A stretch of 64,000 nt of DNA from an uncultured delta proteobacterium (GCA_963699755.1 CAVOVB010000007.1:32001-96000), one strand, 5' to 3'. Counted from the stretch's first letter, positions 1 through 64,000 are shown. Program-made: numbers and translations. The notes: a model not told the origin generated them from the sequence alone.

Positions 1-2
1 AG

Positions 3-161
3 AAGTACCACTTGATCCATGACCTGTGGACCACCATCCCCTGGTTCCGTTACCAGCGTGTGTTCAGCGAGGTCGAATCCGAGCTCGTCGAACGGGGCGC
101 CCGCATCGAATGGAGCAAACCGACTCGGAGGTACGCACAGTCACCTCCTGAAGAAGTCTAG
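3..161 (+). CDS. 3' end of a fatty acid desaturase / carotenoid hydroxylase-type membrane enzyme (partial, runs in from the window edge)
   Basis: Manual translation KYHLIHDLWTTIPWFRY...EEV* resembles the third His box region (YHLxHHLxPxxPWY) of membrane desaturases. Confidence 0.55.
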   Translation, partial: KYHLIHDLWTTIPWFRYQRVFSEVESELVERGARIEWSKPTRRYAQSPPEEV

Positions 162-193
162 CGCGCGGCTTCAGTAGCACTGCAAACGCGACG

Positions 194-460
194 CTAAATC
201 GTGACGTGGACCACGTGGCCCTCGTACGCGCCAATACCCTCGTCGACCTTTTCGCCGAGCTTGCCAGCCAAGGTCACCAAAGCCCGCGCGATGGCGAGCT
301 CGTCGCCGATCATCGGCCGATCTGGATCACCAGGATTTCGGCGAGCCTTCCCCACGCCAACAAACTCCTCGCCAGCGATCGTGAGTCGAGCCGTCGCATC
401 CGTGACGTGGCCCTTCTCGATCACCTCGAGGGTGGCGGTGAGCGTCTTAGAAGTAGACAT
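194..460 (-). CDS. DUF1876 (Rv2632c-like) small protein
   Basis: Motif GxGxARRNPxDPxxPxIGDELAxARAL; GAGGAGG RBS upstream on the minus strand. Confidence 0.8.
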   Translation of the reverse strand: MSTSKTLTATLEVIEKGHVTDATARLTIAGEEFVGVGKARRNPGDPDRPMIGDELAIARALVTLAGKLGEKVDEGIGAYEGHVVHVTI

Positions 461-646
461 TGGGCACCTCCTCTAGGGTGCCTTAGCTTACCCGGGACTC
501 TGCGCTCCGTCCATCGGCGCGTCTCCGACTGCACGACCCGACCCAGGTTCAGCAGAAAGCCGGAGCAGAACCGGAGACGTGCTGCGCGCCGACAGACATG
601 CGCTCGAAAACCGCGCTAGTATCGTCAGGCCACGATAGGAGTCTGA

Positions 647-2869
647 ATGACCATCACGAAGCGAACGTACTGCCGCATCTGCGAGGCGCATTGTGGACTG
701 ACCGTCGAAGTCGACGAGAAGACCCAGCAAATCGGCTCGGTCAAGCCCGATCGGGATCATCCGCTCTCCAAGGGCTACTGCTGCGTGAAGGGCCTCGGCA
801 GCGGCGCGATGCACCACGACAGCGCGCGCCTCAACTATCCGATGAAGCGAGTGAACGGCGGCTTCGAGCGAATCTCCTGGGACCAGGCGCTCGAGGAGAT
901 TGGCGCCAAGGTGCGGGAGCTTCGCGGCCGCTTCGGGCCCCGGTCCGTTGGCCTCTACACGGGGAACCCGACCTACTTCAACTTCGCGAACATCTTGATG
1001 TCAGCAGGGTTCATCGAGGCGCTGCACTCGCCGAACCTGTTTGCATCCCATTCAGTCGACAACAACAACAAGCTTCACGTGTCGACCGCGATGTACGGCC
1101 GCTCGATGGTGCATCCCGTTCCCGACCTCGACCACACCCAGTTCATCATGTGCATGGGCAGCAATCCGGTCGTGAGCCAGATGTCCATGCTGCAGATCCC
1201 GAACGCCCTCGAGCGTCTGAAGTCGGTCGAAGCGCGCGGCGGTCGCGTGATCATCGTCGACCCCCGGCGCACCGAAACCGCGCAGAAGGTCGGCGAGCAC
1301 CTGTCCATTCAGCCGCAGACCGACGCCTACCTACTGATGGCCATGCTGCACGTCATCGCGCACGAAGACGGTGTCGACCTCGCGGCGGCGAAGGCCGTTG
1401 CACACGGCGTCGATGAATTCGTCGCGTCGGCGTCGGGCTGGACTCCCGAGCGCGTAGCCCCGATTACCGGAATCGATGCCGCCACCATCCGGGAGCTCGC
1501 GCGTGCCTACCGAAACGCGGACGGCGCAGCTCTCTACATGTCGACCGGCGTGAACATGGGCCCGTTCGGCTCGATCGCGTACTGGTTGCTTCAGGGTCTC
1601 AACCTGATCACCGGCAACATCGACCGGCGTGGCGGCCTTCTGGTGCCCCGCGGGCCGTTCGACACTCTGAAGCTCGCCGGGTGGATCGGACTCGGTGGGT
1701 TCAACGAGCACCGCACGCTCCGCGGCGATTGGCACCAGGTTGCCGGTTGTTTCCCCATCGCAGCGCTCCCCGGGGAAATCGACAACGACGATCCGCGGCG
1801 CATCCGCGCGCTCTTCGTCTCGGCGGGCAACCCCGTGCATTCGATGCCCAACGGCGCCGCCCTCGCGAAAGCGTTCGACAAGCTCGATCTGCTCGTCTCG
1901 ATCGACATCTATCGAAACGAGACGTCGGCCCATGCGGACTACCTTCTGCCGGCGACCGACATGCTCGAACGCTCCGACTATCCGGCCTCGCACGCAATGC
2001 TGCAGGTGACGCCGCACGTTCAATACACACCGGCCATGGTCGAGCCGAAACACGAACGGCGGCACGAGTGGCGCATCTTTTCGGACCTCGCGATCGCTTG
2101 CGGCGCCGAACCGCGGGGCGGCCTCGGAAACCTGCTCCCCCGAATCAATCAGGTGCTCGCGCGTCTTCCGGGGAACGTCGAGCTGACCCCGGACCACCTG
2201 CTGGCGCTGTTGCTTCGCTGGGGCGGACAAGTCACCCTCCGCGAGCTCAAGCGCAACCCGGGCGGGCTCATGTTGCCGCCAAACGAACCCGGATCGTTCC
2301 TCGGCAAGCGCGTCCCGAGCGAGGACGGCAAGGTGCAGCTCGGGTTGCCCGACGTCCTTGCCGACCTGCCTCGACTCGAAGCCGAAGAGAGCCGGCTGGG
2401 CCCTCGAGCTGGGCGCCTGGTGCTCATCGGACAGCGCGACCGTCGCTCCCACAACAGTTGGATGCACAGCAGCCCGCATATCCGCCAACCCGACGGAAAC
2501 CGCGCGCTGATTCATCCCGACGATGCCGGAGCGCTTTCGATTGCCGACGGAGACGAGGTCGAGATTGGGAGCGCTCAGGGGTCGATTCGGGTTCGCGCGA
2601 GGCTCAGCGACGAAGTCCGCCGTGGCGTCGTCGCGGTGCCGCACGGCTGGGGTCACCAGAACGCCGCGGTCGAACGAGCGGCTGCGCTCGCAGGCGCCAA
2701 CGTCAATGAAGTCATCCCGGGGGGCACCGCCCAAGTCGAGCCCGTGAGCGGCATGTCGATCATGATGGGGCACGCGGTCACGGTGCGCCGGGCAAGCGCT
2801 CAAGCGGAGCTTGGCACCGACTCCCGCGGCGGGGGCGTGAGTGCACGGGTCCCTTCGGCTTTGGACTGA
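647..2869 (+). CDS. Molybdopterin-dependent oxidoreductase (Mo-bisPGD family) with N-terminal 4Fe-4S motif
   Basis: CRICEAHCG...CVKG Fe-S motif, GSNP/VDPR/GNP/DIYxNETxxxADYLLP motifs, C-terminal molydop-binding HPxDA...PHGWG. Confidence 0.9.
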   Translation: MTITKRTYCRICEAHCGLTVEVDEKTQQIGSVKPDRDHPLSKGYCCVKGLGSGAMHHDSARLNYPMKRVNGGFERISWDQALEEIGAKVRELRGRFGPRSVGLYTGNPTYFNFANILMSAGFIEALHSPNLFASHSVDNNNKLHVSTAMYGRSMVHPVPDLDHTQFIMCMGSNPVVSQMSMLQIPNALERLKSVEARGGRVIIVDPRRTETAQKVGEHLSIQPQTDAYLLMAMLHVIAHEDGVDLAAAKAVAHGVDEFVASASGWTPERVAPITGIDAATIRELARAYRNADGAALYMSTGVNMGPFGSIAYWLLQGLNLITGNIDRRGGLLVPRGPFDTLKLAGWIGLGGFNEHRTLRGDWHQVAGCFPIAALPGEIDNDDPRRIRALFVSAGNPVHSMPNGAALAKAFDKLDLLVSIDIYRNETSAHADYLLPATDMLERSDYPASHAMLQVTPHVQYTPAMVEPKHERRHEWRIFSDLAIACGAEPRGGLGNLLPRINQVLARLPGNVELTPDHLLALLLRWGGQVTLRELKRNPGGLMLPPNEPGSFLGKRVPSEDGKVQLGLPDVLADLPRLEAEESRLGPRAGRLVLIGQRDRRSHNSWMHSSPHIRQPDGNRALIHPDDAGALSIADGDEVEIGSAQGSIRVRARLSDEVRRGVVAVPHGWGHQNAAVERAAALAGANVNEVIPGGTAQVEPVSGMSIMMGHAVTVRRASAQAELGTDSRGGGVSARVPSALD

Positions 2870-2895
2870 GCCACGCGAAACGGTGCATTCGACCC

Positions 2896-3055
2896 ATGGC
2901 TCTCTGGCGCAGGCGTCGATTCATTGCTGGGGCGGCCGTGGCAGGTGCCGGAGGCCTGGCGCTCGCCCTTCGGCCCTCGGATCGCGGTGCCAATCACACG
3001 CGCTACGACATTCGCCTGGGCAAGGCCCTCGACGAGGCAGGCCTCGCTAGCCCCT
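2896..3055 (+). pseudogene. 5' fragment of a Tat-exported protein, resembling the N-terminus of DSD1-family PLP enzymes
   Basis: RRRRFIAGAAVAG twin-Arg leader then ALRPSDRGANH...LDEAGLASP; the similarity stops abruptly. Confidence 0.45.
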
Positions 3056-3167
3056 GGGCGGGCGCGTCGCGCTGTGCTCGGACGGCATGAAGGAACCCAT
3101 AGCGCACGCCTCCGTCACCTTCTCGATTCTACCCGCATCCGGGCGCGTTGAGTACTAGGGTTCTCGA

Positions 3168-3776
3168 ATGGCACGACTGCTCGTCTACTATGCCCATCCC
3201 GGCCACAAGCATTCGCAGGTCAATCGCTCCATGGCGCGTGCCGCGGCGTCGGTGGCGGACATCGATTGCGTCGATCTGTATCGCGAGTATCCGCGCTTCG
3301 ACATCGACGTCGAGCAGGAGCAAGCACGGCTGCTGGGGCACGATGTCATCCTCTTTCAGTTCCCCCTCTTCTGGTACTCGACGCCGTCGATCATCAAGGA
3401 GTGGGAGGACCTCGTCCTCGAGCACGGGTTCGCCTATGGGAGCCACGGTGACAAGCTGTCGAACAAAGTCATGATGCTTTCCGTGACCGCCGCGGGCCCG
3501 GCGGAGGCGTACACGCCGCAGGGCTACCAGCACTACCCCTTGCGCACGTTCCTCACACCGCTCGAGCAGACCGCTCGGCTTTGCAACATGCGGTTCCCGG
3601 CACCGTACGTTCTCCTTTCCTCGCTCAAAGCGCCGGATGACGGGCGGGCTCGAAGGCACGCCGATGGATACCGAACGCTGCTCGAGGCGATTCGCGACGA
3701 CCGATACGATTTCGAGGCCGCCATGTCTCGCGACATCATCACCTACGACACCCTCCCCCTCCGGCAGGAGCGCTGA
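3168..3776 (+). CDS. kefG: KefF/KefG-type flavodoxin-fold NAD(P)H oxidoreductase
   Basis: YAHP...SxVN, DLYxxYP, FQFPLFWYSTP, GFAYG motifs; immediately upstream of a Kef antiporter. Confidence 0.85.
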   Translation: MARLLVYYAHPGHKHSQVNRSMARAAASVADIDCVDLYREYPRFDIDVEQEQARLLGHDVILFQFPLFWYSTPSIIKEWEDLVLEHGFAYGSHGDKLSNKVMMLSVTAAGPAEAYTPQGYQHYPLRTFLTPLEQTARLCNMRFPAPYVLLSSLKAPDDGRARRHADGYRTLLEAIRDDRYDFEAAMSRDIITYDTLPLRQER

Positions 3777-3778
3777 CC

Positions 3779-5701
3779 GTGGACGGGTTTCTGCTGCTTG
3801 CCTTCCTCTTCCTCGTCGCCGGCGTCGTCGCGGTGCCGGTCGCCTCGCGCCTCGGGCTCGGCTCGGTGCTCGGCTACCTGATCGCAGGGGTCGCCATCAG
3901 CCCGCTGCTCCGGCAGCTGCACGTGGACGTCGTGAGCATCCAGCACTTCGCGGAGCTCGGCGTCGTGATGATGCTGTTCCTGGTCGGCCTCGAGCTCGAG
4001 CCCCGCATGCTTTGGTCGATGCGCCATCGCTTGCTCGGCCTCGGAGGGCTCCAAGTGACGGTGACGGCGCTCGCCGTGATGGGCATCGCAATGGCGCTCG
4101 GGCAGACCTGGTCGATCGCCTTGGCCATCGGGTTCGTCTTCTCCCTCTCGTCGACCGCAATCGTGCTGCAAACCCTCAACGAGAAGGGGCTCATGCAATG
4201 CGATGGCGGGCAGTCGAGCTTTTCCGTCCTGCTGTTCCAGGACATCGCGGTGATTCCGATGCTGGCGTTCATCCCGCTGCTGGCCGTGCCGGAGCTGGTC
4301 GATGCCGCTGGGGTGCATGCCGCCGCGGATGCGGAGCATGCGAGCCTGAGCCTCGTGGAGCGCCTCGACGGTTCGCAGCAGGCCCTGGTGACGATCGGCG
4401 CGATCGCCTTCGTCGTCATCGGCGGACACTACCTGACGCGTCCGATCTTCCGCTTCATCGCAGCTGCCCGTCTGCGGGAGCTCTTCACCGCGGTGGCGCT
4501 GCTGTTGGTGATCGGCATCGCATTGTTGATGATCGCCGTCGGCCTGTCCCCGGCGTTGGGCACGTTCTTGGCAGGCGTCGTCCTCGCCAATAGCGAGTAT
4601 CGTCACGAGCTCGAAAGTGACGTGGCCCCGTTCAAAGGCTTGCTGCTAGGGCTCTTCTTCATCACGGTGGGCGCCGCGATTCGGTTCGATCTTCTGCTAG
4701 CCAACCTCGGCGAGGTCGTCGCGATCACGCTCGGGCTAATGGCACTCAAAGCACTCGTGCTCTACGCACTGAGCCGAGTCTTTCGCATCGGCGGGAGCGA
4801 CCGTTGGCTCTTCACCCTCGGGCTCTCACAAGCGGGAGAGTTCGGGTTCGTTCTTCTTTCGTTCACCGTGGCGAGCTCGGTCCTTCCCGCGGCGATCGCC
4901 GACAAACTCTTGCTCGTCGTCGCGCTCTCGATGCTGCTCACCCCGTTGCTGTTCATCGTCTTCGACAAAGTGATCGCGCCGCTTTTCACGGAATCCCAGG
5001 CAGCCGAAGCGGACGAGATCGACGAAAGAGGCACGGTCATCATCGCGGGCCACGGTCGCTTTGGTGGCGTCGTCAACCTCATCCTCAAGTCCTCCGGGTA
5101 CCAAACCGTCGTCCTCGACTATCAGTCCGAGCAGCTCGAGATGCTGCGCGCCTTCGGTCTGAAGGTGTTCTTTGGCGATGCAACACGGCCCGATCTGCTG
5201 CACGCCGCGGGCATCGAGGAAGCCAAGATGCTGGTCGTCGCCATCGACGACAAGGAAAGCTCCACCGAGCTCGTTCGCTACGTCCGAAAGCACCATCCGC
5301 ACGTGTACATCGTCGTGCGCGCCATCGACCGTCACCACGTCTACCAGCTCTGGGCCGCGGGGGCACGAGACATCATTCGCGAAACGTTCGACAGCGCGCT
5401 CCGCGCGGGCCGCTCTGCTCTCGAGGCGCTAGGGGTGCACCCTTACGACGCGGAGCGTCGGATCCGTGGCTATGTGATCAACGACAGGCAGCACATGCGC
5501 GATCTCGCGGAGCTCTTCGACCCCGAGATCCCGGTGCACCGGAACGCACCGTACGTCGAGCGCTCCAAGGCGTACATCGACCGTTATCGCGACGCCATGC
5601 TCGGCAGCAGCGGCGCCTTCGGAAGCCGCCTCGATCGTGGTTGGGTCCCGCCGACGATCGCGGATGTCGAGGCGGAAGAAGAAGCGGCTCGCGGGGAGTG
5701 A
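3779..5701 (+). CDS. kefC: CPA2 K+/H+ antiporter, KefB/KefC type, with TrkA-N (KTN) domain
   Basis: LGLGSVLGYLxAG, FAELGVVMMLFxxGLEL, SEYRHELESD, GxGRFG and FGDATR motifs. Confidence 0.9.
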   Translation: MDGFLLLAFLFLVAGVVAVPVASRLGLGSVLGYLIAGVAISPLLRQLHVDVVSIQHFAELGVVMMLFLVGLELEPRMLWSMRHRLLGLGGLQVTVTALAVMGIAMALGQTWSIALAIGFVFSLSSTAIVLQTLNEKGLMQCDGGQSSFSVLLFQDIAVIPMLAFIPLLAVPELVDAAGVHAAADAEHASLSLVERLDGSQQALVTIGAIAFVVIGGHYLTRPIFRFIAAARLRELFTAVALLLVIGIALLMIAVGLSPALGTFLAGVVLANSEYRHELESDVAPFKGLLLGLFFITVGAAIRFDLLLANLGEVVAITLGLMALKALVLYALSRVFRIGGSDRWLFTLGLSQAGEFGFVLLSFTVASSVLPAAIADKLLLVVALSMLLTPLLFIVFDKVIAPLFTESQAAEADEIDERGTVIIAGHGRFGGVVNLILKSSGYQTVVLDYQSEQLEMLRAFGLKVFFGDATRPDLLHAAGIEEAKMLVVAIDDKESSTELVRYVRKHHPHVYIVVRAIDRHHVYQLWAAGARDIIRETFDSALRAGRSALEALGVHPYDAERRIRGYVINDRQHMRDLAELFDPEIPVHRNAPYVERSKAYIDRYRDAMLGSSGAFGSRLDRGWVPPTIADVEAEEEAARGE

Positions 5702-5848
5702 GGGTCGCGGGGCCATGGCGAGTCGAACGAGCTCGCGGCCAACACGAGGACCCGATCTCCGTCAATCGTTCCTGGCGCCCGGGTCCGGGATGGCTGCTTC
5801 GCTGACACCGGCGTCTCGGGAAGGACCTCTGGGTGGCCGCGGCTGATA

Positions 5849-6754
5849 TTAGAAGTAGCCCTCTCGCTTGCGATCTTCCATCGCGGTCTCGGCGACCTTG
5901 TCGTCGGCCCGGCTCGCTCCGCGCTCGGTTACTCGGCTTTGAGCTACTTCGAGCATGATCTCCCCGATCGTCGACGCCGTCGACTCGAAAGCCCCAGTAC
6001 AGGTCATGTCCCCGACGGTCCGAAACCGGACGGTCGCATCGAATGGCATCTCAGTCGGAAAGCGCTGGAGAAATGGGCTGTCCGCCATCAGCATGCCGTC
6101 GCGCGCGAACACCCGGCGTCGGTGGGCAAAGTAGATCGTCGGCAACGGGATGTTCTCGCGCGCGACATACTGGTAGACGTCGAGCTCCGTCCAGTTCGAG
6201 ATCGGAAAGACCCTCACCTGCTCGCCGGCTCGGTGTTGTGCGAAGTAGAGACTCCAAAGCTCGGGCCTCTGTTGCTTGGGATCCCACTGCCCAAACTCGT
6301 CACGGAACGAAAACACCCGCTCCTTCGCGCGCGCTTTTTCTTCGTCGCGGCGGGCACCGCCCAACAGAACATCGAGCTGGTGCTTGCGCACCGCATGAAG
6401 CAGAGATTCGGTCTGGAGCTGGTTGCGGGAAGCGCGAGGCCCGGTCTCCTCGCCGACCCGACCCTCGTCGATCGCTTCCTGCACCGAGGCGACGAGAAGC
6501 TCCGCGCCCAGCTCTCGAACGATCTGATCCCTGTACGCGATGACCTCGGGAAAGTTGTGCCCCGTGTCGACATGAAGCAGCGGAAAAGGAAGCGGAGCGG
6601 GGTGGAACGCTTTCACGGCCAGGCGCAGGATGACCGCCGAATCCTTACCGCCCGAGAAGAGCAGCGCGGGGCGCTCCGCCTGAGCGACGGCCTCCCGAAC
6701 GATGTGAATCGACTCGTTCTCGAGGGCAGTGAGATGGTTCTCTCGTGAAGGCAT
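5849..6754 (-). CDS. cysD: Sulfate adenylyltransferase subunit 2
   Basis: LFSGGKDS, HVDTGHNF, GGARRDEEKARAKER, FRTVGD, C-terminal MEDRKREGYF. Confidence 0.95.
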   Translation of the reverse strand: MPSRENHLTALENESIHIVREAVAQAERPALLFSGGKDSAVILRLAVKAFHPAPLPFPLLHVDTGHNFPEVIAYRDQIVRELGAELLVASVQEAIDEGRVGEETGPRASRNQLQTESLLHAVRKHQLDVLLGGARRDEEKARAKERVFSFRDEFGQWDPKQQRPELWSLYFAQHRAGEQVRVFPISNWTELDVYQYVARENIPLPTIYFAHRRRVFARDGMLMADSPFLQRFPTEMPFDATVRFRTVGDMTCTGAFESTASTIGEIMLEVAQSRVTERGASRADDKVAETAMEDRKREGYF

Positions 6755-6764
6755 GACCGCTCGG

Positions 6765-6800
6765 AATACGAAACTTATAACGTGAAAATAGTTTCGTATT
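6765..6800. promoter_or_regulatory. Perfect 11-bp inverted repeat upstream of cysD (putative operator)
   Basis: AATACGAAACT (6765-6775) N14 AGTTTCGTATT (6790-6800) in an AT-rich patch. Confidence 0.6.
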
Positions 6801-6934
6801 TTGTGCTGTCAAGGCCGATTGGAACGCGGGGAATCAGCGCAGCGAGCGTTTCGAGTCGCGCCAGCGGCGGAAGGGCAATGTAGCTCGCCCCCTCGTGACG
6901 GGCTGACTCGCGCGAGCGCCGACGCCGCGCGGCT

Positions 6935-7255
6935 TCACATGGCGTGGGTGAGGAGGATGTTCATCTCGGTGAACCCGCGATCGCGCACGGGAACGAGAGC
7001 CGCGTAGTCTTCCGACGCGAACATCCCGGTAATCGCGTCCGCGGAGTCGAAGTCCATCACGAGCACCATCTCGCTCGGCTTGCCGTTGATCACTTCGTCT
7101 ACCTTCAGGCGCTTCACGGGCGTGCCCCCAGCACCCATGAGCAGCGGAAGCACCCCGTGGAGATACTCCTGCACCGAGGCCATCTCGTTCGGGTTCGGAA
7201 CCGCAGTCACGACGAGGGTCGTCTTTTCGACTGTATTTTGCTGATTTGCCATCAC
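6935..7255 (-). CDS. DUF1330 family protein
   Basis: Short ferredoxin-like fold pattern ending FxSxxYxALxxxRxxG. Confidence 0.7.
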   Translation of the reverse strand: MMANQQNTVEKTTLVVTAVPNPNEMASVQEYLHGVLPLLMGAGGTPVKRLKVDEVINGKPSEMVLVMDFDSADAITGMFASEDYAALVPVRDRGFTEMNILLTHAM

Positions 7256-7277
7256 TCACCGCCACATTCGGGTTGTT

Positions 7278-7295
7278 TCTGAACGATCGTTTAGA
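7278..7295. promoter_or_regulatory. Putative TetR operator
   Basis: Near-perfect palindrome TCTGAACGATCGTTTAGA between the divergent DUF1330 and TetR genes. Confidence 0.7.
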
Positions 7296-7332
7296 TACAC
7301 TAGTGCTACGAGGCTGTCAACGGAAACCCACG

Positions 7333-7935
7333 ATGCCGCGGAAGAAGAGCTACGACCGGGAGGCCCTAATCGGGAAAGCGATGGAGCTTTTCCGCGACCA
7401 CGGCTACGCAGGCACCTCGGCGGAAATGCTGGTCGAGGCGCTCGGAGTGAACCGGTACAGCCTCTACGCCGAGTTCGGGAGCAAGCAAGGCCTCTTCGAT
7501 GCCGCGCTCAAGCGCTACGACGACGAGGTTCTCGAACGGAACTTCGGCCCATTGGAAGCACCGGGAGCGGGCATCGCCGAGGTCAGAGCCTTGCTCGAAT
7601 TCTTTGGTGCGGCCGCCGGGGGCCCCGCCTCGGGTCGCGGGTGCTTGCTCTGCAACACGGCGGTCGAGCTCGGGCCAGAAGACCCAACCGGCGCCGGATT
7701 CGTTCGGCGCTATTTCAAGCGCTTGTCGGGAGCGTTCGACGCCGCACTGCGCAACGCCCGCGTGCGAGGCGACCTGCGTCCCGACGTAGACCCCCGCGCC
7801 GAGGCAAGCTTCTTTACGGCTTCAGTCCTTGGCTTGTTCGTCATGCTGAGGGCAAAGGCGCCACGCCGTGTGATCGAGAGCGCGGCCCAGATGGCGATTG
7901 CGCATCTGGAAGGGCTTCGTGTGAGCACCTGGTAG
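7333..7935 (+). CDS. TetR/AcrR family regulator (NemR/ComR-like)
   Basis: MPRKKSYDRE...GYAGTS...SLYAEFGSKQGLF HTH, GCLLCNT motif; start moved to ATG 7333. Confidence 0.9.
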   Translation: MPRKKSYDREALIGKAMELFRDHGYAGTSAEMLVEALGVNRYSLYAEFGSKQGLFDAALKRYDDEVLERNFGPLEAPGAGIAEVRALLEFFGAAAGGPASGRGCLLCNTAVELGPEDPTGAGFVRRYFKRLSGAFDAALRNARVRGDLRPDVDPRAEASFFTASVLGLFVMLRAKAPRRVIESAAQMAIAHLEGLRVSTW

Positions 7936-8145
7936 AGTCCCCCGACTGCAACGACAACCCCCCGTGAACCGCAAGGTTTCGGGACGCTAGCGGCGATACG
8001 CGGCGTCACAGAACGTCAGGAAACGACGGCTACACCGTCCTGATGACACCAAGCGTGACACCGCAGCTATTGCTCCGACGAACCGACGCGCGTGCGCCTA
8101 CGGCTGCAGCTCGAGCGCACCGACGTCGCACGCGCACAGTAGTCA

Positions 8146-8277
8146 TTACTTCGTCTGGCCTACGACAGTGGGATACCGGTCGTCGAGGTCGTCGCGTGAC
8201 GAGATCTGTTCGGTGATTCCGGTCTCCAACGAATAGGCCCTAATCACGCCACTGTCAGCGTAGACGATGTACTTCTC
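8146..8277 (-). pseudogene. Orphan C-terminal gene fragment cut at box I
   Basis: Open frame EKYIVYADSG...YPTVVGQTK* with no in-frame start; it begins inside box I. Confidence 0.35.
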
Positions 8278-8307
8278 TTAGCCCATCGGAATCAAGAGAA
8301 GCGCCGA
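8274..8307 (+). repeat. Tripartite element copy A, left half (box I plus linker), separated from its core by an IS
   Basis: TCTCTTAGCCCATCG then 14 bp then GCCGA, the same spacing as intact copies B and E. Confidence 0.8.
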
Positions 8308-8343
8308 TGTCAAAACCAGGCGTTGGTGTCCGGTGGTTGTGCC

Positions 8344-9591
8344 GGCGGTCTCAAGCGGTGGACGCAACAGCGTTGAATATCTCGCACGGTTTCATCCATT
8401 GAAGGGTTTGTCGAGGCCGCGCATTGAGCTCCCTTGCGACAGCGTTCAACTCGGTCTGAGTGTGTCGACTCAGATCAGTGGATTTTGGAAAATACTGTCG
8501 TAGCAAACCGTTTGTGTTTTCGTTGCTCCCTCGCTGCCATGGCGCATGCGGGTCGCAGAAGAAGACGCTGACGTTTGTGGCCACCGTGAATTGCGCATGC
8601 CCGGCCATCTCTTTGCCTTGATCCCACGTGAGGGTTTTTCGTAGTTGCGGGGGCAGCTGAATCACCTCACGTGTGAGGGCGCAACGCACCTGCTCGGCAC
8701 GACGCCCATCGGGTAGGCGCACGAGCAGGAGATAACGACTTGTCCGTTCGACCAGCGTCGCGATGGCAGACTTTCCGCCTTTGCCAATGATCAAATCGCC
8801 TTCCCAATGGCCTGGGACGGCACGGTCCTCGGCTTCGGGCGGACGGTCGCTGATCATCACCATGTCGGGCAATTGACCTTGCCGCTCGGTTCGTCGATGA
8901 GGACGCCGTCGAGCACGGCCCGTTCGTAAGCACGTGGTGAGTTCCTTGCGTAACGCGCCTCTGGCTTGGATAAACAGGGATTGATAGATCGTTTCGTGAG
9001 AGATGCGCATGCTGAGGTCCTCGGGATAGTCCAGGACGAGCCGTGCGACTATCTGCTGCGGCGACCAGCGTTGTTCGAGTCGCCTTTCCACCTCTTTTCG
9101 GAGCCTTGGATGGGCTGTGAGCTTGCCCGCCCTGGGACGAAGATTTCGACGTGCGGCGCTTTGCTCCGCAGACCAGGCACGATACGTCGTGCGGCTTCCA
9201 TTCCCAGCGACCTCTCTCGATATGGTCGACGGCGCACGACCAAGGTGGCTCGCTATCTGCCGAAACGAGTCTCCGGCAACCAATCGTCGAGAGATCTCCT
9301 CCCGCTCGGCACACGACAGCCGATGCGGGGAGCGAGGTCGAGGCCTGCGACGGCGTTTAGCCTTGCGACCTCGAGCGAGCAGTCTCTGTATCGACTTTGT
9401 TGAACATCCAATGGCCGCGGCCGCTCTTTCGTACGATTCGCCGGCCCCAAGACGACAGAGTACTTCTTCGTGCTCCGCTCCCGTTAGACGAATGCCTCGT
9501 TTCACTTCTCGACGCTTCATCGCTCAGCCTCCTTGGTGCGATTTTGGCTATCACACCGTCATGGCTGTTGCGTCGATGGCTTGAGACCGCC
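8344..9591 (-). mobile_element. IS30 family element
   Basis: 28-bp terminal IRs GGCGGTCTCAAGC..T.GACGCAACAGC (8344-8371 and 9564-9591); GCC direct repeat at 8341-8343 and 9592-9594. Confidence 0.9.
8351..9520 (-). CDS. IS30 family transposase
   Basis: LGRAPSTISRE, WSPQQI, SHETIY, GHWEGDL, TWDQGKEM, PWQRGSNENTNGLLRQYFPK. Confidence 0.95.
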   Translation of the reverse strand: MKRREVKRGIRLTGAEHEEVLCRLGAGESYERAAAAIGCSTKSIQRLLARGRKAKRRRRPRPRSPHRLSCAEREEISRRLVAGDSFRQIASHLGRAPSTISREVAGNGSRTTYRAWSAEQSAARRNLRPRAGKLTAHPRLRKEVERRLEQRWSPQQIVARLVLDYPEDLSMRISHETIYQSLFIQARGALRKELTTCLRTGRARRRPHRRTERQGQLPDMVMISDRPPEAEDRAVPGHWEGDLIIGKGGKSAIATLVERTSRYLLLVRLPDGRRAEQVRCALTREVIQLPPQLRKTLTWDQGKEMAGHAQFTVATNVSVFFCDPHAPWQRGSNENTNGLLRQYFPKSTDLSRHTQTELNAVARELNARPRQTLQWMKPCEIFNAVASTA

Positions 9592-9760
9592 GCCAGTTAG
9601 AAATGTCCGGCACCGAATGGGGACCATGGGGCAGGGAGCCTGCAGCGGACAGGGCGGCGAGCGGCCTGGAGAACCTGGTGAATCGCGGGGAACGTCACCG
9701 TGGGGCAAGACGGCAGATGGCTTGAGAAGGCGTCGGCAGGCATCGCGCAGGGTCGCCGTT

Positions 9761-11086
9761 CTAAGGACCTGGAGGCGGCAACCGGTCGGCGAAGCGGTCG
9801 CGGACGATGCGCTTTTCACGCTTGGTCTTGGCGGACCGGACGAGCTCTTGCTCCTCTTGTTGTTGCTGCTTGCGAATCTCGGTGAGCGCACCGCTCAAGA
9901 GCTTGTTCTCGACAATCGATCCCTGGGTCACGCAGCCGTCCTTGTGAAAGGGGCGAGCAGCAAGCGGGACGCCGCGGTATCGAATCGATACGCCGCCATC
10001 CTCGTACTCGACGACGGTGACGCACTTCTTGGCCGCGGCTTTGGCCTCCGGGGTCGGCTCGAGCAGGTACATCGTACGCTTGTGGTGCACGGTGAGCTGA
10101 GCCGTCACGCGCCGCTCTTCTTGCCACGTAAAGATGTCGTCGAGACGGTCGCGCTCGAGCAAGGGTCGGTGCGCATCGTGGTTGTTTCGGGCCGGCCGAG
10201 CGAAGCGCCGATTGTAGTCCTCGATGAACTCGGGCAAGTACCGATTGGCGTCGTCCATGGTGCAGATACCCCGCAGCTGAAGCTCCTTGACGAGCCGGTC
10301 TTGAAGCGTTTGATGCGCACGCTCGACCCGGCCTTTGGCGGCTGGGGTATTGGCGCAGATGACGTCGATATTGAGGTCGCTCATGGCGCGGCCAAACTGC
10401 GTGAAGCCGTCGCCGGCCTTGGGGGCCTTGGCATTGACGCGGAACACCGCGGCTTTGTCGCTGTACAACGCCACCGGTTTTCCGTGGCGCTCGAGATAAT
10501 TTCGAGTTGCCTCGAAGTAGCTGAACGCCGATTCCGATTCACACATGTGCAGCTCCATGAGCATGCCGGTGGCGTCGTCCACGTAGACGAGCAGCACGGC
10601 ACGAGGACCACGGTCTTCAAACCAGGGATGGTCGCAACCGTCGATCTGAATGAGCTCGCCGTAGCAATCCCGTCGATGCCGCGGCTGCTGGACACGTTTC
10701 TTTCGCTCGGCGCGGGTCATCCACAGACCTTCGTCGATCATCCATTGGCGCACCGTTTCGACCGACATCGGGAAACCGTGAAGCTCCGTGAGCTTCTCGT
10801 GCGCCAACGTGGGTCCGAAATCCGAGTAGTGGCGTCGGATCATCCCGAGCGCCGTCCCTCGAATCACGTCGTCGTAGCGATTGTTTCCTGGGCTGCCGCG
10901 CTTCTTGGAAGCCAGACCGGCGGCACCGTCGCGCTTGTAGGACGCGTAGAGCCGCTCGATCTGCCGGACGCTTAGCTGCAGGGTCAATGCCGCTTGTCGC
11001 TGCGTCATGCGACGCTCGGCGATTTGCCGCATCACTTCGGCACGCTCGATCTCGCGCCGGCTCATGAGAACGAGCTCCGTATCCAT
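9761..11086 (-). CDS. IS1202-type (ISNCY) DDE transposase
   Basis: MSxREIERxxV, YxDFGPTLAHEKL, GELIQIDGCxH, YSDKxxVF, TQFGRA, AKGRVER. Confidence 0.9.
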   Translation of the reverse strand: MDTELVLMSRREIERAEVMRQIAERRMTQRQAALTLQLSVRQIERLYASYKRDGAAGLASKKRGSPGNNRYDDVIRGTALGMIRRHYSDFGPTLAHEKLTELHGFPMSVETVRQWMIDEGLWMTRAERKKRVQQPRHRRDCYGELIQIDGCDHPWFEDRGPRAVLLVYVDDATGMLMELHMCESESAFSYFEATRNYLERHGKPVALYSDKAAVFRVNAKAPKAGDGFTQFGRAMSDLNIDVICANTPAAKGRVERAHQTLQDRLVKELQLRGICTMDDANRYLPEFIEDYNRRFARPARNNHDAHRPLLERDRLDDIFTWQEERRVTAQLTVHHKRTMYLLEPTPEAKAAAKKCVTVVEYEDGGVSIRYRGVPLAARPFHKDGCVTQGSIVENKLLSGALTEIRKQQQQEEQELVRSAKTKREKRIVRDRFADRLPPPGP

Positions 11087-11150
11087 GGGTGGGGTCTGAA
11101 CCCGACATTTGAATCTGGCACAGACCCGACATTTCTATATTGGCCCTACA

Positions 11151-11216
11151 GCTCAACTGCGCAGAACTAATCGTTATGTCGCGTGGCTGGCGGAGCAGAC
11201 AGCGCGTTTGTTCTTG
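11151..11216 (+). repeat. Tripartite element copy A, right half: dif-like core plus box III
   Basis: GCTCA ACTGCGCAGAA CTAATCG TTATGTCGCGT N18 CGCGTTTG; compare E. coli dif GGTGCGCATAA-N6-TTATGTTAAAT. Confidence 0.8.
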
Positions 11217-11777
11217 CTAGGCTCCGAGCTCGGTCGGCATCTCGATGCGGAGCTCGACCACGTCAGGCCAAGCGGCGTTGTCGGGATCGAAGTAGTGCGT
11301 GGGTCGCTTCACCTTCAGCACTCGGGTTCCGATGTCTCGAGGCACGGTGTGCGCTCCGGGCCAGTCCTTGGCGTAGCGAACTGCCCCCGCTTCGACGGGG
11401 TTACGGATGAGGTAGGCGAGTGCTTCAATCGTGGCCTCGGGGGTCAGAAGAGCATGCTGCCCCGTGCTCCGCTTGTCGAATACCTCACCGGGCCACCCGC
11501 GAAGGGCCTTGGTCGTCAGGGCCAACAGCCGGTGAAACTCCTGCAGAAACCGCGGCAGTACTCCGCGCACGTCGGTTACCACTTCGTGCGAATGGGTGCT
11601 CATCAAGCAGCCCGAGTGCACGAGCACGTCGAAGCGCTGCGCGGCGAGGCCAAGGCAGTACCAGTAGCACTGCTCGAGCTCGCGAGCTTGGTCGGGATTG
11701 AGGAGGAAGTAGCGCCGGGTGGTACGCCGTGAGAGGGCCCAGGTCGTGCCCCGCTCGATGATGCGTTGTCGCGTCAT
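11217..11777 (-). CDS. HUH (Y1) transposase, RAYT/IS200-like, probably 3'-truncated
   Basis: RRxxRRxFLL, CLMSTHSHEV (HUH), YLIRNPVEAG...DWPG; the ORF ends exactly at the box III edge. Confidence 0.75.
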   Translation of the reverse strand: MTRQRIIERGTTWALSRRTTRRYFLLNPDQARELEQCYWYCLGLAAQRFDVLVHSGCLMSTHSHEVVTDVRGVLPRFLQEFHRLLALTTKALRGWPGEVFDKRSTGQHALLTPEATIEALAYLIRNPVEAGAVRYAKDWPGAHTVPRDIGTRVLKVKRPTHYFDPDNAAWPDVVELRIEMPTELGA

Positions 11778-11983
11778 AGCTGCAGGGGGAGCGAAAACCG
11801 TGCCCACAAGCACCGTCACGTTTCCGGGAAGAATTGCCCGATGAGAACACCAACCGCTGGCGGCCCGCCACGATTCGCCGGCGCCCGCAGCTCACGACAA
11901 TACAATGGAATCACCCGAACCTTGCTGCGCTTAGGGCAACGTCGGTCGGATCTTCATCCGGTTGTGCAGCTCGCGTGGCCAGT

Positions 11984-13999
11984 TCATGGACGTGTCACCT
12001 CGAAGATCGGGCTCTCTGCCGTAAAGAGGCGCGTTTCAGCGCTCGCTTCGGAGCGCTCACTCCCATGAAAGAGGACTCGGTAGGTCCCGATCTCCGTCGA
12101 CGGTCGAATCTCCCAGATGACGAGCACCGTAAACGCTTCGGTCGATGTTGGCGGCGGCGGCGCGAACGGATTGAATGGATCGAGAGGTGGGAAGACGCGG
12201 CTTGCTTGGGTCCATCTTGCGCGGGCGAACCAATCGTTCTCCGTGGCGATCGTGCGCCACTCGTCGCCATCGCGCCTCTGAATCTCAATGTACGTCTTGC
12301 GGAGGGCGTTGCCGGGATGGCCGGTCCAAAAAGAGACTGACACCGTGTCACCCTGGGCGTACGAAGCCTGCGGTGCGTCGACGATGTCGCCGAACGATGC
12401 GCCGGCAGGCGGCGCGTCAAAGTCGTTGCCGAGAACCCCCGATGAAACCATTCCGCGAAGGTCGCCTTGGTCAGCCCCATCCGTGACCGCGGTATCCGAC
12501 GCGAGCGCGCGCGACACACGGTCGATTTCCTGCTGATAGGCGGGGAGGGTCCATCTCCCGAAGATCGTATGGCCCCCCTCATACTGCTGGGTATCGTATT
12601 CCTCCGGGGTCGTGATGTACCCCGTGTAGTCGTTCGAGTATGCCGCGATCACAGCGTGCTTGCTTCGGTCACCAAGAACGGCCCGCACGGTGTCGCGCAT
12701 TCGACGGCCCGCCATCGTGGTGATCTCTCCGGGCAAGAACACCAGCGCTAGCTGCCCGATCGTGGCTACGCCGATCGGCGCCGGATCCCGCGATCCCGTG
12801 AACAAGATGGGCTTCGGGGAGTGACACGCGAGCAACGCGTCGCTTGGCGGTGGCGTGCCGAGTGCCGCCTGCACCAACGCGTCGATCCACTCGTCCTGCT
12901 CGACCATGCCCTCCGTGAAAAACGGGTTCCCGCCCCCGTCTTCAGTGGACCCCGCACCGAACGCGTATCCCTGGGCCGCGGGACAAGTCCGCTGAGGGCC
13001 TTCGCCCGTGAAGGCGTCGGAAACCTCGACATCCTCCATATCGACGGCCGTCAGCCGAACATCGATCGGCCCCGAGAGCGGCTCAGAGACGGAGTCGAAG
13101 AGCGCCATCGCCGCGTCGAGCTGCCTCTCTCCGATGATGCGAGCGCTGTCTAGATCATCGGTTCCGGGCCCCGTGTTGTCGAGATTCAAGTTGGATGTCA
13201 CGTCACCGCAGTTGGCGTTGGCGAACGCGGCAACAAACGGTGTTTCCGAACTTTGGGCTAGCCGCCGCTCCATTTCGAGCGCCGCAAACGCTTTGTGATC
13301 GCCCGACACGAACTTGTTGTTGTATGTGAGCGAGGTCGGGTGCACCGCGAACCAGTTGAGCACGCTGACTGCACCGTCCTCCTGGACGAGCTTGAGCAGC
13401 GTCATGTTGCGGTCGGTGTCGTGCTGGTAGCGGGCGCGTTCTTCCTCAGGGTTCTGCATGTAGGCGGGCAGCGAGCGCTGCGCCCCAGCCCCCTCGACTT
13501 CCTGCTCACCGATGAGAATGTGTCCGGGCTTGAGGTTCTGATGTGCCCGATCGATGGCTTCGGTGACCCCCGACACCACCGTGTCAAAGAACTCTTCGCT
13601 AAAGCCGCTTCCGTGCGAATACCCGCCCGGGGCTGAATGCGTGTGCGTCGCGCTCACGATGACGTTGTCGAGCGAATACAGGTCCCCATACTTCGCGCGA
13701 AGGTTGTCCACCACGGACAGCCGAACTTCATGCGAAGAACCCAGCAGCTCGGTGACGACGAACACGAGCCTCCGACTCTGGTCGAGCTCCCCGAAGATGA
13801 ACGCGCGCGCGGTGAGCCGCGTTTGAATCCCGTTGGCAATTTGCGTAGAGCGGACGAAGCCCGATAACTGGAGATCGACGATTGGACCTGTGATGTCCGC
13901 GGCGCCGCTACCGATCAAATAGTTGTCAGCTGGTCCAGACTCGCTCGAGCAGCCCGCCACCGAGAACATGGCCAAGAGCGCCCCCAACGAGAGATACAT
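11984..13999 (-). CDS. Neutral/alkaline ceramidase, probable lipoprotein
   Basis: GxGxADITGP, SATHTHSAPGG, WFAVHPTS, GDVT.N, GExTTMAGRR, YxxQQYEGGHT; lipobox VAGC; start uncertain. Confidence 0.9.
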   Translation of the reverse strand: MYLSLGALLAMFSVAGCSSESGPADNYLIGSGAADITGPIVDLQLSGFVRSTQIANGIQTRLTARAFIFGELDQSRRLVFVVTELLGSSHEVRLSVVDNLRAKYGDLYSLDNVIVSATHTHSAPGGYSHGSGFSEEFFDTVVSGVTEAIDRAHQNLKPGHILIGEQEVEGAGAQRSLPAYMQNPEEERARYQHDTDRNMTLLKLVQEDGAVSVLNWFAVHPTSLTYNNKFVSGDHKAFAALEMERRLAQSSETPFVAAFANANCGDVTSNLNLDNTGPGTDDLDSARIIGERQLDAAMALFDSVSEPLSGPIDVRLTAVDMEDVEVSDAFTGEGPQRTCPAAQGYAFGAGSTEDGGGNPFFTEGMVEQDEWIDALVQAALGTPPPSDALLACHSPKPILFTGSRDPAPIGVATIGQLALVFLPGEITTMAGRRMRDTVRAVLGDRSKHAVIAAYSNDYTGYITTPEEYDTQQYEGGHTIFGRWTLPAYQQEIDRVSRALASDTAVTDGADQGDLRGMVSSGVLGNDFDAPPAGASFGDIVDAPQASYAQGDTVSVSFWTGHPGNALRKTYIEIQRRDGDEWRTIATENDWFARARWTQASRVFPPLDPFNPFAPPPPTSTEAFTVLVIWEIRPSTEIGTYRVLFHGSERSEASAETRLFTAESPIFEVTRP

Positions 14000-14270
14000 C
14001 AACAACTCATTGCCGGACTCCGATGGGGCGCGGCGACAGTGAAGGATTCGTTCCATGCCAGCCTCATGTAACACGGGCCTGGCCGAGCCTACCAGGCGCG
14101 AAACGGATAGGCGCGAAGCAGCCAAGTCGGTCGCACGAACCCGACCCAGGGCCCAGGCTCCCCCTCACGAGGGTGGGAATCGAGATATGAATGACCTGTC
14201 ATGATCGGCTCCTCTTCCAATGTCTCGATTAAAGGATCCGGTACCGGCGGCGAAATGTCAGTCGCTCATC

Positions 14271-14361
14271 GCTCTCTTAGCCCATCGGGCTCACGTTGAG
14301 AGCTCAATTGCGCAGAACTAGCTCGTCATGTCGACTTGCAGCGCACTTCGTTTCGCTTTTG
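14271..14361 (+). repeat. Tripartite element copy B (intact)
   Basis: GCTCTCTTAGCCCATCG GGCTCACGTTGAGA GCTCA ATTGCGCAGAA CTAGCTCG TCATGTCGACT N17 CGCTTTTG. Confidence 0.85.
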
Positions 14362-14399
14362 GAGCGCCGAACTGCATTTCCACTCCATCTCGCTGAATC

Positions 14400-15647
14400 T
14401 CACAACTCCCTTTCCTCGCTGGACCGGTCGCGTTCCCGCTTTCGTCGATGTAGAAGGGGAATCGCGCGAGCGTCGCGCTCGGCGGCGCGGCTGGCGAAGA
14501 AATGGCGCCAGGTGCCTGGATGCCAGGTCTTTTGAATCGCCGAGCGTTGGATCGCGAGCTTTCGCTTGAGGGCTCGGGTTTCGATGGTTTGTTGAAACGC
14601 GAGTTGTCGTCGGAGCTGTTTTCGGTCGCGCCCGGCCACGGGTAGTGCGGCGATGACGCTCCGCTGAAGGTGATACTTTCGCTTGAGCTGTTCCCGCCCG
14701 CGAAAGGCAGAGTTGCGATAGCTGCTCCATGCCTCCAGGCGCTGCGTGCGCGCTCGCTCGAGGCTCTGTTCGTACTCCTTCCACAGGCTCTGGGGCGCCC
14801 GAGCCGGCATCGGCGAGTACCGATGGGGCGCTTGGTGTGCGACTTCCCGCTGTCGTTCCGATGCCGGCTGGAACGCTCCGAGCCGTTTGCAGAGCTGCGC
14901 CTTGCTCAACTCTCGAGCCACAAACGAGGCCATCACACGAACGCCGCGCTCTGCATCCTCGAATACCAGCCCGTTGCCGTGTGGCCGAATCGCGACGCCG
15001 TAACGGCCACAGATGGCGTGAACGTCTTCCCAGCTTCGTAGCTCGGTTGTCTCCAAAGCAGGCCGAAGCTTTTCTCGGGCCCAGCGCGCGAAGCTGTCGA
15101 CACCATGGTGGGCTTCGCAATCTGCGGCTCGTTGCGGGACCCTCTCGCGCTCGCGCGCCCTCGACCGAAGGGGCGTCAGGCCGAGCTCCCGCTCGAGGGC
15201 CCGAGCCCCGGTGAAGAGCTCTTGGTGGTCCCAGGCAGGCGAGTGAATCCGAAAGGTCTCTGGATGGATCTTGTTGATCGCGACGTGGATGTGCTCGTGA
15301 TCGGTGTCGCTGTGACGCGCTGCGATGTACTGGTGTTCGGAGAACCCCAGCGTATCCACGAGCCTTTCCACAATCTGCTGAAGCTCTTTTCGTTCGAGGC
15401 TCCGATCATCGGGGTGAAGTGAGATGAGCAAGTGATACGTGCGCTTGCTTCCGGCGCGGGTGTTCTGCGCTTGGATGGCGTCGACGAGCTTGCAGGCGAG
15501 CTCGAGGTCGTCGCGCCCGGTGACGCCGGGAAGGTTCGCTGAGAGGAACCACGTGGCGCGTGGCTCAGCCTCTCGCCCCCGGATGTAGCGCGCCAGGTGC
15601 CGGAACCCGCGGTTCGACATTGATTCCCTTTGATGCCGGACGATCAC
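14400..15647 (-). CDS. Relaxase, MOBP/TraI-like
   Basis: LARYI (motif I Tyr), YHLLISL, HxDTDHEHIHVAINKIHP (3H motif). Confidence 0.9.
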   Translation of the reverse strand: MIVRHQRESMSNRGFRHLARYIRGREAEPRATWFLSANLPGVTGRDDLELACKLVDAIQAQNTRAGSKRTYHLLISLHPDDRSLERKELQQIVERLVDTLGFSEHQYIAARHSDTDHEHIHVAINKIHPETFRIHSPAWDHQELFTGARALERELGLTPLRSRARERERVPQRAADCEAHHGVDSFARWAREKLRPALETTELRSWEDVHAICGRYGVAIRPHGNGLVFEDAERGVRVMASFVARELSKAQLCKRLGAFQPASERQREVAHQAPHRYSPMPARAPQSLWKEYEQSLERARTQRLEAWSSYRNSAFRGREQLKRKYHLQRSVIAALPVAGRDRKQLRRQLAFQQTIETRALKRKLAIQRSAIQKTWHPGTWRHFFASRAAERDARAIPLLHRRKRERDRSSEEREL

Positions 15648-15991
15648 CGCTGCCCTGCCAGACGATTCACCGCGCGGCGGACGTCCATGACCGAATCAAT
15701 CAGCTCGAGGTTCAGTCGATGAGAAGTCGACCGGTCCGAAACGCCGTCACGAGTGGCGAACTTGAGTAGCCCACCGATGCGGCTGAGGTTGGCATGGACC
15801 CGGGAGACTTCTATGAGTGCTTGAGCGTCGATCGTGCTCTTCAAGCGCGCGCCTCGGAGACAGGAGCGGATGACCGCGCCGCGGGAGCAGCTGGTCTGGT
15901 GAGCCAGCGCATCCAGGCGAGCAAGATCATCTTCGTCGATCCGAACCGAGATCACATGGGACTTTGGCTTGCAGGCGCGACTGCCCGTCAC
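15644..15991 (-). CDS. mobC: MobC/TraJ-like relaxosome accessory protein (ribbon-helix-helix)
   Basis: ISVR...LSRIGGLLK pattern; 4-bp overlap with the relaxase. Confidence 0.75.
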   Translation of the reverse strand: MTGSRACKPKSHVISVRIDEDDLARLDALAHQTSCSRGAVIRSCLRGARLKSTIDAQALIEVSRVHANLSRIGGLLKFATRDGVSDRSTSHRLNLELIDSVMDVRRAVNRLAGQR

Positions 15992-16374
15992 TTCGTGGGC
16001 CCCTTCCCTTCGGAGAGGTCGCGGTTGCGTGCCACAGCCTCGGGTGCGCCGGCGGCGTGTGGCTTCGCTGAGAGCGTGAGAGCCAAGCTCGCAAGCTCCA
16101 TCGCCCGACGCACGGAAAACTCAGGTGGTGCGTCTTGCAGACGCTGCGCCAACTGAACGAGCTCGCACTGCAACGTGAGCGCAGCGAACTCCCGCAGTGC
16201 TTCGATCGGAACGTCGTCTCCGTCCGCGGCCCGCAGCACGAGCCCCCGAGCCGCCTTCCGAAGCTCCTCCACTCCTACGATTTGCGAGTGCGCAGCCGGG
16301 ACACCGTGTCCCAAAAGGGTCGTTTGGTGGCTTTTTCCGACGTCTGCTGACCCTTCTTTCTCGAACAAATTCAA
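15988..16374 (-). CDS. Hypothetical protein of the mobilizable element
   Basis: ORF overlaps the mobC start by 4 bp; no recognised motif. Confidence 0.4.
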   Translation of the reverse strand: MNLFEKEGSADVGKSHQTTLLGHGVPAAHSQIVGVEELRKAARGLVLRAADGDDVPIEALREFAALTLQCELVQLAQRLQDAPPEFSVRRAMELASLALTLSAKPHAAGAPEAVARNRDLSEGKGPTK

Positions 16375-16400
16375 TGATCCCGAAGGCTCGGTGTCGGCTA

Positions 16401-16451
16401 AGGATCTAGTGAGGTATCACCCGTGGAGGTTCGAGTCCTCTCTTCCGCACC
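16401..16451 (+). other. 3' half of a tRNA-Leu (att site remnant), not a full tRNA
   Basis: Partial anticodon arm, long variable arm, T-arm GGAGG-TTCGAGT-CCTCT, acceptor strand CTTCCGC-A-CC; no 5' half upstream. Confidence 0.8.
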
Positions 16452-16479
16452 GAGTCCTCTGTAAACGCTGCGCGCGTAT

Positions 16480-16720
16480 CTACGAGGACATCGAACCGAC
16501 GGTGTACTCGCCCCGCTCGGGAAGCTGGGCCACGATGGCGTCCATTTTGTCAGGTATCAGCGTCACCGTCTCGCGCTTCCCCTTCGGATGCGCCGTACCG
16601 GTAGCGCGTCTCGGAATCCTCGGAATCGCTGGTTTGGTGCCCAACAGCTTCTGCTCGAGCATCCAGTCGAACAGTCGATTCAACGCGCTCGGACCACGAT
16701 GAGGACCGGGCAAGACATGG
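16480..16720 (-). pseudogene. Possible tyrosine-integrase fragment
   Basis: SALNRLFDWM...P...LxxxxMDAIVAQLP resembles a core-binding/catalytic domain junction; lies next to the tRNA att; no catalytic motifs retained. Confidence 0.4.
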
Positions 16721-16824
16721 GATCGTATCACATCGAAGATGTCCCCAATCCCCGCATGCCGCGCTCAACGCCTTCGGCTTATTCGCTGCGGGGGCCTAGA
16801 CTCCCCGCTGAGCTCGTCGCGCGG

Positions 16825-17045
16825 CCGACTTGGCCGAGCGTGTTGGTGACGTGTTTGTTCCCGTGCTCGACGAAGCCGGCTACGACGCCAAGGCCGCGCC
16901 CATCTGCGCCAACGCCCTAGTCGGCATGCTCACCTTCGTCGGCACGTGGTGGCCGAGGAACGCAAACCATCTGTCGAAGAAGTCGCCAAACACATCAGCG
17001 CCCTCGCCTCGATGAGCCTGCGTCACCTTCCCAAGCGACCCGCGT
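16825..17045 (+). pseudogene. C-terminal fragment of a TetR-family regulator (frameshifted)
   Basis: AGYDAKAAPIxANALVGMxTFVGxWW, continuing in another frame as VEEVAKHISALA. Confidence 0.5.
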
Positions 17046-17705
17046 TCGAGACTCGCCCCGACTGATTTCCTTCGCGTACAAGTTCGGCAAGAGCCCGGCA
17101 AGCGTGCTCATCTCTTCGTGGCAGTGCACCGCGAGAGCGCGGCCAAAGGACAGCGGTGTGAGCCGGCGGCGAACCCAAGGCATGTTTGCGACCGCCGCGA
17201 GCGTGGAAAATCGGTTTCTCGATGCAACATGCCCAAGCCAAAAGCGGCTATGGAGCTCGCACCCCCAGCGGCGCGGAAGAGCCAAGTGCACCACGTGCCC
17301 GAAGTCGATCGGTCGATCGAGAAAACCCGCATGCCCACAAACCGCAACTGCGTCGGGCATGCCTGCCAGTGCACTGTGAAAGAAGTCTTCGGGAGACACG
17401 AAGGCGATCCGCAGCTTGTGGAGGCGTCCCCCGATGCACTCATGCACTAAGTGCTTCGCCCCCACGTGAGTTCCTGGTGTCTTGTCCTCCCACTGCATCC
17501 ACACATGGTCGCGCGGATGCCAATGCCTGTAGTGCTCGGTGGTCTGCAAGTACTCACCGAACCACCAGCCAAACATCTTTGGCGATACTTCGGGCATGCG
17601 CGTAAGCACCGCCACGTGAAGAGCTCCGTCGGGCAGCCGCTCGACCCCACTCGAGTAGGGGAGGGTTTCCGGCGCCAGAAGCGTCGAGACCTCTTCGAGC
17701 TTCAT
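16995..17705 (-). CDS. DAPG hydrolase (PhlG) family protein
   Basis: MPxVxPxMxxWWF, YxxWHPxDH, HxVxExIGG, SRFWLG, HCxxEM; real start at ATG 17705 overlapping the TetR stop. Confidence 0.8.
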   Translation of the reverse strand: MKLEEVSTLLAPETLPYSSGVERLPDGALHVAVLTRMPEVSPKMFGWWFGEYLQTTEHYRHWHPRDHVWMQWEDKTPGTHVGAKHLVHECIGGRLHKLRIAFVSPEDFFHSALAGMPDAVAVCGHAGFLDRPIDFGHVVHLALPRRWGCELHSRFWLGHVASRNRFSTLAAVANMPWVRRRLTPLSFGRALAVHCHEEMSTLAGLLPNLYAKEISRGESRTRVAWEGDAGSSRRGR

Positions 17706-18349
17706 GCGACGGCTCCTAGCTGCTCCGGAATGAACAGGCGCACGATCATCTCGGTGTGGGTCTTGATGTACTCTTCTGAAAACGGGTCCTGGCCGGTTGT
17801 CAGGCTCACCTGAGGGGCGAGGGCATACGGCGTGGAAACTGCACCGATGAGAACGTAGAAGACATGGCTTGGTGGTCCGAGGGATGGACCGCCGGCAGAC
17901 TCGATACCTTGCAACATTCCTGCGAGGAGTGCGCCCATCGAAGCGATGTGCTTCGCAACGAGCCACTCGAGGCGCTCGCTCGGTCCGGTTCCCTCTTGGA
18001 GCATGAATCGGTGGAGCTCGGGGTGATCCGCTGCGAAGCGGACGAACTCCGCGAGCAGCAACCGCGCGGTCGTGACTACATCCACGCCTTGCAGGCCCTC
18101 GAGCCGCGCGGTGAGTCGGTCCCGTAAGAGCTCGAACAGCGCGTCGCCTGCGGCCTTCCAGAGGAGGTCCTTGGTCCCAAAGTGGTAGGGGACCGCGGAC
18201 TGGGCCACGCCTGCCCGCGAGGCGATCTCTCCCGTCGAGGCTCCCTCGAAGCCCTTTTCAGCGAACTCCCCGATCGCGCTCTGGATCAATCGGGCACGGG
18301 TTTCGAGCGCGCGGCGCTGCGGCCGACGGATGGAGGCGTGGTTCATCAT
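17702..18349 (-). CDS. TetR family regulator
   Basis: FAEKGFEGAST..IA..AGV....VxYHFGTKDxLW. Confidence 0.9.
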   Translation of the reverse strand: MMNHASIRRPQRRALETRARLIQSAIGEFAEKGFEGASTGEIASRAGVAQSAVPYHFGTKDLLWKAAGDALFELLRDRLTARLEGLQGVDVVTTARLLLAEFVRFAADHPELHRFMLQEGTGPSERLEWLVAKHIASMGALLAGMLQGIESAGGPSLGPPSHVFYVLIGAVSTPYALAPQVSLTTGQDPFSEEYIKTHTEMIVRLFIPEQLGAVA

Positions 18350-18357
18350 CCCGAATG

Positions 18358-18410
18358 ATTTAGCTTGATCTAACTACAAAAACAATATATTTAGGTCAAT
18401 CAACCTAGAA
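18358..18410. promoter_or_regulatory. Two tandem operator-like palindromes in a divergent promoter
   Basis: ATTTAGCTTGATCTAACTACAA (18358) and ATTTAGGTCAATCAACCTAGAA (18389), 31 bp apart. Confidence 0.65.
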
Positions 18411-18472
18411 ATTGTCCTTTCGGGGCCATGCGAGCACCCATTGGGAGCGCAAACGGAGCGATGGAGAAGGCA

Positions 18473-20260
18473 ATGAACGAGATCTCAGAAGTGCATTCGC
18501 TGGTGGGGTCACAGCCCTCCCTCGGCAGGGGCTTTCCCTTTTCGCGCGCTAGGCTGCGAACGGCCGTGGTCGCGATATTCGCAGTCTCTGCGTCATTCGT
18601 GCTCGGCTGTAGCGACGCCGGCAGCGACGAAACTCCGCCCGAGGACAGGCCACCCCTGGTCATCCGAGACATCGAAGCCATTCGAGACCAGGTGATCGTG
18701 GAGGACGATGTCGGCGTGGTTGTTCGAGACGGGACGCGCCTTTCAGCCAAGGTCTTCCGCCCGGCAAGCGAGGGCACCTTCCCGGTCATCATGATGCTGA
18801 CCGCCTACGGGAAGGACAGGGGGCCCGACGAATATCCTGCGGCGATTGAGCACGCGGAGCTGCCAGGCTTCGAGTTCGGCACCATCGAGGTGAGCGAGTG
18901 GACGTCATGGGAGGCGCCCGACCCGGCCACCTGGGTGCCGCTCGGCTACGCGGTGGTCTACTTGGACGTGCGCGGGTACCTCGCCTCCGAGGGCGAGGCG
19001 AGCGTGCTCAGCCCGGAGGATGGCGAGGACTTCTACGACGCCATCGAGTGGGCCGGGGCGCAGGAGTGGAGCAACGGCAACGTAGGTCTCCTGGGCGTGT
19101 CGTACCTCGCGATCTCGCAGTGGGTCGCGGCGACGGCCAACCCGCCCAGCTTGAAAGCGATCGCGCCCTGGGAGGGTCAGACGGACGCCGTGCGGGAGGT
19201 GCTCTATCACGGAGGTGTCCCCGAGACCGCGTTCGTCGAGTTCTGGATCGATCGTGTGAACGGCCTAGCGAATACGCCCCCACTTCCGGCCGAGCTTCTT
19301 CTAATCCTCCATCCAGACATGCCAGCGCTTCTGCCGTTCCTACCGAGAGTCGGTATTGCGCTCGACCAGGTCACAGCCCCGGCGCTGATCTGCGCTTCCT
19401 GGTCGGACCACGGGCTGCACACACGAGGCTCGTTCGAGGCCTACAAGCAGATCCAGTCCGAGCAAAAGTGGATCTTCAACCACGGGCGAGCGAAGTGGCA
19501 TGTCTTCTATAGCGACGAGGCGATTGCGGCGCAAAAACAGTTCTTCGACCACTTCCTCAAGGGCGAGGACAACGGGATGGATGACGTGCGGTCCATCCGC
19601 CTCGAGGTGCGCGAGAGCCTCAACGAGTACCAGGTGCGGTATGAAGACGAGTGGCCGATTGCCCGCACGGAGTACCGCGAGCTGTATCTGGACAGCGCGT
19701 CCGGCGCGCTCGGCGAGGAGTTGCCTTCGGACACGGCCGTGGCGGACTACTCCCCGCTCTCCGACGCCGCGACGTTTACCCTCACCTTCGACGAGGACAC
19801 CGAGGTCACCGGAAACATGAAGCTAAAGCTATGGGTCTCCACGACCGAGGGGACCGACATGGACCTCTTCGTCGGCATCGAGAAGCTGAACGCGCAGGGG
19901 CAGGAGGTCTACTTCCACGCCAAGGCTGGCTACGCACGGGCTCCGGCGGCGCTCGGCTGGCTACGCGTGTCGGAGCGGGCGCTCGACCCGGACCGTTCGA
20001 CGCCGTGGCAGCCCTGGCTGTCCCATGACAACCCGCAGCCGCTCACCCCGAATGAGATCGTTCCGGTCGAGGTCGAGATTCTCCCGAGCAGCACGCTCTT
20101 CCGCGCAGGAGAGTCGCTGCGGGTCGTCGTTCAAGGTCAGGACCTCTTCGAGCATCCATCACTCGCCCACAACCACTCGGACGACGTCAACCGGGGCACC
20201 CATTCGATCTACACCGGCGCGCAGTACGACTCGCACTTGCTTGTGCCCGTCGTGCGCTGA
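18473..20260 (+). CDS. CocE/NonD family serine hydrolase, probable lipoprotein
   Basis: [31 protein letters not shown] nucleophile elbow, PepX-like C-terminal domain; LGC lipobox. Confidence 0.9.
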
Positions 20261-20282
20261 GGCGATGCGAACAAAGCACTCG

Positions 20283-20312
20283 GACCGCGTTTGTTTGCGG
20301 TTCTCATTAGCC
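20283..20312 (+). repeat. Degenerate box III-box I junction (copy G)
   Basis: GACCGCGTTTGTTTGCGGTTCTCATTAGCC vs copy E flank GACCGCGTTTGTTTTCCGGCCTCCTAGCC; also overlaps a possible terminator hairpin. Confidence 0.5.
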
Positions 20313-20575
20313 TGTTGGCGCACTGCTCAAACAGCCACCGGACAGGCTCTTGGCCCAGCCGCGCTCGAGCCTGCGAAATAGCGCTCGGAGCCACCGTCAC
20401 GTGACTCGAGCCGGGCAACGCCAGGTCGAGCTTGTTCACCACGTCCGTGATCGACCGGTCCTTGAACAGCGCCATACCGAGCACGAGCCACACCACTGGC
20501 TCCCCCGGTAGCCGTCTGCGCCTCAGCGTCGCAGCGCCTGTCGCATGGAGCGCCTCGTCAATCCACTCCCGCGGC
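20313..20575 (-). pseudogene. IS4 family transposase N-terminal fragment
   Basis: EWIDEAL.ATG.AT.RRRRLP...[22 protein letters not shown]...SAISQAR.RLG..P. Confidence 0.85.
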
Positions 20576-20680
20576 CTGAAGGATGGTCCATGCGTTCATT
20601 GCGCTTCAGGTCCCACAGATCGATCGACCGGACAAGGTTCGGCCTTCGTGAGCAGGGATGAATTGATTCTCTCGGCCGCT

Positions 20681-21550
20681 TCAGGAATCCGGCCTGGCCA
20701 CCGCGACAGCGCAAGGCGCAATTCGGGCGGTGTGTTCCGCCACGCTTCCCAGAAGCCAACGCCTCAGCTTCGAGCGCCCAGCGCTTCCGACGACGACGAG
20801 GTCATAGTCGACTTCATCTAGTTTCTCTGCGAGGCCGTGCTGAGGGGATGCTTGAACCGAGTGGAACGTAGCGTTCGCTACCTGTCCTTGAAAGGACTCA
20901 ATCAGCTTTCGGCCGCGCTTCTTCACGGAAGCGGCAACGGTGTCGATCACCAAGTCGGAGTACTCGTCTCCACGTGTGGCTTCGGGAACACGCCAAAAGT
21001 GAACGACGTCGAACTGTGCATCGGGCGCTGCCAGCACCACGGCCAGCTCCAGAGCTTTCTCGGCGGGCCCGGAGAAATCTGTCGGGATCAGAATGCGCTT
21101 GTACCCACTAGCAGGAGGAGGCTCGCCTCGCGCAACCATGATGTGCGTTTGCACGGTGCGCAGAACTTTCTGGGCGGTGCTGCCGAGCAAGGTCTGCTTG
21201 ATCCCGGTCAGTCCCGTACTGCCTACGATAACCAAGTCCGCGGGCCGCGCATCGATGATCAGTTCGAGTCCCTCCGCGGTGGATGGGGCATCGACGACCT
21301 CTTGGGCAATATCAACGTCCTCGCTTGCGTACGGCTCGATTGCCTGTGCCAATCGACCCTGGCCGTCGTCGTGCCAATGCTCTACTGCAGGCCGCGCCGA
21401 CTCTAGCCCCTCCTCATCCGCAGGGGTTTCCACGACGTGGATGATGCGAAGCTCAGCCCCGGTAGCACGCGCAATACGTATTCCGTGACGGAGTGCTGTG
21501 TCGGAGTGCGCGGAGAAATCCGTTGCAACGATGATGTGGTTCAACTGCAT
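20681..21550 (-). CDS. Tandem-domain universal stress protein
   Basis: Two USP domains: IIVATDFS...[15 protein letters not shown] and ILIPTDFS...DLVVVGS.G...LLGSVAE. Confidence 0.9.
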
Positions 21551-21716
21551 GGGCTCAGATCTCCTTTTTGGGTTTCGGCGGGTTGCCTTCGAATCGAATG
21601 CTACCTCGACCATCCTGTGCTCAGGCGGGCCACGGCAACCGCTCCGATTGCCGAGTCGAGCAACAATACTACACGATGCGAGGTCGCGTTCATACGAGGG
21701 TGTTGCCAGGCAACCG

Positions 21717-24416
21717 TTAGGACAGCTTTCCGAACCAACCGCGCCGTTCGCACCACTTGGCCAGCTCCAAGACCGGCGAAATGGTCAGGGCTGCGCCGAT
21801 GACGATCAGCCAGTCGCTTTGCGAGAATGCGTAGGTGCCAAAGATCTCGTGCATCGGCGGAAAGAGCACGATGAAAAGCAACAGCCCCAGCTCCCAGAAG
21901 ATGGCGAGGTTCAGCCACTTGTTGGCAAGTGGCCGATGCAAGATAGACCGGCGGTCCGACCGGAAATTGTAGGCCTTGACGAACTGGATCAACACCAGTG
22001 ACACGAAGGTCATCGCCATGGCCTGAGCAACGCCACGACCCGACCGGAGGGCCCAAGTGAAGACGAAGAGATTCACGACTGTGGACCAAAGGCCTCCAAC
22101 GGTCATCAAGATCACGACGGGGCGGGTGAATACTCCGGTGCGACCGTCGCGCGGGGGCCGCTGCATCAGGTCGTCCTCGGGGGGATCGACCGCCAGTGCC
22201 AGTGCAGGCAAGCCATCGGACGCCAGGTTGACGTAGAGGATCTGCACGGCGGTCAAAGGCAGCGGCAAACCCGCGATCGCGGCGCCGGCCATGAGCCCGA
22301 TCTCACCGGCGTTCGAGGAGAGGAGGTACATCAGGAACTTCTTGATGTTCTCGAAGATCCCTCGCCCTTCTTCCACCGCCGCGACAATCGATGCGAAGTT
22401 ATCGTCGGTCAGCGTCATCGCGGCGGCTTCCTTGCTCACGTCGGTTCCGGTGATGCCCATGGCGATCCCGATGTCCGCCTTTTTGAGAGCCGGTGCGTCG
22501 TTCACGCCGTCGCCGGTCATTGCGGCGATATGACCGCGCCTTTGTAGGACGGTGACCACCCGAAGCTTGTGAGCCGGGGAGACGCGGGAATAGACTTCGA
22601 TGGTTTCGACGTCGCGCTCGAGCTCCTCGTCGCTCATGTTTTCGAGCTCCGCGCCAGTTACGGTGCGCCCCGCCTTGAGTAAACCGAGCTCACGAGCCAC
22701 GGCCTGAGCCGTGAGCGGATGGTCGCCCGTGATCATCACGACTCTGATTCCAGCTTGCTCGCATCTCTCGATGGCGGCTTTGGCTTCGGGACGCGGTGGG
22801 TCGATCATGCCCACCAGGCCGAGGAAGGTCATATCGCGCTCCGCGTCTTCGAGCTCGGCGTCTGCTTTGGTGGCCACGGCTAGGACGCGAAGAGCCTCCC
22901 GTGCCATCTGTCGGACCGTTTCCAAAATTACGCCTCGCTCCGCATCCCCCAGCGCCACCTCGCCTTGCTCGGTCCATTGCCGAGAGCACGAATCGAGGAT
23001 GGTCTCGGGCGCGCCCTTGGCGTATGCGACCTGACTCTTCTCCATGGAATGCAAGGTCGTCATCCGTTTGGTTTCAGAGGTGAATGGGATCTCGCCAATG
23101 CGGGGGAATCGGAGGTCGAGGTCGTCCTTTTGCAGTCCGGCTTTCGCAGCCGCCACGATCAAGGCGCCTTCGGTGGGGTCTCCCTTGATGTGCCAGCCGC
23201 CGTGCGCCTCGTCGCGGACGAGGTGTGCGTCGGAAACGAGCGCAGCCGCCCGTAGCAACTCCGTCTCCCGTGCAGAGGGCTCGACAGCCGAGCCGTCGAC
23301 TGAGAGCTCGCCCTCGGGCTCGTAGCCGCTACCGGAGATCGTGAGCATTCTTCCGGGGGTGTACAGCTTACGAGCGGTCATCTCGTCCCTGGTCAGTGTC
23401 CCAGTCTTGTCCGAGCAGATGACCGACGTGCTCCCCAAGGTTTCGACGGCGGGGAGGCGGCGCACCAGGGCGTTTCGCTTTGCCATACGCTGCACGCCGA
23501 TCGCCAAGGAAATGGTGACAACCGCCGGCAAGGCCTCCGGTACGACCGCAACTGCCAGCGCGATCCCGAAGATGAACATCTCCAGCAACGGTTGGCCACG
23601 GAGCACGCCCATGGCGACGATCGCGGCCACGACGACGAGGGCTGCTAGGGCCAGGACGCGACCGACCTTGTCCAGATTCTGCTGCAGAGGCGTCTGGCCG
23701 GATTCGACGGATTGCAACATCGTCGCAATCCGGCCGAACTGGGTATTCATGCCGGTTTCGACGACGAGGGCTCGGCCCCGGCCGTAGGTGGCGATCGTTC
23801 CAGCAAAAACCATGTTGCTGCGGTCGCCGAGGGCCAGGTCCTCGCCGTCGAGCGGCTCGGTGTTCTTCGCCACGGCCACGGATTCGCCCGTGAGCGCCGC
23901 TTCTTCCAGTTGCAGATTGACCGACTCGATCAGCCGCGCGTCGGCCGCTACCTTGTCGCCAGCGTGCAAGACAATGAGGTCGCCTGGCACGAGCTCGCGT
24001 GCCGGAATCCGAATCTCCTGACCGTCGCGGACCGCCGTCACGGTGGGCGCGGCCATTCTCCTCAGTGCCTCGATCGCGCGTTCCGCTCGGTACTCCTGTA
24101 CGAAGCCCAGCACCACGGCGAAGAGCACGATCACGGCGATGGCAATGGCCTCGACGCCGTGTCCGACGAAGGCGGAGATCGCGGTCGCGATCAGCAGGAT
24201 GATGATCAGGACATTTTTGAATTGTCCCAACAGAACGGCCCAAGGCGACACACGATCGACGGCCTCGAGCTCGTTCGGGCCATATCGAGCGAGTCGACGC
24301 TCAACTTCGATGGCGGCCAAGCCCTCAGGAGCGGAGTGAAGATGGGACATCACCGCATCGACAGGAAGGGTGTGCCATAGGGGCGAGACTTCGTCGGGTG
24401 ATGCGTTCATCTCCAT
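21717..24416 (-). CDS. P-type IIA cation (probably Ca2+) transporting ATPase
   Basis: LTGES, PEALP, CSDKTGTLT, KGAPE, MITGD, TGDGVNDAPALK. Confidence 0.95.
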   Translation of the reverse strand: MEMNASPDEVSPLWHTLPVDAVMSHLHSAPEGLAAIEVERRLARYGPNELEAVDRVSPWAVLLGQFKNVLIIILLIATAISAFVGHGVEAIAIAVIVLFAVVLGFVQEYRAERAIEALRRMAAPTVTAVRDGQEIRIPARELVPGDLIVLHAGDKVAADARLIESVNLQLEEAALTGESVAVAKNTEPLDGEDLALGDRSNMVFAGTIATYGRGRALVVETGMNTQFGRIATMLQSVESGQTPLQQNLDKVGRVLALAALVVVAAIVAMGVLRGQPLLEMFIFGIALAVAVVPEALPAVVTISLAIGVQRMAKRNALVRRLPAVETLGSTSVICSDKTGTLTRDEMTARKLYTPGRMLTISGSGYEPEGELSVDGSAVEPSARETELLRAAALVSDAHLVRDEAHGGWHIKGDPTEGALIVAAAKAGLQKDDLDLRFPRIGEIPFTSETKRMTTLHSMEKSQVAYAKGAPETILDSCSRQWTEQGEVALGDAERGVILETVRQMAREALRVLAVATKADAELEDAERDMTFLGLVGMIDPPRPEAKAAIERCEQAGIRVVMITGDHPLTAQAVARELGLLKAGRTVTGAELENMSDEELERDVETIEVYSRVSPAHKLRVVTVLQRRGHIAAMTGDGVNDAPALKKADIGIAMGITGTDVSKEAAAMTLTDDNFASIVAAVEEGRGIFENIKKFLMYLLSSNAGEIGLMAGAAIAGLPLPLTAVQILYVNLASDGLPALALAVDPPEDDLMQRPPRDGRTGVFTRPVVILMTVGGLWSTVVNLFVFTWALRSGRGVAQAMAMTFVSLVLIQFVKAYNFRSDRRSILHRPLANKWLNLAIFWELGLLLFIVLFPPMHEIFGTYAFSQSDWLIVIGAALTISPVLELAKWCERRGWFGKLS

Positions 24417-24621
24417 GTTCGATTCCGGCCCAACTGAGCTCTAGACGTATTCCGTTGAGACCTGTGGCTTCAACGGACAAGATGCCCGAGGAGACTGCTA
24501 ATCGTACGGAGTGCCGTGCGCAAGTGCCTCGAGGCCGATGGCCGCAGGCATCGCGATCGGTAGCCTCGCCCCTGCTAGGTTGGGCCGTGCAGTGCCAGGC
24601 GGGCACCGAAGAGGCCATCTC

Positions 24622-25223
24622 ATGAACGACAAGATCTTTCACAGCTCGCTCACCCGGACTACTGATTTCGAACGTGCTGGCTTCGACCGGCGACCATTGC
24701 CACGGGAGCAGTGGGAGGCGGGAGACTACGTCGTTGCCACCGCCACGATTCGGCGGGGCGGTCTCTCGGGTGTTGAGCTGACGACTGGTCGAATGGTCGA
24801 GGCCGTCAATCGCGACATGGTGCTAGGCGCGCTCGGAGTACGTCTCGCCACACTCGAGGCCGTCGGCTCCTGGGAGGCCATGAGCGCCGATGGGCGTATG
24901 CATCTCCTCAGTGGGGGGCCTCCTCGGCCGACTCACCTCCGTGTCCCGCATGCTCGCATCGCCGATGCGGATCGACTACGCCCGCCATGCAATGCGCAAT
25001 GGCACGAAAGTCCGGATGCAGGATTTTGCGCGAGCTCCGACAAAGGCACAACACTATGGAGCTCCGACAATCGTCATCGTTGGGACGTCCATGTCCGCGG
25101 GCAGACGACCTCTGCAAAAGTCATCGTTCGACAACTCAAACGTGCGGGCCATCGCGTCGTGGGCACGAAACTGAGCGGCGCAGGCCGCTTGAGGGACATC
25201 CTCGCAATGAAAGACGCGGGAGC
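24622..25223 (+). pseudogene. DUF1611-like P-loop protein, frameshifted and cut at box I
   Basis: Reassembled frames give ...GTSMSAG(K)TT...KLSGAGRLRDILAMKDAGA, stopping at GCTCTCTTAG. Confidence 0.65.
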
Positions 25224-25252
25224 TCTCTTAGCCCATCGAGCTCAAGCTGAGC
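25222..25252 (+). repeat. Tripartite element copy D (box I plus linker only)
   Basis: GCTCTCTTAGCCCATCG AGCTCAAGCTGAGC; no core follows. Confidence 0.75.
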
Positions 25253-25589
25253 AATGCGATCATCACCGGCCAAAGCCCGGCCATCAGGGCCGCGGCACCA
25301 ATCAAGGTGTAGCTCCTGGTCTTGCGGGGTTAAGTCATCGATGTGTGGTTCGCACGCAGCCTCGGGAGAGTTCAAGCGTACCCGAAAGACGCAAGTGCTG
25401 CCGGGGAAGCAGAGCGAAGGGGGCGGGCGGGCGGGCGGTGCAACCAAGACCTGCAAAGGCCCGGTCCAAAGACCGCGCATTTCGAGCCGTCGGCAACGCA
25501 CGTAAGGATCCGAGCTCTGTCCGCTTGGTCGCCTTCGCGATCATCGCGACGGACGAAGTCTTGAGGAACGACTGGGGCATCATGCAGTG

Positions 25590-25760
25590 CTGGGCGGAAC
25601 CAATTTACGGGCAAGGCTCGAGCCGCGAGCAGGTCGCCCTCACACCGCGGTTCCTCGGCCTCTCGGTCGTCATCATGAACAGCCTCGCTCCCATCCACTG
25701 GCAGAACCTCGTCAACTTCGGCGTGGTGCCGCTCGACTTCATCGACGACGCGGAGCTGAC
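25590..25760 (+). pseudogene. Aconitase swivel-domain fragment
   Basis: YGQGSSREQVALTPRFLG...IHWQNLVNFGVVPLDF. Confidence 0.75.
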
Positions 25761-26015
25761 GGAAAGCCCCTCCGCCTCCAACACAGGCTGTCTCGCCGCC
25801 AGCGCGAAGCATGCTCGAGGGCGGGCTCATCCCTTGGCTTCGCGCGCGCCTTCGAGACCAAGCTTGGAGTCCCTTGCTTCCGCTTTCGGCCCTAAACCGA
25901 CACGATGCTCGTTAGGGCAGGAACGCCACGGGGCGCTGCTGAAAACCGGTTGCAGTGGCCGAGCTCTTGCGGGATCATGAGAGCCTAATACGGGCCGTTC
26001 GTCAGGAGGTTTGCC

Positions 26016-27293
26016 ATGATGCCACGCGTATCGGGTGTGCTCTTAGTTGCGGCTACGGTCGCATTCGTTTCGGGGTTGGTCCTGGCGCAGGCGGCGCCCA
26101 AGCAGGTCGTCAAGCCGCCGATCGCCAAAGCCTGGATCGACGTCGCAACCTTCTCCGGTATGGGGATGGGTGGCGCGGACATGATGAACCAGACGCTTGG
26201 CGCTGCCATGGGTGGTGGGCGAGGTGGCAAGGCCGAGTTCGGCTACACCGAACATGGGCCAGGTGGTCGGTGGATGGACGTGACCCTCTACACCAGCGGC
26301 AACGCCAAACTGACCGAGGCCTTGCAGAAGGTGCCGGCGGCCACCGGTCTCGCGCCGACGCTCAAGCTCCAGACGCCGGAGAAACCCAAACCCGCCCCGA
26401 AGTCCGATGACGAGCCTGCGGAATGGGACTACCAGAAGCCCAAGGGCAAGCTCGTGATGTACTGGGGCTGCTCCAAAACCGTCAGGCCCGGCCAACCCAA
26501 GGTCGTGGACCTCGGCACCGCCACAGTCCGCGACATGGCGAAGTTCTTCGAGTCGCGTCGGGCCACCCAGCGTGGTGCGCATGCAGCCGCGGGCCGGCCG
26601 ATTTGGCCGAGCCGCCAAGACAAGCGCGCGCTCGGGGAACGTGCGTCGATCGCTGGCGAGCACGCGTTCGTTGCCGCGGGCGTTCCCGAGAGCCTCAAGT
26701 TCACGATCCCTGCTGCGCAAGACATCATGGCGCCCATGGAGGTTCAGCAGAGCGACGCCGGCAGCGCGCTTGCGTTTGAGTGGCAGGCAGTGCCTCATAC
26801 GCGTGCATACTTCCTCGGAACCATGGGCCCGTTGCCCGGCGGCAAGGAGGGGATGGTGATCTGGACCTCGAGTGAGCTCCCCGAGAGCGGGTTTGGGTTG
26901 TTCGACTACCAGACCAACGTCGCGGTGGACACCTGGCTCAAGGACAAGGTGCTGCTGCCACCATCGACGACCCGGTGCGCGGTGCCGAAGGAGGCCGCCG
27001 GCGAGGGCAGCATGTTGCGCGCGATCGCCTATGGCACGGAGCTCGATCTGGCGTACCCGCCCCGGCCGAAGGACCCGAAGATCGCTTGGGAGCCCGAATG
27101 GAGAGTGCAGATCCGGGTGAAGTCGATGAGTACGAGCATCGTAGGCATGGAGGGAATGGGCAACATGCCGTCAATAGACGAAGAGCTGCCGGACACAGAG
27201 GATACAGGGGCCCCACCGCCCGAGTCCGAGCCCGGAAAGAACAAACGAAAGAGATTCAATCCCTTCGATGCGGCGAAGCAGAGCCGGCCCTGA
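26016..27293 (+). CDS. Secreted hypothetical protein
   Basis: Signal peptide (VLAQA), AGGAGG RBS, strong GC3 bias, YWGC motif. Confidence 0.8.
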   Translation: MMPRVSGVLLVAATVAFVSGLVLAQAAPKQVVKPPIAKAWIDVATFSGMGMGGADMMNQTLGAAMGGGRGGKAEFGYTEHGPGGRWMDVTLYTSGNAKLTEALQKVPAATGLAPTLKLQTPEKPKPAPKSDDEPAEWDYQKPKGKLVMYWGCSKTVRPGQPKVVDLGTATVRDMAKFFESRRATQRGAHAAAGRPIWPSRQDKRALGERASIAGEHAFVAAGVPESLKFTIPAAQDIMAPMEVQQSDAGSALAFEWQAVPHTRAYFLGTMGPLPGGKEGMVIWTSSELPESGFGLFDYQTNVAVDTWLKDKVLLPPSTTRCAVPKEAAGEGSMLRAIAYGTELDLAYPPRPKDPKIAWEPEWRVQIRVKSMSTSIVGMEGMGNMPSIDEELPDTEDTGAPPPESEPGKNKRKRFNPFDAAKQSRP

Positions 27294-27373
27294 GAACGGC
27301 ACCCCGCGGTCTGCGTCGACCCGGGGTCCATACCTATGCAAACCGGGCAGGAACGCCAGAGCGCCCTTGGTGT

Positions 27374-27432
27374 GGTCAACTGCGCAGAAGTAGACCTCAT
27401 GTCGACTTGCGGAGCACCCGAGACCGCCTTTG
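27374..27432 (+). repeat. Tripartite element copy C (core plus box III)
   Basis: GGTCA ACTGCGCAGAA GTAGACC TCATGTCGACT N17 CGCCTTTG. Confidence 0.8.
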
Positions 27433-27496
27433 TCTCCCGTATTCGCGGTCCGAATCGCGTGGTACGCCTTATCCGTCTACTTTCGATGTCCGGGAA

Positions 27497-27513
27497 GCTC
27501 TCTTAGCCCATCG
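27497..27513 (+). repeat. Tripartite element copy F (box I only)
   Basis: GCTCTCTTAGCCCATCG, identical to copies B and D over 17 bp. Confidence 0.8.
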
Positions 27514-28430
27514 CTGCTGCGACCACAGACATTTGCAAGACTCTGTTCGCAACAGCGGCACCGCTGTAATCAAGAGATCAAATCGCCCTCTGGCTGCCTC
27601 CGGAACCCGAGCTAGCTCGGACCACCCGAGTGTCCCAGACACGGAGCTATGCCGCAGCTCCTCCGAAGCCGTCGTAGCTACGACCATCGCATCCGAGAGA
27701 TTGTCTGCCAGACAGGGAACCCAGCGATCTTTCAGCACCTTCGCACCGAGCGGCAGACCGCCATCATTCGGCTTGTGGTAGTGCTCCTCAAGCTCTCGGG
27801 GTTTCGCGTCGATCAACAGCGCCTGCCTGACGGGACAGCCAAGGCCAGAGTCTGGGTGCGGTCGACCGCGGCCAAGCTCGTCCGGCAGCGTGGTTGGCGA
27901 CGACCGCGTCGCCGCGTGCACCCTGAAAAGCCAATGACCGGCATTCGCGTGACGCATCCGAACGAGTATTGGCATATCGACCTGACGGTGATCCGACTTG
28001 TCGATGACACGAAATGCTACCTGCATGTCGTCATCGACAAGTTCTCGCGCCGGATCTTGTCGTGGCGCCTTGTGAGACGGCTCGCGCCCACGACGAGATG
28101 CGAAATCCAAAAGCAGGCTGGGAAGCCTCTGCTCGAGAGCCTCACTCAGCCTGGGCAGCTAATCGATTTCTACGTCAAAGAGCGCAACACCCAAATGCCG
28201 CATCACGCCTTCGTCAGATAAACGCCGGACGAGGTGTACTTCGACCAAGCGAATCGAGTCCTGGACTGCCTCACGACGGCCTGGCGCCATGCTCGTCGGA
28301 CAAATGAAAGCAACCCGAGATCAGCCCTGTCGCATGTGCGGACCGCCTGCCGCTCACCAATCCGTGAGTGTTATCCACGCCGTCGCAAATGCGCCGCCGT
28401 GATTCCAGAATGCTCCCGAACGCAGCAGCA
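27513..28430 (+). mobile_element. Decayed IS with rve/DDE transposase remnant (about 27649-28300)
   Basis: PNEYWHIDLT...YLHVVIDKFSRRILSW...YN-like/PH; imperfect IRs GCTGCTGCG-N8-CATT at both ends. Confidence 0.55.
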
Positions 28431-28515
28431 ACATTCGCACGGGACGCAACCGCGTTCTCGCTCCACCCCTGTGATTTGATCGAGGTCGCGGTTCGGGTAT
28501 AGTCCCAACTCGCCG

Positions 28516-28941
28516 ATGTCCGACGCTTGCTTTTCAACCGCTCAATCACCCGTGATTCTGCGATTTTGCGCCCACCTGACCCTGGCGGCATTGTTGTTCG
28601 TAGGATCTCGGAGCGGCCATCTGATGCTCGTCGAGCATGGACGTTGCGCAGAGCATGGAGAGATCGTTCACGGCACCGAGGTTCATCACCTCGCGACCCC
28701 GAGGCCTTCGAGCGGTGCCCGCGCCGGAACGCTCGCGGACCGACGGCCGGCTGAAGCCGGTGAACACGAGCATTGCGCGCTCAACGCCAACCGGCGAGAA
28801 GCCAGTCTCGACATCGACCACGCCGGCGTTGCCGTCGGGTCTCTTCACGAAGAGCAAACGCTTGCGCCGGTGGTACGCGATCGTCCGCCGGGCATAGGCG
28901 CGCGCTTCCGGGTCGCCCCCAAGACCTCGCCCCCCGCCTGA
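28516..28941 (+). CDS. Small His/Cys-rich protein (DUF2946-like) upstream of a TonB-dependent receptor
   Basis: H..C.EHG..H, HEHC, C-terminal APKTSPP. Confidence 0.6.
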   Translation: MSDACFSTAQSPVILRFCAHLTLAALLFVGSRSGHLMLVEHGRCAEHGEIVHGTEVHHLATPRPSSGARAGTLADRRPAEAGEHEHCALNANRREASLDIDHAGVAVGSLHEEQTLAPVVRDRPPGIGARFRVAPKTSPPA

Positions 28942-28996
28942 GCCGCCGCTTTGGAGACGAGCTGGCCCTTCTTGGCGGGCCGCGCAGGCACGTCAC

Positions 28997-31660
28997 GTGA
29001 TGGCAGGGACACATGGGTTGCGAGTGAAACGGATTGGATTCGAAAATGCGTCGATCGTGCTGCTTGGGGCAATCGCCCTCGTTGCAGGCGCACCGGTGCG
29101 GGCACAGGAAGCAGACGCTGGAGTCGATCTGGAAGCGAGCGCCGACGCGGACGCTGGAGCCGAAGCCTCCACGGACCTCCACCCTCCCCACCTCCTCGAG
29201 GCTCCACCTCCGCGATACCCTGCCGGTCGAGAGGAACAGGGGCTCCATCCGACCGTGATCCTTCGCATTACGGTCACCGCAACCGGAGCGGTGACCGACA
29301 TCGTCGTCGAGCACTCGGCGGGGACGGAGTTCGACGCGGAGGCGGTGCGCGCCGTGAAGGGATGGACATTCGAGCCGGCAACGCGGGGTGACGTGCCCGT
29401 ATCCAGCCGAGTACGGGTCGCCGTCCATTTCGAGCCGACATCCGCGAGAGTGCCACACGAGGGCGAGACCCACGAGCCCCAACAAGCTCCGCACGTGGTG
29501 GATACCCCGCCCTCACCGAACGTTCCTGCAGCTGTCTCCCCTGCCACCGCTGCTGAAGAGGAGCCGAAACCAAAGGCTGGATTCAGCACCACGGCCGAGG
29601 TCGATCCTGAGAAGCTTCGGGCCCAAGACCGAGGCGCCGCGGACTTCACGATCGACCGCAAGGTACTAGACGCCGCGCCGGCCCAGACCGCCAATGATCT
29701 ACTTGCCCGAGCGCCCGGCCTCTACGTCGCCAACGTCGAAGGTGACGCGGCCGGCGGCTTCCTCTATCTGCGCGGTTTCGACTCGGAGCACGGCCAGGAC
29801 ATCGAGCTCAAGCTGGGCGATGTTCCCCTGAATCAGCCCTCGAACATTCATGGGCAAGGCTACGCCTACATCAACTTCATCGTGCCCGAAGCCGTACGCG
29901 AGCTACGCGTGATCGAAGGCGTGTACGACCCGGAGCAGGGTGATTTCGCCGTCGCCGGCACTGTCAAGTTCGACATGGGCGTCGAGCAGCGCGGGGTCTA
30001 CGCCAAGAGCGAGTTCGGCTCGTTCAAGACATTTCGACAGGTCGCGATCTTCGCACCCAAGGGCAAGGACCCGGACACCTTCGGCGCCTTTCAGCTCCGA
30101 CGCTCCGATGGATTCGGGCAGAACCGCGATGGCCTCGACGGCTCGGCGATGTTCCAAATTGGCTTCGGCAAAGAGGAGTGGCGCCACCGGGTCCACGGAG
30201 CCTTCTGGGGCGCGCGCTACAACTCGGCTGGCGTACTTCGAGCCGACGACATTGCCGACGGGACCGTCGGCTTCTACGACGTCTACCCCTACCCGACCGC
30301 GCGCGCGCAAAACACGTTCAACGCGGGCGGCATCCTCGGCGTCCACGGCGAGCACCGTGGCGAAAACCGCAAGAACACCAGCTACGACGTCTACGTCCAG
30401 CTCCTCGATTTTCGCATCCAGCAGAACTTCACCGGTTTTCTCCAGACCTCACGCGCATCTCCGAACTTCTTCGGCCGCGGCGATCTCATCGAGCAGCGCG
30501 ACCGCCGCATCGTGCTCGGCGGGAAGGCCCGGCACCGCACCGCACGCTTTGAGCCTTCCGAGTACGCCAAGGGCACCATCGAGATAGGCACCTCGGCGCG
30601 CGTCGACCTCATCAATCCACAGCAGCAGAACCTTCTCGAGGCCCCGGCAAACCAAACCTGGGATGAGCGCGTCGACGCCAACATCGTGCAGGCCGACATC
30701 GGGCTCTTCGTCGACCTCGACTGGGACTTCAGCAAATACTTCAACCTCAAGGGCGGGGTTCGTGCCGATGTATTGTTCTTCGACATCGACAGCAGGCTCG
30801 GCAACCGCATTCCGGCGTTCCGACCTGAAAACTTCATCCAGGGCTTTCGGCGAACGGCAGCCGGCATCGTCGCGGGCCCACGCCTCGCAGCGACCGGCAA
30901 GCCCACCGAATGGTTCGACATCATCGCGTCCTACGGCGAGGGGTTCCGCTCGCCGCAGGCACGCACGCTGAGCGACAGCGAAATCGCCCCGTTCAGTAAA
31001 GTGCGCTCCGTCGACTTCGGGGTTCGTTTCCGGCTCTTCCCCGAGGAGCAGCTCAAGCTCACGCTGACCGGCTACCGAACCTGGCTCGACAACGACGTAT
31101 TCTTCGAAGCGGCAGAGGGCCGGCTCGAGAACATCGGACCCACGAGCCGCACCGGCTTCGTCTTCTATGCGACCACCAATCCGTTGCCCTGGCTCGTCGG
31201 TGCGCTCTCGGTCACCTACGTGAACGCCGTTCTCGAAGGCCCGCCCCCACCCACGGTCGAGAACCCAACGCCTCCCTTCGATGAGGGCGACCTGCTTCCG
31301 TTCGTCCCGCCGTGGGTGATTCGGCTCGACGTCGGCGCCGGTGACGATCTCGTCGACCTTTGGAAGTATCCGCTGCACGGCCACATCGGGCTCGGCTACA
31401 CCTACCTCGGGTCCAGGTCTCTCCCGTTCGGTCAGTTCGCCGAACCGTTTTCGCTCGTGGACCTCTCCGCTCGCCTGTCCTGGTGGTTCCTCGAGCTGGG
31501 CTTCCAGGTCTTCAACCTCGCCGACAACCAGTACGCGGGCAACGAGTTCGTCTTCGTCTCGGACTGGGACCCGGCGTCCCCTCCTTCACGGGTGCCGGCG
31601 CGCCACCTCAGTGCAGGCCGGCCACGCACGTTCTTTTTCACGCTGGGGATTCGCCTATGA
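28997..31660 (+). CDS. TonB-dependent receptor with N-terminal TonB_C domain
   Basis: Signal peptide; PxYP...G.V....V..S....FD..A..AV..W.FEPA TonB_C; plug LRGFDSEHGQD...HGQGYA; C-terminal beta-strand. Confidence 0.9.
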   Translation: MMAGTHGLRVKRIGFENASIVLLGAIALVAGAPVRAQEADAGVDLEASADADAGAEASTDLHPPHLLEAPPPRYPAGREEQGLHPTVILRITVTATGAVTDIVVEHSAGTEFDAEAVRAVKGWTFEPATRGDVPVSSRVRVAVHFEPTSARVPHEGETHEPQQAPHVVDTPPSPNVPAAVSPATAAEEEPKPKAGFSTTAEVDPEKLRAQDRGAADFTIDRKVLDAAPAQTANDLLARAPGLYVANVEGDAAGGFLYLRGFDSEHGQDIELKLGDVPLNQPSNIHGQGYAYINFIVPEAVRELRVIEGVYDPEQGDFAVAGTVKFDMGVEQRGVYAKSEFGSFKTFRQVAIFAPKGKDPDTFGAFQLRRSDGFGQNRDGLDGSAMFQIGFGKEEWRHRVHGAFWGARYNSAGVLRADDIADGTVGFYDVYPYPTARAQNTFNAGGILGVHGEHRGENRKNTSYDVYVQLLDFRIQQNFTGFLQTSRASPNFFGRGDLIEQRDRRIVLGGKARHRTARFEPSEYAKGTIEIGTSARVDLINPQQQNLLEAPANQTWDERVDANIVQADIGLFVDLDWDFSKYFNLKGGVRADVLFFDIDSRLGNRIPAFRPENFIQGFRRTAAGIVAGPRLAATGKPTEWFDIIASYGEGFRSPQARTLSDSEIAPFSKVRSVDFGVRFRLFPEEQLKLTLTGYRTWLDNDVFFEAAEGRLENIGPTSRTGFVFYATTNPLPWLVGALSVTYVNAVLEGPPPPTVENPTPPFDEGDLLPFVPPWVIRLDVGAGDDLVDLWKYPLHGHIGLGYTYLGSRSLPFGQFAEPFSLVDLSARLSWWFLELGFQVFNLADNQYAGNEFVFVSDWDPASPPSRVPARHLSAGRPRTFFFTLGIRL

Positions 31661-32466
31661 CGCGGTTCCTCCCGCTCGCCGTGCTCGTGCTCCTCGTCGC
31701 CTGCGGTCAAACCCAAGGCGCCTTCGTCGAGATCCCCTTTGAAGGCGCTGGAACCACGCCCGAGACGTTCACCAAAGACGGCTGGGAGGTCACGCTCACG
31801 CAGGCGACGCTGGGCTTCGGCCCGATCTACTTCTGTGCCACCGACAGCCAGTCGCCGGAACGCTGCGGGGTGGCGATTGCCGAGTATCTCGAAGGCACGA
31901 CGCTCGACGGGCTCGACCCGGCACCCCAACCGATCGGACTCATCGAGGGCACCACTGGAATCGTCCGTTCGACTTTTTTCGACTACGGCATCGTGTGGCT
32001 CCTGACGAGTCCCGTGCCCGAAGCCCTCGAGGGCGTGCCTGGTGGACCCGCGGTGGTGCGCTCGGAAAGCGCGAGCTACGTGCCTTTTGGCCACTCCGCC
32101 CAGTTCGCGGGCTCCGCAACCTGCGTGGCGGACCCGGCCACTTGCTGCCCGGACGCGTCGGTGTGCCCCGCAGCGTACGCGTTCGAAGCCAACGTCGACG
32201 TCCTGGCCCTCAACCGTGGCACACCCACGGTGTTCGGCGTTGAGACGTTTGAAGAGATCACGACCGACCCGCGCATCCTGACGATCACGTTCAATCCGAA
32301 CGCCTGGTGGCAAACAGTCGACTTCGGGCGCCTCGCGGCGCTCGACGACGGCACCGGGAACGTGCTCGTGACGCAGGACGACCCCGACTACAGCGCGCTG
32401 GTCATCGCGATGACCCTCAACGAGCTTCCCACCTTCACGTGGACCACCACGGAGGGGGCAGATTGA
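31657..32466 (+). CDS. Lipoprotein of the TBDR operon
   Basis: Start MTRFLPLAVLVLLVAC (lipobox) overlapping the TBDR stop (ATGA). Confidence 0.8.
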   Translation: MTRFLPLAVLVLLVACGQTQGAFVEIPFEGAGTTPETFTKDGWEVTLTQATLGFGPIYFCATDSQSPERCGVAIAEYLEGTTLDGLDPAPQPIGLIEGTTGIVRSTFFDYGIVWLLTSPVPEALEGVPGGPAVVRSESASYVPFGHSAQFAGSATCVADPATCCPDASVCPAAYAFEANVDVLALNRGTPTVFGVETFEEITTDPRILTITFNPNAWWQTVDFGRLAALDDGTGNVLVTQDDPDYSALVIAMTLNELPTFTWTTTEGAD

Positions 32467-32495
32467 CAAACCGATAAAGGCGAACGGAGAACAAG

Positions 32496-33410
32496 ATGAA
32501 CACTGCACGAACGAAAATGATCCTCATCGCGATCGCCTCGGCTGCCCTCGCAGCGGGCTGTGGCGACGACGGCGGCGGCGGCAACGGAGGAGGCGGTGAC
32601 GGCAACCTATCCGTCGTCTTGGGAGCAGAGGACACCATCCCGGAAGGGCTCGATGGCACTGACGCGTGCGAAGACGAGTGCATCGAAGATGGCTACAGCG
32701 TGACGTTCGATCGCTACATCGTCGCCGTGGGCTTCGTCGACATGAATCAGGTTGGAGGCGCCAACCCGCAGAGCAGCCCCGACGTCGGCGTCGCGGACTT
32801 CACGAGCCTGCCTTCCACACTACCCGAGCTGACCGCCTTCAACGGCATTCCGACTGGGCAGTACACGGAGTTTGGATTCGAAACGCCGGCCCCCGAAGCA
32901 GGCGTGACCAACATCAACTCGGTGGCCCAGGACGACATCGATGCCATGGTGGAAAACGGCTGGAGCTATATCATCGACGGGACCCTCACCCGAGAGTCGG
33001 ACGGCGAGACGATCGACTTCTTGATCGAAGCCAACTCGCCGGCCGTCTACACCGACTGCGCGCTCGAAACCGAGCCGGAGCCCGGCGTCCCAGTCACGAC
33101 CAACTCGAGCGCCGAGGTCACCATCCACGGCGACCATGTCTTCTTCAACGGGTTCCCCGAAGACGAGACCCAGATTCAGCGGCTCGCCGGTTGGATGTGG
33201 ACGGTTGGTGAAGAACGGGACACGGACGGCGAGATCACTCGGGCGGACTTCGAGGCCGCAACGAACATCGCGAAGCTCTTTCCGGCCCCGACCTACGTGC
33301 TAGCCGGCAGCCCTCTAGAGATCAACAACGCGTGGGACTTCGTCCGCGCCCAGCTCGGCACCCAGGGTCACATCTTCGGTGAGGGCGAATGCGAATGGAG
33401 CCCACTTTAG
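32496..33410 (+). CDS. Acidic lipoprotein of the TBDR operon
   Basis: LAAGC lipobox, Gly-rich linker, TIHGDH.FF and GH...EG.C motifs. Confidence 0.8.
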   Translation: MNTARTKMILIAIASAALAAGCGDDGGGGNGGGGDGNLSVVLGAEDTIPEGLDGTDACEDECIEDGYSVTFDRYIVAVGFVDMNQVGGANPQSSPDVGVADFTSLPSTLPELTAFNGIPTGQYTEFGFETPAPEAGVTNINSVAQDDIDAMVENGWSYIIDGTLTRESDGETIDFLIEANSPAVYTDCALETEPEPGVPVTTNSSAEVTIHGDHVFFNGFPEDETQIQRLAGWMWTVGEERDTDGEITRADFEAATNIAKLFPAPTYVLAGSPLEINNAWDFVRAQLGTQGHIFGEGECEWSPL

Positions 33411-33413
33411 CCC

Positions 33414-33729
33414 ATGAGCGTGCTTGCGTTGTCCCTGCTGCTCGCTGTCTGCGCCCTCGGCGCGGGCCTCGTGGGATGGCTGACCGGCATGGGTGGAGGG
33501 GTGATCATCGTGCCGCTCATCGTTCTGAGTCTTCACATGGACATTCGCTATGCGATCGGCGCCTCCCTCGTATCGGTGATCGGCACCTCGTCCGGTGCCG
33601 CCGCGACTTAGGTCAAGGAGGGATTCACCAATCTTCGCCTTGGAATGCTGCTCGAGGTGGCAACGACGCTTGGCGCCGTGGGTGGAGCGTTCGTCGCCGC
33701 TCGACTATCGGCCTCTGCCATTGGGAGCG
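33414..33729 (+). pseudogene. TSUP (TauE/SafE) transporter, 5' part only
   Basis: G..G..TG.GGGVIIVP, AIGASLVSVI.TSSG; in-frame TAG at 33609; truncated at the copy E edge. Confidence 0.8.
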
Positions 33730-33845
33730 TAAGAGCAAGGGCCCTCTCCGCGCGGTTCCCCACGCGACATAGCAAGCTAGTGCCCCGAAATTCGGCTCTC
33801 CACATGAGCCCGATGGGCTAGGAGGCCGGAAAACAAACGCGGTCT
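33729..33845 (-). repeat. Tripartite element copy E (intact, inverted, with an extra box III before box I)
   Basis: Minus strand: AGACCGCGTTTGTTTTCCGGCCTCCTAGCCCATCG GGCTCATGTGGAGA GCCGA ATTTCGGGGCA CTAGCTTG CTATGTCGCGT N18 GGCCCTTGCTCTTAC. Confidence 0.8.
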
Positions 33846-33950
33846 GGCTACCCCGCTCGGGTCCCGAACCGCGAGAAGACCCCGACGACAGCCGGAGCGA
33901 CGCGCCGGTGCAATCGCTCGACCTGCGAGGTCGAGCGCAGTCAACAAGCC

Positions 33951-34417
33951 CAGGCGTCGTCGAGCTCGGGGCGGCCCTGCTCGCGGCATTGCCCGACTAC
34001 ACGCGCGGTGCCGTGGAGCTGGGCGGCCGCGAGGCCCGATACGCCTACGGTCGCGTGGACCTCAACACTGACGGGACCGAAGAAGTGCTGGCGATCTTGA
34101 TGGGCTCGATCTTCTTCGGGACCGGAGGCTGCAACCTACTGCTGCTGAAGGAGGAGGGCGAGAGATACACCGTCATCAACACATTCCCATTCGCCGGCTC
34201 CCGATCATCGTCTCCAATCGGAAGACGGCGGGATGGAACGACCTCCTGAGGCCGGGATACGGCGGCGGGGTCGAGCGGTCCTAGGTCAAGCAGGTCTTCG
34301 ACAGGAGCCGGCAGGTGCGGGCGGAGCGCTGCCCCGGAGACGTCATCCCCGAGGATACCTGGCGCCTCGCCGGAGAGTACTCCTACGAGACCGGAATCCC
34401 CTTGAAGCCTGAACCCT
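33951..34417 (+). pseudogene. Degraded conserved hypothetical (lipoprotein-type) gene
   Basis: Y...DLN.DG..E.L......GTGGC..L then frameshift to GWNDL...GGG and an in-frame stop. Confidence 0.55.
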
Positions 34418-34461
34418 GATCTCGGCGAGGCGAGGTCGCGGACGACGCGACCGGGCGGGCT

Positions 34462-37163
<2,702 letters not shown>

Positions 37164-37242
37164 GATGAATTCTTACCTGCGATTGATTCTTAGATACGTA
37201 GCTATCTGCACTTAGTGAAATGTCAACGGGCCGTGTGCTCCG

Positions 37243-37712
37243 GGATTGCTTTGGGTTCTCGTGGGCTGGCGGCCGCGGGCGATCTCGGGTCGACCGCAAC
37301 CCTGTTGTGTTGTCATTGGCAGCAATCCACAGAGAGAAGCGCTGCCCAATGCCGACACGCTTTTCGCTCCCGTCACGGGAATGAATCGAGGACGCACCAT
37401 CGAGCCCGGCACGACCTGGGCGCTGTCGCGTCGCACCACCCGATGCTACTTCCTCCTCAGTCCCGACCAAGTGCGCGAGCTCGAGCAATGCTACTGATAT
37501 TGCCTCGCTCTGGCAGCACAGCGCTTCGGTGTCGTCGTGCACGCCGGTTGCCTGATGAGCCCCCACTCGCACCAGGTCGTCACCGATGTCCGCGGGGTGC
37601 TCCCCCGCCTCGTGCAGGAGCTCTATCGACTGCTCGCGCTCACCACCAGAGCGCTTTGCGGATGGACCGGTGAAGTATTCGACACGCGGAGCACCGCCCA
37701 GCACGCCCGAAG
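37243..37712 (+). pseudogene. Second HUH transposase copy (5' part) with conserved ~140-bp leader
   Basis: ATG 37381 MNRGRTIEPGTTWALSRRTTR...; TGA at 37495; CLMSPHSH; leader alignable to 11778-11915. Confidence 0.85.
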
Positions 37713-37814
37713 CCGCCCTCGATGCACCCGCCAACGTCGGCTAGATCTTCTTGGTCAAGACTTCATCTTTGAGCGATGGAAACGCTTTCGCGGAGTTAGA
37801 CGAGCTGATCGAAC

Positions 37815-39323
37815 ATGAGTCTCCGCACGCCAAAACGCCTTCTGGTCCTCTTTGGAAACCAGCTCTTTGCAAACGACTGCATTGCACAGACCGACCCTCA
37901 CGCGATCTTCATGGCGGAGTCCGGCCATATGTGTCGGCGCTACCCGGCGCACTCCCAGAAGCTCGTCCTCGTTCTGAGCGCCATGCGTTCGAAAGCTGAC
38001 CGGCTCTGCGAGGCGGGTCATCGCGTCTTCTACACAAAGCTCGAGGAGGCCGGCGACCGATCGTTCTCTGCCTTGCTTGCCGCGCATCTCTCCGAGCATC
38101 CCTACGACGAGCTAGTTCATTTCGAGACCGAGTCCCCGTCGATGGAGGCACGTCTCGAGTCGCTCTGCGCCGGGCGCGGCATCGTTCGGCGAGCATTCGA
38201 GAGCCCGATGTTCGTCACGAATCACGCGACCTTCGAAGAATATCGAAAGAGTCACAAGCGCCTGTTCATGGCCGACTTCTACCGCTGGCAGCGGAAGCGG
38301 ATGGGAATCCTGGTCGACTCCAAGGGCAACCCGCTGGGGGGCAAGTGGAGCTACGACGAGGAGAACCGTAAGAAGCTTCCGAAGGGCTTGGTGCCTCCGC
38401 CTCTTCCGAAGCCATCCTGGACCGGCCACACGCGTGATGTCGTCGAGCTGGTGAAGAAAACGTTCGCCGAGCACCCCGGGGACCCGAGCGAGTTTTGGCT
38501 TCCGACCACCGAGCAAGGGGCAGAGGCCGCGCTGCGGGCATTTCTCGACGAGCGCTTCGAGCTCTTCGGGGACTATGAAGACGCGCTCAGCAAAGAGCAT
38601 CCGTTCCTGTTTCATTCCGTGCTCAGCGCTCTTCTGAACCATGGATTGTTGACGCCACGGCGCGTGCTCGACCTTGTCCTTCAGAAGGCAGAGAGCGACG
38701 GGGTGCGAACCAATTCTCTCGAGGGCTTCGTCCGGCAAGTGATCGGTTGGCGCGAGTTCGTTCGCGGGGTTTGGCATACGCTGCCCCAGGGGCACTGGGA
38801 ACAGAACTTCTGGAACCATCACGCTCGGCTCACCAAGCACTGGTACGAGGGTACGACCGACATTCCGCCGCTCGATGATGCGATCCGCCGTGCACGAGCC
38901 CGCGGCTACAATCACCACATCGAACGGCTGATGGTGCTCGGGAACATGATGCTTCTGTGCAGGGTCGAGCCGAGCGAAGCCTACAGCTGGTTCATGGAGA
39001 TGTTCATCGACTCCGCGGACTGGGTGATGGCTCCCAACGTCTACGGGATGGCTCTCTTCAGCGAAGGTGGAGCGTTCACGACGAAACCGTATATTTGCGC
39101 CTCGAGCTACCTTCGCAAGATGGGCGACTACCCAAAGGGCGAATGGTGCGAAGTGGTCGACGGTCTGTACTGGTCGTTCGTACGCGACCACCGAGCGTTC
39201 TTCGAGAAGAACCCGCGCAGCAAGATGATGACCCGTACCCTCGATCGACTCGACGATGCTCGCAAGACGCGGATCTTCGAGCTCGCAGACGCATTCATCG
39301 GCCGGATTACGCGCTCACCCTGA
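37815..39323 (+). CDS. Photolyase/cryptochrome of the PhrB / bacterial (6-4) photolyase clade
   Basis: GNQLF, H.QKL...SAMR, P.GGKWSYDEENRK, LEGFVRQVIGWREF, HHIERLM, D..DWVM.PNV.GM, TKPY. Confidence 0.9.
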   Translation: MSLRTPKRLLVLFGNQLFANDCIAQTDPHAIFMAESGHMCRRYPAHSQKLVLVLSAMRSKADRLCEAGHRVFYTKLEEAGDRSFSALLAAHLSEHPYDELVHFETESPSMEARLESLCAGRGIVRRAFESPMFVTNHATFEEYRKSHKRLFMADFYRWQRKRMGILVDSKGNPLGGKWSYDEENRKKLPKGLVPPPLPKPSWTGHTRDVVELVKKTFAEHPGDPSEFWLPTTEQGAEAALRAFLDERFELFGDYEDALSKEHPFLFHSVLSALLNHGLLTPRRVLDLVLQKAESDGVRTNSLEGFVRQVIGWREFVRGVWHTLPQGHWEQNFWNHHARLTKHWYEGTTDIPPLDDAIRRARARGYNHHIERLMVLGNMMLLCRVEPSEAYSWFMEMFIDSADWVMAPNVYGMALFSEGGAFTTKPYICASSYLRKMGDYPKGEWCEVVDGLYWSFVRDHRAFFEKNPRSKMMTRTLDRLDDARKTRIFELADAFIGRITRSP

Positions 39324-39437
39324 CCCGCTCGGCGCGCACCAACTCCTTGGCGAAGTTCAATGGATACCGAAGAATTCAGCTCGATGGTTGAGCGGTACGA
39401 CTGGGACGAATTTGGCAAACCGTTCGCCAGGCCCTAG

Positions 39438-40223
39438 ATGAACGCGATGGCGAAGGGCGTTCGTGACGTAATCCGGCGGGCCGCGAAGGGCAGCTCTTGG
39501 TCGCACTTCATGGACTACGCATCGCCGGCGCTGTTCGAAGTCATGCCGCTGCGGGCGCTCCTGGCGCAGGGCAAGGAGTTCGTCGCCAATGGCTCGGACG
39601 CGCGGCGCTACGAAAAAGTGCGCGAGTCTGTTGCGGCTTCACTGAATGCCCGCGGCCTCGAAGTCGAGCTCGGGCCGCAAGACGAGCATGCGGAGGGCCT
39701 CTCGCCCCGCAGCCTCTCCGAACCTTTGCGGCGTCGAACCGGCAATAGAATTCTCGAGATTTACTTCACGCAGATCTTCGCAGGCGGTGATGCGATTTTG
39801 GACCTGCGGTCAGATTCCTTCTCGGCGTCCGAAGGTTCGACCCTTCGTTGGCGGCCCAAGGCGTTCTACGTTCAATGGCAGGCCGACTTTCTGAATGGGC
39901 TTCGCAACCTCTATGCCGGCTTCTACCGAGATGACGAAGCACGTTTTGACATGGGCTTGCGTCGGTTGTGCCTGCAGGACTCCGGAGACGCCCTGCTGAG
40001 CCATCTTGGCAGCGGCGACCAGCGAAGCGTCCGGTTCGAGACGAGCGCGTTTCACACCAGCTTTCACGACACGTTCTTGGCCTGCCGCGATCGAGGCGTG
40101 GCGCTTCATCGGAATTTCCTCGCGCTCGGCATCTATCTGGTGAGTCTCTACGATGTGCTCGAATCACTTGGCCTCGAGTTTGATGTGCGCGGCGCGTTCG
40201 AGCGGAGCTACGTGCACAGCTAG
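39438..40223 (+). CDS. Hypothetical protein
   Basis: Long ORF with coding-like bias, operonic with the next two genes. Confidence 0.65.
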   Translation: MNAMAKGVRDVIRRAAKGSSWSHFMDYASPALFEVMPLRALLAQGKEFVANGSDARRYEKVRESVAASLNARGLEVELGPQDEHAEGLSPRSLSEPLRRRTGNRILEIYFTQIFAGGDAILDLRSDSFSASEGSTLRWRPKAFYVQWQADFLNGLRNLYAGFYRDDEARFDMGLRRLCLQDSGDALLSHLGSGDQRSVRFETSAFHTSFHDTFLACRDRGVALHRNFLALGIYLVSLYDVLESLGLEFDVRGAFERSYVHS

Positions 40224-40229
40224 CAGCCG

Positions 40230-41195
40230 ATGATCCAGGACCACACCAAATCTCGAAGGCTACTGCTCACCGGTGCCACCGGTTTCGTGGGCCGACATCT
40301 CGACGCGGCGCTCGCAGATACCAGCTGGGACGTCGTTCGTGCGACCAGAAATCCGAAACAGGCATCTCAGCCAGGCTGGGTCTACCTCGATGTGGCTGAC
40401 CCGAGCTCGATCGACCCGGCCATCGCCGGCTGTGACTCCGCCGTATACCTCATCCACTCGATCGACGACTCGAAGGACTACCCGGCGCGCGAGGCACGCG
40501 GAGCAGAAGCGTTCCTCGCGGCCGCTGAGCGGGCCGGCGTCCGCCGGATCGTGTATTTGGGGGGCGTTGCACCCAAGGGGAAAGCCTCGCGACATCTCCT
40601 CAGCCGATTACGCACCGGCGAAATCTTGCGCTCAGGGACGGTCTCTACGATCGAGCTTCGTTGCGGGCTGATCATCGGCGCCGGCGGCAGCTCCTGGATG
40701 ATGGTTCGCGACCTGGCGGCGCGACTTCCCGCCATGCTGCTGCCGCGCTGGCTTCAGTTCTCGTCTTGGCCAGTGTGGATCGAAGACGTCGTCGTAGCGA
40801 TTGTGCGCGCTCTCGATTTGCCCGACGAAGGGAGCGCCTGGTTCGACGTGCCAGGAAAGGAACGCATGACCCATGCCAACTTCCTTTCGCGAATCGCCAA
40901 GAGCATGGGCAAGGATCCGAGGCTGATCGGCGTGCCCGTCATCACACCGAGGCTTTCGAGCTACTGGATTGCCCTGGTGACGCGGGCAAGCTTGGCGCTT
41001 GCCCAAGAGCTCGTTCAGGGCCTGCAGAGCGATCTCGATCCGAGCGGAGAGTCGATCTGGGATCGGCTCGGCGACGAACAACCTACCGAGTTCCAGACTT
41101 CGGTGTACCAGGCACTGGAGGATGAGACGGCCTCCATGACCCCAACACCGAAGCTCGTGGGCAGGATGCGGGCCCGCGTGAAGGGCAAAGGCTAG
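40230..41195 (+). CDS. Atypical SDR NAD(P)H-binding protein (YbjT-like)
   Basis: LTGATGFVG, YLIHS, RIVYLGG, SxHLxSR, IIGxGxxS. Confidence 0.85.
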   Translation: MIQDHTKSRRLLLTGATGFVGRHLDAALADTSWDVVRATRNPKQASQPGWVYLDVADPSSIDPAIAGCDSAVYLIHSIDDSKDYPAREARGAEAFLAAAERAGVRRIVYLGGVAPKGKASRHLLSRLRTGEILRSGTVSTIELRCGLIIGAGGSSWMMVRDLAARLPAMLLPRWLQFSSWPVWIEDVVVAIVRALDLPDEGSAWFDVPGKERMTHANFLSRIAKSMGKDPRLIGVPVITPRLSSYWIALVTRASLALAQELVQGLQSDLDPSGESIWDRLGDEQPTEFQTSVYQALEDETASMTPTPKLVGRMRARVKGKG

Positions 41196-41834
41196 GTGGA
41201 GCGGGCTACGAGAGCGGAGGTCGTGGCGCTGACCGCTTGCGTGACCGCATTCTGCATCGCCATGGGCTTGCGCGAGATCCTGAACATCTGGATCGGAACC
41301 GGCGCTGCGGCGCTGGCCTCCGTGCTCGCACTCTGGCTCGGCGCGCGACCGTCGCTCCGATCCAATCTCCGGGCGCCGCTCCGGGCGCCGGCCGCGACGA
41401 GCCTGATCGTCGGCCTCGCAGCCGGGCTGCTCATGTCCTTGGCGACCTGGTGGCTCTATCCCATCAGCGTCTCGGTGTTCCCTCCGATTCAAACCGAGGT
41501 CGAGACCCTCTACGCGCTGCTTCGTCAAGCGCCTGGGCCCGTTCGCGCGTTCCCCTTGCTCTTGTTGGTCGTCGCGGCGGAGGAATTGGTTTGGCGCGGT
41601 GTCGCGATCGATCTCTTCTCGAGATCGCTCGGGCCATGGCATGCGATGCTCCTCGCTGCGCTCCTCTATGTCCTTCCGCAGATCGCGCTTCGTTCGCCCC
41701 TCCTCATCATCGTGGCCCTCTGCTGTGGCCTGCTCTGGGGAGCTTTGCGGGTGCGCACCAAGAGCCTGACCGCACCCTTTGTCGCGCATCTCGTCTGGGA
41801 CGTCCTGGTGTTCGTGTGGCATCCGGTGGCTTGA
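41196..41834 (+). CDS. CPBP (Abi/CAAX) intramembrane protease
   Basis: AEELVWRG and AHLVWD motifs, multiple TM segments. Confidence 0.85.
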   Translation: MERATRAEVVALTACVTAFCIAMGLREILNIWIGTGAAALASVLALWLGARPSLRSNLRAPLRAPAATSLIVGLAAGLLMSLATWWLYPISVSVFPPIQTEVETLYALLRQAPGPVRAFPLLLLVVAAEELVWRGVAIDLFSRSLGPWHAMLLAALLYVLPQIALRSPLLIIVALCCGLLWGALRVRTKSLTAPFVAHLVWDVLVFVWHPVA

Positions 41835-41944
41835 GCCGCGCGACGAGAGCCTGCTGCGAACCAGGCCAGCGGCCGCGGGACCGAGGCTCGCGCGCGCTAG
41901 GCCAAAGGTCAGAGTTGTGATACCGGTTGCAGGAGCCGGTGCCG

Positions 41945-43489
41945 ATGAAGGTGAGCGCAATATCGATCGGGCTCATGGCCTTCACTTTCGGTGTGGCCGC
42001 TCCAGTCTGCGCGCAGCAGGCTGGGGTCGACGAGCGGCAAAAGGAGGCAGACGCAAAGCCTGAGACCCCTGCGCCGGGCGCATTCCCAGTGGAAGATCCC
42101 ACCATCCAGCTAGAGCGCGAGCCGGACCTCACCGTGCGCGAGGGAGACCCGGGAGCCGAGACCCCAGAGGTAACGCCAGCGGCGCCCTTGGCCCAGGCAG
42201 ACGAGGACGCGGCCGAGGAACCCACAGCCGGCGAGTTGCCAGTGGAGGACCCTACGATCGACCAACGGGCGGAAATCGCGGAGGAGCCGACAGAGGGCGA
42301 GCGAGCGCCGAAAAAGCCCCAAGGCCCAGAAGAAGACCAAGGCGCGAAGGTCAAGGTGTTTTATGAGCAGGGGTTTCTCGTTGCGGTCGACGACTGGTTC
42401 TACCTCGCCCTCGCAGGCCTAGTGCAGGCCCGATACACGGTGGACTATCGCACGCGGCCGCCAACGGATTCAGAGACCGGAATTCGCGAGAAGCAGGTGA
42501 CGGAAGGATTCGACGTCGCCCGCGCCCGCTTTCAGCTCGGAATCGGTCTGACTCAGTTCGTCGCCTTGTACATGCGTATCGGTGTCGTGGCGGGCGGCAA
42601 CTTCGGTTTTCAGCGCGCGTTCATTGACCTGAAGTGGAAGTTCTTTCGTGTCCGAGCGGGTTTGTTCATGAACGAGACGGACGCCGAATCGCTCGTCAAC
42701 CCCGAAGATCTCTACATGGTGGACTATTCGATCGCCCAAAACGTATACGACCCCGGTAGCTCGAAAGGCGTGATGTTCACGTATCTTCGGCGCCGATTCT
42801 CGATCAACCTGGGTTACTCCGATGGGCTTCGAACCGGATTCGCTGCCTTTCGCGCCCCTGTGAGAGCAGATTTCGCGGTCTCGCTGCGTGCGCAATATGC
42901 GTGGGGCAAAGCAGGGCTCTCGGGGTTCAACCGTCTCACGTCCCGGCGCGGAACCCCGTTTGGCGTCCGGCTCGGCGCTGCGCTGCACTATCAGGATGGC
43001 GGACGGAGTCAGGGAACCCTTCCGGTGAAGATTGCGCTTGGTACCATCGATCTCTCGCTGCGCGGAGGCGGCTGGAGCCTCCTGCTCACGGTCACGGCCG
43101 GTCAAGACGCCACGAATGCGAACGCAATGAACGAAGCTGGCGAGCTCGTCTCGAGTGCTGTTGCGCTGACGGGCGGTTACTTCGTCTTGGAGAACCTCCA
43201 GGTCTTCGGCCGCTACAGCATCGTGACGAAGCCCACCATCCAAGGGGTTCTTCCTGCGAACCTCCCGAACGACTTCAGCCTAGCGACCAGCAACTTCCAA
43301 GCATTCGGGGTGGGTCTGTCCTATTTCGTCGTTCCAGGCCGCAACAACATCAAGCTCACGAGCGACTTCCAATACTTCTTGGGCTACCAGCAGCGAAGCA
43401 TCGTTCCCTCCTCGCCCCTGAACTCGATTCAGCCGAACGACGCGGGAAGCCAACTCGCCTGGCGCATTCAGCTGACCGCTGCCTTTTAG
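41945..43489 (+). CDS. OprO/OprP-like porin with acidic N-terminal linker
   Basis: Signal peptide, G..QARY, GF.V.RAR, terminal RIQLTAAF; short internal repeat PVEDPTI x2. Confidence 0.65.
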   Translation: MKVSAISIGLMAFTFGVAAPVCAQQAGVDERQKEADAKPETPAPGAFPVEDPTIQLEREPDLTVREGDPGAETPEVTPAAPLAQADEDAAEEPTAGELPVEDPTIDQRAEIAEEPTEGERAPKKPQGPEEDQGAKVKVFYEQGFLVAVDDWFYLALAGLVQARYTVDYRTRPPTDSETGIREKQVTEGFDVARARFQLGIGLTQFVALYMRIGVVAGGNFGFQRAFIDLKWKFFRVRAGLFMNETDAESLVNPEDLYMVDYSIAQNVYDPGSSKGVMFTYLRRRFSINLGYSDGLRTGFAAFRAPVRADFAVSLRAQYAWGKAGLSGFNRLTSRRGTPFGVRLGAALHYQDGGRSQGTLPVKIALGTIDLSLRGGGWSLLLTVTAGQDATNANAMNEAGELVSSAVALTGGYFVLENLQVFGRYSIVTKPTIQGVLPANLPNDFSLATSNFQAFGVGLSYFVVPGRNNIKLTSDFQYFLGYQQRSIVPSSPLNSIQPNDAGSQLAWRIQLTAAF

Positions 43490-43517
43490 CCGCCACCACG
43501 AGGCTCCACTCCCTTTC

Positions 43518-44531
43518 TCAGGGTGTCTTCTCGAGCTCCCCCTCGTGGAGCACGGGGCTCGTATGGATGACGACGCCGACCGCGAGGACCCAGCTGTCGG
43601 CGACCGGTACCACATCGATGCCGGTAGGCGCATTCAAGTAGACGAACGGATTCCAGCCGACTTGCGCAAACACATCCAGCATGACGATGTTCTTGAGCAC
43701 GTGGGAGTAGCCACCGCCGATGATGAGCGGGACGAGAACCTGGTTGCGGGCCACTGGAAACGCGAGGCTCCCGTCATCGAAGCTTCCCCCGGTCACGTTG
43801 CGTGCGAGGTTCTGAAACGAAAATCCGCTCTCGCCGAAGAGGAAGCCCGAAGGGGTGACGCTATAGGTGGCTTTGACCGGGAGGTCGACGTTGAGGCCCG
43901 CGCCATTGGAGAGCACGACGACCTGTGCGCCGGTGTCGACGGTGACGGGCGCGCGAGCGCGAATGCGCATCGGTAGACCGAGTGTGAGGGCGAGATTGGT
44001 TCCCGTTGGCAAGAGCAAGACCAGGTCGCCTGCCATCTCGAGGTAGTCCCTTTGAAGGAAGCTGTAGCGGACGTAGAGCGGCATGTCGCCAAAGCCTCCC
44101 TCTGGGGAGACGACGATGGGAAACAACGCTTGGCCCGCGTTCGCGGATGGCGAGCCGATCCGGTGGCCGCTGACTCCGACTTCTAGATTCTCGCGGACGC
44201 CGAACGCCCATCCGAGGTCGATGGCGACCAAGGGCTTGCTGGCCAGCATGCCGGTCTCTCGGTCGTAGGCCGCACGCTTGACGTGGACGATGAAGGACCC
44301 GCGAATCATGAACGGCTCCATGGTCAGCGGGCGTGATGCGATGGCTTTGGGATAGCGCCAGCCCGGGGCCGCAGTCACCGTGACCGCCTCACCGACGCTG
44401 GTTTGCTCGACGATCGTCTCGGTTTCTGGTTTCACCGGCTGGGCTTCCTCGGCGGCATCCTCGTCGGCGGCTGCGACGGCTGTGACGAGCCCCAGGCCGA
44501 GGGCGAAAGTAAGCGGTCCGCGACGACGCAT
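43518..44531 (-). CDS. Secreted / outer-membrane hypothetical protein
   Basis: Signal peptide, YP...xRPLT motif, amphipathic beta-strands. Confidence 0.65.
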   Translation of the reverse strand: MRRRGPLTFALGLGLVTAVAAADEDAAEEAQPVKPETETIVEQTSVGEAVTVTAAPGWRYPKAIASRPLTMEPFMIRGSFIVHVKRAAYDRETGMLASKPLVAIDLGWAFGVRENLEVGVSGHRIGSPSANAGQALFPIVVSPEGGFGDMPLYVRYSFLQRDYLEMAGDLVLLLPTGTNLALTLGLPMRIRARAPVTVDTGAQVVVLSNGAGLNVDLPVKATYSVTPSGFLFGESGFSFQNLARNVTGGSFDDGSLAFPVARNQVLVPLIIGGGYSHVLKNIVMLDVFAQVGWNPFVYLNAPTGIDVVPVADSWVLAVGVVIHTSPVLHEGELEKTP

Positions 44532-44674
44532 CGGAGGCGAGGCTAGCACCGTTCTCTCATAGGGCGCATCGGTCTATCGACAGGCACTCCCGCCGACCTT
44601 CACTGGGCCCGATTCGATGCTCGGCGCGATGGCGTAGAGGAGACCGACGCCCGCCGATGAGCTAGGAAGAGCGC

Positions 44675-46036
44675 ATGGATACGAGCAAGCCACGAGTCGT
44701 GATCGTTGGGGGCGGGTTCGCTGGGGTTGCCGCCGCGAGAGCGCTACGGCTCGCGGAGGCCAACGTCGTCGTGATCGATAAACACAACCACCACTTGTTT
44801 CAGCCCCTCCTCTATCAGGTGGCGACGGCCGCGTTGCACCCCGGGGCGATCGCTTCACCGATTCGAAACGTCCTGAGCAAACAGGCAAATTGCCGAGTGC
44901 TGATGAAGGAAGTCGACGGGGTCGATGTATCTGCCCAGACGATCATGCTCGGCGGCGAACCCTACACCTACGACTATCTGGTGCTCGCGACCGGCCTCGA
45001 GACCAACTACTTCGGCAATGACCAGTGGAAGAAGTACGCACCTGGGCTCAAGACCATCGACGAAGCGATCGACGTGCGAGCGCGTTTCCTGCTCGCATTC
45101 GAGCAGGCGGAGTTCGAACAAGACCAAGCCGCCAAGCGGGCCGCTCTGACGTTCGCGATCGTCGGGGCGGGCCCCACGGGCGTCGAGATGGCGGGATCGC
45201 TCGCCGAAATCGCCGAAACGGTCAGAAAGGACTTTCGCTCCATCGACACGAGGACGGCTCGAATCATCGTGCTGGACTTCGCCGACCGCGTCCTGACTCC
45301 GTATCATCCCGACTTGTCTGCGCGCGCGATGCGGGACCTCGAAAGTCTTGGGGTGGAGGTCTTGCTCCGGACACGGGTCACCGACGTCGATGACAAAGGG
45401 CTCACCGCGCAGACGCCGGACGGGGAAATTCGGATCGACGCAAACAACGTGATCTGGGCGGCTGGCGTGAAAGGGGGCCCGCTCGGCGAGGCACTGGGCG
45501 CTGCACTCGACCGTTCCGGCCGCGTGATCGTAGGCGAGGATCTCACCATCCCCGGCCATCCCAACGTCTTCGTCACCGGCGATCTCGCACTTCGAGTCGA
45601 TCCGGTCACCGGCCAGTCCGTGCCCGCGGTTGCACAGGGCGCGATTCAAGGTGGCAAGTACGCGGGCCAACTAATCGCCGCCGAGATCAAGGCTCTCGCT
45701 AGAGGCGAGCCGGCTCCGGAACGCAAGGCGTTTCACTACCAAGATCGAGGCTCGATGGCGATCATCGGACGCAACCGCGCGATCGTGGAGACGGGCAAGC
45801 TGCGCTTCGGTGGATACCTTGCGTTCTTGATGTGGGCGCTGATCCACATCCTGTTCCTGATCGATTTCCGCACGAAGCTGGTCGTCTTCGTCGAGTGGGT
45901 CTGGCTCTACTTCACCGGAGGCCGCGGCGCGCGTCTGATCACGGGTGACGACCGGATGCCCAAGATCATCAAGCCCCCACCGGACTTTCGTATCGCGGCC
46001 CGCGAATCAAATCCGCACGCCGACATCGCCGACTAG
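44675..46036 (+). CDS. ndh: Type II NADH dehydrogenase
   Basis: VVIVGGGFAG, HLFQPLLYQVATA, VGAGPTGVEMAG, WAAGV, Y.D.GSMA.IGR. Confidence 0.9.
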   Translation: MDTSKPRVVIVGGGFAGVAAARALRLAEANVVVIDKHNHHLFQPLLYQVATAALHPGAIASPIRNVLSKQANCRVLMKEVDGVDVSAQTIMLGGEPYTYDYLVLATGLETNYFGNDQWKKYAPGLKTIDEAIDVRARFLLAFEQAEFEQDQAAKRAALTFAIVGAGPTGVEMAGSLAEIAETVRKDFRSIDTRTARIIVLDFADRVLTPYHPDLSARAMRDLESLGVEVLLRTRVTDVDDKGLTAQTPDGEIRIDANNVIWAAGVKGGPLGEALGAALDRSGRVIVGEDLTIPGHPNVFVTGDLALRVDPVTGQSVPAVAQGAIQGGKYAGQLIAAEIKALARGEPAPERKAFHYQDRGSMAIIGRNRAIVETGKLRFGGYLAFLMWALIHILFLIDFRTKLVVFVEWVWLYFTGGRGARLITGDDRMPKIIKPPPDFRIAARESNPHADIAD

Positions 46037-46091
46037 GGGACGCGCGATACGGGCGACTCGGTGTATCGCGGTCATCCATCGTCCGTGGGCG

Positions 46092-47036
46092 TTAGCTGCC
46101 CGCGTAAGGCAGACCGTCTAGGTACTCTCGAAGTTGTTTTCGATGGGACGCTCTCGGTGGCCGGATCGCCAACCTGAGCCACATCCCGGTCGCACCGACA
46201 ACGAGGGCTAGCTTCTTGGACCATGGAACCACGACTCGGCCAAGGAGCGGGTTGCTCTGGAAACGGCGCCGAAGCCGCCGACCAATGCCTTCATACAAGC
46301 GGCTTGCGACGAGGATCGCCCACCGGGCCCGTGCCGGCAAAAAGAGCATCCCCTCGTCCGCACTCCGATAGTAGCCGTCCGCCATGGCGAGCACTTCGTC
46401 GACGACCAAGCTCACGGCCTGCGGGTCCGCTTCGCCTCGGATGAGATCATCAGCGTCCACACCGTAGGCATCGAGCCGCGTGGCCGGCAGGTACACCCTC
46501 GACGCCTGCGCATCCTCGAGCACGTCCCGGGCGATGTTGGTCAGTTGCATCGCAATACCGAGGTCAATCGCGTAACGCCATGCACGCGGATCGCGAACGC
46601 CCAGCACCGAGCACATCATCAAGCCCACGGTGCCGGCAACGCGGTAGCAGTACCGCATTAGCTCCCGGTCGGACTGAAGTCGCACAACGCCGAGATCCGA
46701 CGTCATCCCGTTGAGTAGCTCGCCTACGACGCGAAAATCGATGCCGCACTCGATACAGAGGCTCCGAAACCAACGGTAGCTCTCAGGCCAGAGGGACTCC
46801 CCGTCCGGCTCCGCTGCGAGCGCCGCCCGCATCCGGTCGAGGTCTTGCCGCGCCTCAGGCGTCACGAACTCGGCATCCGCGAGATCATCGACTGCTCGGC
46901 AAAATGCGTAAAGGGCCACCACCCTTTGGCGCTGCGCCCGACTCAGCAGTGCCGCTGCCCAACGGAAGGAACGCGCACGGAATGCCAAAATCTGCCACTG
47001 TGCGATCGCACGGGTCTGCTCGTCGTCTGTGCTCAT
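46092..47036 (-). CDS. crtB: Phytoene synthase
   Basis: LYAFCR.VDDLAD, YCYRVAGTVG, QLTNIARDV.ED....RVYLP. Confidence 0.95.
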   Translation of the reverse strand: MSTDDEQTRAIAQWQILAFRARSFRWAAALLSRAQRQRVVALYAFCRAVDDLADAEFVTPEARQDLDRMRAALAAEPDGESLWPESYRWFRSLCIECGIDFRVVGELLNGMTSDLGVVRLQSDRELMRYCYRVAGTVGLMMCSVLGVRDPRAWRYAIDLGIAMQLTNIARDVLEDAQASRVYLPATRLDAYGVDADDLIRGEADPQAVSLVVDEVLAMADGYYRSADEGMLFLPARARWAILVASRLYEGIGRRLRRRFQSNPLLGRVVVPWSKKLALVVGATGMWLRLAIRPPRASHRKQLREYLDGLPYAGS

Positions 47037-48550
47037 GCCGTCGCCGCTTCTGGTACCGATACCGACTGGCTCTGGCTCTCGAGCCGGGGCACGACCTTTT
47101 CCAGCACCTTGGCCGAGGACAAAACGCCTGGAAGACCAGCCCCTGGGTGGACCCCTGCACCGACGAAGTAGAGGCCTGCGACGTCTTCCGATGCATTGTG
47201 GAAACGGAAGTAGGCCGATTGACGCAAGGTGGGTTCGAGACCGAACGCCGCACCCTGGTACGAACGGAGCTCGTGCTCGAAGTAGTTCGGATCGACGTGG
47301 AACTGCGTGACCAGATTGTCACGAAGCCCGGGGAGGTGATGCGCATCGAGTGCGTCGAGGATCCGGTCCATGTAGCGAGGGCCCTCAGTTGACCAGTCGA
47401 GACCGCTCTGCTGGTTGGGAACGGGAGATAGGACATAGAAGCTCTCTCCGCCAAGAGGCGCCAAGCTCGCATCGGTGCGCGTGGGAGCGTGAAGATAGAG
47501 AGAGAAGTCGTCGGCAAGCTTTTTGCGGTCGAAGACGTCGGTCAAGAGCTCGCGGTACCGCGGGCCAAGGAGGATCGAGTGGTGCGCGAGGTCTGGGAAC
47601 GTCTTTTTCGTCCCGAAATAACCCACGAAGAGGCTCATCGAATAGCGCCTTCGTGCAACCGAAGCGTCGGAGTGCTTTCGTCGCGCCGAGGCGTCGATCA
47701 GATTCGTGTAGACCATGGCCGGATCTGCATTCGAAACGACGAGAGCAGACTCGAGAAAGGTTCCGTCTTCGAGAAGCACCCCCTTCGCGCGACCATTCAC
47801 GACCTCGATGCGCTCTACGGGTGCGTCGAGTCGAACATCGACGCCAACTTCGCCGAGGAGGCGGGTCAGCCCGCGGACGATGGCCGTGGTCCCTCCCATC
47901 GCGAAGTGGATCCCCCACTTCCGTTCGAGCCAGTGGATCAGCAGGTAGATCGCCGGCGCTCGGAAGGGGTTTCCGCCGATCAGCAATGGCTGGAACGTGA
48001 ACACCTGCCGTAGAGCGTCGTCTTTGATGTAATGCGACACCAGGCCGTAGAGGCTCTTATAGGCGCGCAAGCGTACGAGATCTGGGACGATTCGCATCAT
48101 GTCCCCGAAGCGCGAGAAGTCTGCGTCGACGAGCTGGGTGTATCCGACGTCGAAGATGCGCCTCGAGTGCTCGACGAGCTGCTTGTAGCCTTCGACGTCG
48201 CTCGGGTTGAACTCGGCGATCTGCGCGAAGAGGCGCTCGTCGTCACCCACGTAGTCAAAGGCCCGACCGTCGGGAAACACGACACGATAGAAGGGGTCGA
48301 CAGGGACCAGGTCGAAGTAGTCTCGTCGGTCTTTGCCGAAAAGCTCGAACAGCTCGTCGAAGAGATGGGGGGCCGTGATGACCGTGGGGCCAGCATCGAA
48401 GTGAAAGCCCTCGCGTTCAAACGCACGTGCCCGGCCACCAGGCTGATCGCCCGCTTCAACGACCGTGACGCTATGGCCCATGGCGCGGAGACGGACTGCG
48501 GCAGCGAGTCCTCCGAAGCCCGCGCCAATCACGATGGCTTGCTTAGTCAT
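47033..48550 (-). CDS. crtI: Phytoene desaturase
   Basis: IGAGFGGLA, FDAGPTVIT, LLIGGNPF, GAGVHPGAGLPGVLSSA; start moved to ATG 48550. Confidence 0.95.
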   Translation of the reverse strand: MTKQAIVIGAGFGGLAAAVRLRAMGHSVTVVEAGDQPGGRARAFEREGFHFDAGPTVITAPHLFDELFELFGKDRRDYFDLVPVDPFYRVVFPDGRAFDYVGDDERLFAQIAEFNPSDVEGYKQLVEHSRRIFDVGYTQLVDADFSRFGDMMRIVPDLVRLRAYKSLYGLVSHYIKDDALRQVFTFQPLLIGGNPFRAPAIYLLIHWLERKWGIHFAMGGTTAIVRGLTRLLGEVGVDVRLDAPVERIEVVNGRAKGVLLEDGTFLESALVVSNADPAMVYTNLIDASARRKHSDASVARRRYSMSLFVGYFGTKKTFPDLAHHSILLGPRYRELLTDVFDRKKLADDFSLYLHAPTRTDASLAPLGGESFYVLSPVPNQQSGLDWSTEGPRYMDRILDALDAHHLPGLRDNLVTQFHVDPNYFEHELRSYQGAAFGLEPTLRQSAYFRFHNASEDVAGLYFVGAGVHPGAGLPGVLSSAKVLEKVVPRLESQSQSVSVPEAATA

Positions 48551-49937
48551 GATCTGCGCCTTTCGCTGCGTCCAAGGGGGCAAGCATGCGGTGGACCGGC
48601 TGGCGAATCCGGCCGCGTGCCGCGCTCTCCCCCGACTCTGCCGCGACCTGCACCAAGGACGCGTTGGAGCGTTTGCCGCTGGCGTCTAGGTGCTCGTGAA
48701 CGATCCGTGCCCCGGGGCGTTGAAGGACGGATCTCAGGAGGGGAGCTGCGCCGGCCGACAGGCCCGTTCGAAGAAGGTGCCACTTGACGGACGCGGGGAG
48801 GCTACCAAACAGCTGCGTCATCACCACGGCGAGCCTAGACGGAGACAAGGTGCCCGACAAGAAGCCCGACCAGGCGTGCGTTGGGAGCTGGAAAAACGTA
48901 TCGAAGAATCGCGCGATCTCCGTCGCACTCATGCTGACGAGCGTTTCTAGGCCAAAGCCATAGATCTCCCAGACGCTTCGCTGTGGGCGCGGCCAGAGCG
49001 TTGCGTTCCCGGAGGCAATTGCAAGGGCGGGATCGTCTAATGCGAGTCCAGCGAGAATCGACTCGGCGACAGGATCTGCGTGCCGCAGAACGCGCGAAAT
49101 CAAGTAGCCTGACGCGGGATGCACCATGGCCCCGGCCGCACCAAAGGGGACCAAAGCCTGTCGAGGCGCCGGAAGGCCGAGGCCCATCGGGATGGAACAG
49201 TGCTCTTCGCTTAGGCGCTCGCACTCCCCTAAGCCGAGCCCTGCCAGGCGCGACTCCAGGCGCGCACGGAGCAGATCGAGACGCATGGCGGGGCGCCGCG
49301 CGAGCGAGGTCTCCTCGACGAAAAGACGATCTTCTCCAAGCGGAAGCACGTAAAGAAAGGACGGAGGATCGGACGCGGAGCTCGACGGTTCGCCGAAATC
49401 CATCAAGACCATTCGGCTCGGATCGAACCGGTGATCAGGCGCGCGGAGCATCAGGCCGAACGCGGTTTGAAACGCAGGGGCTCGCTGATGCACGCGTTTG
49501 ATGAATCGGCTGCCAGCACCGGACGCGTCGATGACGACTCGGACACGGCTGATCGAGCCATCTTCCCCATGCACCCGAGTCTCCCCCTCACGGTGATCCA
49601 AGCCAGTCGCCCGATCTGAGGTGACGCAAAGGGAACCGGTGCGCAGCGTGTCCCATAGGAAGCCCTGAAGCCCGCGGGTGTCGAGCTTGACGTAGGGCCG
49701 CTCGAGAACCCGGTTCCCCCATGGCGTCGCCACGCAGACCTCAGGCCAGAGCTGCTCGACCAGGTCCTCCATCGCACGGGGTAGCTCATCCGCCCACAGG
49801 CAGTAGTTCGGCTTCCATGGTGATTCAGGCGCAGGGGAGATCAGAGCGACCGACGCGCCGCGTCGGGCACAGGCCGCGGCGATGGCCAGGGCAGCGGGAC
49901 CGCTTCCGAGAATTCCTATGTCGTGGAGGTCGTCCAT
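48543..49937 (-). CDS. Lycopene cyclase (CrtL-type) with ~60-aa foreign C-terminal tail
   Basis: G.GPA, NY..W.DE, DASG, QTAFG, M.LMD, FLY..P, FVEETSL, E.C.IPM, VHPASGY. Confidence 0.85.
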   Translation of the reverse strand: MDDLHDIGILGSGPAALAIAAACARRGASVALISPAPESPWKPNYCLWADELPRAMEDLVEQLWPEVCVATPWGNRVLERPYVKLDTRGLQGFLWDTLRTGSLCVTSDRATGLDHREGETRVHGEDGSISRVRVVIDASGAGSRFIKRVHQRAPAFQTAFGLMLRAPDHRFDPSRMVLMDFGEPSSSASDPPSFLYVLPLGEDRLFVEETSLARRPAMRLDLLRARLESRLAGLGLGECERLSEEHCSIPMGLGLPAPRQALVPFGAAGAMVHPASGYLISRVLRHADPVAESILAGLALDDPALAIASGNATLWPRPQRSVWEIYGFGLETLVSMSATEIARFFDTFFQLPTHAWSGFLSGTLSPSRLAVVMTQLFGSLPASVKWHLLRTGLSAGAAPLLRSVLQRPGARIVHEHLDASGKRSNASLVQVAAESGESAARGRIRQPVHRMLAPLDAAKGADHD

Positions 49938-49979
49938 GGAGAAGTTGACGAATCAAGCGTATGCGACCAAAAGGTCACG

Positions 49980-50018
49980 TTGACAAGATCTGGACAACAT
50001 ATCGACCGATAGTGGACG
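49980..50018 (+). promoter_or_regulatory. CarA/CarH (LitR)-type operator of four 11-bp direct repeats
   Basis: TTGACA (49980), TGGACA (49991), TCGACC (50002), TGGACG (50013), between the divergent crt genes. Confidence 0.7.
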
Positions 50019-50069
50019 CATGGGATTAAGGATTCTGCTTACGTCGAACATCGGCGGGAGCCTCCGCAC

Positions 50070-51680
50070 GTGATTGGCTGGTGGTTGATCGTCTCTGCCA
50101 TCTTGCTCGCGGCATGGCTAGTCGTGCGGCGCGGCAAGCTGACCCTGGCCCTCGCGGCTCTGGTCGAGCGAAAGCTTGGAGGCTACCGGCACCAGGCGAA
50201 CGAGATCGATCGCAGCCTGCCACGAATGCAGACCGCGGAGGCCCCTCGCGTGGCTGTGCTCGGCGGCGGCTTGGCCGGAATCGGCGCGGCGGCGGCGCTA
50301 GGCGAACGAGGAGTCGCCGTCACGCTATTCGAACGGAACGAGTACCTCGGGGGGAAGATCGGCGCGTGGAAAGTCGCTGTGGGCGAGGGGGAGCAGACCA
50401 TCGAGCACGGATTTCATGCCTTCTTTCGGCAGTACTACAACCTCAACCGGTTTCTCGACCGTCTGGGCGTTCGCGATGGCTTCCGCGAGATCGAAGACTA
50501 CTTGATTCTCGATAGCGAGCGGCGACCGCTGAGCTTCAGAGATGTCGAAACGGTCCCTGCGCTCAACATCGTGGACCTTGGGCGGCGCGGATTTTTCCGA
50601 TGGCGCGATGTCATCGCGAAGCGAACCCGAGACCAGCTCGATGCGTTCATTCGCTTCGACATAGAGCATGCCTACGAGGCATTCGACGAGATGTCGTTTG
50701 AACGCTTCTGCGATGAAGCTGTGCTGCCGACTGAGCTCGGCGTGACGTTTCGAACCTTCGCCCGCGCATTTTTCTCGCACGAGGCGGATCTCTCTACGGC
50801 TGACGTGCTCCGCGCTTTTCACTTCTACTATCTCAGCCACGACCATGGCTTGATGTACGACTATCCGCTTGGGGACTACGAGACGACGCTCCTAGTGCCG
50901 ATCCGGACGGACTTGGAGGCGCACGACGTCGAGCTGCGCCTGGGCACGCCGGTTGACGGCATCGAGCGCGGTGACCGCAGGCGCTTCCGGATCGGAGGCG
51001 AGGAGTACGACTGGGTGGTGATCGCGGCGGACATCCCAGGGATGAAACAGATCGTCGACGGCTCGGATTGGCTCAAAAAAGCGCACCCTGATTTCGTGGC
51101 GAACATGCAGGCGCTGCGCACCTCACATGGATATGCGGTGTGGCGCATTTGGGTGGAGCGGGACGTCCGGCCAGGCTTGCCTACCTTCATCAACGTCGAG
51201 CGCAAACGCGTGCTCGACTCAGTCACTCTCTATCACCGCATCACCGACGAGGCCTGCGCCTGGGCAAAGGCTCATGGTGGCGGCGCGGTCCTCGAGCTCC
51301 ACAGCTACGCCTTGCCAGCAGGCATCGAGGACGAGGGGGAGTTGCGACGCGTCTTTCTCGAAGAGCTCGAGTATTACTTCCCCGAGCTCGCGGGGCTCTC
51401 GATCACGGAGGAGGTCTTGCAGGTCCGTCATGACTTCCCAGCGTTTGCCCCCGGGCAGCGTGCCTACCGACCCGAGCCGAGCCTGCCCATCGAGGGATTG
51501 CTCATCGCAGGCGATTGGGTCCGCCTGCCCTACCCCATGACACACATGGAGGCCGCGTTTACCTCGGGTCTGCTCTGCGCCAACGCGATCTTCGACTCTC
51601 TGGGCCTTCAGCAAGAGCCGATTTACACGGTAGCGCCCAAAGGACTGCTCCAGCCCAAAACGGTCCGCGAACGCGATTGA
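50070..51680 (+). CDS. crtU: CrtU-like FAD-dependent carotenoid desaturase/aromatase
   Basis: GGGLAG, E....LGGK.G.W, HGFHAFFRQYYNL, FHFYYL, V.ELHSYA, AGDWV....ME.A..SG. Confidence 0.7.
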   Translation: MIGWWLIVSAILLAAWLVVRRGKLTLALAALVERKLGGYRHQANEIDRSLPRMQTAEAPRVAVLGGGLAGIGAAAALGERGVAVTLFERNEYLGGKIGAWKVAVGEGEQTIEHGFHAFFRQYYNLNRFLDRLGVRDGFREIEDYLILDSERRPLSFRDVETVPALNIVDLGRRGFFRWRDVIAKRTRDQLDAFIRFDIEHAYEAFDEMSFERFCDEAVLPTELGVTFRTFARAFFSHEADLSTADVLRAFHFYYLSHDHGLMYDYPLGDYETTLLVPIRTDLEAHDVELRLGTPVDGIERGDRRRFRIGGEEYDWVVIAADIPGMKQIVDGSDWLKKAHPDFVANMQALRTSHGYAVWRIWVERDVRPGLPTFINVERKRVLDSVTLYHRITDEACAWAKAHGGGAVLELHSYALPAGIEDEGELRRVFLEELEYYFPELAGLSITEEVLQVRHDFPAFAPGQRAYRPEPSLPIEGLLIAGDWVRLPYPMTHMEAAFTSGLLCANAIFDSLGLQQEPIYTVAPKGLLQPKTVRERD

Positions 51681-51759
51681 CTGCGGTTTCGAATCAGAGG
51701 TGGCGCAGCGCCAGGCCCCCGGCGCGACGAGGGTGTTCTACGGGGTCCGCGTCAAGAAA

Positions 51760-52707
51760 CTAGTACTGCAGCCCGAGCGCGTCTCTGTAGTCCCCGTCCT
51801 CGACCGAGTTGTGGTGCCAATAGTCGTCGACGACCGCGTGGGTTCTCACTGCGGTGGTTCGGAATGGGCCCTCGGTTTCTTCCCACGCTTGGATGACGTG
51901 GGGGAACTCGGGCTCGTAGTAGATCACGAGCTTGCGACCGAGCGGCGGATAGTCAATCTCGAGCGCGGTAACGGGTTGCTCGACCAGATCGGTCTCTGCG
52001 TCAGGTCTGCGGCTGACGACAGCCGGATAGGCTCGCAGGGCCTTGTGGCGTAATCGGATGTAGTCGAGCGCAGGGACCAGCTCCTGTGGCCCTACCGCTA
52101 TGCGTCCGGGCGCGATTCGAATCTGGGCCCAGAGTCCGTCCTCGAGGGCCGCATCGGGGAGGATGACTTCTTGGTCCGCGTCATCCTGAAAGTAGGAATG
52201 CAGCAGAGTGTGGAGGCCGTCGCGGCGGCGATTGATCTGGCTATAGACCTGGCCGCACCATTCACCAATCGTGCTGCTGAGCTTCAGCGTCGGGTCACCT
52301 CGGGCCGGCGTGAAGGACGACGTCATGATCGTGTACGGATAGATTCCGGTGTAGAACCGCCGGTGCCCGTTGAGCTTGAGGACCGAGAGAGCGTCCGCTG
52401 CATCGCCATGCTCCTGTTTGACCTGCAGCTTGGGAAGAAAATCCTCCGTGACGAAGATCAGGACCGCCTCGCCGTCATGTACCTCACCGTAGCGGGCCTG
52501 GCGGAGGGAATAGCGAGTTAGCTCGGCTTTGCCTTGGTACCAGTAGGATTCGAAGGAGCCGTGTTCCCGAGCAAAGCTCTCGGGCGAAGGCAGGGAGATG
52601 CCGCTCGAGGATCGAGGCAAAGCCGCGCCATGTTGAGCGCGCTCGGACTTCCCCTCGCACCCGAAGACGATGGGCACGAGCAACAGATAGCTGAGATAGC
52701 GAAGCAT
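51760..52707 (-). CDS. Conserved hypothetical lipoprotein
   Basis: VFGC lipobox; YW..GKAE...Y...QARYGE...G.AV.IFVTEDF, EWCG. Confidence 0.75.
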   Translation of the reverse strand: MLRYLSYLLLVPIVFGCEGKSERAQHGAALPRSSSGISLPSPESFAREHGSFESYWYQGKAELTRYSLRQARYGEVHDGEAVLIFVTEDFLPKLQVKQEHGDAADALSVLKLNGHRRFYTGIYPYTIMTSSFTPARGDPTLKLSSTIGEWCGQVYSQINRRRDGLHTLLHSYFQDDADQEVILPDAALEDGLWAQIRIAPGRIAVGPQELVPALDYIRLRHKALRAYPAVVSRRPDAETDLVEQPVTALEIDYPPLGRKLVIYYEPEFPHVIQAWEETEGPFRTTAVRTHAVVDDYWHHNSVEDGDYRDALGLQY

Positions 52708-52854
52708 GGGAAAGGCATAGGGACCGGCGAGAGCTCTGCAAGGCGCCTGCCCCGCACGAACATCACCGTCCCTACCCCATGCGCGGCGAAATGCTCCGAA
52801 AAACGATAGCTAGCGAGCCGACCTCAACGCAGGCTTGATGAGAACCGAGTGTTG

Positions 52855-53210
52855 AATGACGCCACGGCTCGGTCCTCGTGGCGCTCGACATGCTGGGTCT
52901 TGGCTTCAGCGACGAGCCGGACCCGCACGCATGGAGCACCATGGAGCAGGCAGACCTCTGGGAAGCCCTCGCTATCGAACGCCGGCTCGCGAAGTTCCAC
53001 GTTCTCGCGCATGACTACGGCGACACGGTCGCGCAAGAGCTGCCAGCCAGGCGAAACGAAGGGAGCGGCGTGGGCACCTGGCTCTGCGTCTGCTTTCTCG
53101 ACGGAGGCCTCTTTCCGGAGACACACCGGGCACGTTTGCTCCAGAAGCTTCTTCTGGAGCCCCCTAGGACCAATGGTCAACCGACTCGCCACGAAGCGCA
53201 GGTTCGATTA
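52855..53210 (+). pseudogene. Alpha/beta hydrolase internal fragment
   Basis: ALDMLG.GFSD.P, HV.AHDYGDTVAQEL, GGLFPETHR; frameshifted, both ends missing. Confidence 0.75.
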
Positions 53211-53294
53211 GTCCATCGGCCCGGCTGAAGCATCTGACTCGATCGTGTTGCGCGCCGCCCGGCTTGGCCGTGGCGCGCTGGGCGAGCTCTGCGC

Positions 53295-55394
53295 TCATTC
53301 GTGAGGACGGGCGGTTCCCACGAGCTCGTCGTCTAGGCGCAGGACGTCCGCCTTGGCTTTTGCTATTGCGATGAAGCCGGAGAGCTCACTGGAGACGGCG
53401 CGCTGACGTTCGAGCGACGCAAGCTCGATGGGGGCGTCGCTCTCGTACGCGCGGAGGGCATCGAGGACTGCGATGGCATCGGCAGGCAGCTTGTCCAAAT
53501 CGGCTGGCGGCGGGCCGAATCCCAGAGCGTATCGGGCGAGCGAGGCTTGGGCCTCAGGTGTCAGATCCGTCTGCGACAGCGTTTCGCGAAGCGTCGTCAG
53601 CACCGCGCCAAGACTGGCCTTGTCCGGAAACCCCGATTCTTGGGCCAGCTCGATCAGCGCTTGTTCAATTTGTCCTTGAGCCGCTATCAATCGAAGCCGG
53701 AGGCTCTTCGACAGCGGGTGCAGCGAATCGGAAGGCCCTGCTTGGTCCCAGAGGATCTGCATCGCAGTGTCGATGTGGCCGAGCCTAGCTTCGACGGTTG
53801 CACGCGGGAAGGCATACTGAAGGTCTTCAGACACGAAGTCTCTGGATTCTTCGGGCGTCATCTCGATCGACCAGCCGGGAGCTCCGCTGAGCTCGAACAA
53901 ATAGTCGCGCGAGACCTGACTGTACGTCTTCTGCAACGCGAGCAAGACGTCCCGCTCCTCCGCGCCGGTCCGAAGGGCAAGCGCCCAAGCGAGATCTTTG
54001 GCCGCTCGGAGCTGGTCGTCATGCACACAAGTACGCGCCGCCAGCACCTGCGCGTGCTCGAGGTATGCGAGCCCGCTTCTTCGAAGCCCCGCCCGCGTCC
54101 GAGCTGTGCCGACCGCGTGCAGCGCGAAGGGATTGTCCGGGTTCCGCGTGACTTCGTACTCCCAGAGAGACGAAGACGACGCGAAGACTTTCGTGTGCAA
54201 CGAGGCGACGACCGCGAAACCGAGCACGACGACTGAGACGACGATCGCGATCGTCTTCGCGAGGAACGCGCTCTTCTCGAAGCAGACGAGTAGCCCGCGC
54301 GCGAGAAGGGACGCCGCCCCGAGCATCGGAAGATAGAGAAAGCGGTCCGCCGTCAGGTTGCGGCTTCCCAGGTCGATCAAATTCACCACGGGCAACATGG
54401 GGGCGACGAGCCAGAACGCGTCAGCCAGCGCCGGACGCCACGCACGACGGCGCGACGCTGCGACGGCCACCATCAGGAAGGCTCCGAGGAGCAGGGTTCC
54501 CCGAAACCACCAGGATGCATTCGACGACTCTCCGCCCTCGCAGCTGTAAACCCGCATCCCTGGAAACGCGGTCGGATTCCAAGGCGCGAGGATCTGTTCT
54601 GCGTACAAACCAAACGAAGAGAGCACCCTCCAGAAGGCTCCGCGAACCTCGCCGGCGGGAAGCTCGACGTCGACGAGCCAGATCCTGGCAAGGAGCGCAA
54701 GAATGACTGGTAGGGTCAGTGCGATCGACGACGATCGGTCGCGACGTCCCTGTAGCAAGAATTGATCGGCCAAGAGCAGTGGCGCGCCGACGATGGCGGT
54801 TTCCTTTGCGAAGAGGGCCGCTGCGAGCAGGAGGCCAGCAGGCCAATTGCGATTCGACTCGAATGCGAGAGCGGCCATGAGCACGAGCGCGGTCATCCAG
54901 AGCTCGGTGCTTCCCGAGATCCACGAAACCGCCTCCACTCGGCTTGGATGAAACGCGAAGATCGCAGCGCCGAGGCAGACCGCGATCAGCCGATGTCTGT
55001 CGTCGCCGGGCGGCATTCGTCGTCGCATCCAAAAGAACGCTAGGAGGCAGCAGAGCAGGTGCAGCGCGAGGCTGACGGCGCGGTACCCCGAGGCGTGCAA
55101 ACCGAAAAGACGGTACTGGACGATATACGCGAGCGTGACGATTGGCCTGTAGAGGTGGTTGTAGGTATCGTTGGCCTGCGCAGCGCCCCCCGAGACGTTC
55201 CAGAAGTGGCTCGTCAGCGCCTCGGCATAGCGCTCTGGGATCTGAATATTCTCATTCGTGCGAATGAGGCCGTTGTCATCCCAAGTGAACTCATCGCTGA
55301 GCCCAGGGAAGAAAACCAAGACCGTGAGAAAGCCAAGGAGGATCGACGCGGCGACCCACCAACGTTCCAAAGCCACCAGGGCATGGTATCTCAT
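53295..55394 (-). CDS. GT-C membrane glycosyltransferase (TMTC-like) with TPR-like tail
   Basis: F.WDD...I..N, YRP, HP..VEAV.WISG, KE, ADRFLYLP. Confidence 0.75.
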   Translation of the reverse strand: MRYHALVALERWWVAASILLGFLTVLVFFPGLSDEFTWDDNGLIRTNENIQIPERYAEALTSHFWNVSGGAAQANDTYNHLYRPIVTLAYIVQYRLFGLHASGYRAVSLALHLLCCLLAFFWMRRRMPPGDDRHRLIAVCLGAAIFAFHPSRVEAVSWISGSTELWMTALVLMAALAFESNRNWPAGLLLAAALFAKETAIVGAPLLLADQFLLQGRRDRSSSIALTLPVILALLARIWLVDVELPAGEVRGAFWRVLSSFGLYAEQILAPWNPTAFPGMRVYSCEGGESSNASWWFRGTLLLGAFLMVAVAASRRRAWRPALADAFWLVAPMLPVVNLIDLGSRNLTADRFLYLPMLGAASLLARGLLVCFEKSAFLAKTIAIVVSVVVLGFAVVASLHTKVFASSSSLWEYEVTRNPDNPFALHAVGTARTRAGLRRSGLAYLEHAQVLAARTCVHDDQLRAAKDLAWALALRTGAEERDVLLALQKTYSQVSRDYLFELSGAPGWSIEMTPEESRDFVSEDLQYAFPRATVEARLGHIDTAMQILWDQAGPSDSLHPLSKSLRLRLIAAQGQIEQALIELAQESGFPDKASLGAVLTTLRETLSQTDLTPEAQASLARYALGFGPPPADLDKLPADAIAVLDALRAYESDAPIELASLERQRAVSSELSGFIAIAKAKADVLRLDDELVGTARPHE

Positions 55395-55509
55395 CGAAGG
55401 GATTCACGGTGTTTTTGACTGAAGGTCCGCAGCCGCCTCGGGATGGATGGGTCCGGGCATCCTCGCCCCGCCGTGTGAATTCGCTAGTTCGTGCTAGGAA
55501 CCCCCCTTC

Positions 55510-57246
55510 ATGTCTGAGTTACTTTGCCTAGAGCAGGCCCCCGCGGGCCTCGGCGCTGCCTTGCACAATGCCGGTTTCGAGAGCTTCACCGCCATCCAGC
55601 AGGCTGTCTTGCAACCGGAGCTCGAGGGTCGCGACATGCGAATCTCGTCGCAGACCGGCTCCGGAAAGACCGTCGCCCTCGGTCTTCTTCTCGCACCAAG
55701 TGTAGCGGTCGCCGCCGCCACTTCGCGGCGGCGGAGCTCGCGCAACTCCCAATCCGCCGCACCAGTGGCGCTACTGATCGCGCCAACCCGCGAGCTTGCC
55801 GGACAGCTCGGCCGCGAGCTTCGCTGGCTCTATGCGCCGCTGCGCGCTCGCGTCCTCGTCGTCACCGGTGGGACGAGCGTCATGCAAGAGCGCTCTCAGC
55901 TGTCTGGCCTTCCGCATGTCGTGATCGGCACACCCGGCCGTCTTCTCGATCATCTGAGAGCCAGCGCCATGACGCTCGATCATCTCGAGACGGTCGCACT
56001 GGACGAAGCGGACGAGTTGCTCGACATGAACTTCGAGGAAGAGCTAGATGGTATCCTCGGGTTCGCGCCCAAGGCGCGTCGCACGCATCTGATCTCCGCG
56101 ACCTTTCCACGCGCAGTCGTCGGACTGGCCGACCGGTTTCAACAGGACCCCGTCTCAGTGCAGGGGACGGTTCTAGGCAAGGCAAACGCAGACATCGAGC
56201 ATCTCGTGATGCAGGTCCGTCCAGCCGACCGATTCAACGCCGCGATCAACGTGCTTCTTCGCTACCCCGAGGACAAGACCCTGCTCTTCGTGCGGACCAG
56301 AACCGAAACTGTTCGTCTTGCCGACGAGCTCTGTGCGGCCGGGCTCGCGGCTCGCGCCCTCAACGGCGAGATGACGCAGCGGGAGCGGACCGCTACGTTC
56401 GCGCAATTCCGAAACGGCACGATTCGATACCTGGTCGCCACCGACGTGGCGGCGCGCGGCCTCGATGTGCAAGACATCGCCCGGGTCATTCAGGTCGACC
56501 TCCCGGACAATGCTGATGTGTTTACGCACCGGAGCGGACGAACTGGGCGAGCCGGACGCCGAGGCACGAATGTGCTTTTCGCGGCGGCCCGCGCGGAGTT
56601 TCGAGTCAAGAGCATGCTGCGGTCGGCTGGTGTCGATGCGCGCTTGGTTTCTATTCCGACGCCCGAAGAGATTTTCGCCGCCGCAGACGAACGAACCGGC
56701 GAAAGCTTTCTGCGCGACCTCGCGAACCAAGCCGATGAGCCGGACAGCCGGGCGAAGGATCTGGCCGAGCGCCTACTCGCCGAACATTCGCCCGCCGAGC
56801 TCGTGGCCTGTCTGCTGAAACGAGAAGCCGAACGAAGCCAGGGCAGCCCAAAGCGTGTCCAAGATGACGCGAAGCCCGCTCGCCGCGAGCGCAAGCAGCA
56901 GATGGCGGGCGCCAGGTCCGAATCGGGAAAGCGCCCACGGGCCAAGCGCCCACAAGGCGACTTCATCACCTTTCAAGTCAGTTGGGGCGGCGAGGCTGGC
57001 GCCGACACGCGGAAGATTTTGGCGATGGTCTGCCGGCGAGGCGACGTGTCGAGCGAAGTGGTTGGAGCGATTCGGGTCTCCCCGAAGAGCTCGACCGTGG
57101 ACGTTTTAGCCAGCGAAGCACCGCGCTTCGAACGAGCCGTCGCCCGACCGGACAAGCGAAACCCGCGCGCGCAGTTCCGACGCTGGGACGTCGACGCCAG
57201 GGGCAAGGGATCCAAGCGGCGTCCCACGAAGGCCCGCTGCGCCTGA
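55510..57246 (+). CDS. DEAD-box RNA helicase with DbpA-type C-terminal domain
   Basis: QTGSGKT, PTREL, TPGRL, DEAD, SAT, ARGLD, HRSGRTGRAG. Confidence 0.95.
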   Translation: MSELLCLEQAPAGLGAALHNAGFESFTAIQQAVLQPELEGRDMRISSQTGSGKTVALGLLLAPSVAVAAATSRRRSSRNSQSAAPVALLIAPTRELAGQLGRELRWLYAPLRARVLVVTGGTSVMQERSQLSGLPHVVIGTPGRLLDHLRASAMTLDHLETVALDEADELLDMNFEEELDGILGFAPKARRTHLISATFPRAVVGLADRFQQDPVSVQGTVLGKANADIEHLVMQVRPADRFNAAINVLLRYPEDKTLLFVRTRTETVRLADELCAAGLAARALNGEMTQRERTATFAQFRNGTIRYLVATDVAARGLDVQDIARVIQVDLPDNADVFTHRSGRTGRAGRRGTNVLFAAARAEFRVKSMLRSAGVDARLVSIPTPEEIFAAADERTGESFLRDLANQADEPDSRAKDLAERLLAEHSPAELVACLLKREAERSQGSPKRVQDDAKPARRERKQQMAGARSESGKRPRAKRPQGDFITFQVSWGGEAGADTRKILAMVCRRGDVSSEVVGAIRVSPKSSTVDVLASEAPRFERAVARPDKRNPRAQFRRWDVDARGKGSKRRPTKARCA

Positions 57247-57270
57247 CGGTCCACGTCACGCGGGAGATCT

Positions 57271-57765
57271 TCAGGCAGATGCTGCGCCGAAGGGATCCGG
57301 CTTCCACATGCGGACGCCCAGCAGGAACGGGACGACCCAGTAGGGGCCGTTGAATGCCCAGAAAACGACTGGGTTACCGGGCGGTGGCCCAATCCAATAC
57401 TCGTAGACCAGAAACTCGGTGCAGCCGTGCAGCATCGCGCCCACGTAGACGAGCGCCATCGGGCGGATCCAGTTCTTTCCCTTGATGAAGGCGTAGACGA
57501 GCAGGAGATAGAAAGGGCCGTAGATCATCCCCGAGATTCCGGTGTTGACCCGGACATATTGATGATCGGCGAGGAAGAAATAGTCTTGCGCGAATTCACC
57601 GTACCAGCGATTCGCGCGCGACCAGAACGCGTCTCCCTCGAGGAGGCCAAGCGCGTGCCAGGAATCGGAGAAGAATGATGAGAACGCAAAGAAAGAAAAA
57701 CATGCCACGAAGAAGATGTCTTTCTTCCTGCGGCTCAATGGGAGGCCAGTACCTGAATCGGTCAT
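57271..57765 (-). CDS. EXPERA/EBP-like membrane protein
   Basis: Four TM segments, WY....D..F, FNGP..VVP pattern; ATGA overlap with the upstream gene. Confidence 0.6.
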   Translation of the reverse strand: MTDSGTGLPLSRRKKDIFFVACFSFFAFSSFFSDSWHALGLLEGDAFWSRANRWYGEFAQDYFFLADHQYVRVNTGISGMIYGPFYLLLVYAFIKGKNWIRPMALVYVGAMLHGCTEFLVYEYWIGPPPGNPVVFWAFNGPYWVVPFLLGVRMWKPDPFGAASA

Positions 57766-59210
57766 CTCAACTCCGGGTGGGGATGTGGTGCAGAAATCTC
57801 GCCGCTAGTTGTGTGTGCGCGCGCAGCTCCGTGAAGCTCGTCGAACTGCTCGCCGATGCCCTCGACGACGTTGTGCACGTCGGGGAGCGCATCCCAGTCG
57901 GAGTTGAAGCCCCAGAACACCTTGCCGTTGTAGCTGAGCACGGCGAGTGCGAGGGCTTGATTCGGAAAGAGCGGCATCATCGGATAGATGGCGCGCATCT
58001 CCGAGCACAGGAAATAGAGAGGCATCCGTGGACCCGGGACGTTGGTGATGACCACGTTGAACGGGCGGTTTCGAGTAGCCGAGCGACTAAGCCGGGCAAA
58101 GAAGCGCCCACCGATCCGATCGGCGAGGCCCTCGAGCCAGGACACGCCGAGCGCTTGCTTACTGTACTTGAGCTCCTGAGTCGTTTCCATCACGCGCTTG
58201 AGGCGCGCAACCGGTTCACGTTCACCGACCGGCAGCTGGGCCATGACCATCGCAACGCGATTTCCTAGATCCTTCTGCGTGTCGCTACGTATGCTCACGG
58301 GAATCAGGGTGCGGAAGTCGATGTCGTCGGTGGCGATCCGGTGATCGCGGAGATACTGGCCGAGCGAACCGGCGGCTGTGGTCAGCACGACGTCATTGAT
58401 CGTCCCGCCGAGAGCAGACCTCACGTCTTTGATCTCGCTCATCGAGAGGTCGGTCCAATCGAAACGGCGATGCGGGCCCACGCTCTGGGGGTTGAAGGGC
58501 GTCTGGGAGGCGGCGCGCCAACCCAATTTCGACGCTTCCATCAGGCCTTGAATGACATCGCGAGCCTCCTGCAAGGCTTTGCTCGGACTTCGGAGCGGCG
58601 CGAGGAGCTCGAGCGGCGCTTGGATTCGACGAACCAGCTCGATGGCAACGAGCTCCGCGCGCCGAGGTGCCGACCGGGGCGTCCACGGCTTCGGAGAACC
58701 CTCGCGCTCGAACGGTTGCCGGCCTAGAAGCGTTTGAATGATGCGCAGGCCAGAAATGCCGTCGGCCATGCAGTGATGGATCTTGGTGACCAGCGCGAAC
58801 TGGTCGTTCTCGAGTCCGTCGAGGACCCAGACTTCCCAGGGCGGCTTGTCGATGTCGAGTGGTAGCTCCAGGAGGTAGCCGCAGACTCGTTTGAGTACGC
58901 GTTCATCTGCGGGTTGCGGCAAGGCGATTTGCCGGACGTGATACCGCACGTTGAAGTTTTCGTCGTCTACCCAAATCGGATGCTCGAAAAGCGGAATTTT
59001 GACGAGACGTTGGCGGTATCGGGCAACGCTATCGAAAGACCATTCGTAGTTATTGACTATCCTCTCGAAATCGAGCCCGCCGTCTGGGGTCCGCAACGGC
59101 CCGGCGTCGAAGACCATCACCGCTGCTTCATGCCAGTGGGTATTCTGCTCCTCGAAACCGAGGAACGAGGCATCAAGAGCGGACAGGCGATCGTAATAGG
59201 TGTGCGTCAT
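57762..59210 (-). CDS. Wax ester synthase / diacylglycerol acyltransferase
   Basis: RLS.LDASFL, KIHHCMADG, TINDV.L, NVVITNVPGP, SYNG. Confidence 0.95.
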   Translation of the reverse strand: MTHTYYDRLSALDASFLGFEEQNTHWHEAAVMVFDAGPLRTPDGGLDFERIVNNYEWSFDSVARYRQRLVKIPLFEHPIWVDDENFNVRYHVRQIALPQPADERVLKRVCGYLLELPLDIDKPPWEVWVLDGLENDQFALVTKIHHCMADGISGLRIIQTLLGRQPFEREGSPKPWTPRSAPRRAELVAIELVRRIQAPLELLAPLRSPSKALQEARDVIQGLMEASKLGWRAASQTPFNPQSVGPHRRFDWTDLSMSEIKDVRSALGGTINDVVLTTAAGSLGQYLRDHRIATDDIDFRTLIPVSIRSDTQKDLGNRVAMVMAQLPVGEREPVARLKRVMETTQELKYSKQALGVSWLEGLADRIGGRFFARLSRSATRNRPFNVVITNVPGPRMPLYFLCSEMRAIYPMMPLFPNQALALAVLSYNGKVFWGFNSDWDALPDVHNVVEGIGEQFDELHGAARAHTTSGEISAPHPHPELR

Positions 59211-59257
59211 CGGCGGGGCGCGGCTCTGCCGCTGTTCTACCCTTGGACGGGTTCCGC

Positions 59258-60382
59258 CTACAACCCCCTTTTGCGTCTCGAGCCCAGCACTTTCTGCCGA
59301 AACTCCCGAATCACGGGGATCGGTTCGAGCCAGGCGGACGCGTCCGCGCGGTCGTTGTCGTGCTCACATAATTCCCCGGCAAAGCCTTCCGGGATTTGAC
59401 TGAAGTGCTCGGACTCATCGGCGTTTTCGTCGAAGTAGTGATACTCGAACCCGGGGACGAAGAGGTCTTCGTCCGCAACGACGTCGACGGTGCGAACCCC
59501 GAACGACGAGAGCTCGATCGTGGTGGCTTGCGGCGGAATGATCCAAACGTGCTTGGGGCCTGACATGAACAGGTACTGCACCTTTCGATTGCGAGAGAGG
59601 ATCCGAAACCTCTGGAGCTCCCCGCCGTACATCGCGCTTCTGAGCCCGGCTACCTCGATGATCCCCTTGGCAAAATCCGGCTCGAAGCCAGCCACGATCT
59701 TCAGCGACGTCGGATCGTTCTTGCGTGTGAAACGAGCGATGCTGCGACCGCCATTGATCAGGTTCCGTCGATTGGCCGCTGCTCTTTTTCGCGGCTCAGC
59801 GAAGTCGCGATACGGGGCCGTGCGTGAGCTCGGCGCGCTCCGTAGAAGAAGATACAGCGCTTCCTCGTCGTGAACCGCCTTCCGCGTGATCCGATTGAGT
59901 GTCTCGAGCGCGGTTTGCATTTCGAACGGCAGATCCGTGGTCGACTCTACGCACTCGGTGATCTCGTAGCCGCCGCGCGCCAGGGTCTTGACGTCCCCCT
60001 TGCCAATCCAGAAGTCGCCATCGGTGGCAATCATGTGCGATGCCGCACGCCAGACCAGGGACAAGTCCTTGTAGAAGATGCGCCCAAAGGTCTCCGTTCG
60101 CCCCGTCCGCGCGTGTCGCTGCACCACGTAGGCGACGAAAAACCGCAAGGCGGGGTTCTGTCGAACGTTCGTCAGGAAGAACCGCGTATCGAAAAGCGAG
60201 ATCTCATACCTCGGCATGTATCCAGAGGACAGCAAGCTGAGTGGGTCGTCTTTGGCTTCGCCGGCAGCGCGCAACTGGGCTCCGGCCTCGAGAAGGCTGC
60301 GAAACTCTCGTGCCACTTGTCGAGGTGTCAGCTCGGTCGGTGCGACGCTCGGTACGATGCGAGTTGGAATGGCTGCAGTCAT
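59258..60382 (-). CDS. Hypothetical protein
   Basis: 374-aa ORF with coding-like bias, co-oriented with WS/DGAT; no family recognised. Confidence 0.7.
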   Translation of the reverse strand: MTAAIPTRIVPSVAPTELTPRQVAREFRSLLEAGAQLRAAGEAKDDPLSLLSSGYMPRYEISLFDTRFFLTNVRQNPALRFFVAYVVQRHARTGRTETFGRIFYKDLSLVWRAASHMIATDGDFWIGKGDVKTLARGGYEITECVESTTDLPFEMQTALETLNRITRKAVHDEEALYLLLRSAPSSRTAPYRDFAEPRKRAAANRRNLINGGRSIARFTRKNDPTSLKIVAGFEPDFAKGIIEVAGLRSAMYGGELQRFRILSRNRKVQYLFMSGPKHVWIIPPQATTIELSSFGVRTVDVVADEDLFVPGFEYHYFDENADESEHFSQIPEGFAGELCEHDNDRADASAWLEPIPVIREFRQKVLGSRRKRGL

Positions 60383-60688
60383 GACTGGTAGCGAGGTAGC
60401 GTACTCGGGGGGTTTAGACCAGGCATGCGGGCCCTCACGATCGACGCCAGCCTCTCATTCTCCGCCTTCATGCAGCTCAGCGGACGACTCGGCTGGAGCG
60501 AAAGCCTTTGCAGACCTACACCACGGCGACGTCTCGTCCAAGGCAGCTCGGCCGCGCTTGCTCCGACGAATTTGTTGCGCGCGGGATGCATCGAGGCGCA
60601 GCAAATGCAGACCTGCCCCGACACCTCTCGAGAAACTGGGGGTTTTCTGATGGCACACGAATTGCGTTGCCTTGCGAACGGAGGATCG

Positions 60689-61750
60689 ATGCGCGCTCTA
60701 CTGAAGGTCTCGATGCTGGTAGCCCTCGGCTTTGTCTTGTCCATCGGCTGTGGGGGAGGCTCGTCCGATCAAGGTTCGGGTGGTGGAGGAGGCACGGGGG
60801 GCGGCGCAGGCGCAGGTGGTTCTGGCGGCGACGGCGGCTCGGGCGGCGATATCGGCGCTCGATTTTCACAGCTGAGCGCCGCGCACGACCACACCTGCGG
60901 TTTGTTTCGAGACGGATCGGTCGATTGCTGGGGGATCGACCTGCATGCAGCCGATGCGACTCCCATCGGATTTACCTTCGAGGCCATACAAACGACCACG
61001 AGCTACACCTGCGCGCTCGAAATTGAACACACGCTCGAGTGCTGGGGAGAAGGAGATGGAGTCGCACCGCCCGATGGCGAACTCTTCGAAGCCATCGCGC
61101 TCGGCTTCAATCACGGGTGCGGCCTGCGTGCCGACGGAACGGTCCGATGCTGGGGCGGCGCGACGAGCGACGATCAATGCGGGAACAACGAATACAATTG
61201 CGGCCATGGGATCTCCCCCGCTGGCGCGTTCAGCCAAATCGCCGCCGGGCACTACAGCAACTGCGGCCTGACGACCGATGGCGCTATCGATTGCTGGGGC
61301 GCCGGCCAGACCGATGACTCGATCGCTCCGAATTGGGGCCAGGGCATCGCACCGGCGGGCACCTTCGTGAGCATCTTCGCCGGAGTCTGGCACTACTGCG
61401 CCTTAGACGCGTCCGGAGCGGCGACCTGCTGGGGCGCAGGGACCTCCAATGATTCGTGTGGCGGAGCGAACCTTCATTGCGGCCAAGCGATCCCACCCGA
61501 CCAGACGGGCTTCAAAACGCTAGGACTGGGCTGGTTGCACAGCTGCGGCGTGCGAACCGACAACAGCACGATCTGCTGGGGAACCGATCGACTCGGCTCC
61601 GGCGATCTCGAACCGCCGGCGGGCGCGGTGTTCGAGCAACTCACAGCGGGCAAGAACCACAGCTGCGGGGTCCGGGCAGATGGAACCGCCGTCTGTTGGG
61701 GCTATGTTCCCTGCGGAGGCGCCGGACAAGACCCGTGCGGCACCCCGTAA
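60689..61750 (+). CDS. RCC1/BLIP-II-like repeat lipoprotein
   Basis: GGAGG RBS, SIGC lipobox, Gly-rich linker, seven repeats of the H.C.L...G...CWG type. Confidence 0.85.
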   Translation: MRALLKVSMLVALGFVLSIGCGGGSSDQGSGGGGGTGGGAGAGGSGGDGGSGGDIGARFSQLSAAHDHTCGLFRDGSVDCWGIDLHAADATPIGFTFEAIQTTTSYTCALEIEHTLECWGEGDGVAPPDGELFEAIALGFNHGCGLRADGTVRCWGGATSDDQCGNNEYNCGHGISPAGAFSQIAAGHYSNCGLTTDGAIDCWGAGQTDDSIAPNWGQGIAPAGTFVSIFAGVWHYCALDASGAATCWGAGTSNDSCGGANLHCGQAIPPDQTGFKTLGLGWLHSCGVRTDNSTICWGTDRLGSGDLEPPAGAVFEQLTAGKNHSCGVRADGTAVCWGYVPCGGAGQDPCGTP

Positions 61751-61991
61751 CCGTTTCGCTAGGAGTCAGCGTCGAGGATCGGAGCGTCGCCCACAATGCG
61801 CCCGGCACAGTCGTCGTGTAGGTCAGCCGAGTAAGCCAAGCTGTCAGTCATGTCGCATGTCTCGCCGAACTGGCTGGCTGTAGCGGACGTCGCAATTTTG
61901 GGTTACCAGCATATACAGAGATGCTCAGCACCAAGTCGCCCGTCAGTCTCAGATTCGTCCCGGAAAACCCAACATTCGAGGTGACCGCCCC

Positions 61992-63131
61992 ATGAGGCCC
62001 GTCTCAACCCTGCTGCTCTCGCTATGTCTGCTGAGCGCAAGCTGCAATGATGAGGGTTGCGGCGCCGGCGGCTGCAGCAGTACGGCAGCACCGGCCGATA
62101 TCCGTCTCCAAGTCGATGACTTCATTTCCGGCCTCGAAAAGCCATGGGACATCGCCTGGCTGCCAAACGGGACGGTTCTGGTGACGGAGCGTCCCGGCCG
62201 TCTCAACCTGTACGTGGACGGCATCGACGCGGCGCCCTTCGTCATTGCACCAAAGGACGTGGTTCCCCGCGGCGAGGGCGGCATGATGGGCCTCGAAGTC
62301 GACCCGAGCTTCGACGACAACGGCTACGTATACGTCTGCGCCACATCGGACGCTGGCGGCAGCAACGACGTTCGACTGATCCGATTCACCTTGCGCACGC
62401 CAGACGGCCGCGCGGTGCTCGCGCGCGAGGATATCGTGGTCGGTATGCCGTACAGCACGGGCCGACACAGCGGTTGCCGGCCGCGCTTTGGGCCGAACGG
62501 TTTCTTGTGGGTCGGTACAGGTGACGCGGCGGTCGGTACCAGCCCGCAAGACGAGAGCTCTCTCGGCGGTAAGGTGCTGCGAATCGATCGCAACGGCATG
62601 GCGGCTACGGAAAACGCGAACGGATCTCTGTGGTACTCCAAAGGACATCGCAACGTTCAGGGCCTCGCATTCCGCTCCGACGGCGTCGGCATCTCCACCG
62701 AGCACGGTCCTAGTGTCGATGATGAGCTCAATTCACTCGTAGCGGGCAACTTCGGCTGGGACCCGGTCCCCGGCTACAACGAATCGGTTCCGATGACCGA
62801 CCTCGGGAAGTTCCCTGACGCGGTGCCGGCTGTCTGGTCGAGCGGCTCGCCCACGCTCGCGCTTGCGGGCGCGACCTTCCTCGAGGGAAGCGCATGGGGC
62901 GAATGGGATGGGGTGCTCGCCGTGGCCACTTTGAAGGCCAGGCATCTGCACATCTACTTCGTCGACCCCAAAGGCCGAGTGACGGGCGAAGAGCGCACCA
63001 TCGGCGACCAGGGTCGGCTTCGCACACCCCGGCAAGGCCCCGATGGCCTTCTCTACATCACGAATGACGGCGAAAGCGGTCGCGGCAAAGTTCTGCGCGT
63101 CACCCCGATCCCCGTCTCGCCAGCGAGCTAG
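61992..63131 (+). CDS. PQQ-dependent sugar dehydrogenase (GSDH family), probable lipoprotein
   Basis: GL..PW...LP.G..LVTER.GRL, GEGG..G, H.G....FGP.G, GHRNVQG, EHGP..DDELN, GRLR. Confidence 0.9.
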   Translation: MRPVSTLLLSLCLLSASCNDEGCGAGGCSSTAAPADIRLQVDDFISGLEKPWDIAWLPNGTVLVTERPGRLNLYVDGIDAAPFVIAPKDVVPRGEGGMMGLEVDPSFDDNGYVYVCATSDAGGSNDVRLIRFTLRTPDGRAVLAREDIVVGMPYSTGRHSGCRPRFGPNGFLWVGTGDAAVGTSPQDESSLGGKVLRIDRNGMAATENANGSLWYSKGHRNVQGLAFRSDGVGISTEHGPSVDDELNSLVAGNFGWDPVPGYNESVPMTDLGKFPDAVPAVWSSGSPTLALAGATFLEGSAWGEWDGVLAVATLKARHLHIYFVDPKGRVTGEERTIGDQGRLRTPRQGPDGLLYITNDGESGRGKVLRVTPIPVSPAS

Positions 63132-63142
63132 GCGCTCAGCCG

Positions 63143-64000
63143 ATGAGTGACCCGTATTACGCAATCGTCAACAGAGTCGCGGGTGGCGGACGATGCCGGA
63201 AAGCCTTCCCGGACTCGCTCGAGGCGTTGATGCGTCGCGGGCTGGAGCTGGACGTCGCGTTTACCGAAAGACCCATACACGCCACAGAGCTGGCGCGGCG
63301 CGCGGCGAACCATGGCCGCAGGCGGTTCCTATCGGTAGGGGGTGACGGGACCGCGGCCGAAATCGTCAACGGACTCATCGCAGCCGGCGCAGCGCACGAA
63401 TGCGAGCTTGCCATGCTTCCGCTCGGCACAGGAAACTCCTTCCTGCGCGATTTCGGAATCACGGACGCGAACCTGGCAGCCGAGGCCATCGCTAGAGGAG
63501 AGAGTCAGCCGCTGGACGTGCTCCGCCTGACCCACGAGGACGGCGTCATTCACTTCATCAACACGATGGGGACTGGCTTCGTCGCTCGTGCCGGAGAGCT
63601 CACCAACGCACGTTTCAAGTTCCTGGGCGCCGCTGGGTACATCGCTGCGGTTCTGGTTTGCGTCGTGCGGCTTGAGTACGAAGAGAACACGCTCCGCTAT
63701 GCGGGCACTACGGACGAGGCGCGCACGGTGTTGACCTCCTTCTCGAACAGCCAATACACCGGTGGTTCGATGCGCATGGCCCCCGATGCCCAGGTCGCCG
63801 ACGGCCTGCTCGACCTCGTCCGGGCGGGCCCGCTCCGAAGGGCTGCGTTGATCGCGGCGTTCGCCCGCATCTTTTCGGGCACGCACACCGATCTCGATGA
63901 GGTATGGACGCGGCAGGTCGATCGGGTCGAGTTCGTGAACCCGTCATTTCAAGCGGTTCTCATCGATGGAGATCTTCATCACCTCACACCACTTTCGATC
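63143..64000 (+). CDS. Diacylglycerol/lipid kinase family protein (runs off the window end)
   Basis: Manual translation MSDPYYAIVN..AGGG...VGGDGT..E.VNG...LPLGTGNSF...N..YTGG.M..AP.A...DG. Confidence 0.85.
   Translation, partial: MSDPYYAIVNRVAGGGRCRKAFPDSLEALMRRGLELDVAFTERPIHATELARRAANHGRRRFLSVGGDGTAAEIVNGLIAAGAAHECELAMLPLGTGNSFLRDFGITDANLAAEAIARGESQPLDVLRLTHEDGVIHFINTMGTGFVARAGELTNARFKFLGAAGYIAAVLVCVVRLEYEENTLRYAGTTDEARTVLTSFSNSQYTGGSMRMAPDAQVADGLLDLVRAGPLRRAALIAAFARIFSGTHTDLDEVWTRQVDRVEFVNPSFQAVLIDGDLHHLTPLSI

Follow-up and report, generated by a model that had tools for sequence, protein, structure and literature searches.

What is the short non-coding repeat that recurs between 8.2 and 33.9 kb of this stretch of DNA, and does it move genes? 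The stretch (64,000 nucleotides, C7:32001–96000; hereafter the window) belongs to an SG8-38-type Polyangiales genome of 5.35 Mb in 11 contigs, with completeness 100 and contamination 9.04. A sequence-only reading had described a tripartite unit at seven loci, A to G: box I, two 11-bp arms around a 7–8-bp spacer forming a dif/Xer-like core, and box III. It proposed that these are XerCD-type sites with accessory boxes, acting as joints of a cassette-like array. All strings that it quoted were found where it had placed them, and an Rfam search of the window gave no match.

We seeded a profile with 27 hand-picked copies of 40 candidates, the other 13 having been discarded by eye as chance. Genome-wide it found 55 matches at E ≤ 0.01 (34 full units, 9 left halves and 12 right halves); the best E on the reversed genome, our control, was 0.073. 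The matches group into 12 clusters with a combined span of 244 kb of the 5.35 Mb. They are strongly clumped: the median nearest-neighbor distance is 3.2 kb, whereas 1000 random placements gave a mean of 36 kb and no value below 15 kb. A core-only scan, blind to the boxes, gave 33 matches in the genome, with box I at the expected place in 27 and box III in 31; in two more beyond the 27, an IS end replaced box I. The reversed genome gave 2 core-only matches with neither box present. Since the core-only scan recovers the boxes where expected, they are truly tied to the core. No whole site lay within a predicted gene anywhere in the genome. We found the core pattern in 24 of 27 other genomes of the genus, and in none of 33 genomes from other genera of the same family. 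Among the matches listed, repeat-matching database records were titled Polyangiales, Myxococcales or Deltaproteobacteria, one of them SG8_38, and one 3-kb contig belongs to a Gemmatimonadales bin.

That the core is a Xer-type site held up, its arms resembling the host's own dif. Our dif candidate is an intergenic 28-mer at C3:687011 with a 6-bp spacer. Of 61 genomes of the family, 44 conserve it, and it is present as one copy in 39; the call rests on conservation and single copy because the weak GC skew did not locate the terminus. In a set of 123 sites (where figures for box I are inflated, box I having been in the search pattern) the arms are mostly ATT(G/T)CGCGGTA and TTATGTCG(C/A)(G/C)T, and the spacers are of 52 kinds, 81 with seven bases and 42 with eight. 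None of the 33 core matches in the genome has a 6-bp spacer. Common alleles are identical to the dif candidate at 8–11 of 11 positions in the XerC-type arm and 7–9 of 11 in the XerD-type arm. There are fixed departures, GGT for AGA in the XerC arm and, in the XerD arm, CG for AA; these could make Xer binding weaker and may damp recombination.

Insertion sequences also mark these sites. One IS1202 subgroup is reported to insert with its left end 5–6 bp from XerC arms (10.1101/2022.12.17.520857). Five of the six distinct IS1202-type left ends found here lie exactly 5 bp from an XerC-type arm, one at dif and four at repeat sites, and the sixth abuts another IS end. At site C7:22216 an IS1202-type insertion is present in public contigs of two studies and absent from this genome. 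An IS110-family element with subterminal repeats occupies the spacer of four sites. Folding like that of attC was not above shuffles (10 strands; z from +1.3 to −1.6), and no sigma-70 promoter was found in the sites across the 5.2 kb containing four of them.

The surroundings of the core point to a transposon. Judged by sequence comparison, each unit represents the terminal ~105 bp of a rolling-circle transposon of the ISCR/IS91 type, box III being its oriIS end, box I the left edge of the fragment, and the Xer site lying between. Of ISCR genes with a 3′ end, 3/4 in this genome and 43/53 in metagenome contigs have a core ~150 bp after the stop; the metagenome loci gave 41 usable right flanks in 36 groups, and the contigs may be redundant. 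The transposase is of the HUH Y2 type, with 41% identity to ISCR1 and ISCR2, and its stop is followed after about 225 bp by the oriIS-type end, compared with 232 bp in ISCR1 (PMC6218425). The right flank matches ISCR2-/ISCR3-type plasmid ends at ≥18 of 28 bases in 53 of 131 sites vs 0 of 130 control windows; in 100 of the 131 the match begins 11 bp past the XerD arm. We take the compared plasmid ends to be oriIS by the 232-bp oriIS region given for ISCR1 (PMC6218425) and by the motif of such ends.

Both outer edges of the unit are sharp. At the left edge of 19 sites, a homolog of the flank continues without the site, often in mid-gene and usually after a target-derived GC. On the right, the unit extends about 10 bp past box III, where it had been thought to end, to CTAT plus four fixed bases, after which unrelated DNA follows. 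The target tetranucleotide that IS91, IS801 and IS1294 have beside oriIS is absent here, and the sequence beyond the right end shows no conservation. Fixed-length right-end fragments of IS801 are described as transposing one-ended and without target duplication (PMC3189936), and one-ended transposition of such fragments is described for IS91 too (PMC13181058). In the accounts of IS801 and IS91 the target motif is at oriIS, whereas here the target-derived GC sits at the opposite, left edge; a GC preference at the left junction with no target motif at the right is not the IS91 pattern. Contiguous original flanks were found for none of the 131 sites in the genus, so that fragment transposition was not caught in the act there. 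The transposase was found in only 6 of 18 other genus genomes, whose assemblies are incomplete; many arrays may therefore be orphans.

Transposon ends are not cer-type accessory sites, and here the sequence-only reading has to be revised. It supposed that accessory proteins on boxes I and III license Xer recombination, as at cer and psi. Spacers of 7–8 bp are indeed as reported for cer (PMC5357621), and box I is highly conserved and contains a short inverted repeat. Conservation stops 37 bp from the core, however, vs the ~180 bp of accessory DNA, with ArgR/ArcA and PepA sites, on the XerC side of cer, which the repeat sites lack; box I is wholly different between genera and half as long in a basal genus member; and box III is oriIS. 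Neither an ArgR family member nor the DUF3653 activator gene was found. We consider cer-like licensing very improbable. A match to a known IS end, which had been named as telling against Xer sites altogether, was found for the boxes and not for the core.

In the window, the profile recovered six of the eight pieces described (A left, A right, B, C, D and E) at E ≤ 0.01, and missed F and G. The repeat itself is real; as a whole unit it is present in the window only in B and E. Locus A had been read as one copy split by an IS. Its left half (8274–8307, plus strand) consists of box I and 19 bp and stops 5 bases into the interval that precedes the XerC arm. An IS1202-type element follows (8308–11150, minus strand; TGT ends; transposase 9761–11086, NF033594 at 479 bits, cut-off 250), with its left end exactly 5 bp from an XerC-type arm and, nested in its right end, an IS30-family element with an inverted repeat (8340–9595, minus strand; transposase 8351–9520). 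The right half (11151–11224, plus strand) has a 5-bp flank, XerC-type arm 11156–11166, a 7-bp spacer, XerD-type arm 11174–11184 and an oriIS-type end. The halves do flank the element; their 5-bp flanks differ (GCCGA and GCTCA), so they probably derive from two different sites.

Between A and B lies a cargo module (11217–13999, minus strand) of a HUH transposase-like gene (11217–11777, minus strand) and a neutral ceramidase gene (11984–13999). The former is labeled Y1-type by an HxH motif seen by eye, and its product had no Pfam or NCBIfam match. Locus B (14273–14364, plus strand) is whole, with box I, XerC-type arm 14307–14317, an 8-bp spacer, XerD-type arm 14326–14336 and a decayed oriIS-type end of the relaxase-linked type. 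Beside it ends a MOB-P relaxase gene (14400–15620; NF041893 at 304 bits, cut-off 250), the first part of an array tail backbone (14400–16795, all minus strand) that continues with a MobC-like gene (15644–15955), a small ORF (15988–16272) and an island integrase remnant (16393–16795). Locus G (20283–20312, plus strand) proved to be no copy of the unit; it is an ISCR 3′ non-coding remnant with a decayed box I and no core. Locus D (25224–25252, plus strand) is a left part only, box I and 13 bp. Locus C (27374–27435, plus strand) is a right half without box I, having an XerC-type arm from 27379, a 7-bp spacer, an XerD-type arm and a right end of the relaxase type, and F (27499–27513, plus strand) is box I only. 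Locus E is a whole inverted unit (33725–33825, minus strand), its oriIS-type end abutting a truncated TauE/SafE gene; before it lies an ISCR 3′ end remnant (33826–33976, minus strand) that includes the last transposase codons (83% over 66 bp). The window holds no convincing copy elsewhere, as had been said; seven further matches lie upstream of it, at C7 11–31 kb.

These loci are thus part of a larger array, headed by an ISCR-type transposase at C7:9488–10891. The 41-kb unit on C7 runs in the order integrase, ISCR gene, direct sites with cargo, relaxase, MobC and integrase remnant; the same head and tail recur in G061 and L044. Of seven close relaxase copies, five have their end at a site (two of these are duplicates), and four clusters are at or near tRNA genes with integrases. 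Neighboring sites are direct in 31 of 41 cases in this genome and in 46 of 64 in other loci, some of which overlap; of further sites behind an ISCR gene, 16/18 are on the ISCR strand. Cargo is varied and lies in either orientation, with operons and gene fragments included, and in this genome it comprises metabolic and transport genes. PADLOC defense models matched 0 of 67 cargo proteins, and no resistance genes were among the cargo Pfam matches.

We looked at ISCR loci more widely. A dif-like site (at least 12 bits, at most 330 bp from the stop) followed 14 of 35 ISCR genes vs 0 of 35 controls, three of the 14 loci having been added after their sites had been seen; in all 14 the XerC arm was towards the gene. 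The unbiased count outside the genus was 8 of 20, in five families. ISCR-plus-Xer ends are thus seen again in five further families of Polyangiales, in one case as a large array: genome G154 has 18 sites besides dif, 13 of them within 30 kb behind an ISCR gene and 12 of those 13 direct. Its units are near-identical and 100 bp long, with 19 exact 100-bp units and one head-to-tail dimer. ISCR-linked arms in other genera follow each host's own dif variant. A single origin of Xer-bearing ISCR ends was unsupported, the label needing 7 changes on a 38-row tree in which four labels had been assigned by eye and a "none" could stand for a decayed site. In other Myxococcota 0 of 20 loci passed, scored with a matrix of the Polyangiales dif that may be the wrong one for them.

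Do the sites recombine, or are they plain scars of ISCR movement? In the latter account, one-ended spread and oriIS-to-oriIS capture of cargo make the arrays, homologous recombination or conversion makes the hybrids, and Xer proteins may only bind. That account can draw on the unit being an ISCR end, on the described transposition of miniature IS801 right-end fragments (PMC3189936), and on capture between two oriIS, which has been described for ISCR28 (cited in PMC12772301). Clean site-to-site excision joints were not seen in the contigs of four public runs, a count confined to long-sided joints. Direct repeats persist, so excision must be rare; sites in Acinetobacter have likewise been reported not to excise fragments (10.1101/2024.04.09.588662). 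Capture predicts a joint at the outer end, though, and that is not where linkage breaks. Among 123 distinct sites, identical copies collapsed before counting, 29 pairs shared the left flank only, 71 the right only and 0 both; these pairs are not independent, the 29 stemming from nine ISCR-linked sites and most of the 71 from relaxase-linked ones. We mapped the crossover by excess column association over 194 distinct sites. Within the left side it was 0.049 at 11–20 bp and 0.027 at 21–35 bp, and within the right side 0.052 and 0.036; across the core it was −0.016 (5 pairs) and 0.000 (60 pairs) at the same distances. Right halves stay with right flanks, and linkage breaks in the core. Moreover, although box I equals the core in conservation, the left middle is linked to the XerC arm, and the arms track each host's dif. 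We regard plain scars as unlikely. Alignments ending at sites do not count as evidence, since they were made with the sites masked.

Recombination at the core is, by contrast with that account, well supported by these patterns, and the proposal that the sites are joints between gene modules fared well, the crossover mapping to the core. Spacer bases 4–6 associate with the right side, which would place the crossover in about the first three spacer bases; strand exchange would occur in the central region, with the break in linkage at the spacer start. Left halves are unlinked to the distal spacer, and the same spacer was found in 0 of 29 left-sharing pairs, suggesting that partners need not share spacers. 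An early-spacer crossover between unlike spacers fits the XerC-only exchange, with little spacer homology, that is described for cer and VGJ (PMC5357621). In the G061 array, six sites share one left half and carry two types of right half; among its modules are a relaxase fragment and a 9-bp one. G154 has an empty repeat in which two flanks are contiguous; elsewhere the same flanks, overlapping by one base, border two different sites that lie 0.8 Mb apart. This split target is itself repeated, making two separate insertions possible; in both cases flanks were exchanged.

As for the enzyme, the recombinase must come from outside the window, as had been stated. XerD passes its curated cut-off, a XerC-like gene scores just below its own (324 vs 335), and FtsK is present. 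A search of 41 genus genomes turned up no third Xer-like recombinase. Of 22 recombinase matches, 7 were scanned and none reached the integron integrase cut-off. Host XerCD would be the simplest agent of recombination. A tyrosine recombinase encoded by the element could act instead: island integrases are near most clusters, a Xer/integron-like recombinase gene adjoins sites in three other genera, and G154 carries five copies of a recombinase-plus-IS91 element located at the XerC-arm edge of a site. Such a gene has no close relative in the 41 genus genomes, however, where the best matches are the two Xer genes; the island integrases are located at tRNA or tmRNA genes; and the same IS1202 type marks repeat sites and dif. 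We find an element-encoded enzyme quite improbable, more so than plain scars.

The account we consider probable is that of Xer sites borne on ISCR ends, which the transposase seeds, host XerC/XerD recombine and arrays build from. An ISCR/IS91-type transposon of Polyangiales would carry a host-type Xer site just inside oriIS, XerC arm towards the transposase gene. Its transposase would move the ~105-bp right-end fragment, from the box I edge to oriIS, by one-ended transposition, dropping Xer sites beside or inside arbitrary genes. Host XerC/XerD, the presumed enzymes, would then recombine sites at the spacer start, the position indicated by the linkage data, even between unlike spacers; in the simplest form a single XerC strand exchange would be completed by replication or repair. 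DNA between two direct sites could exit as a one-site circle and re-enter at another site, giving head-to-tail arrays. In the genus, arrays often sit within an integrative mobilizable island that is headed by the ISCR gene and an integrase and ends in MobC/relaxase, and the sites are targeted by IS1202- and IS110-type elements.

Each part of this has a known counterpart. The HUH Y2 transposase, the oriIS-type end after the stop and the fixed-length right-end fragments, as in IS801, are those of ISCR/IS91 elements. The difference is a Xer site 11 bp inside oriIS, found in none of four ISCR1/2/3-type ends compared, and fragments that number tens per genome, arrayed, without an IS91-type tetranucleotide at the oriIS side. 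As in Acinetobacter pdif systems, many Xer sites lie between modules of one to a few genes in linear arrays (as described in PMC12907356 and PMC13141974), and IS1202-family elements target the sites in both. The pdif sites are described as having 6-bp spacers, alternating orientation and a requirement for identical or near-identical spacers (PMC13141974), whereas here spacers are of 7–8 bp and unlike, neighbors are mostly direct and every site is wrapped in transposon ends. Integrons are like these arrays in direct-repeat sites, one site per circular cassette, a fixed array head and IS1111-type targeting, while the arrays differ in having no IntI and no attC-like hairpins, and in cargo that faces either way and includes operons and gene fragments. 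XerC-side exchange with little spacer homology is shared with VGJ-type IMEX and cer as described (PMC5357621); the sites here, in contrast, do not target chromosomal dif, occupy many islands, lack long accessory DNA and go with no DUF3653 activator gene that we could find. In the literature covered, subscription papers and supplements lying outside its scope, we found no description of an ISCR end joined to a Xer site.

For dif modules, how DNA came to lie between two Xer sites is unexplained, and ISCR movement was described as being without experimental proof as of 2018 (PMC6218425). The present system links the two questions and offers small substrates for testing: the 105-bp unit, a transposase and the two recombinases of the host. 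Should it work as presumed in the account above, it would be a cassette system distinct from integrons and pdif, its sites being direct repeats whose spacers are unlike, and would operate throughout an order of environmental bacteria. We entertain, as plausible if short of probable, a broader interpretation in which it is an analog of integrons: a rolling-circle transposon would plant host Xer sites, turning any DNA into cassettes, and host XerC would move these between direct-repeat sites with only 2–3 bases of homology. It would then give Polyangiales a general gene-capture platform spread by mobilizable islands, and a route to dif-module systems.

Insertions and gene neighbors at the ∼105-bp ISCR end units, here called sites, were examined in genome G000, the source of the window, and in related genomes. 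In four sites of G000 the identical spacer position was taken by an insertion of an IS110-family element with IS1111-type ends (C7:29651–31155, C7:425600, C1:432718 and C1:391019; loci L024, L025, L029 and L027). The element is a candidate for an RNA-guided element aimed at the Xer-type site. Another kind of element, 2.5 kb long, encodes an IS91-type transposase together with an integron-like tyrosine recombinase; in G154, a Polyangiales genome outside the genus, it lies at that edge of the site where the XerC arm is (L280–L284, e.g., L282:3408–5905). Five of six left halves ran on into this element, and its opposite end supplies a XerC-like arm.

A basal genus copy, L202 of genome G022, has a 6-bp spacer and a box I region shorter by ∼20 bp, and its arms nearly match those of dif; the 7–8-bp spacer form of the site looks derived. 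ISCR loci of other Myxococcota (L305, L306, L312 and L313) carry a different arm, a candidate dif-like one, on the opposite strand.

A Y1-type HUH transposase-like gene is present twice in the window (11217–11777 and 37356–37706), with 11 matches across G000, several of which adjoin sites. Gene fragments between sites (24511–25980, 27649–28221 and 33414–33611) comprise an aconitase C-terminal piece, an integrase-core transposase piece and a broken TauE/SafE gene. Three cargo proteins, of 425, 269 and 297 aa (26016–27293 and 31657–33410), had zero matches in searches of Pfam, NCBIfam and PADLOC; the genes for the latter two come after a TonB-dependent receptor gene. Outside the array, carotenoid genes for phytoene synthase, desaturases and lycopene cyclase (46092–51680) lie close to catalase-peroxidase, Fur and a photolyase-related gene; this is an ordinary light/oxidative-stress region.

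Box I edges also stand at either side of a 610-bp piece (L047:4386–4995) in which the ends of two integrase genes accompany a gene for tRNA-Leu. A relaxase module together with its site is identical on two contigs of G000 (C1:1583–1589 kb and C7:430–436 kb), one copy being at a contig end. This reflects either a recent duplication or an assembly/contamination artefact.

Three near-identical IS30 copies were mapped (window 8340–9595, C7:17139–18305 and C11:76381–77547). Because at least two of them sit within IS1202-type ends at sites, IS30 may target the IS1202-type element or ride in it. IS1202-like left ends were likewise found at 5 bp distance from the dif of several other Polyangiales genera (L230, L246, L228, L172 and L173), which extends IS1202-like targeting of dif to Myxococcota.
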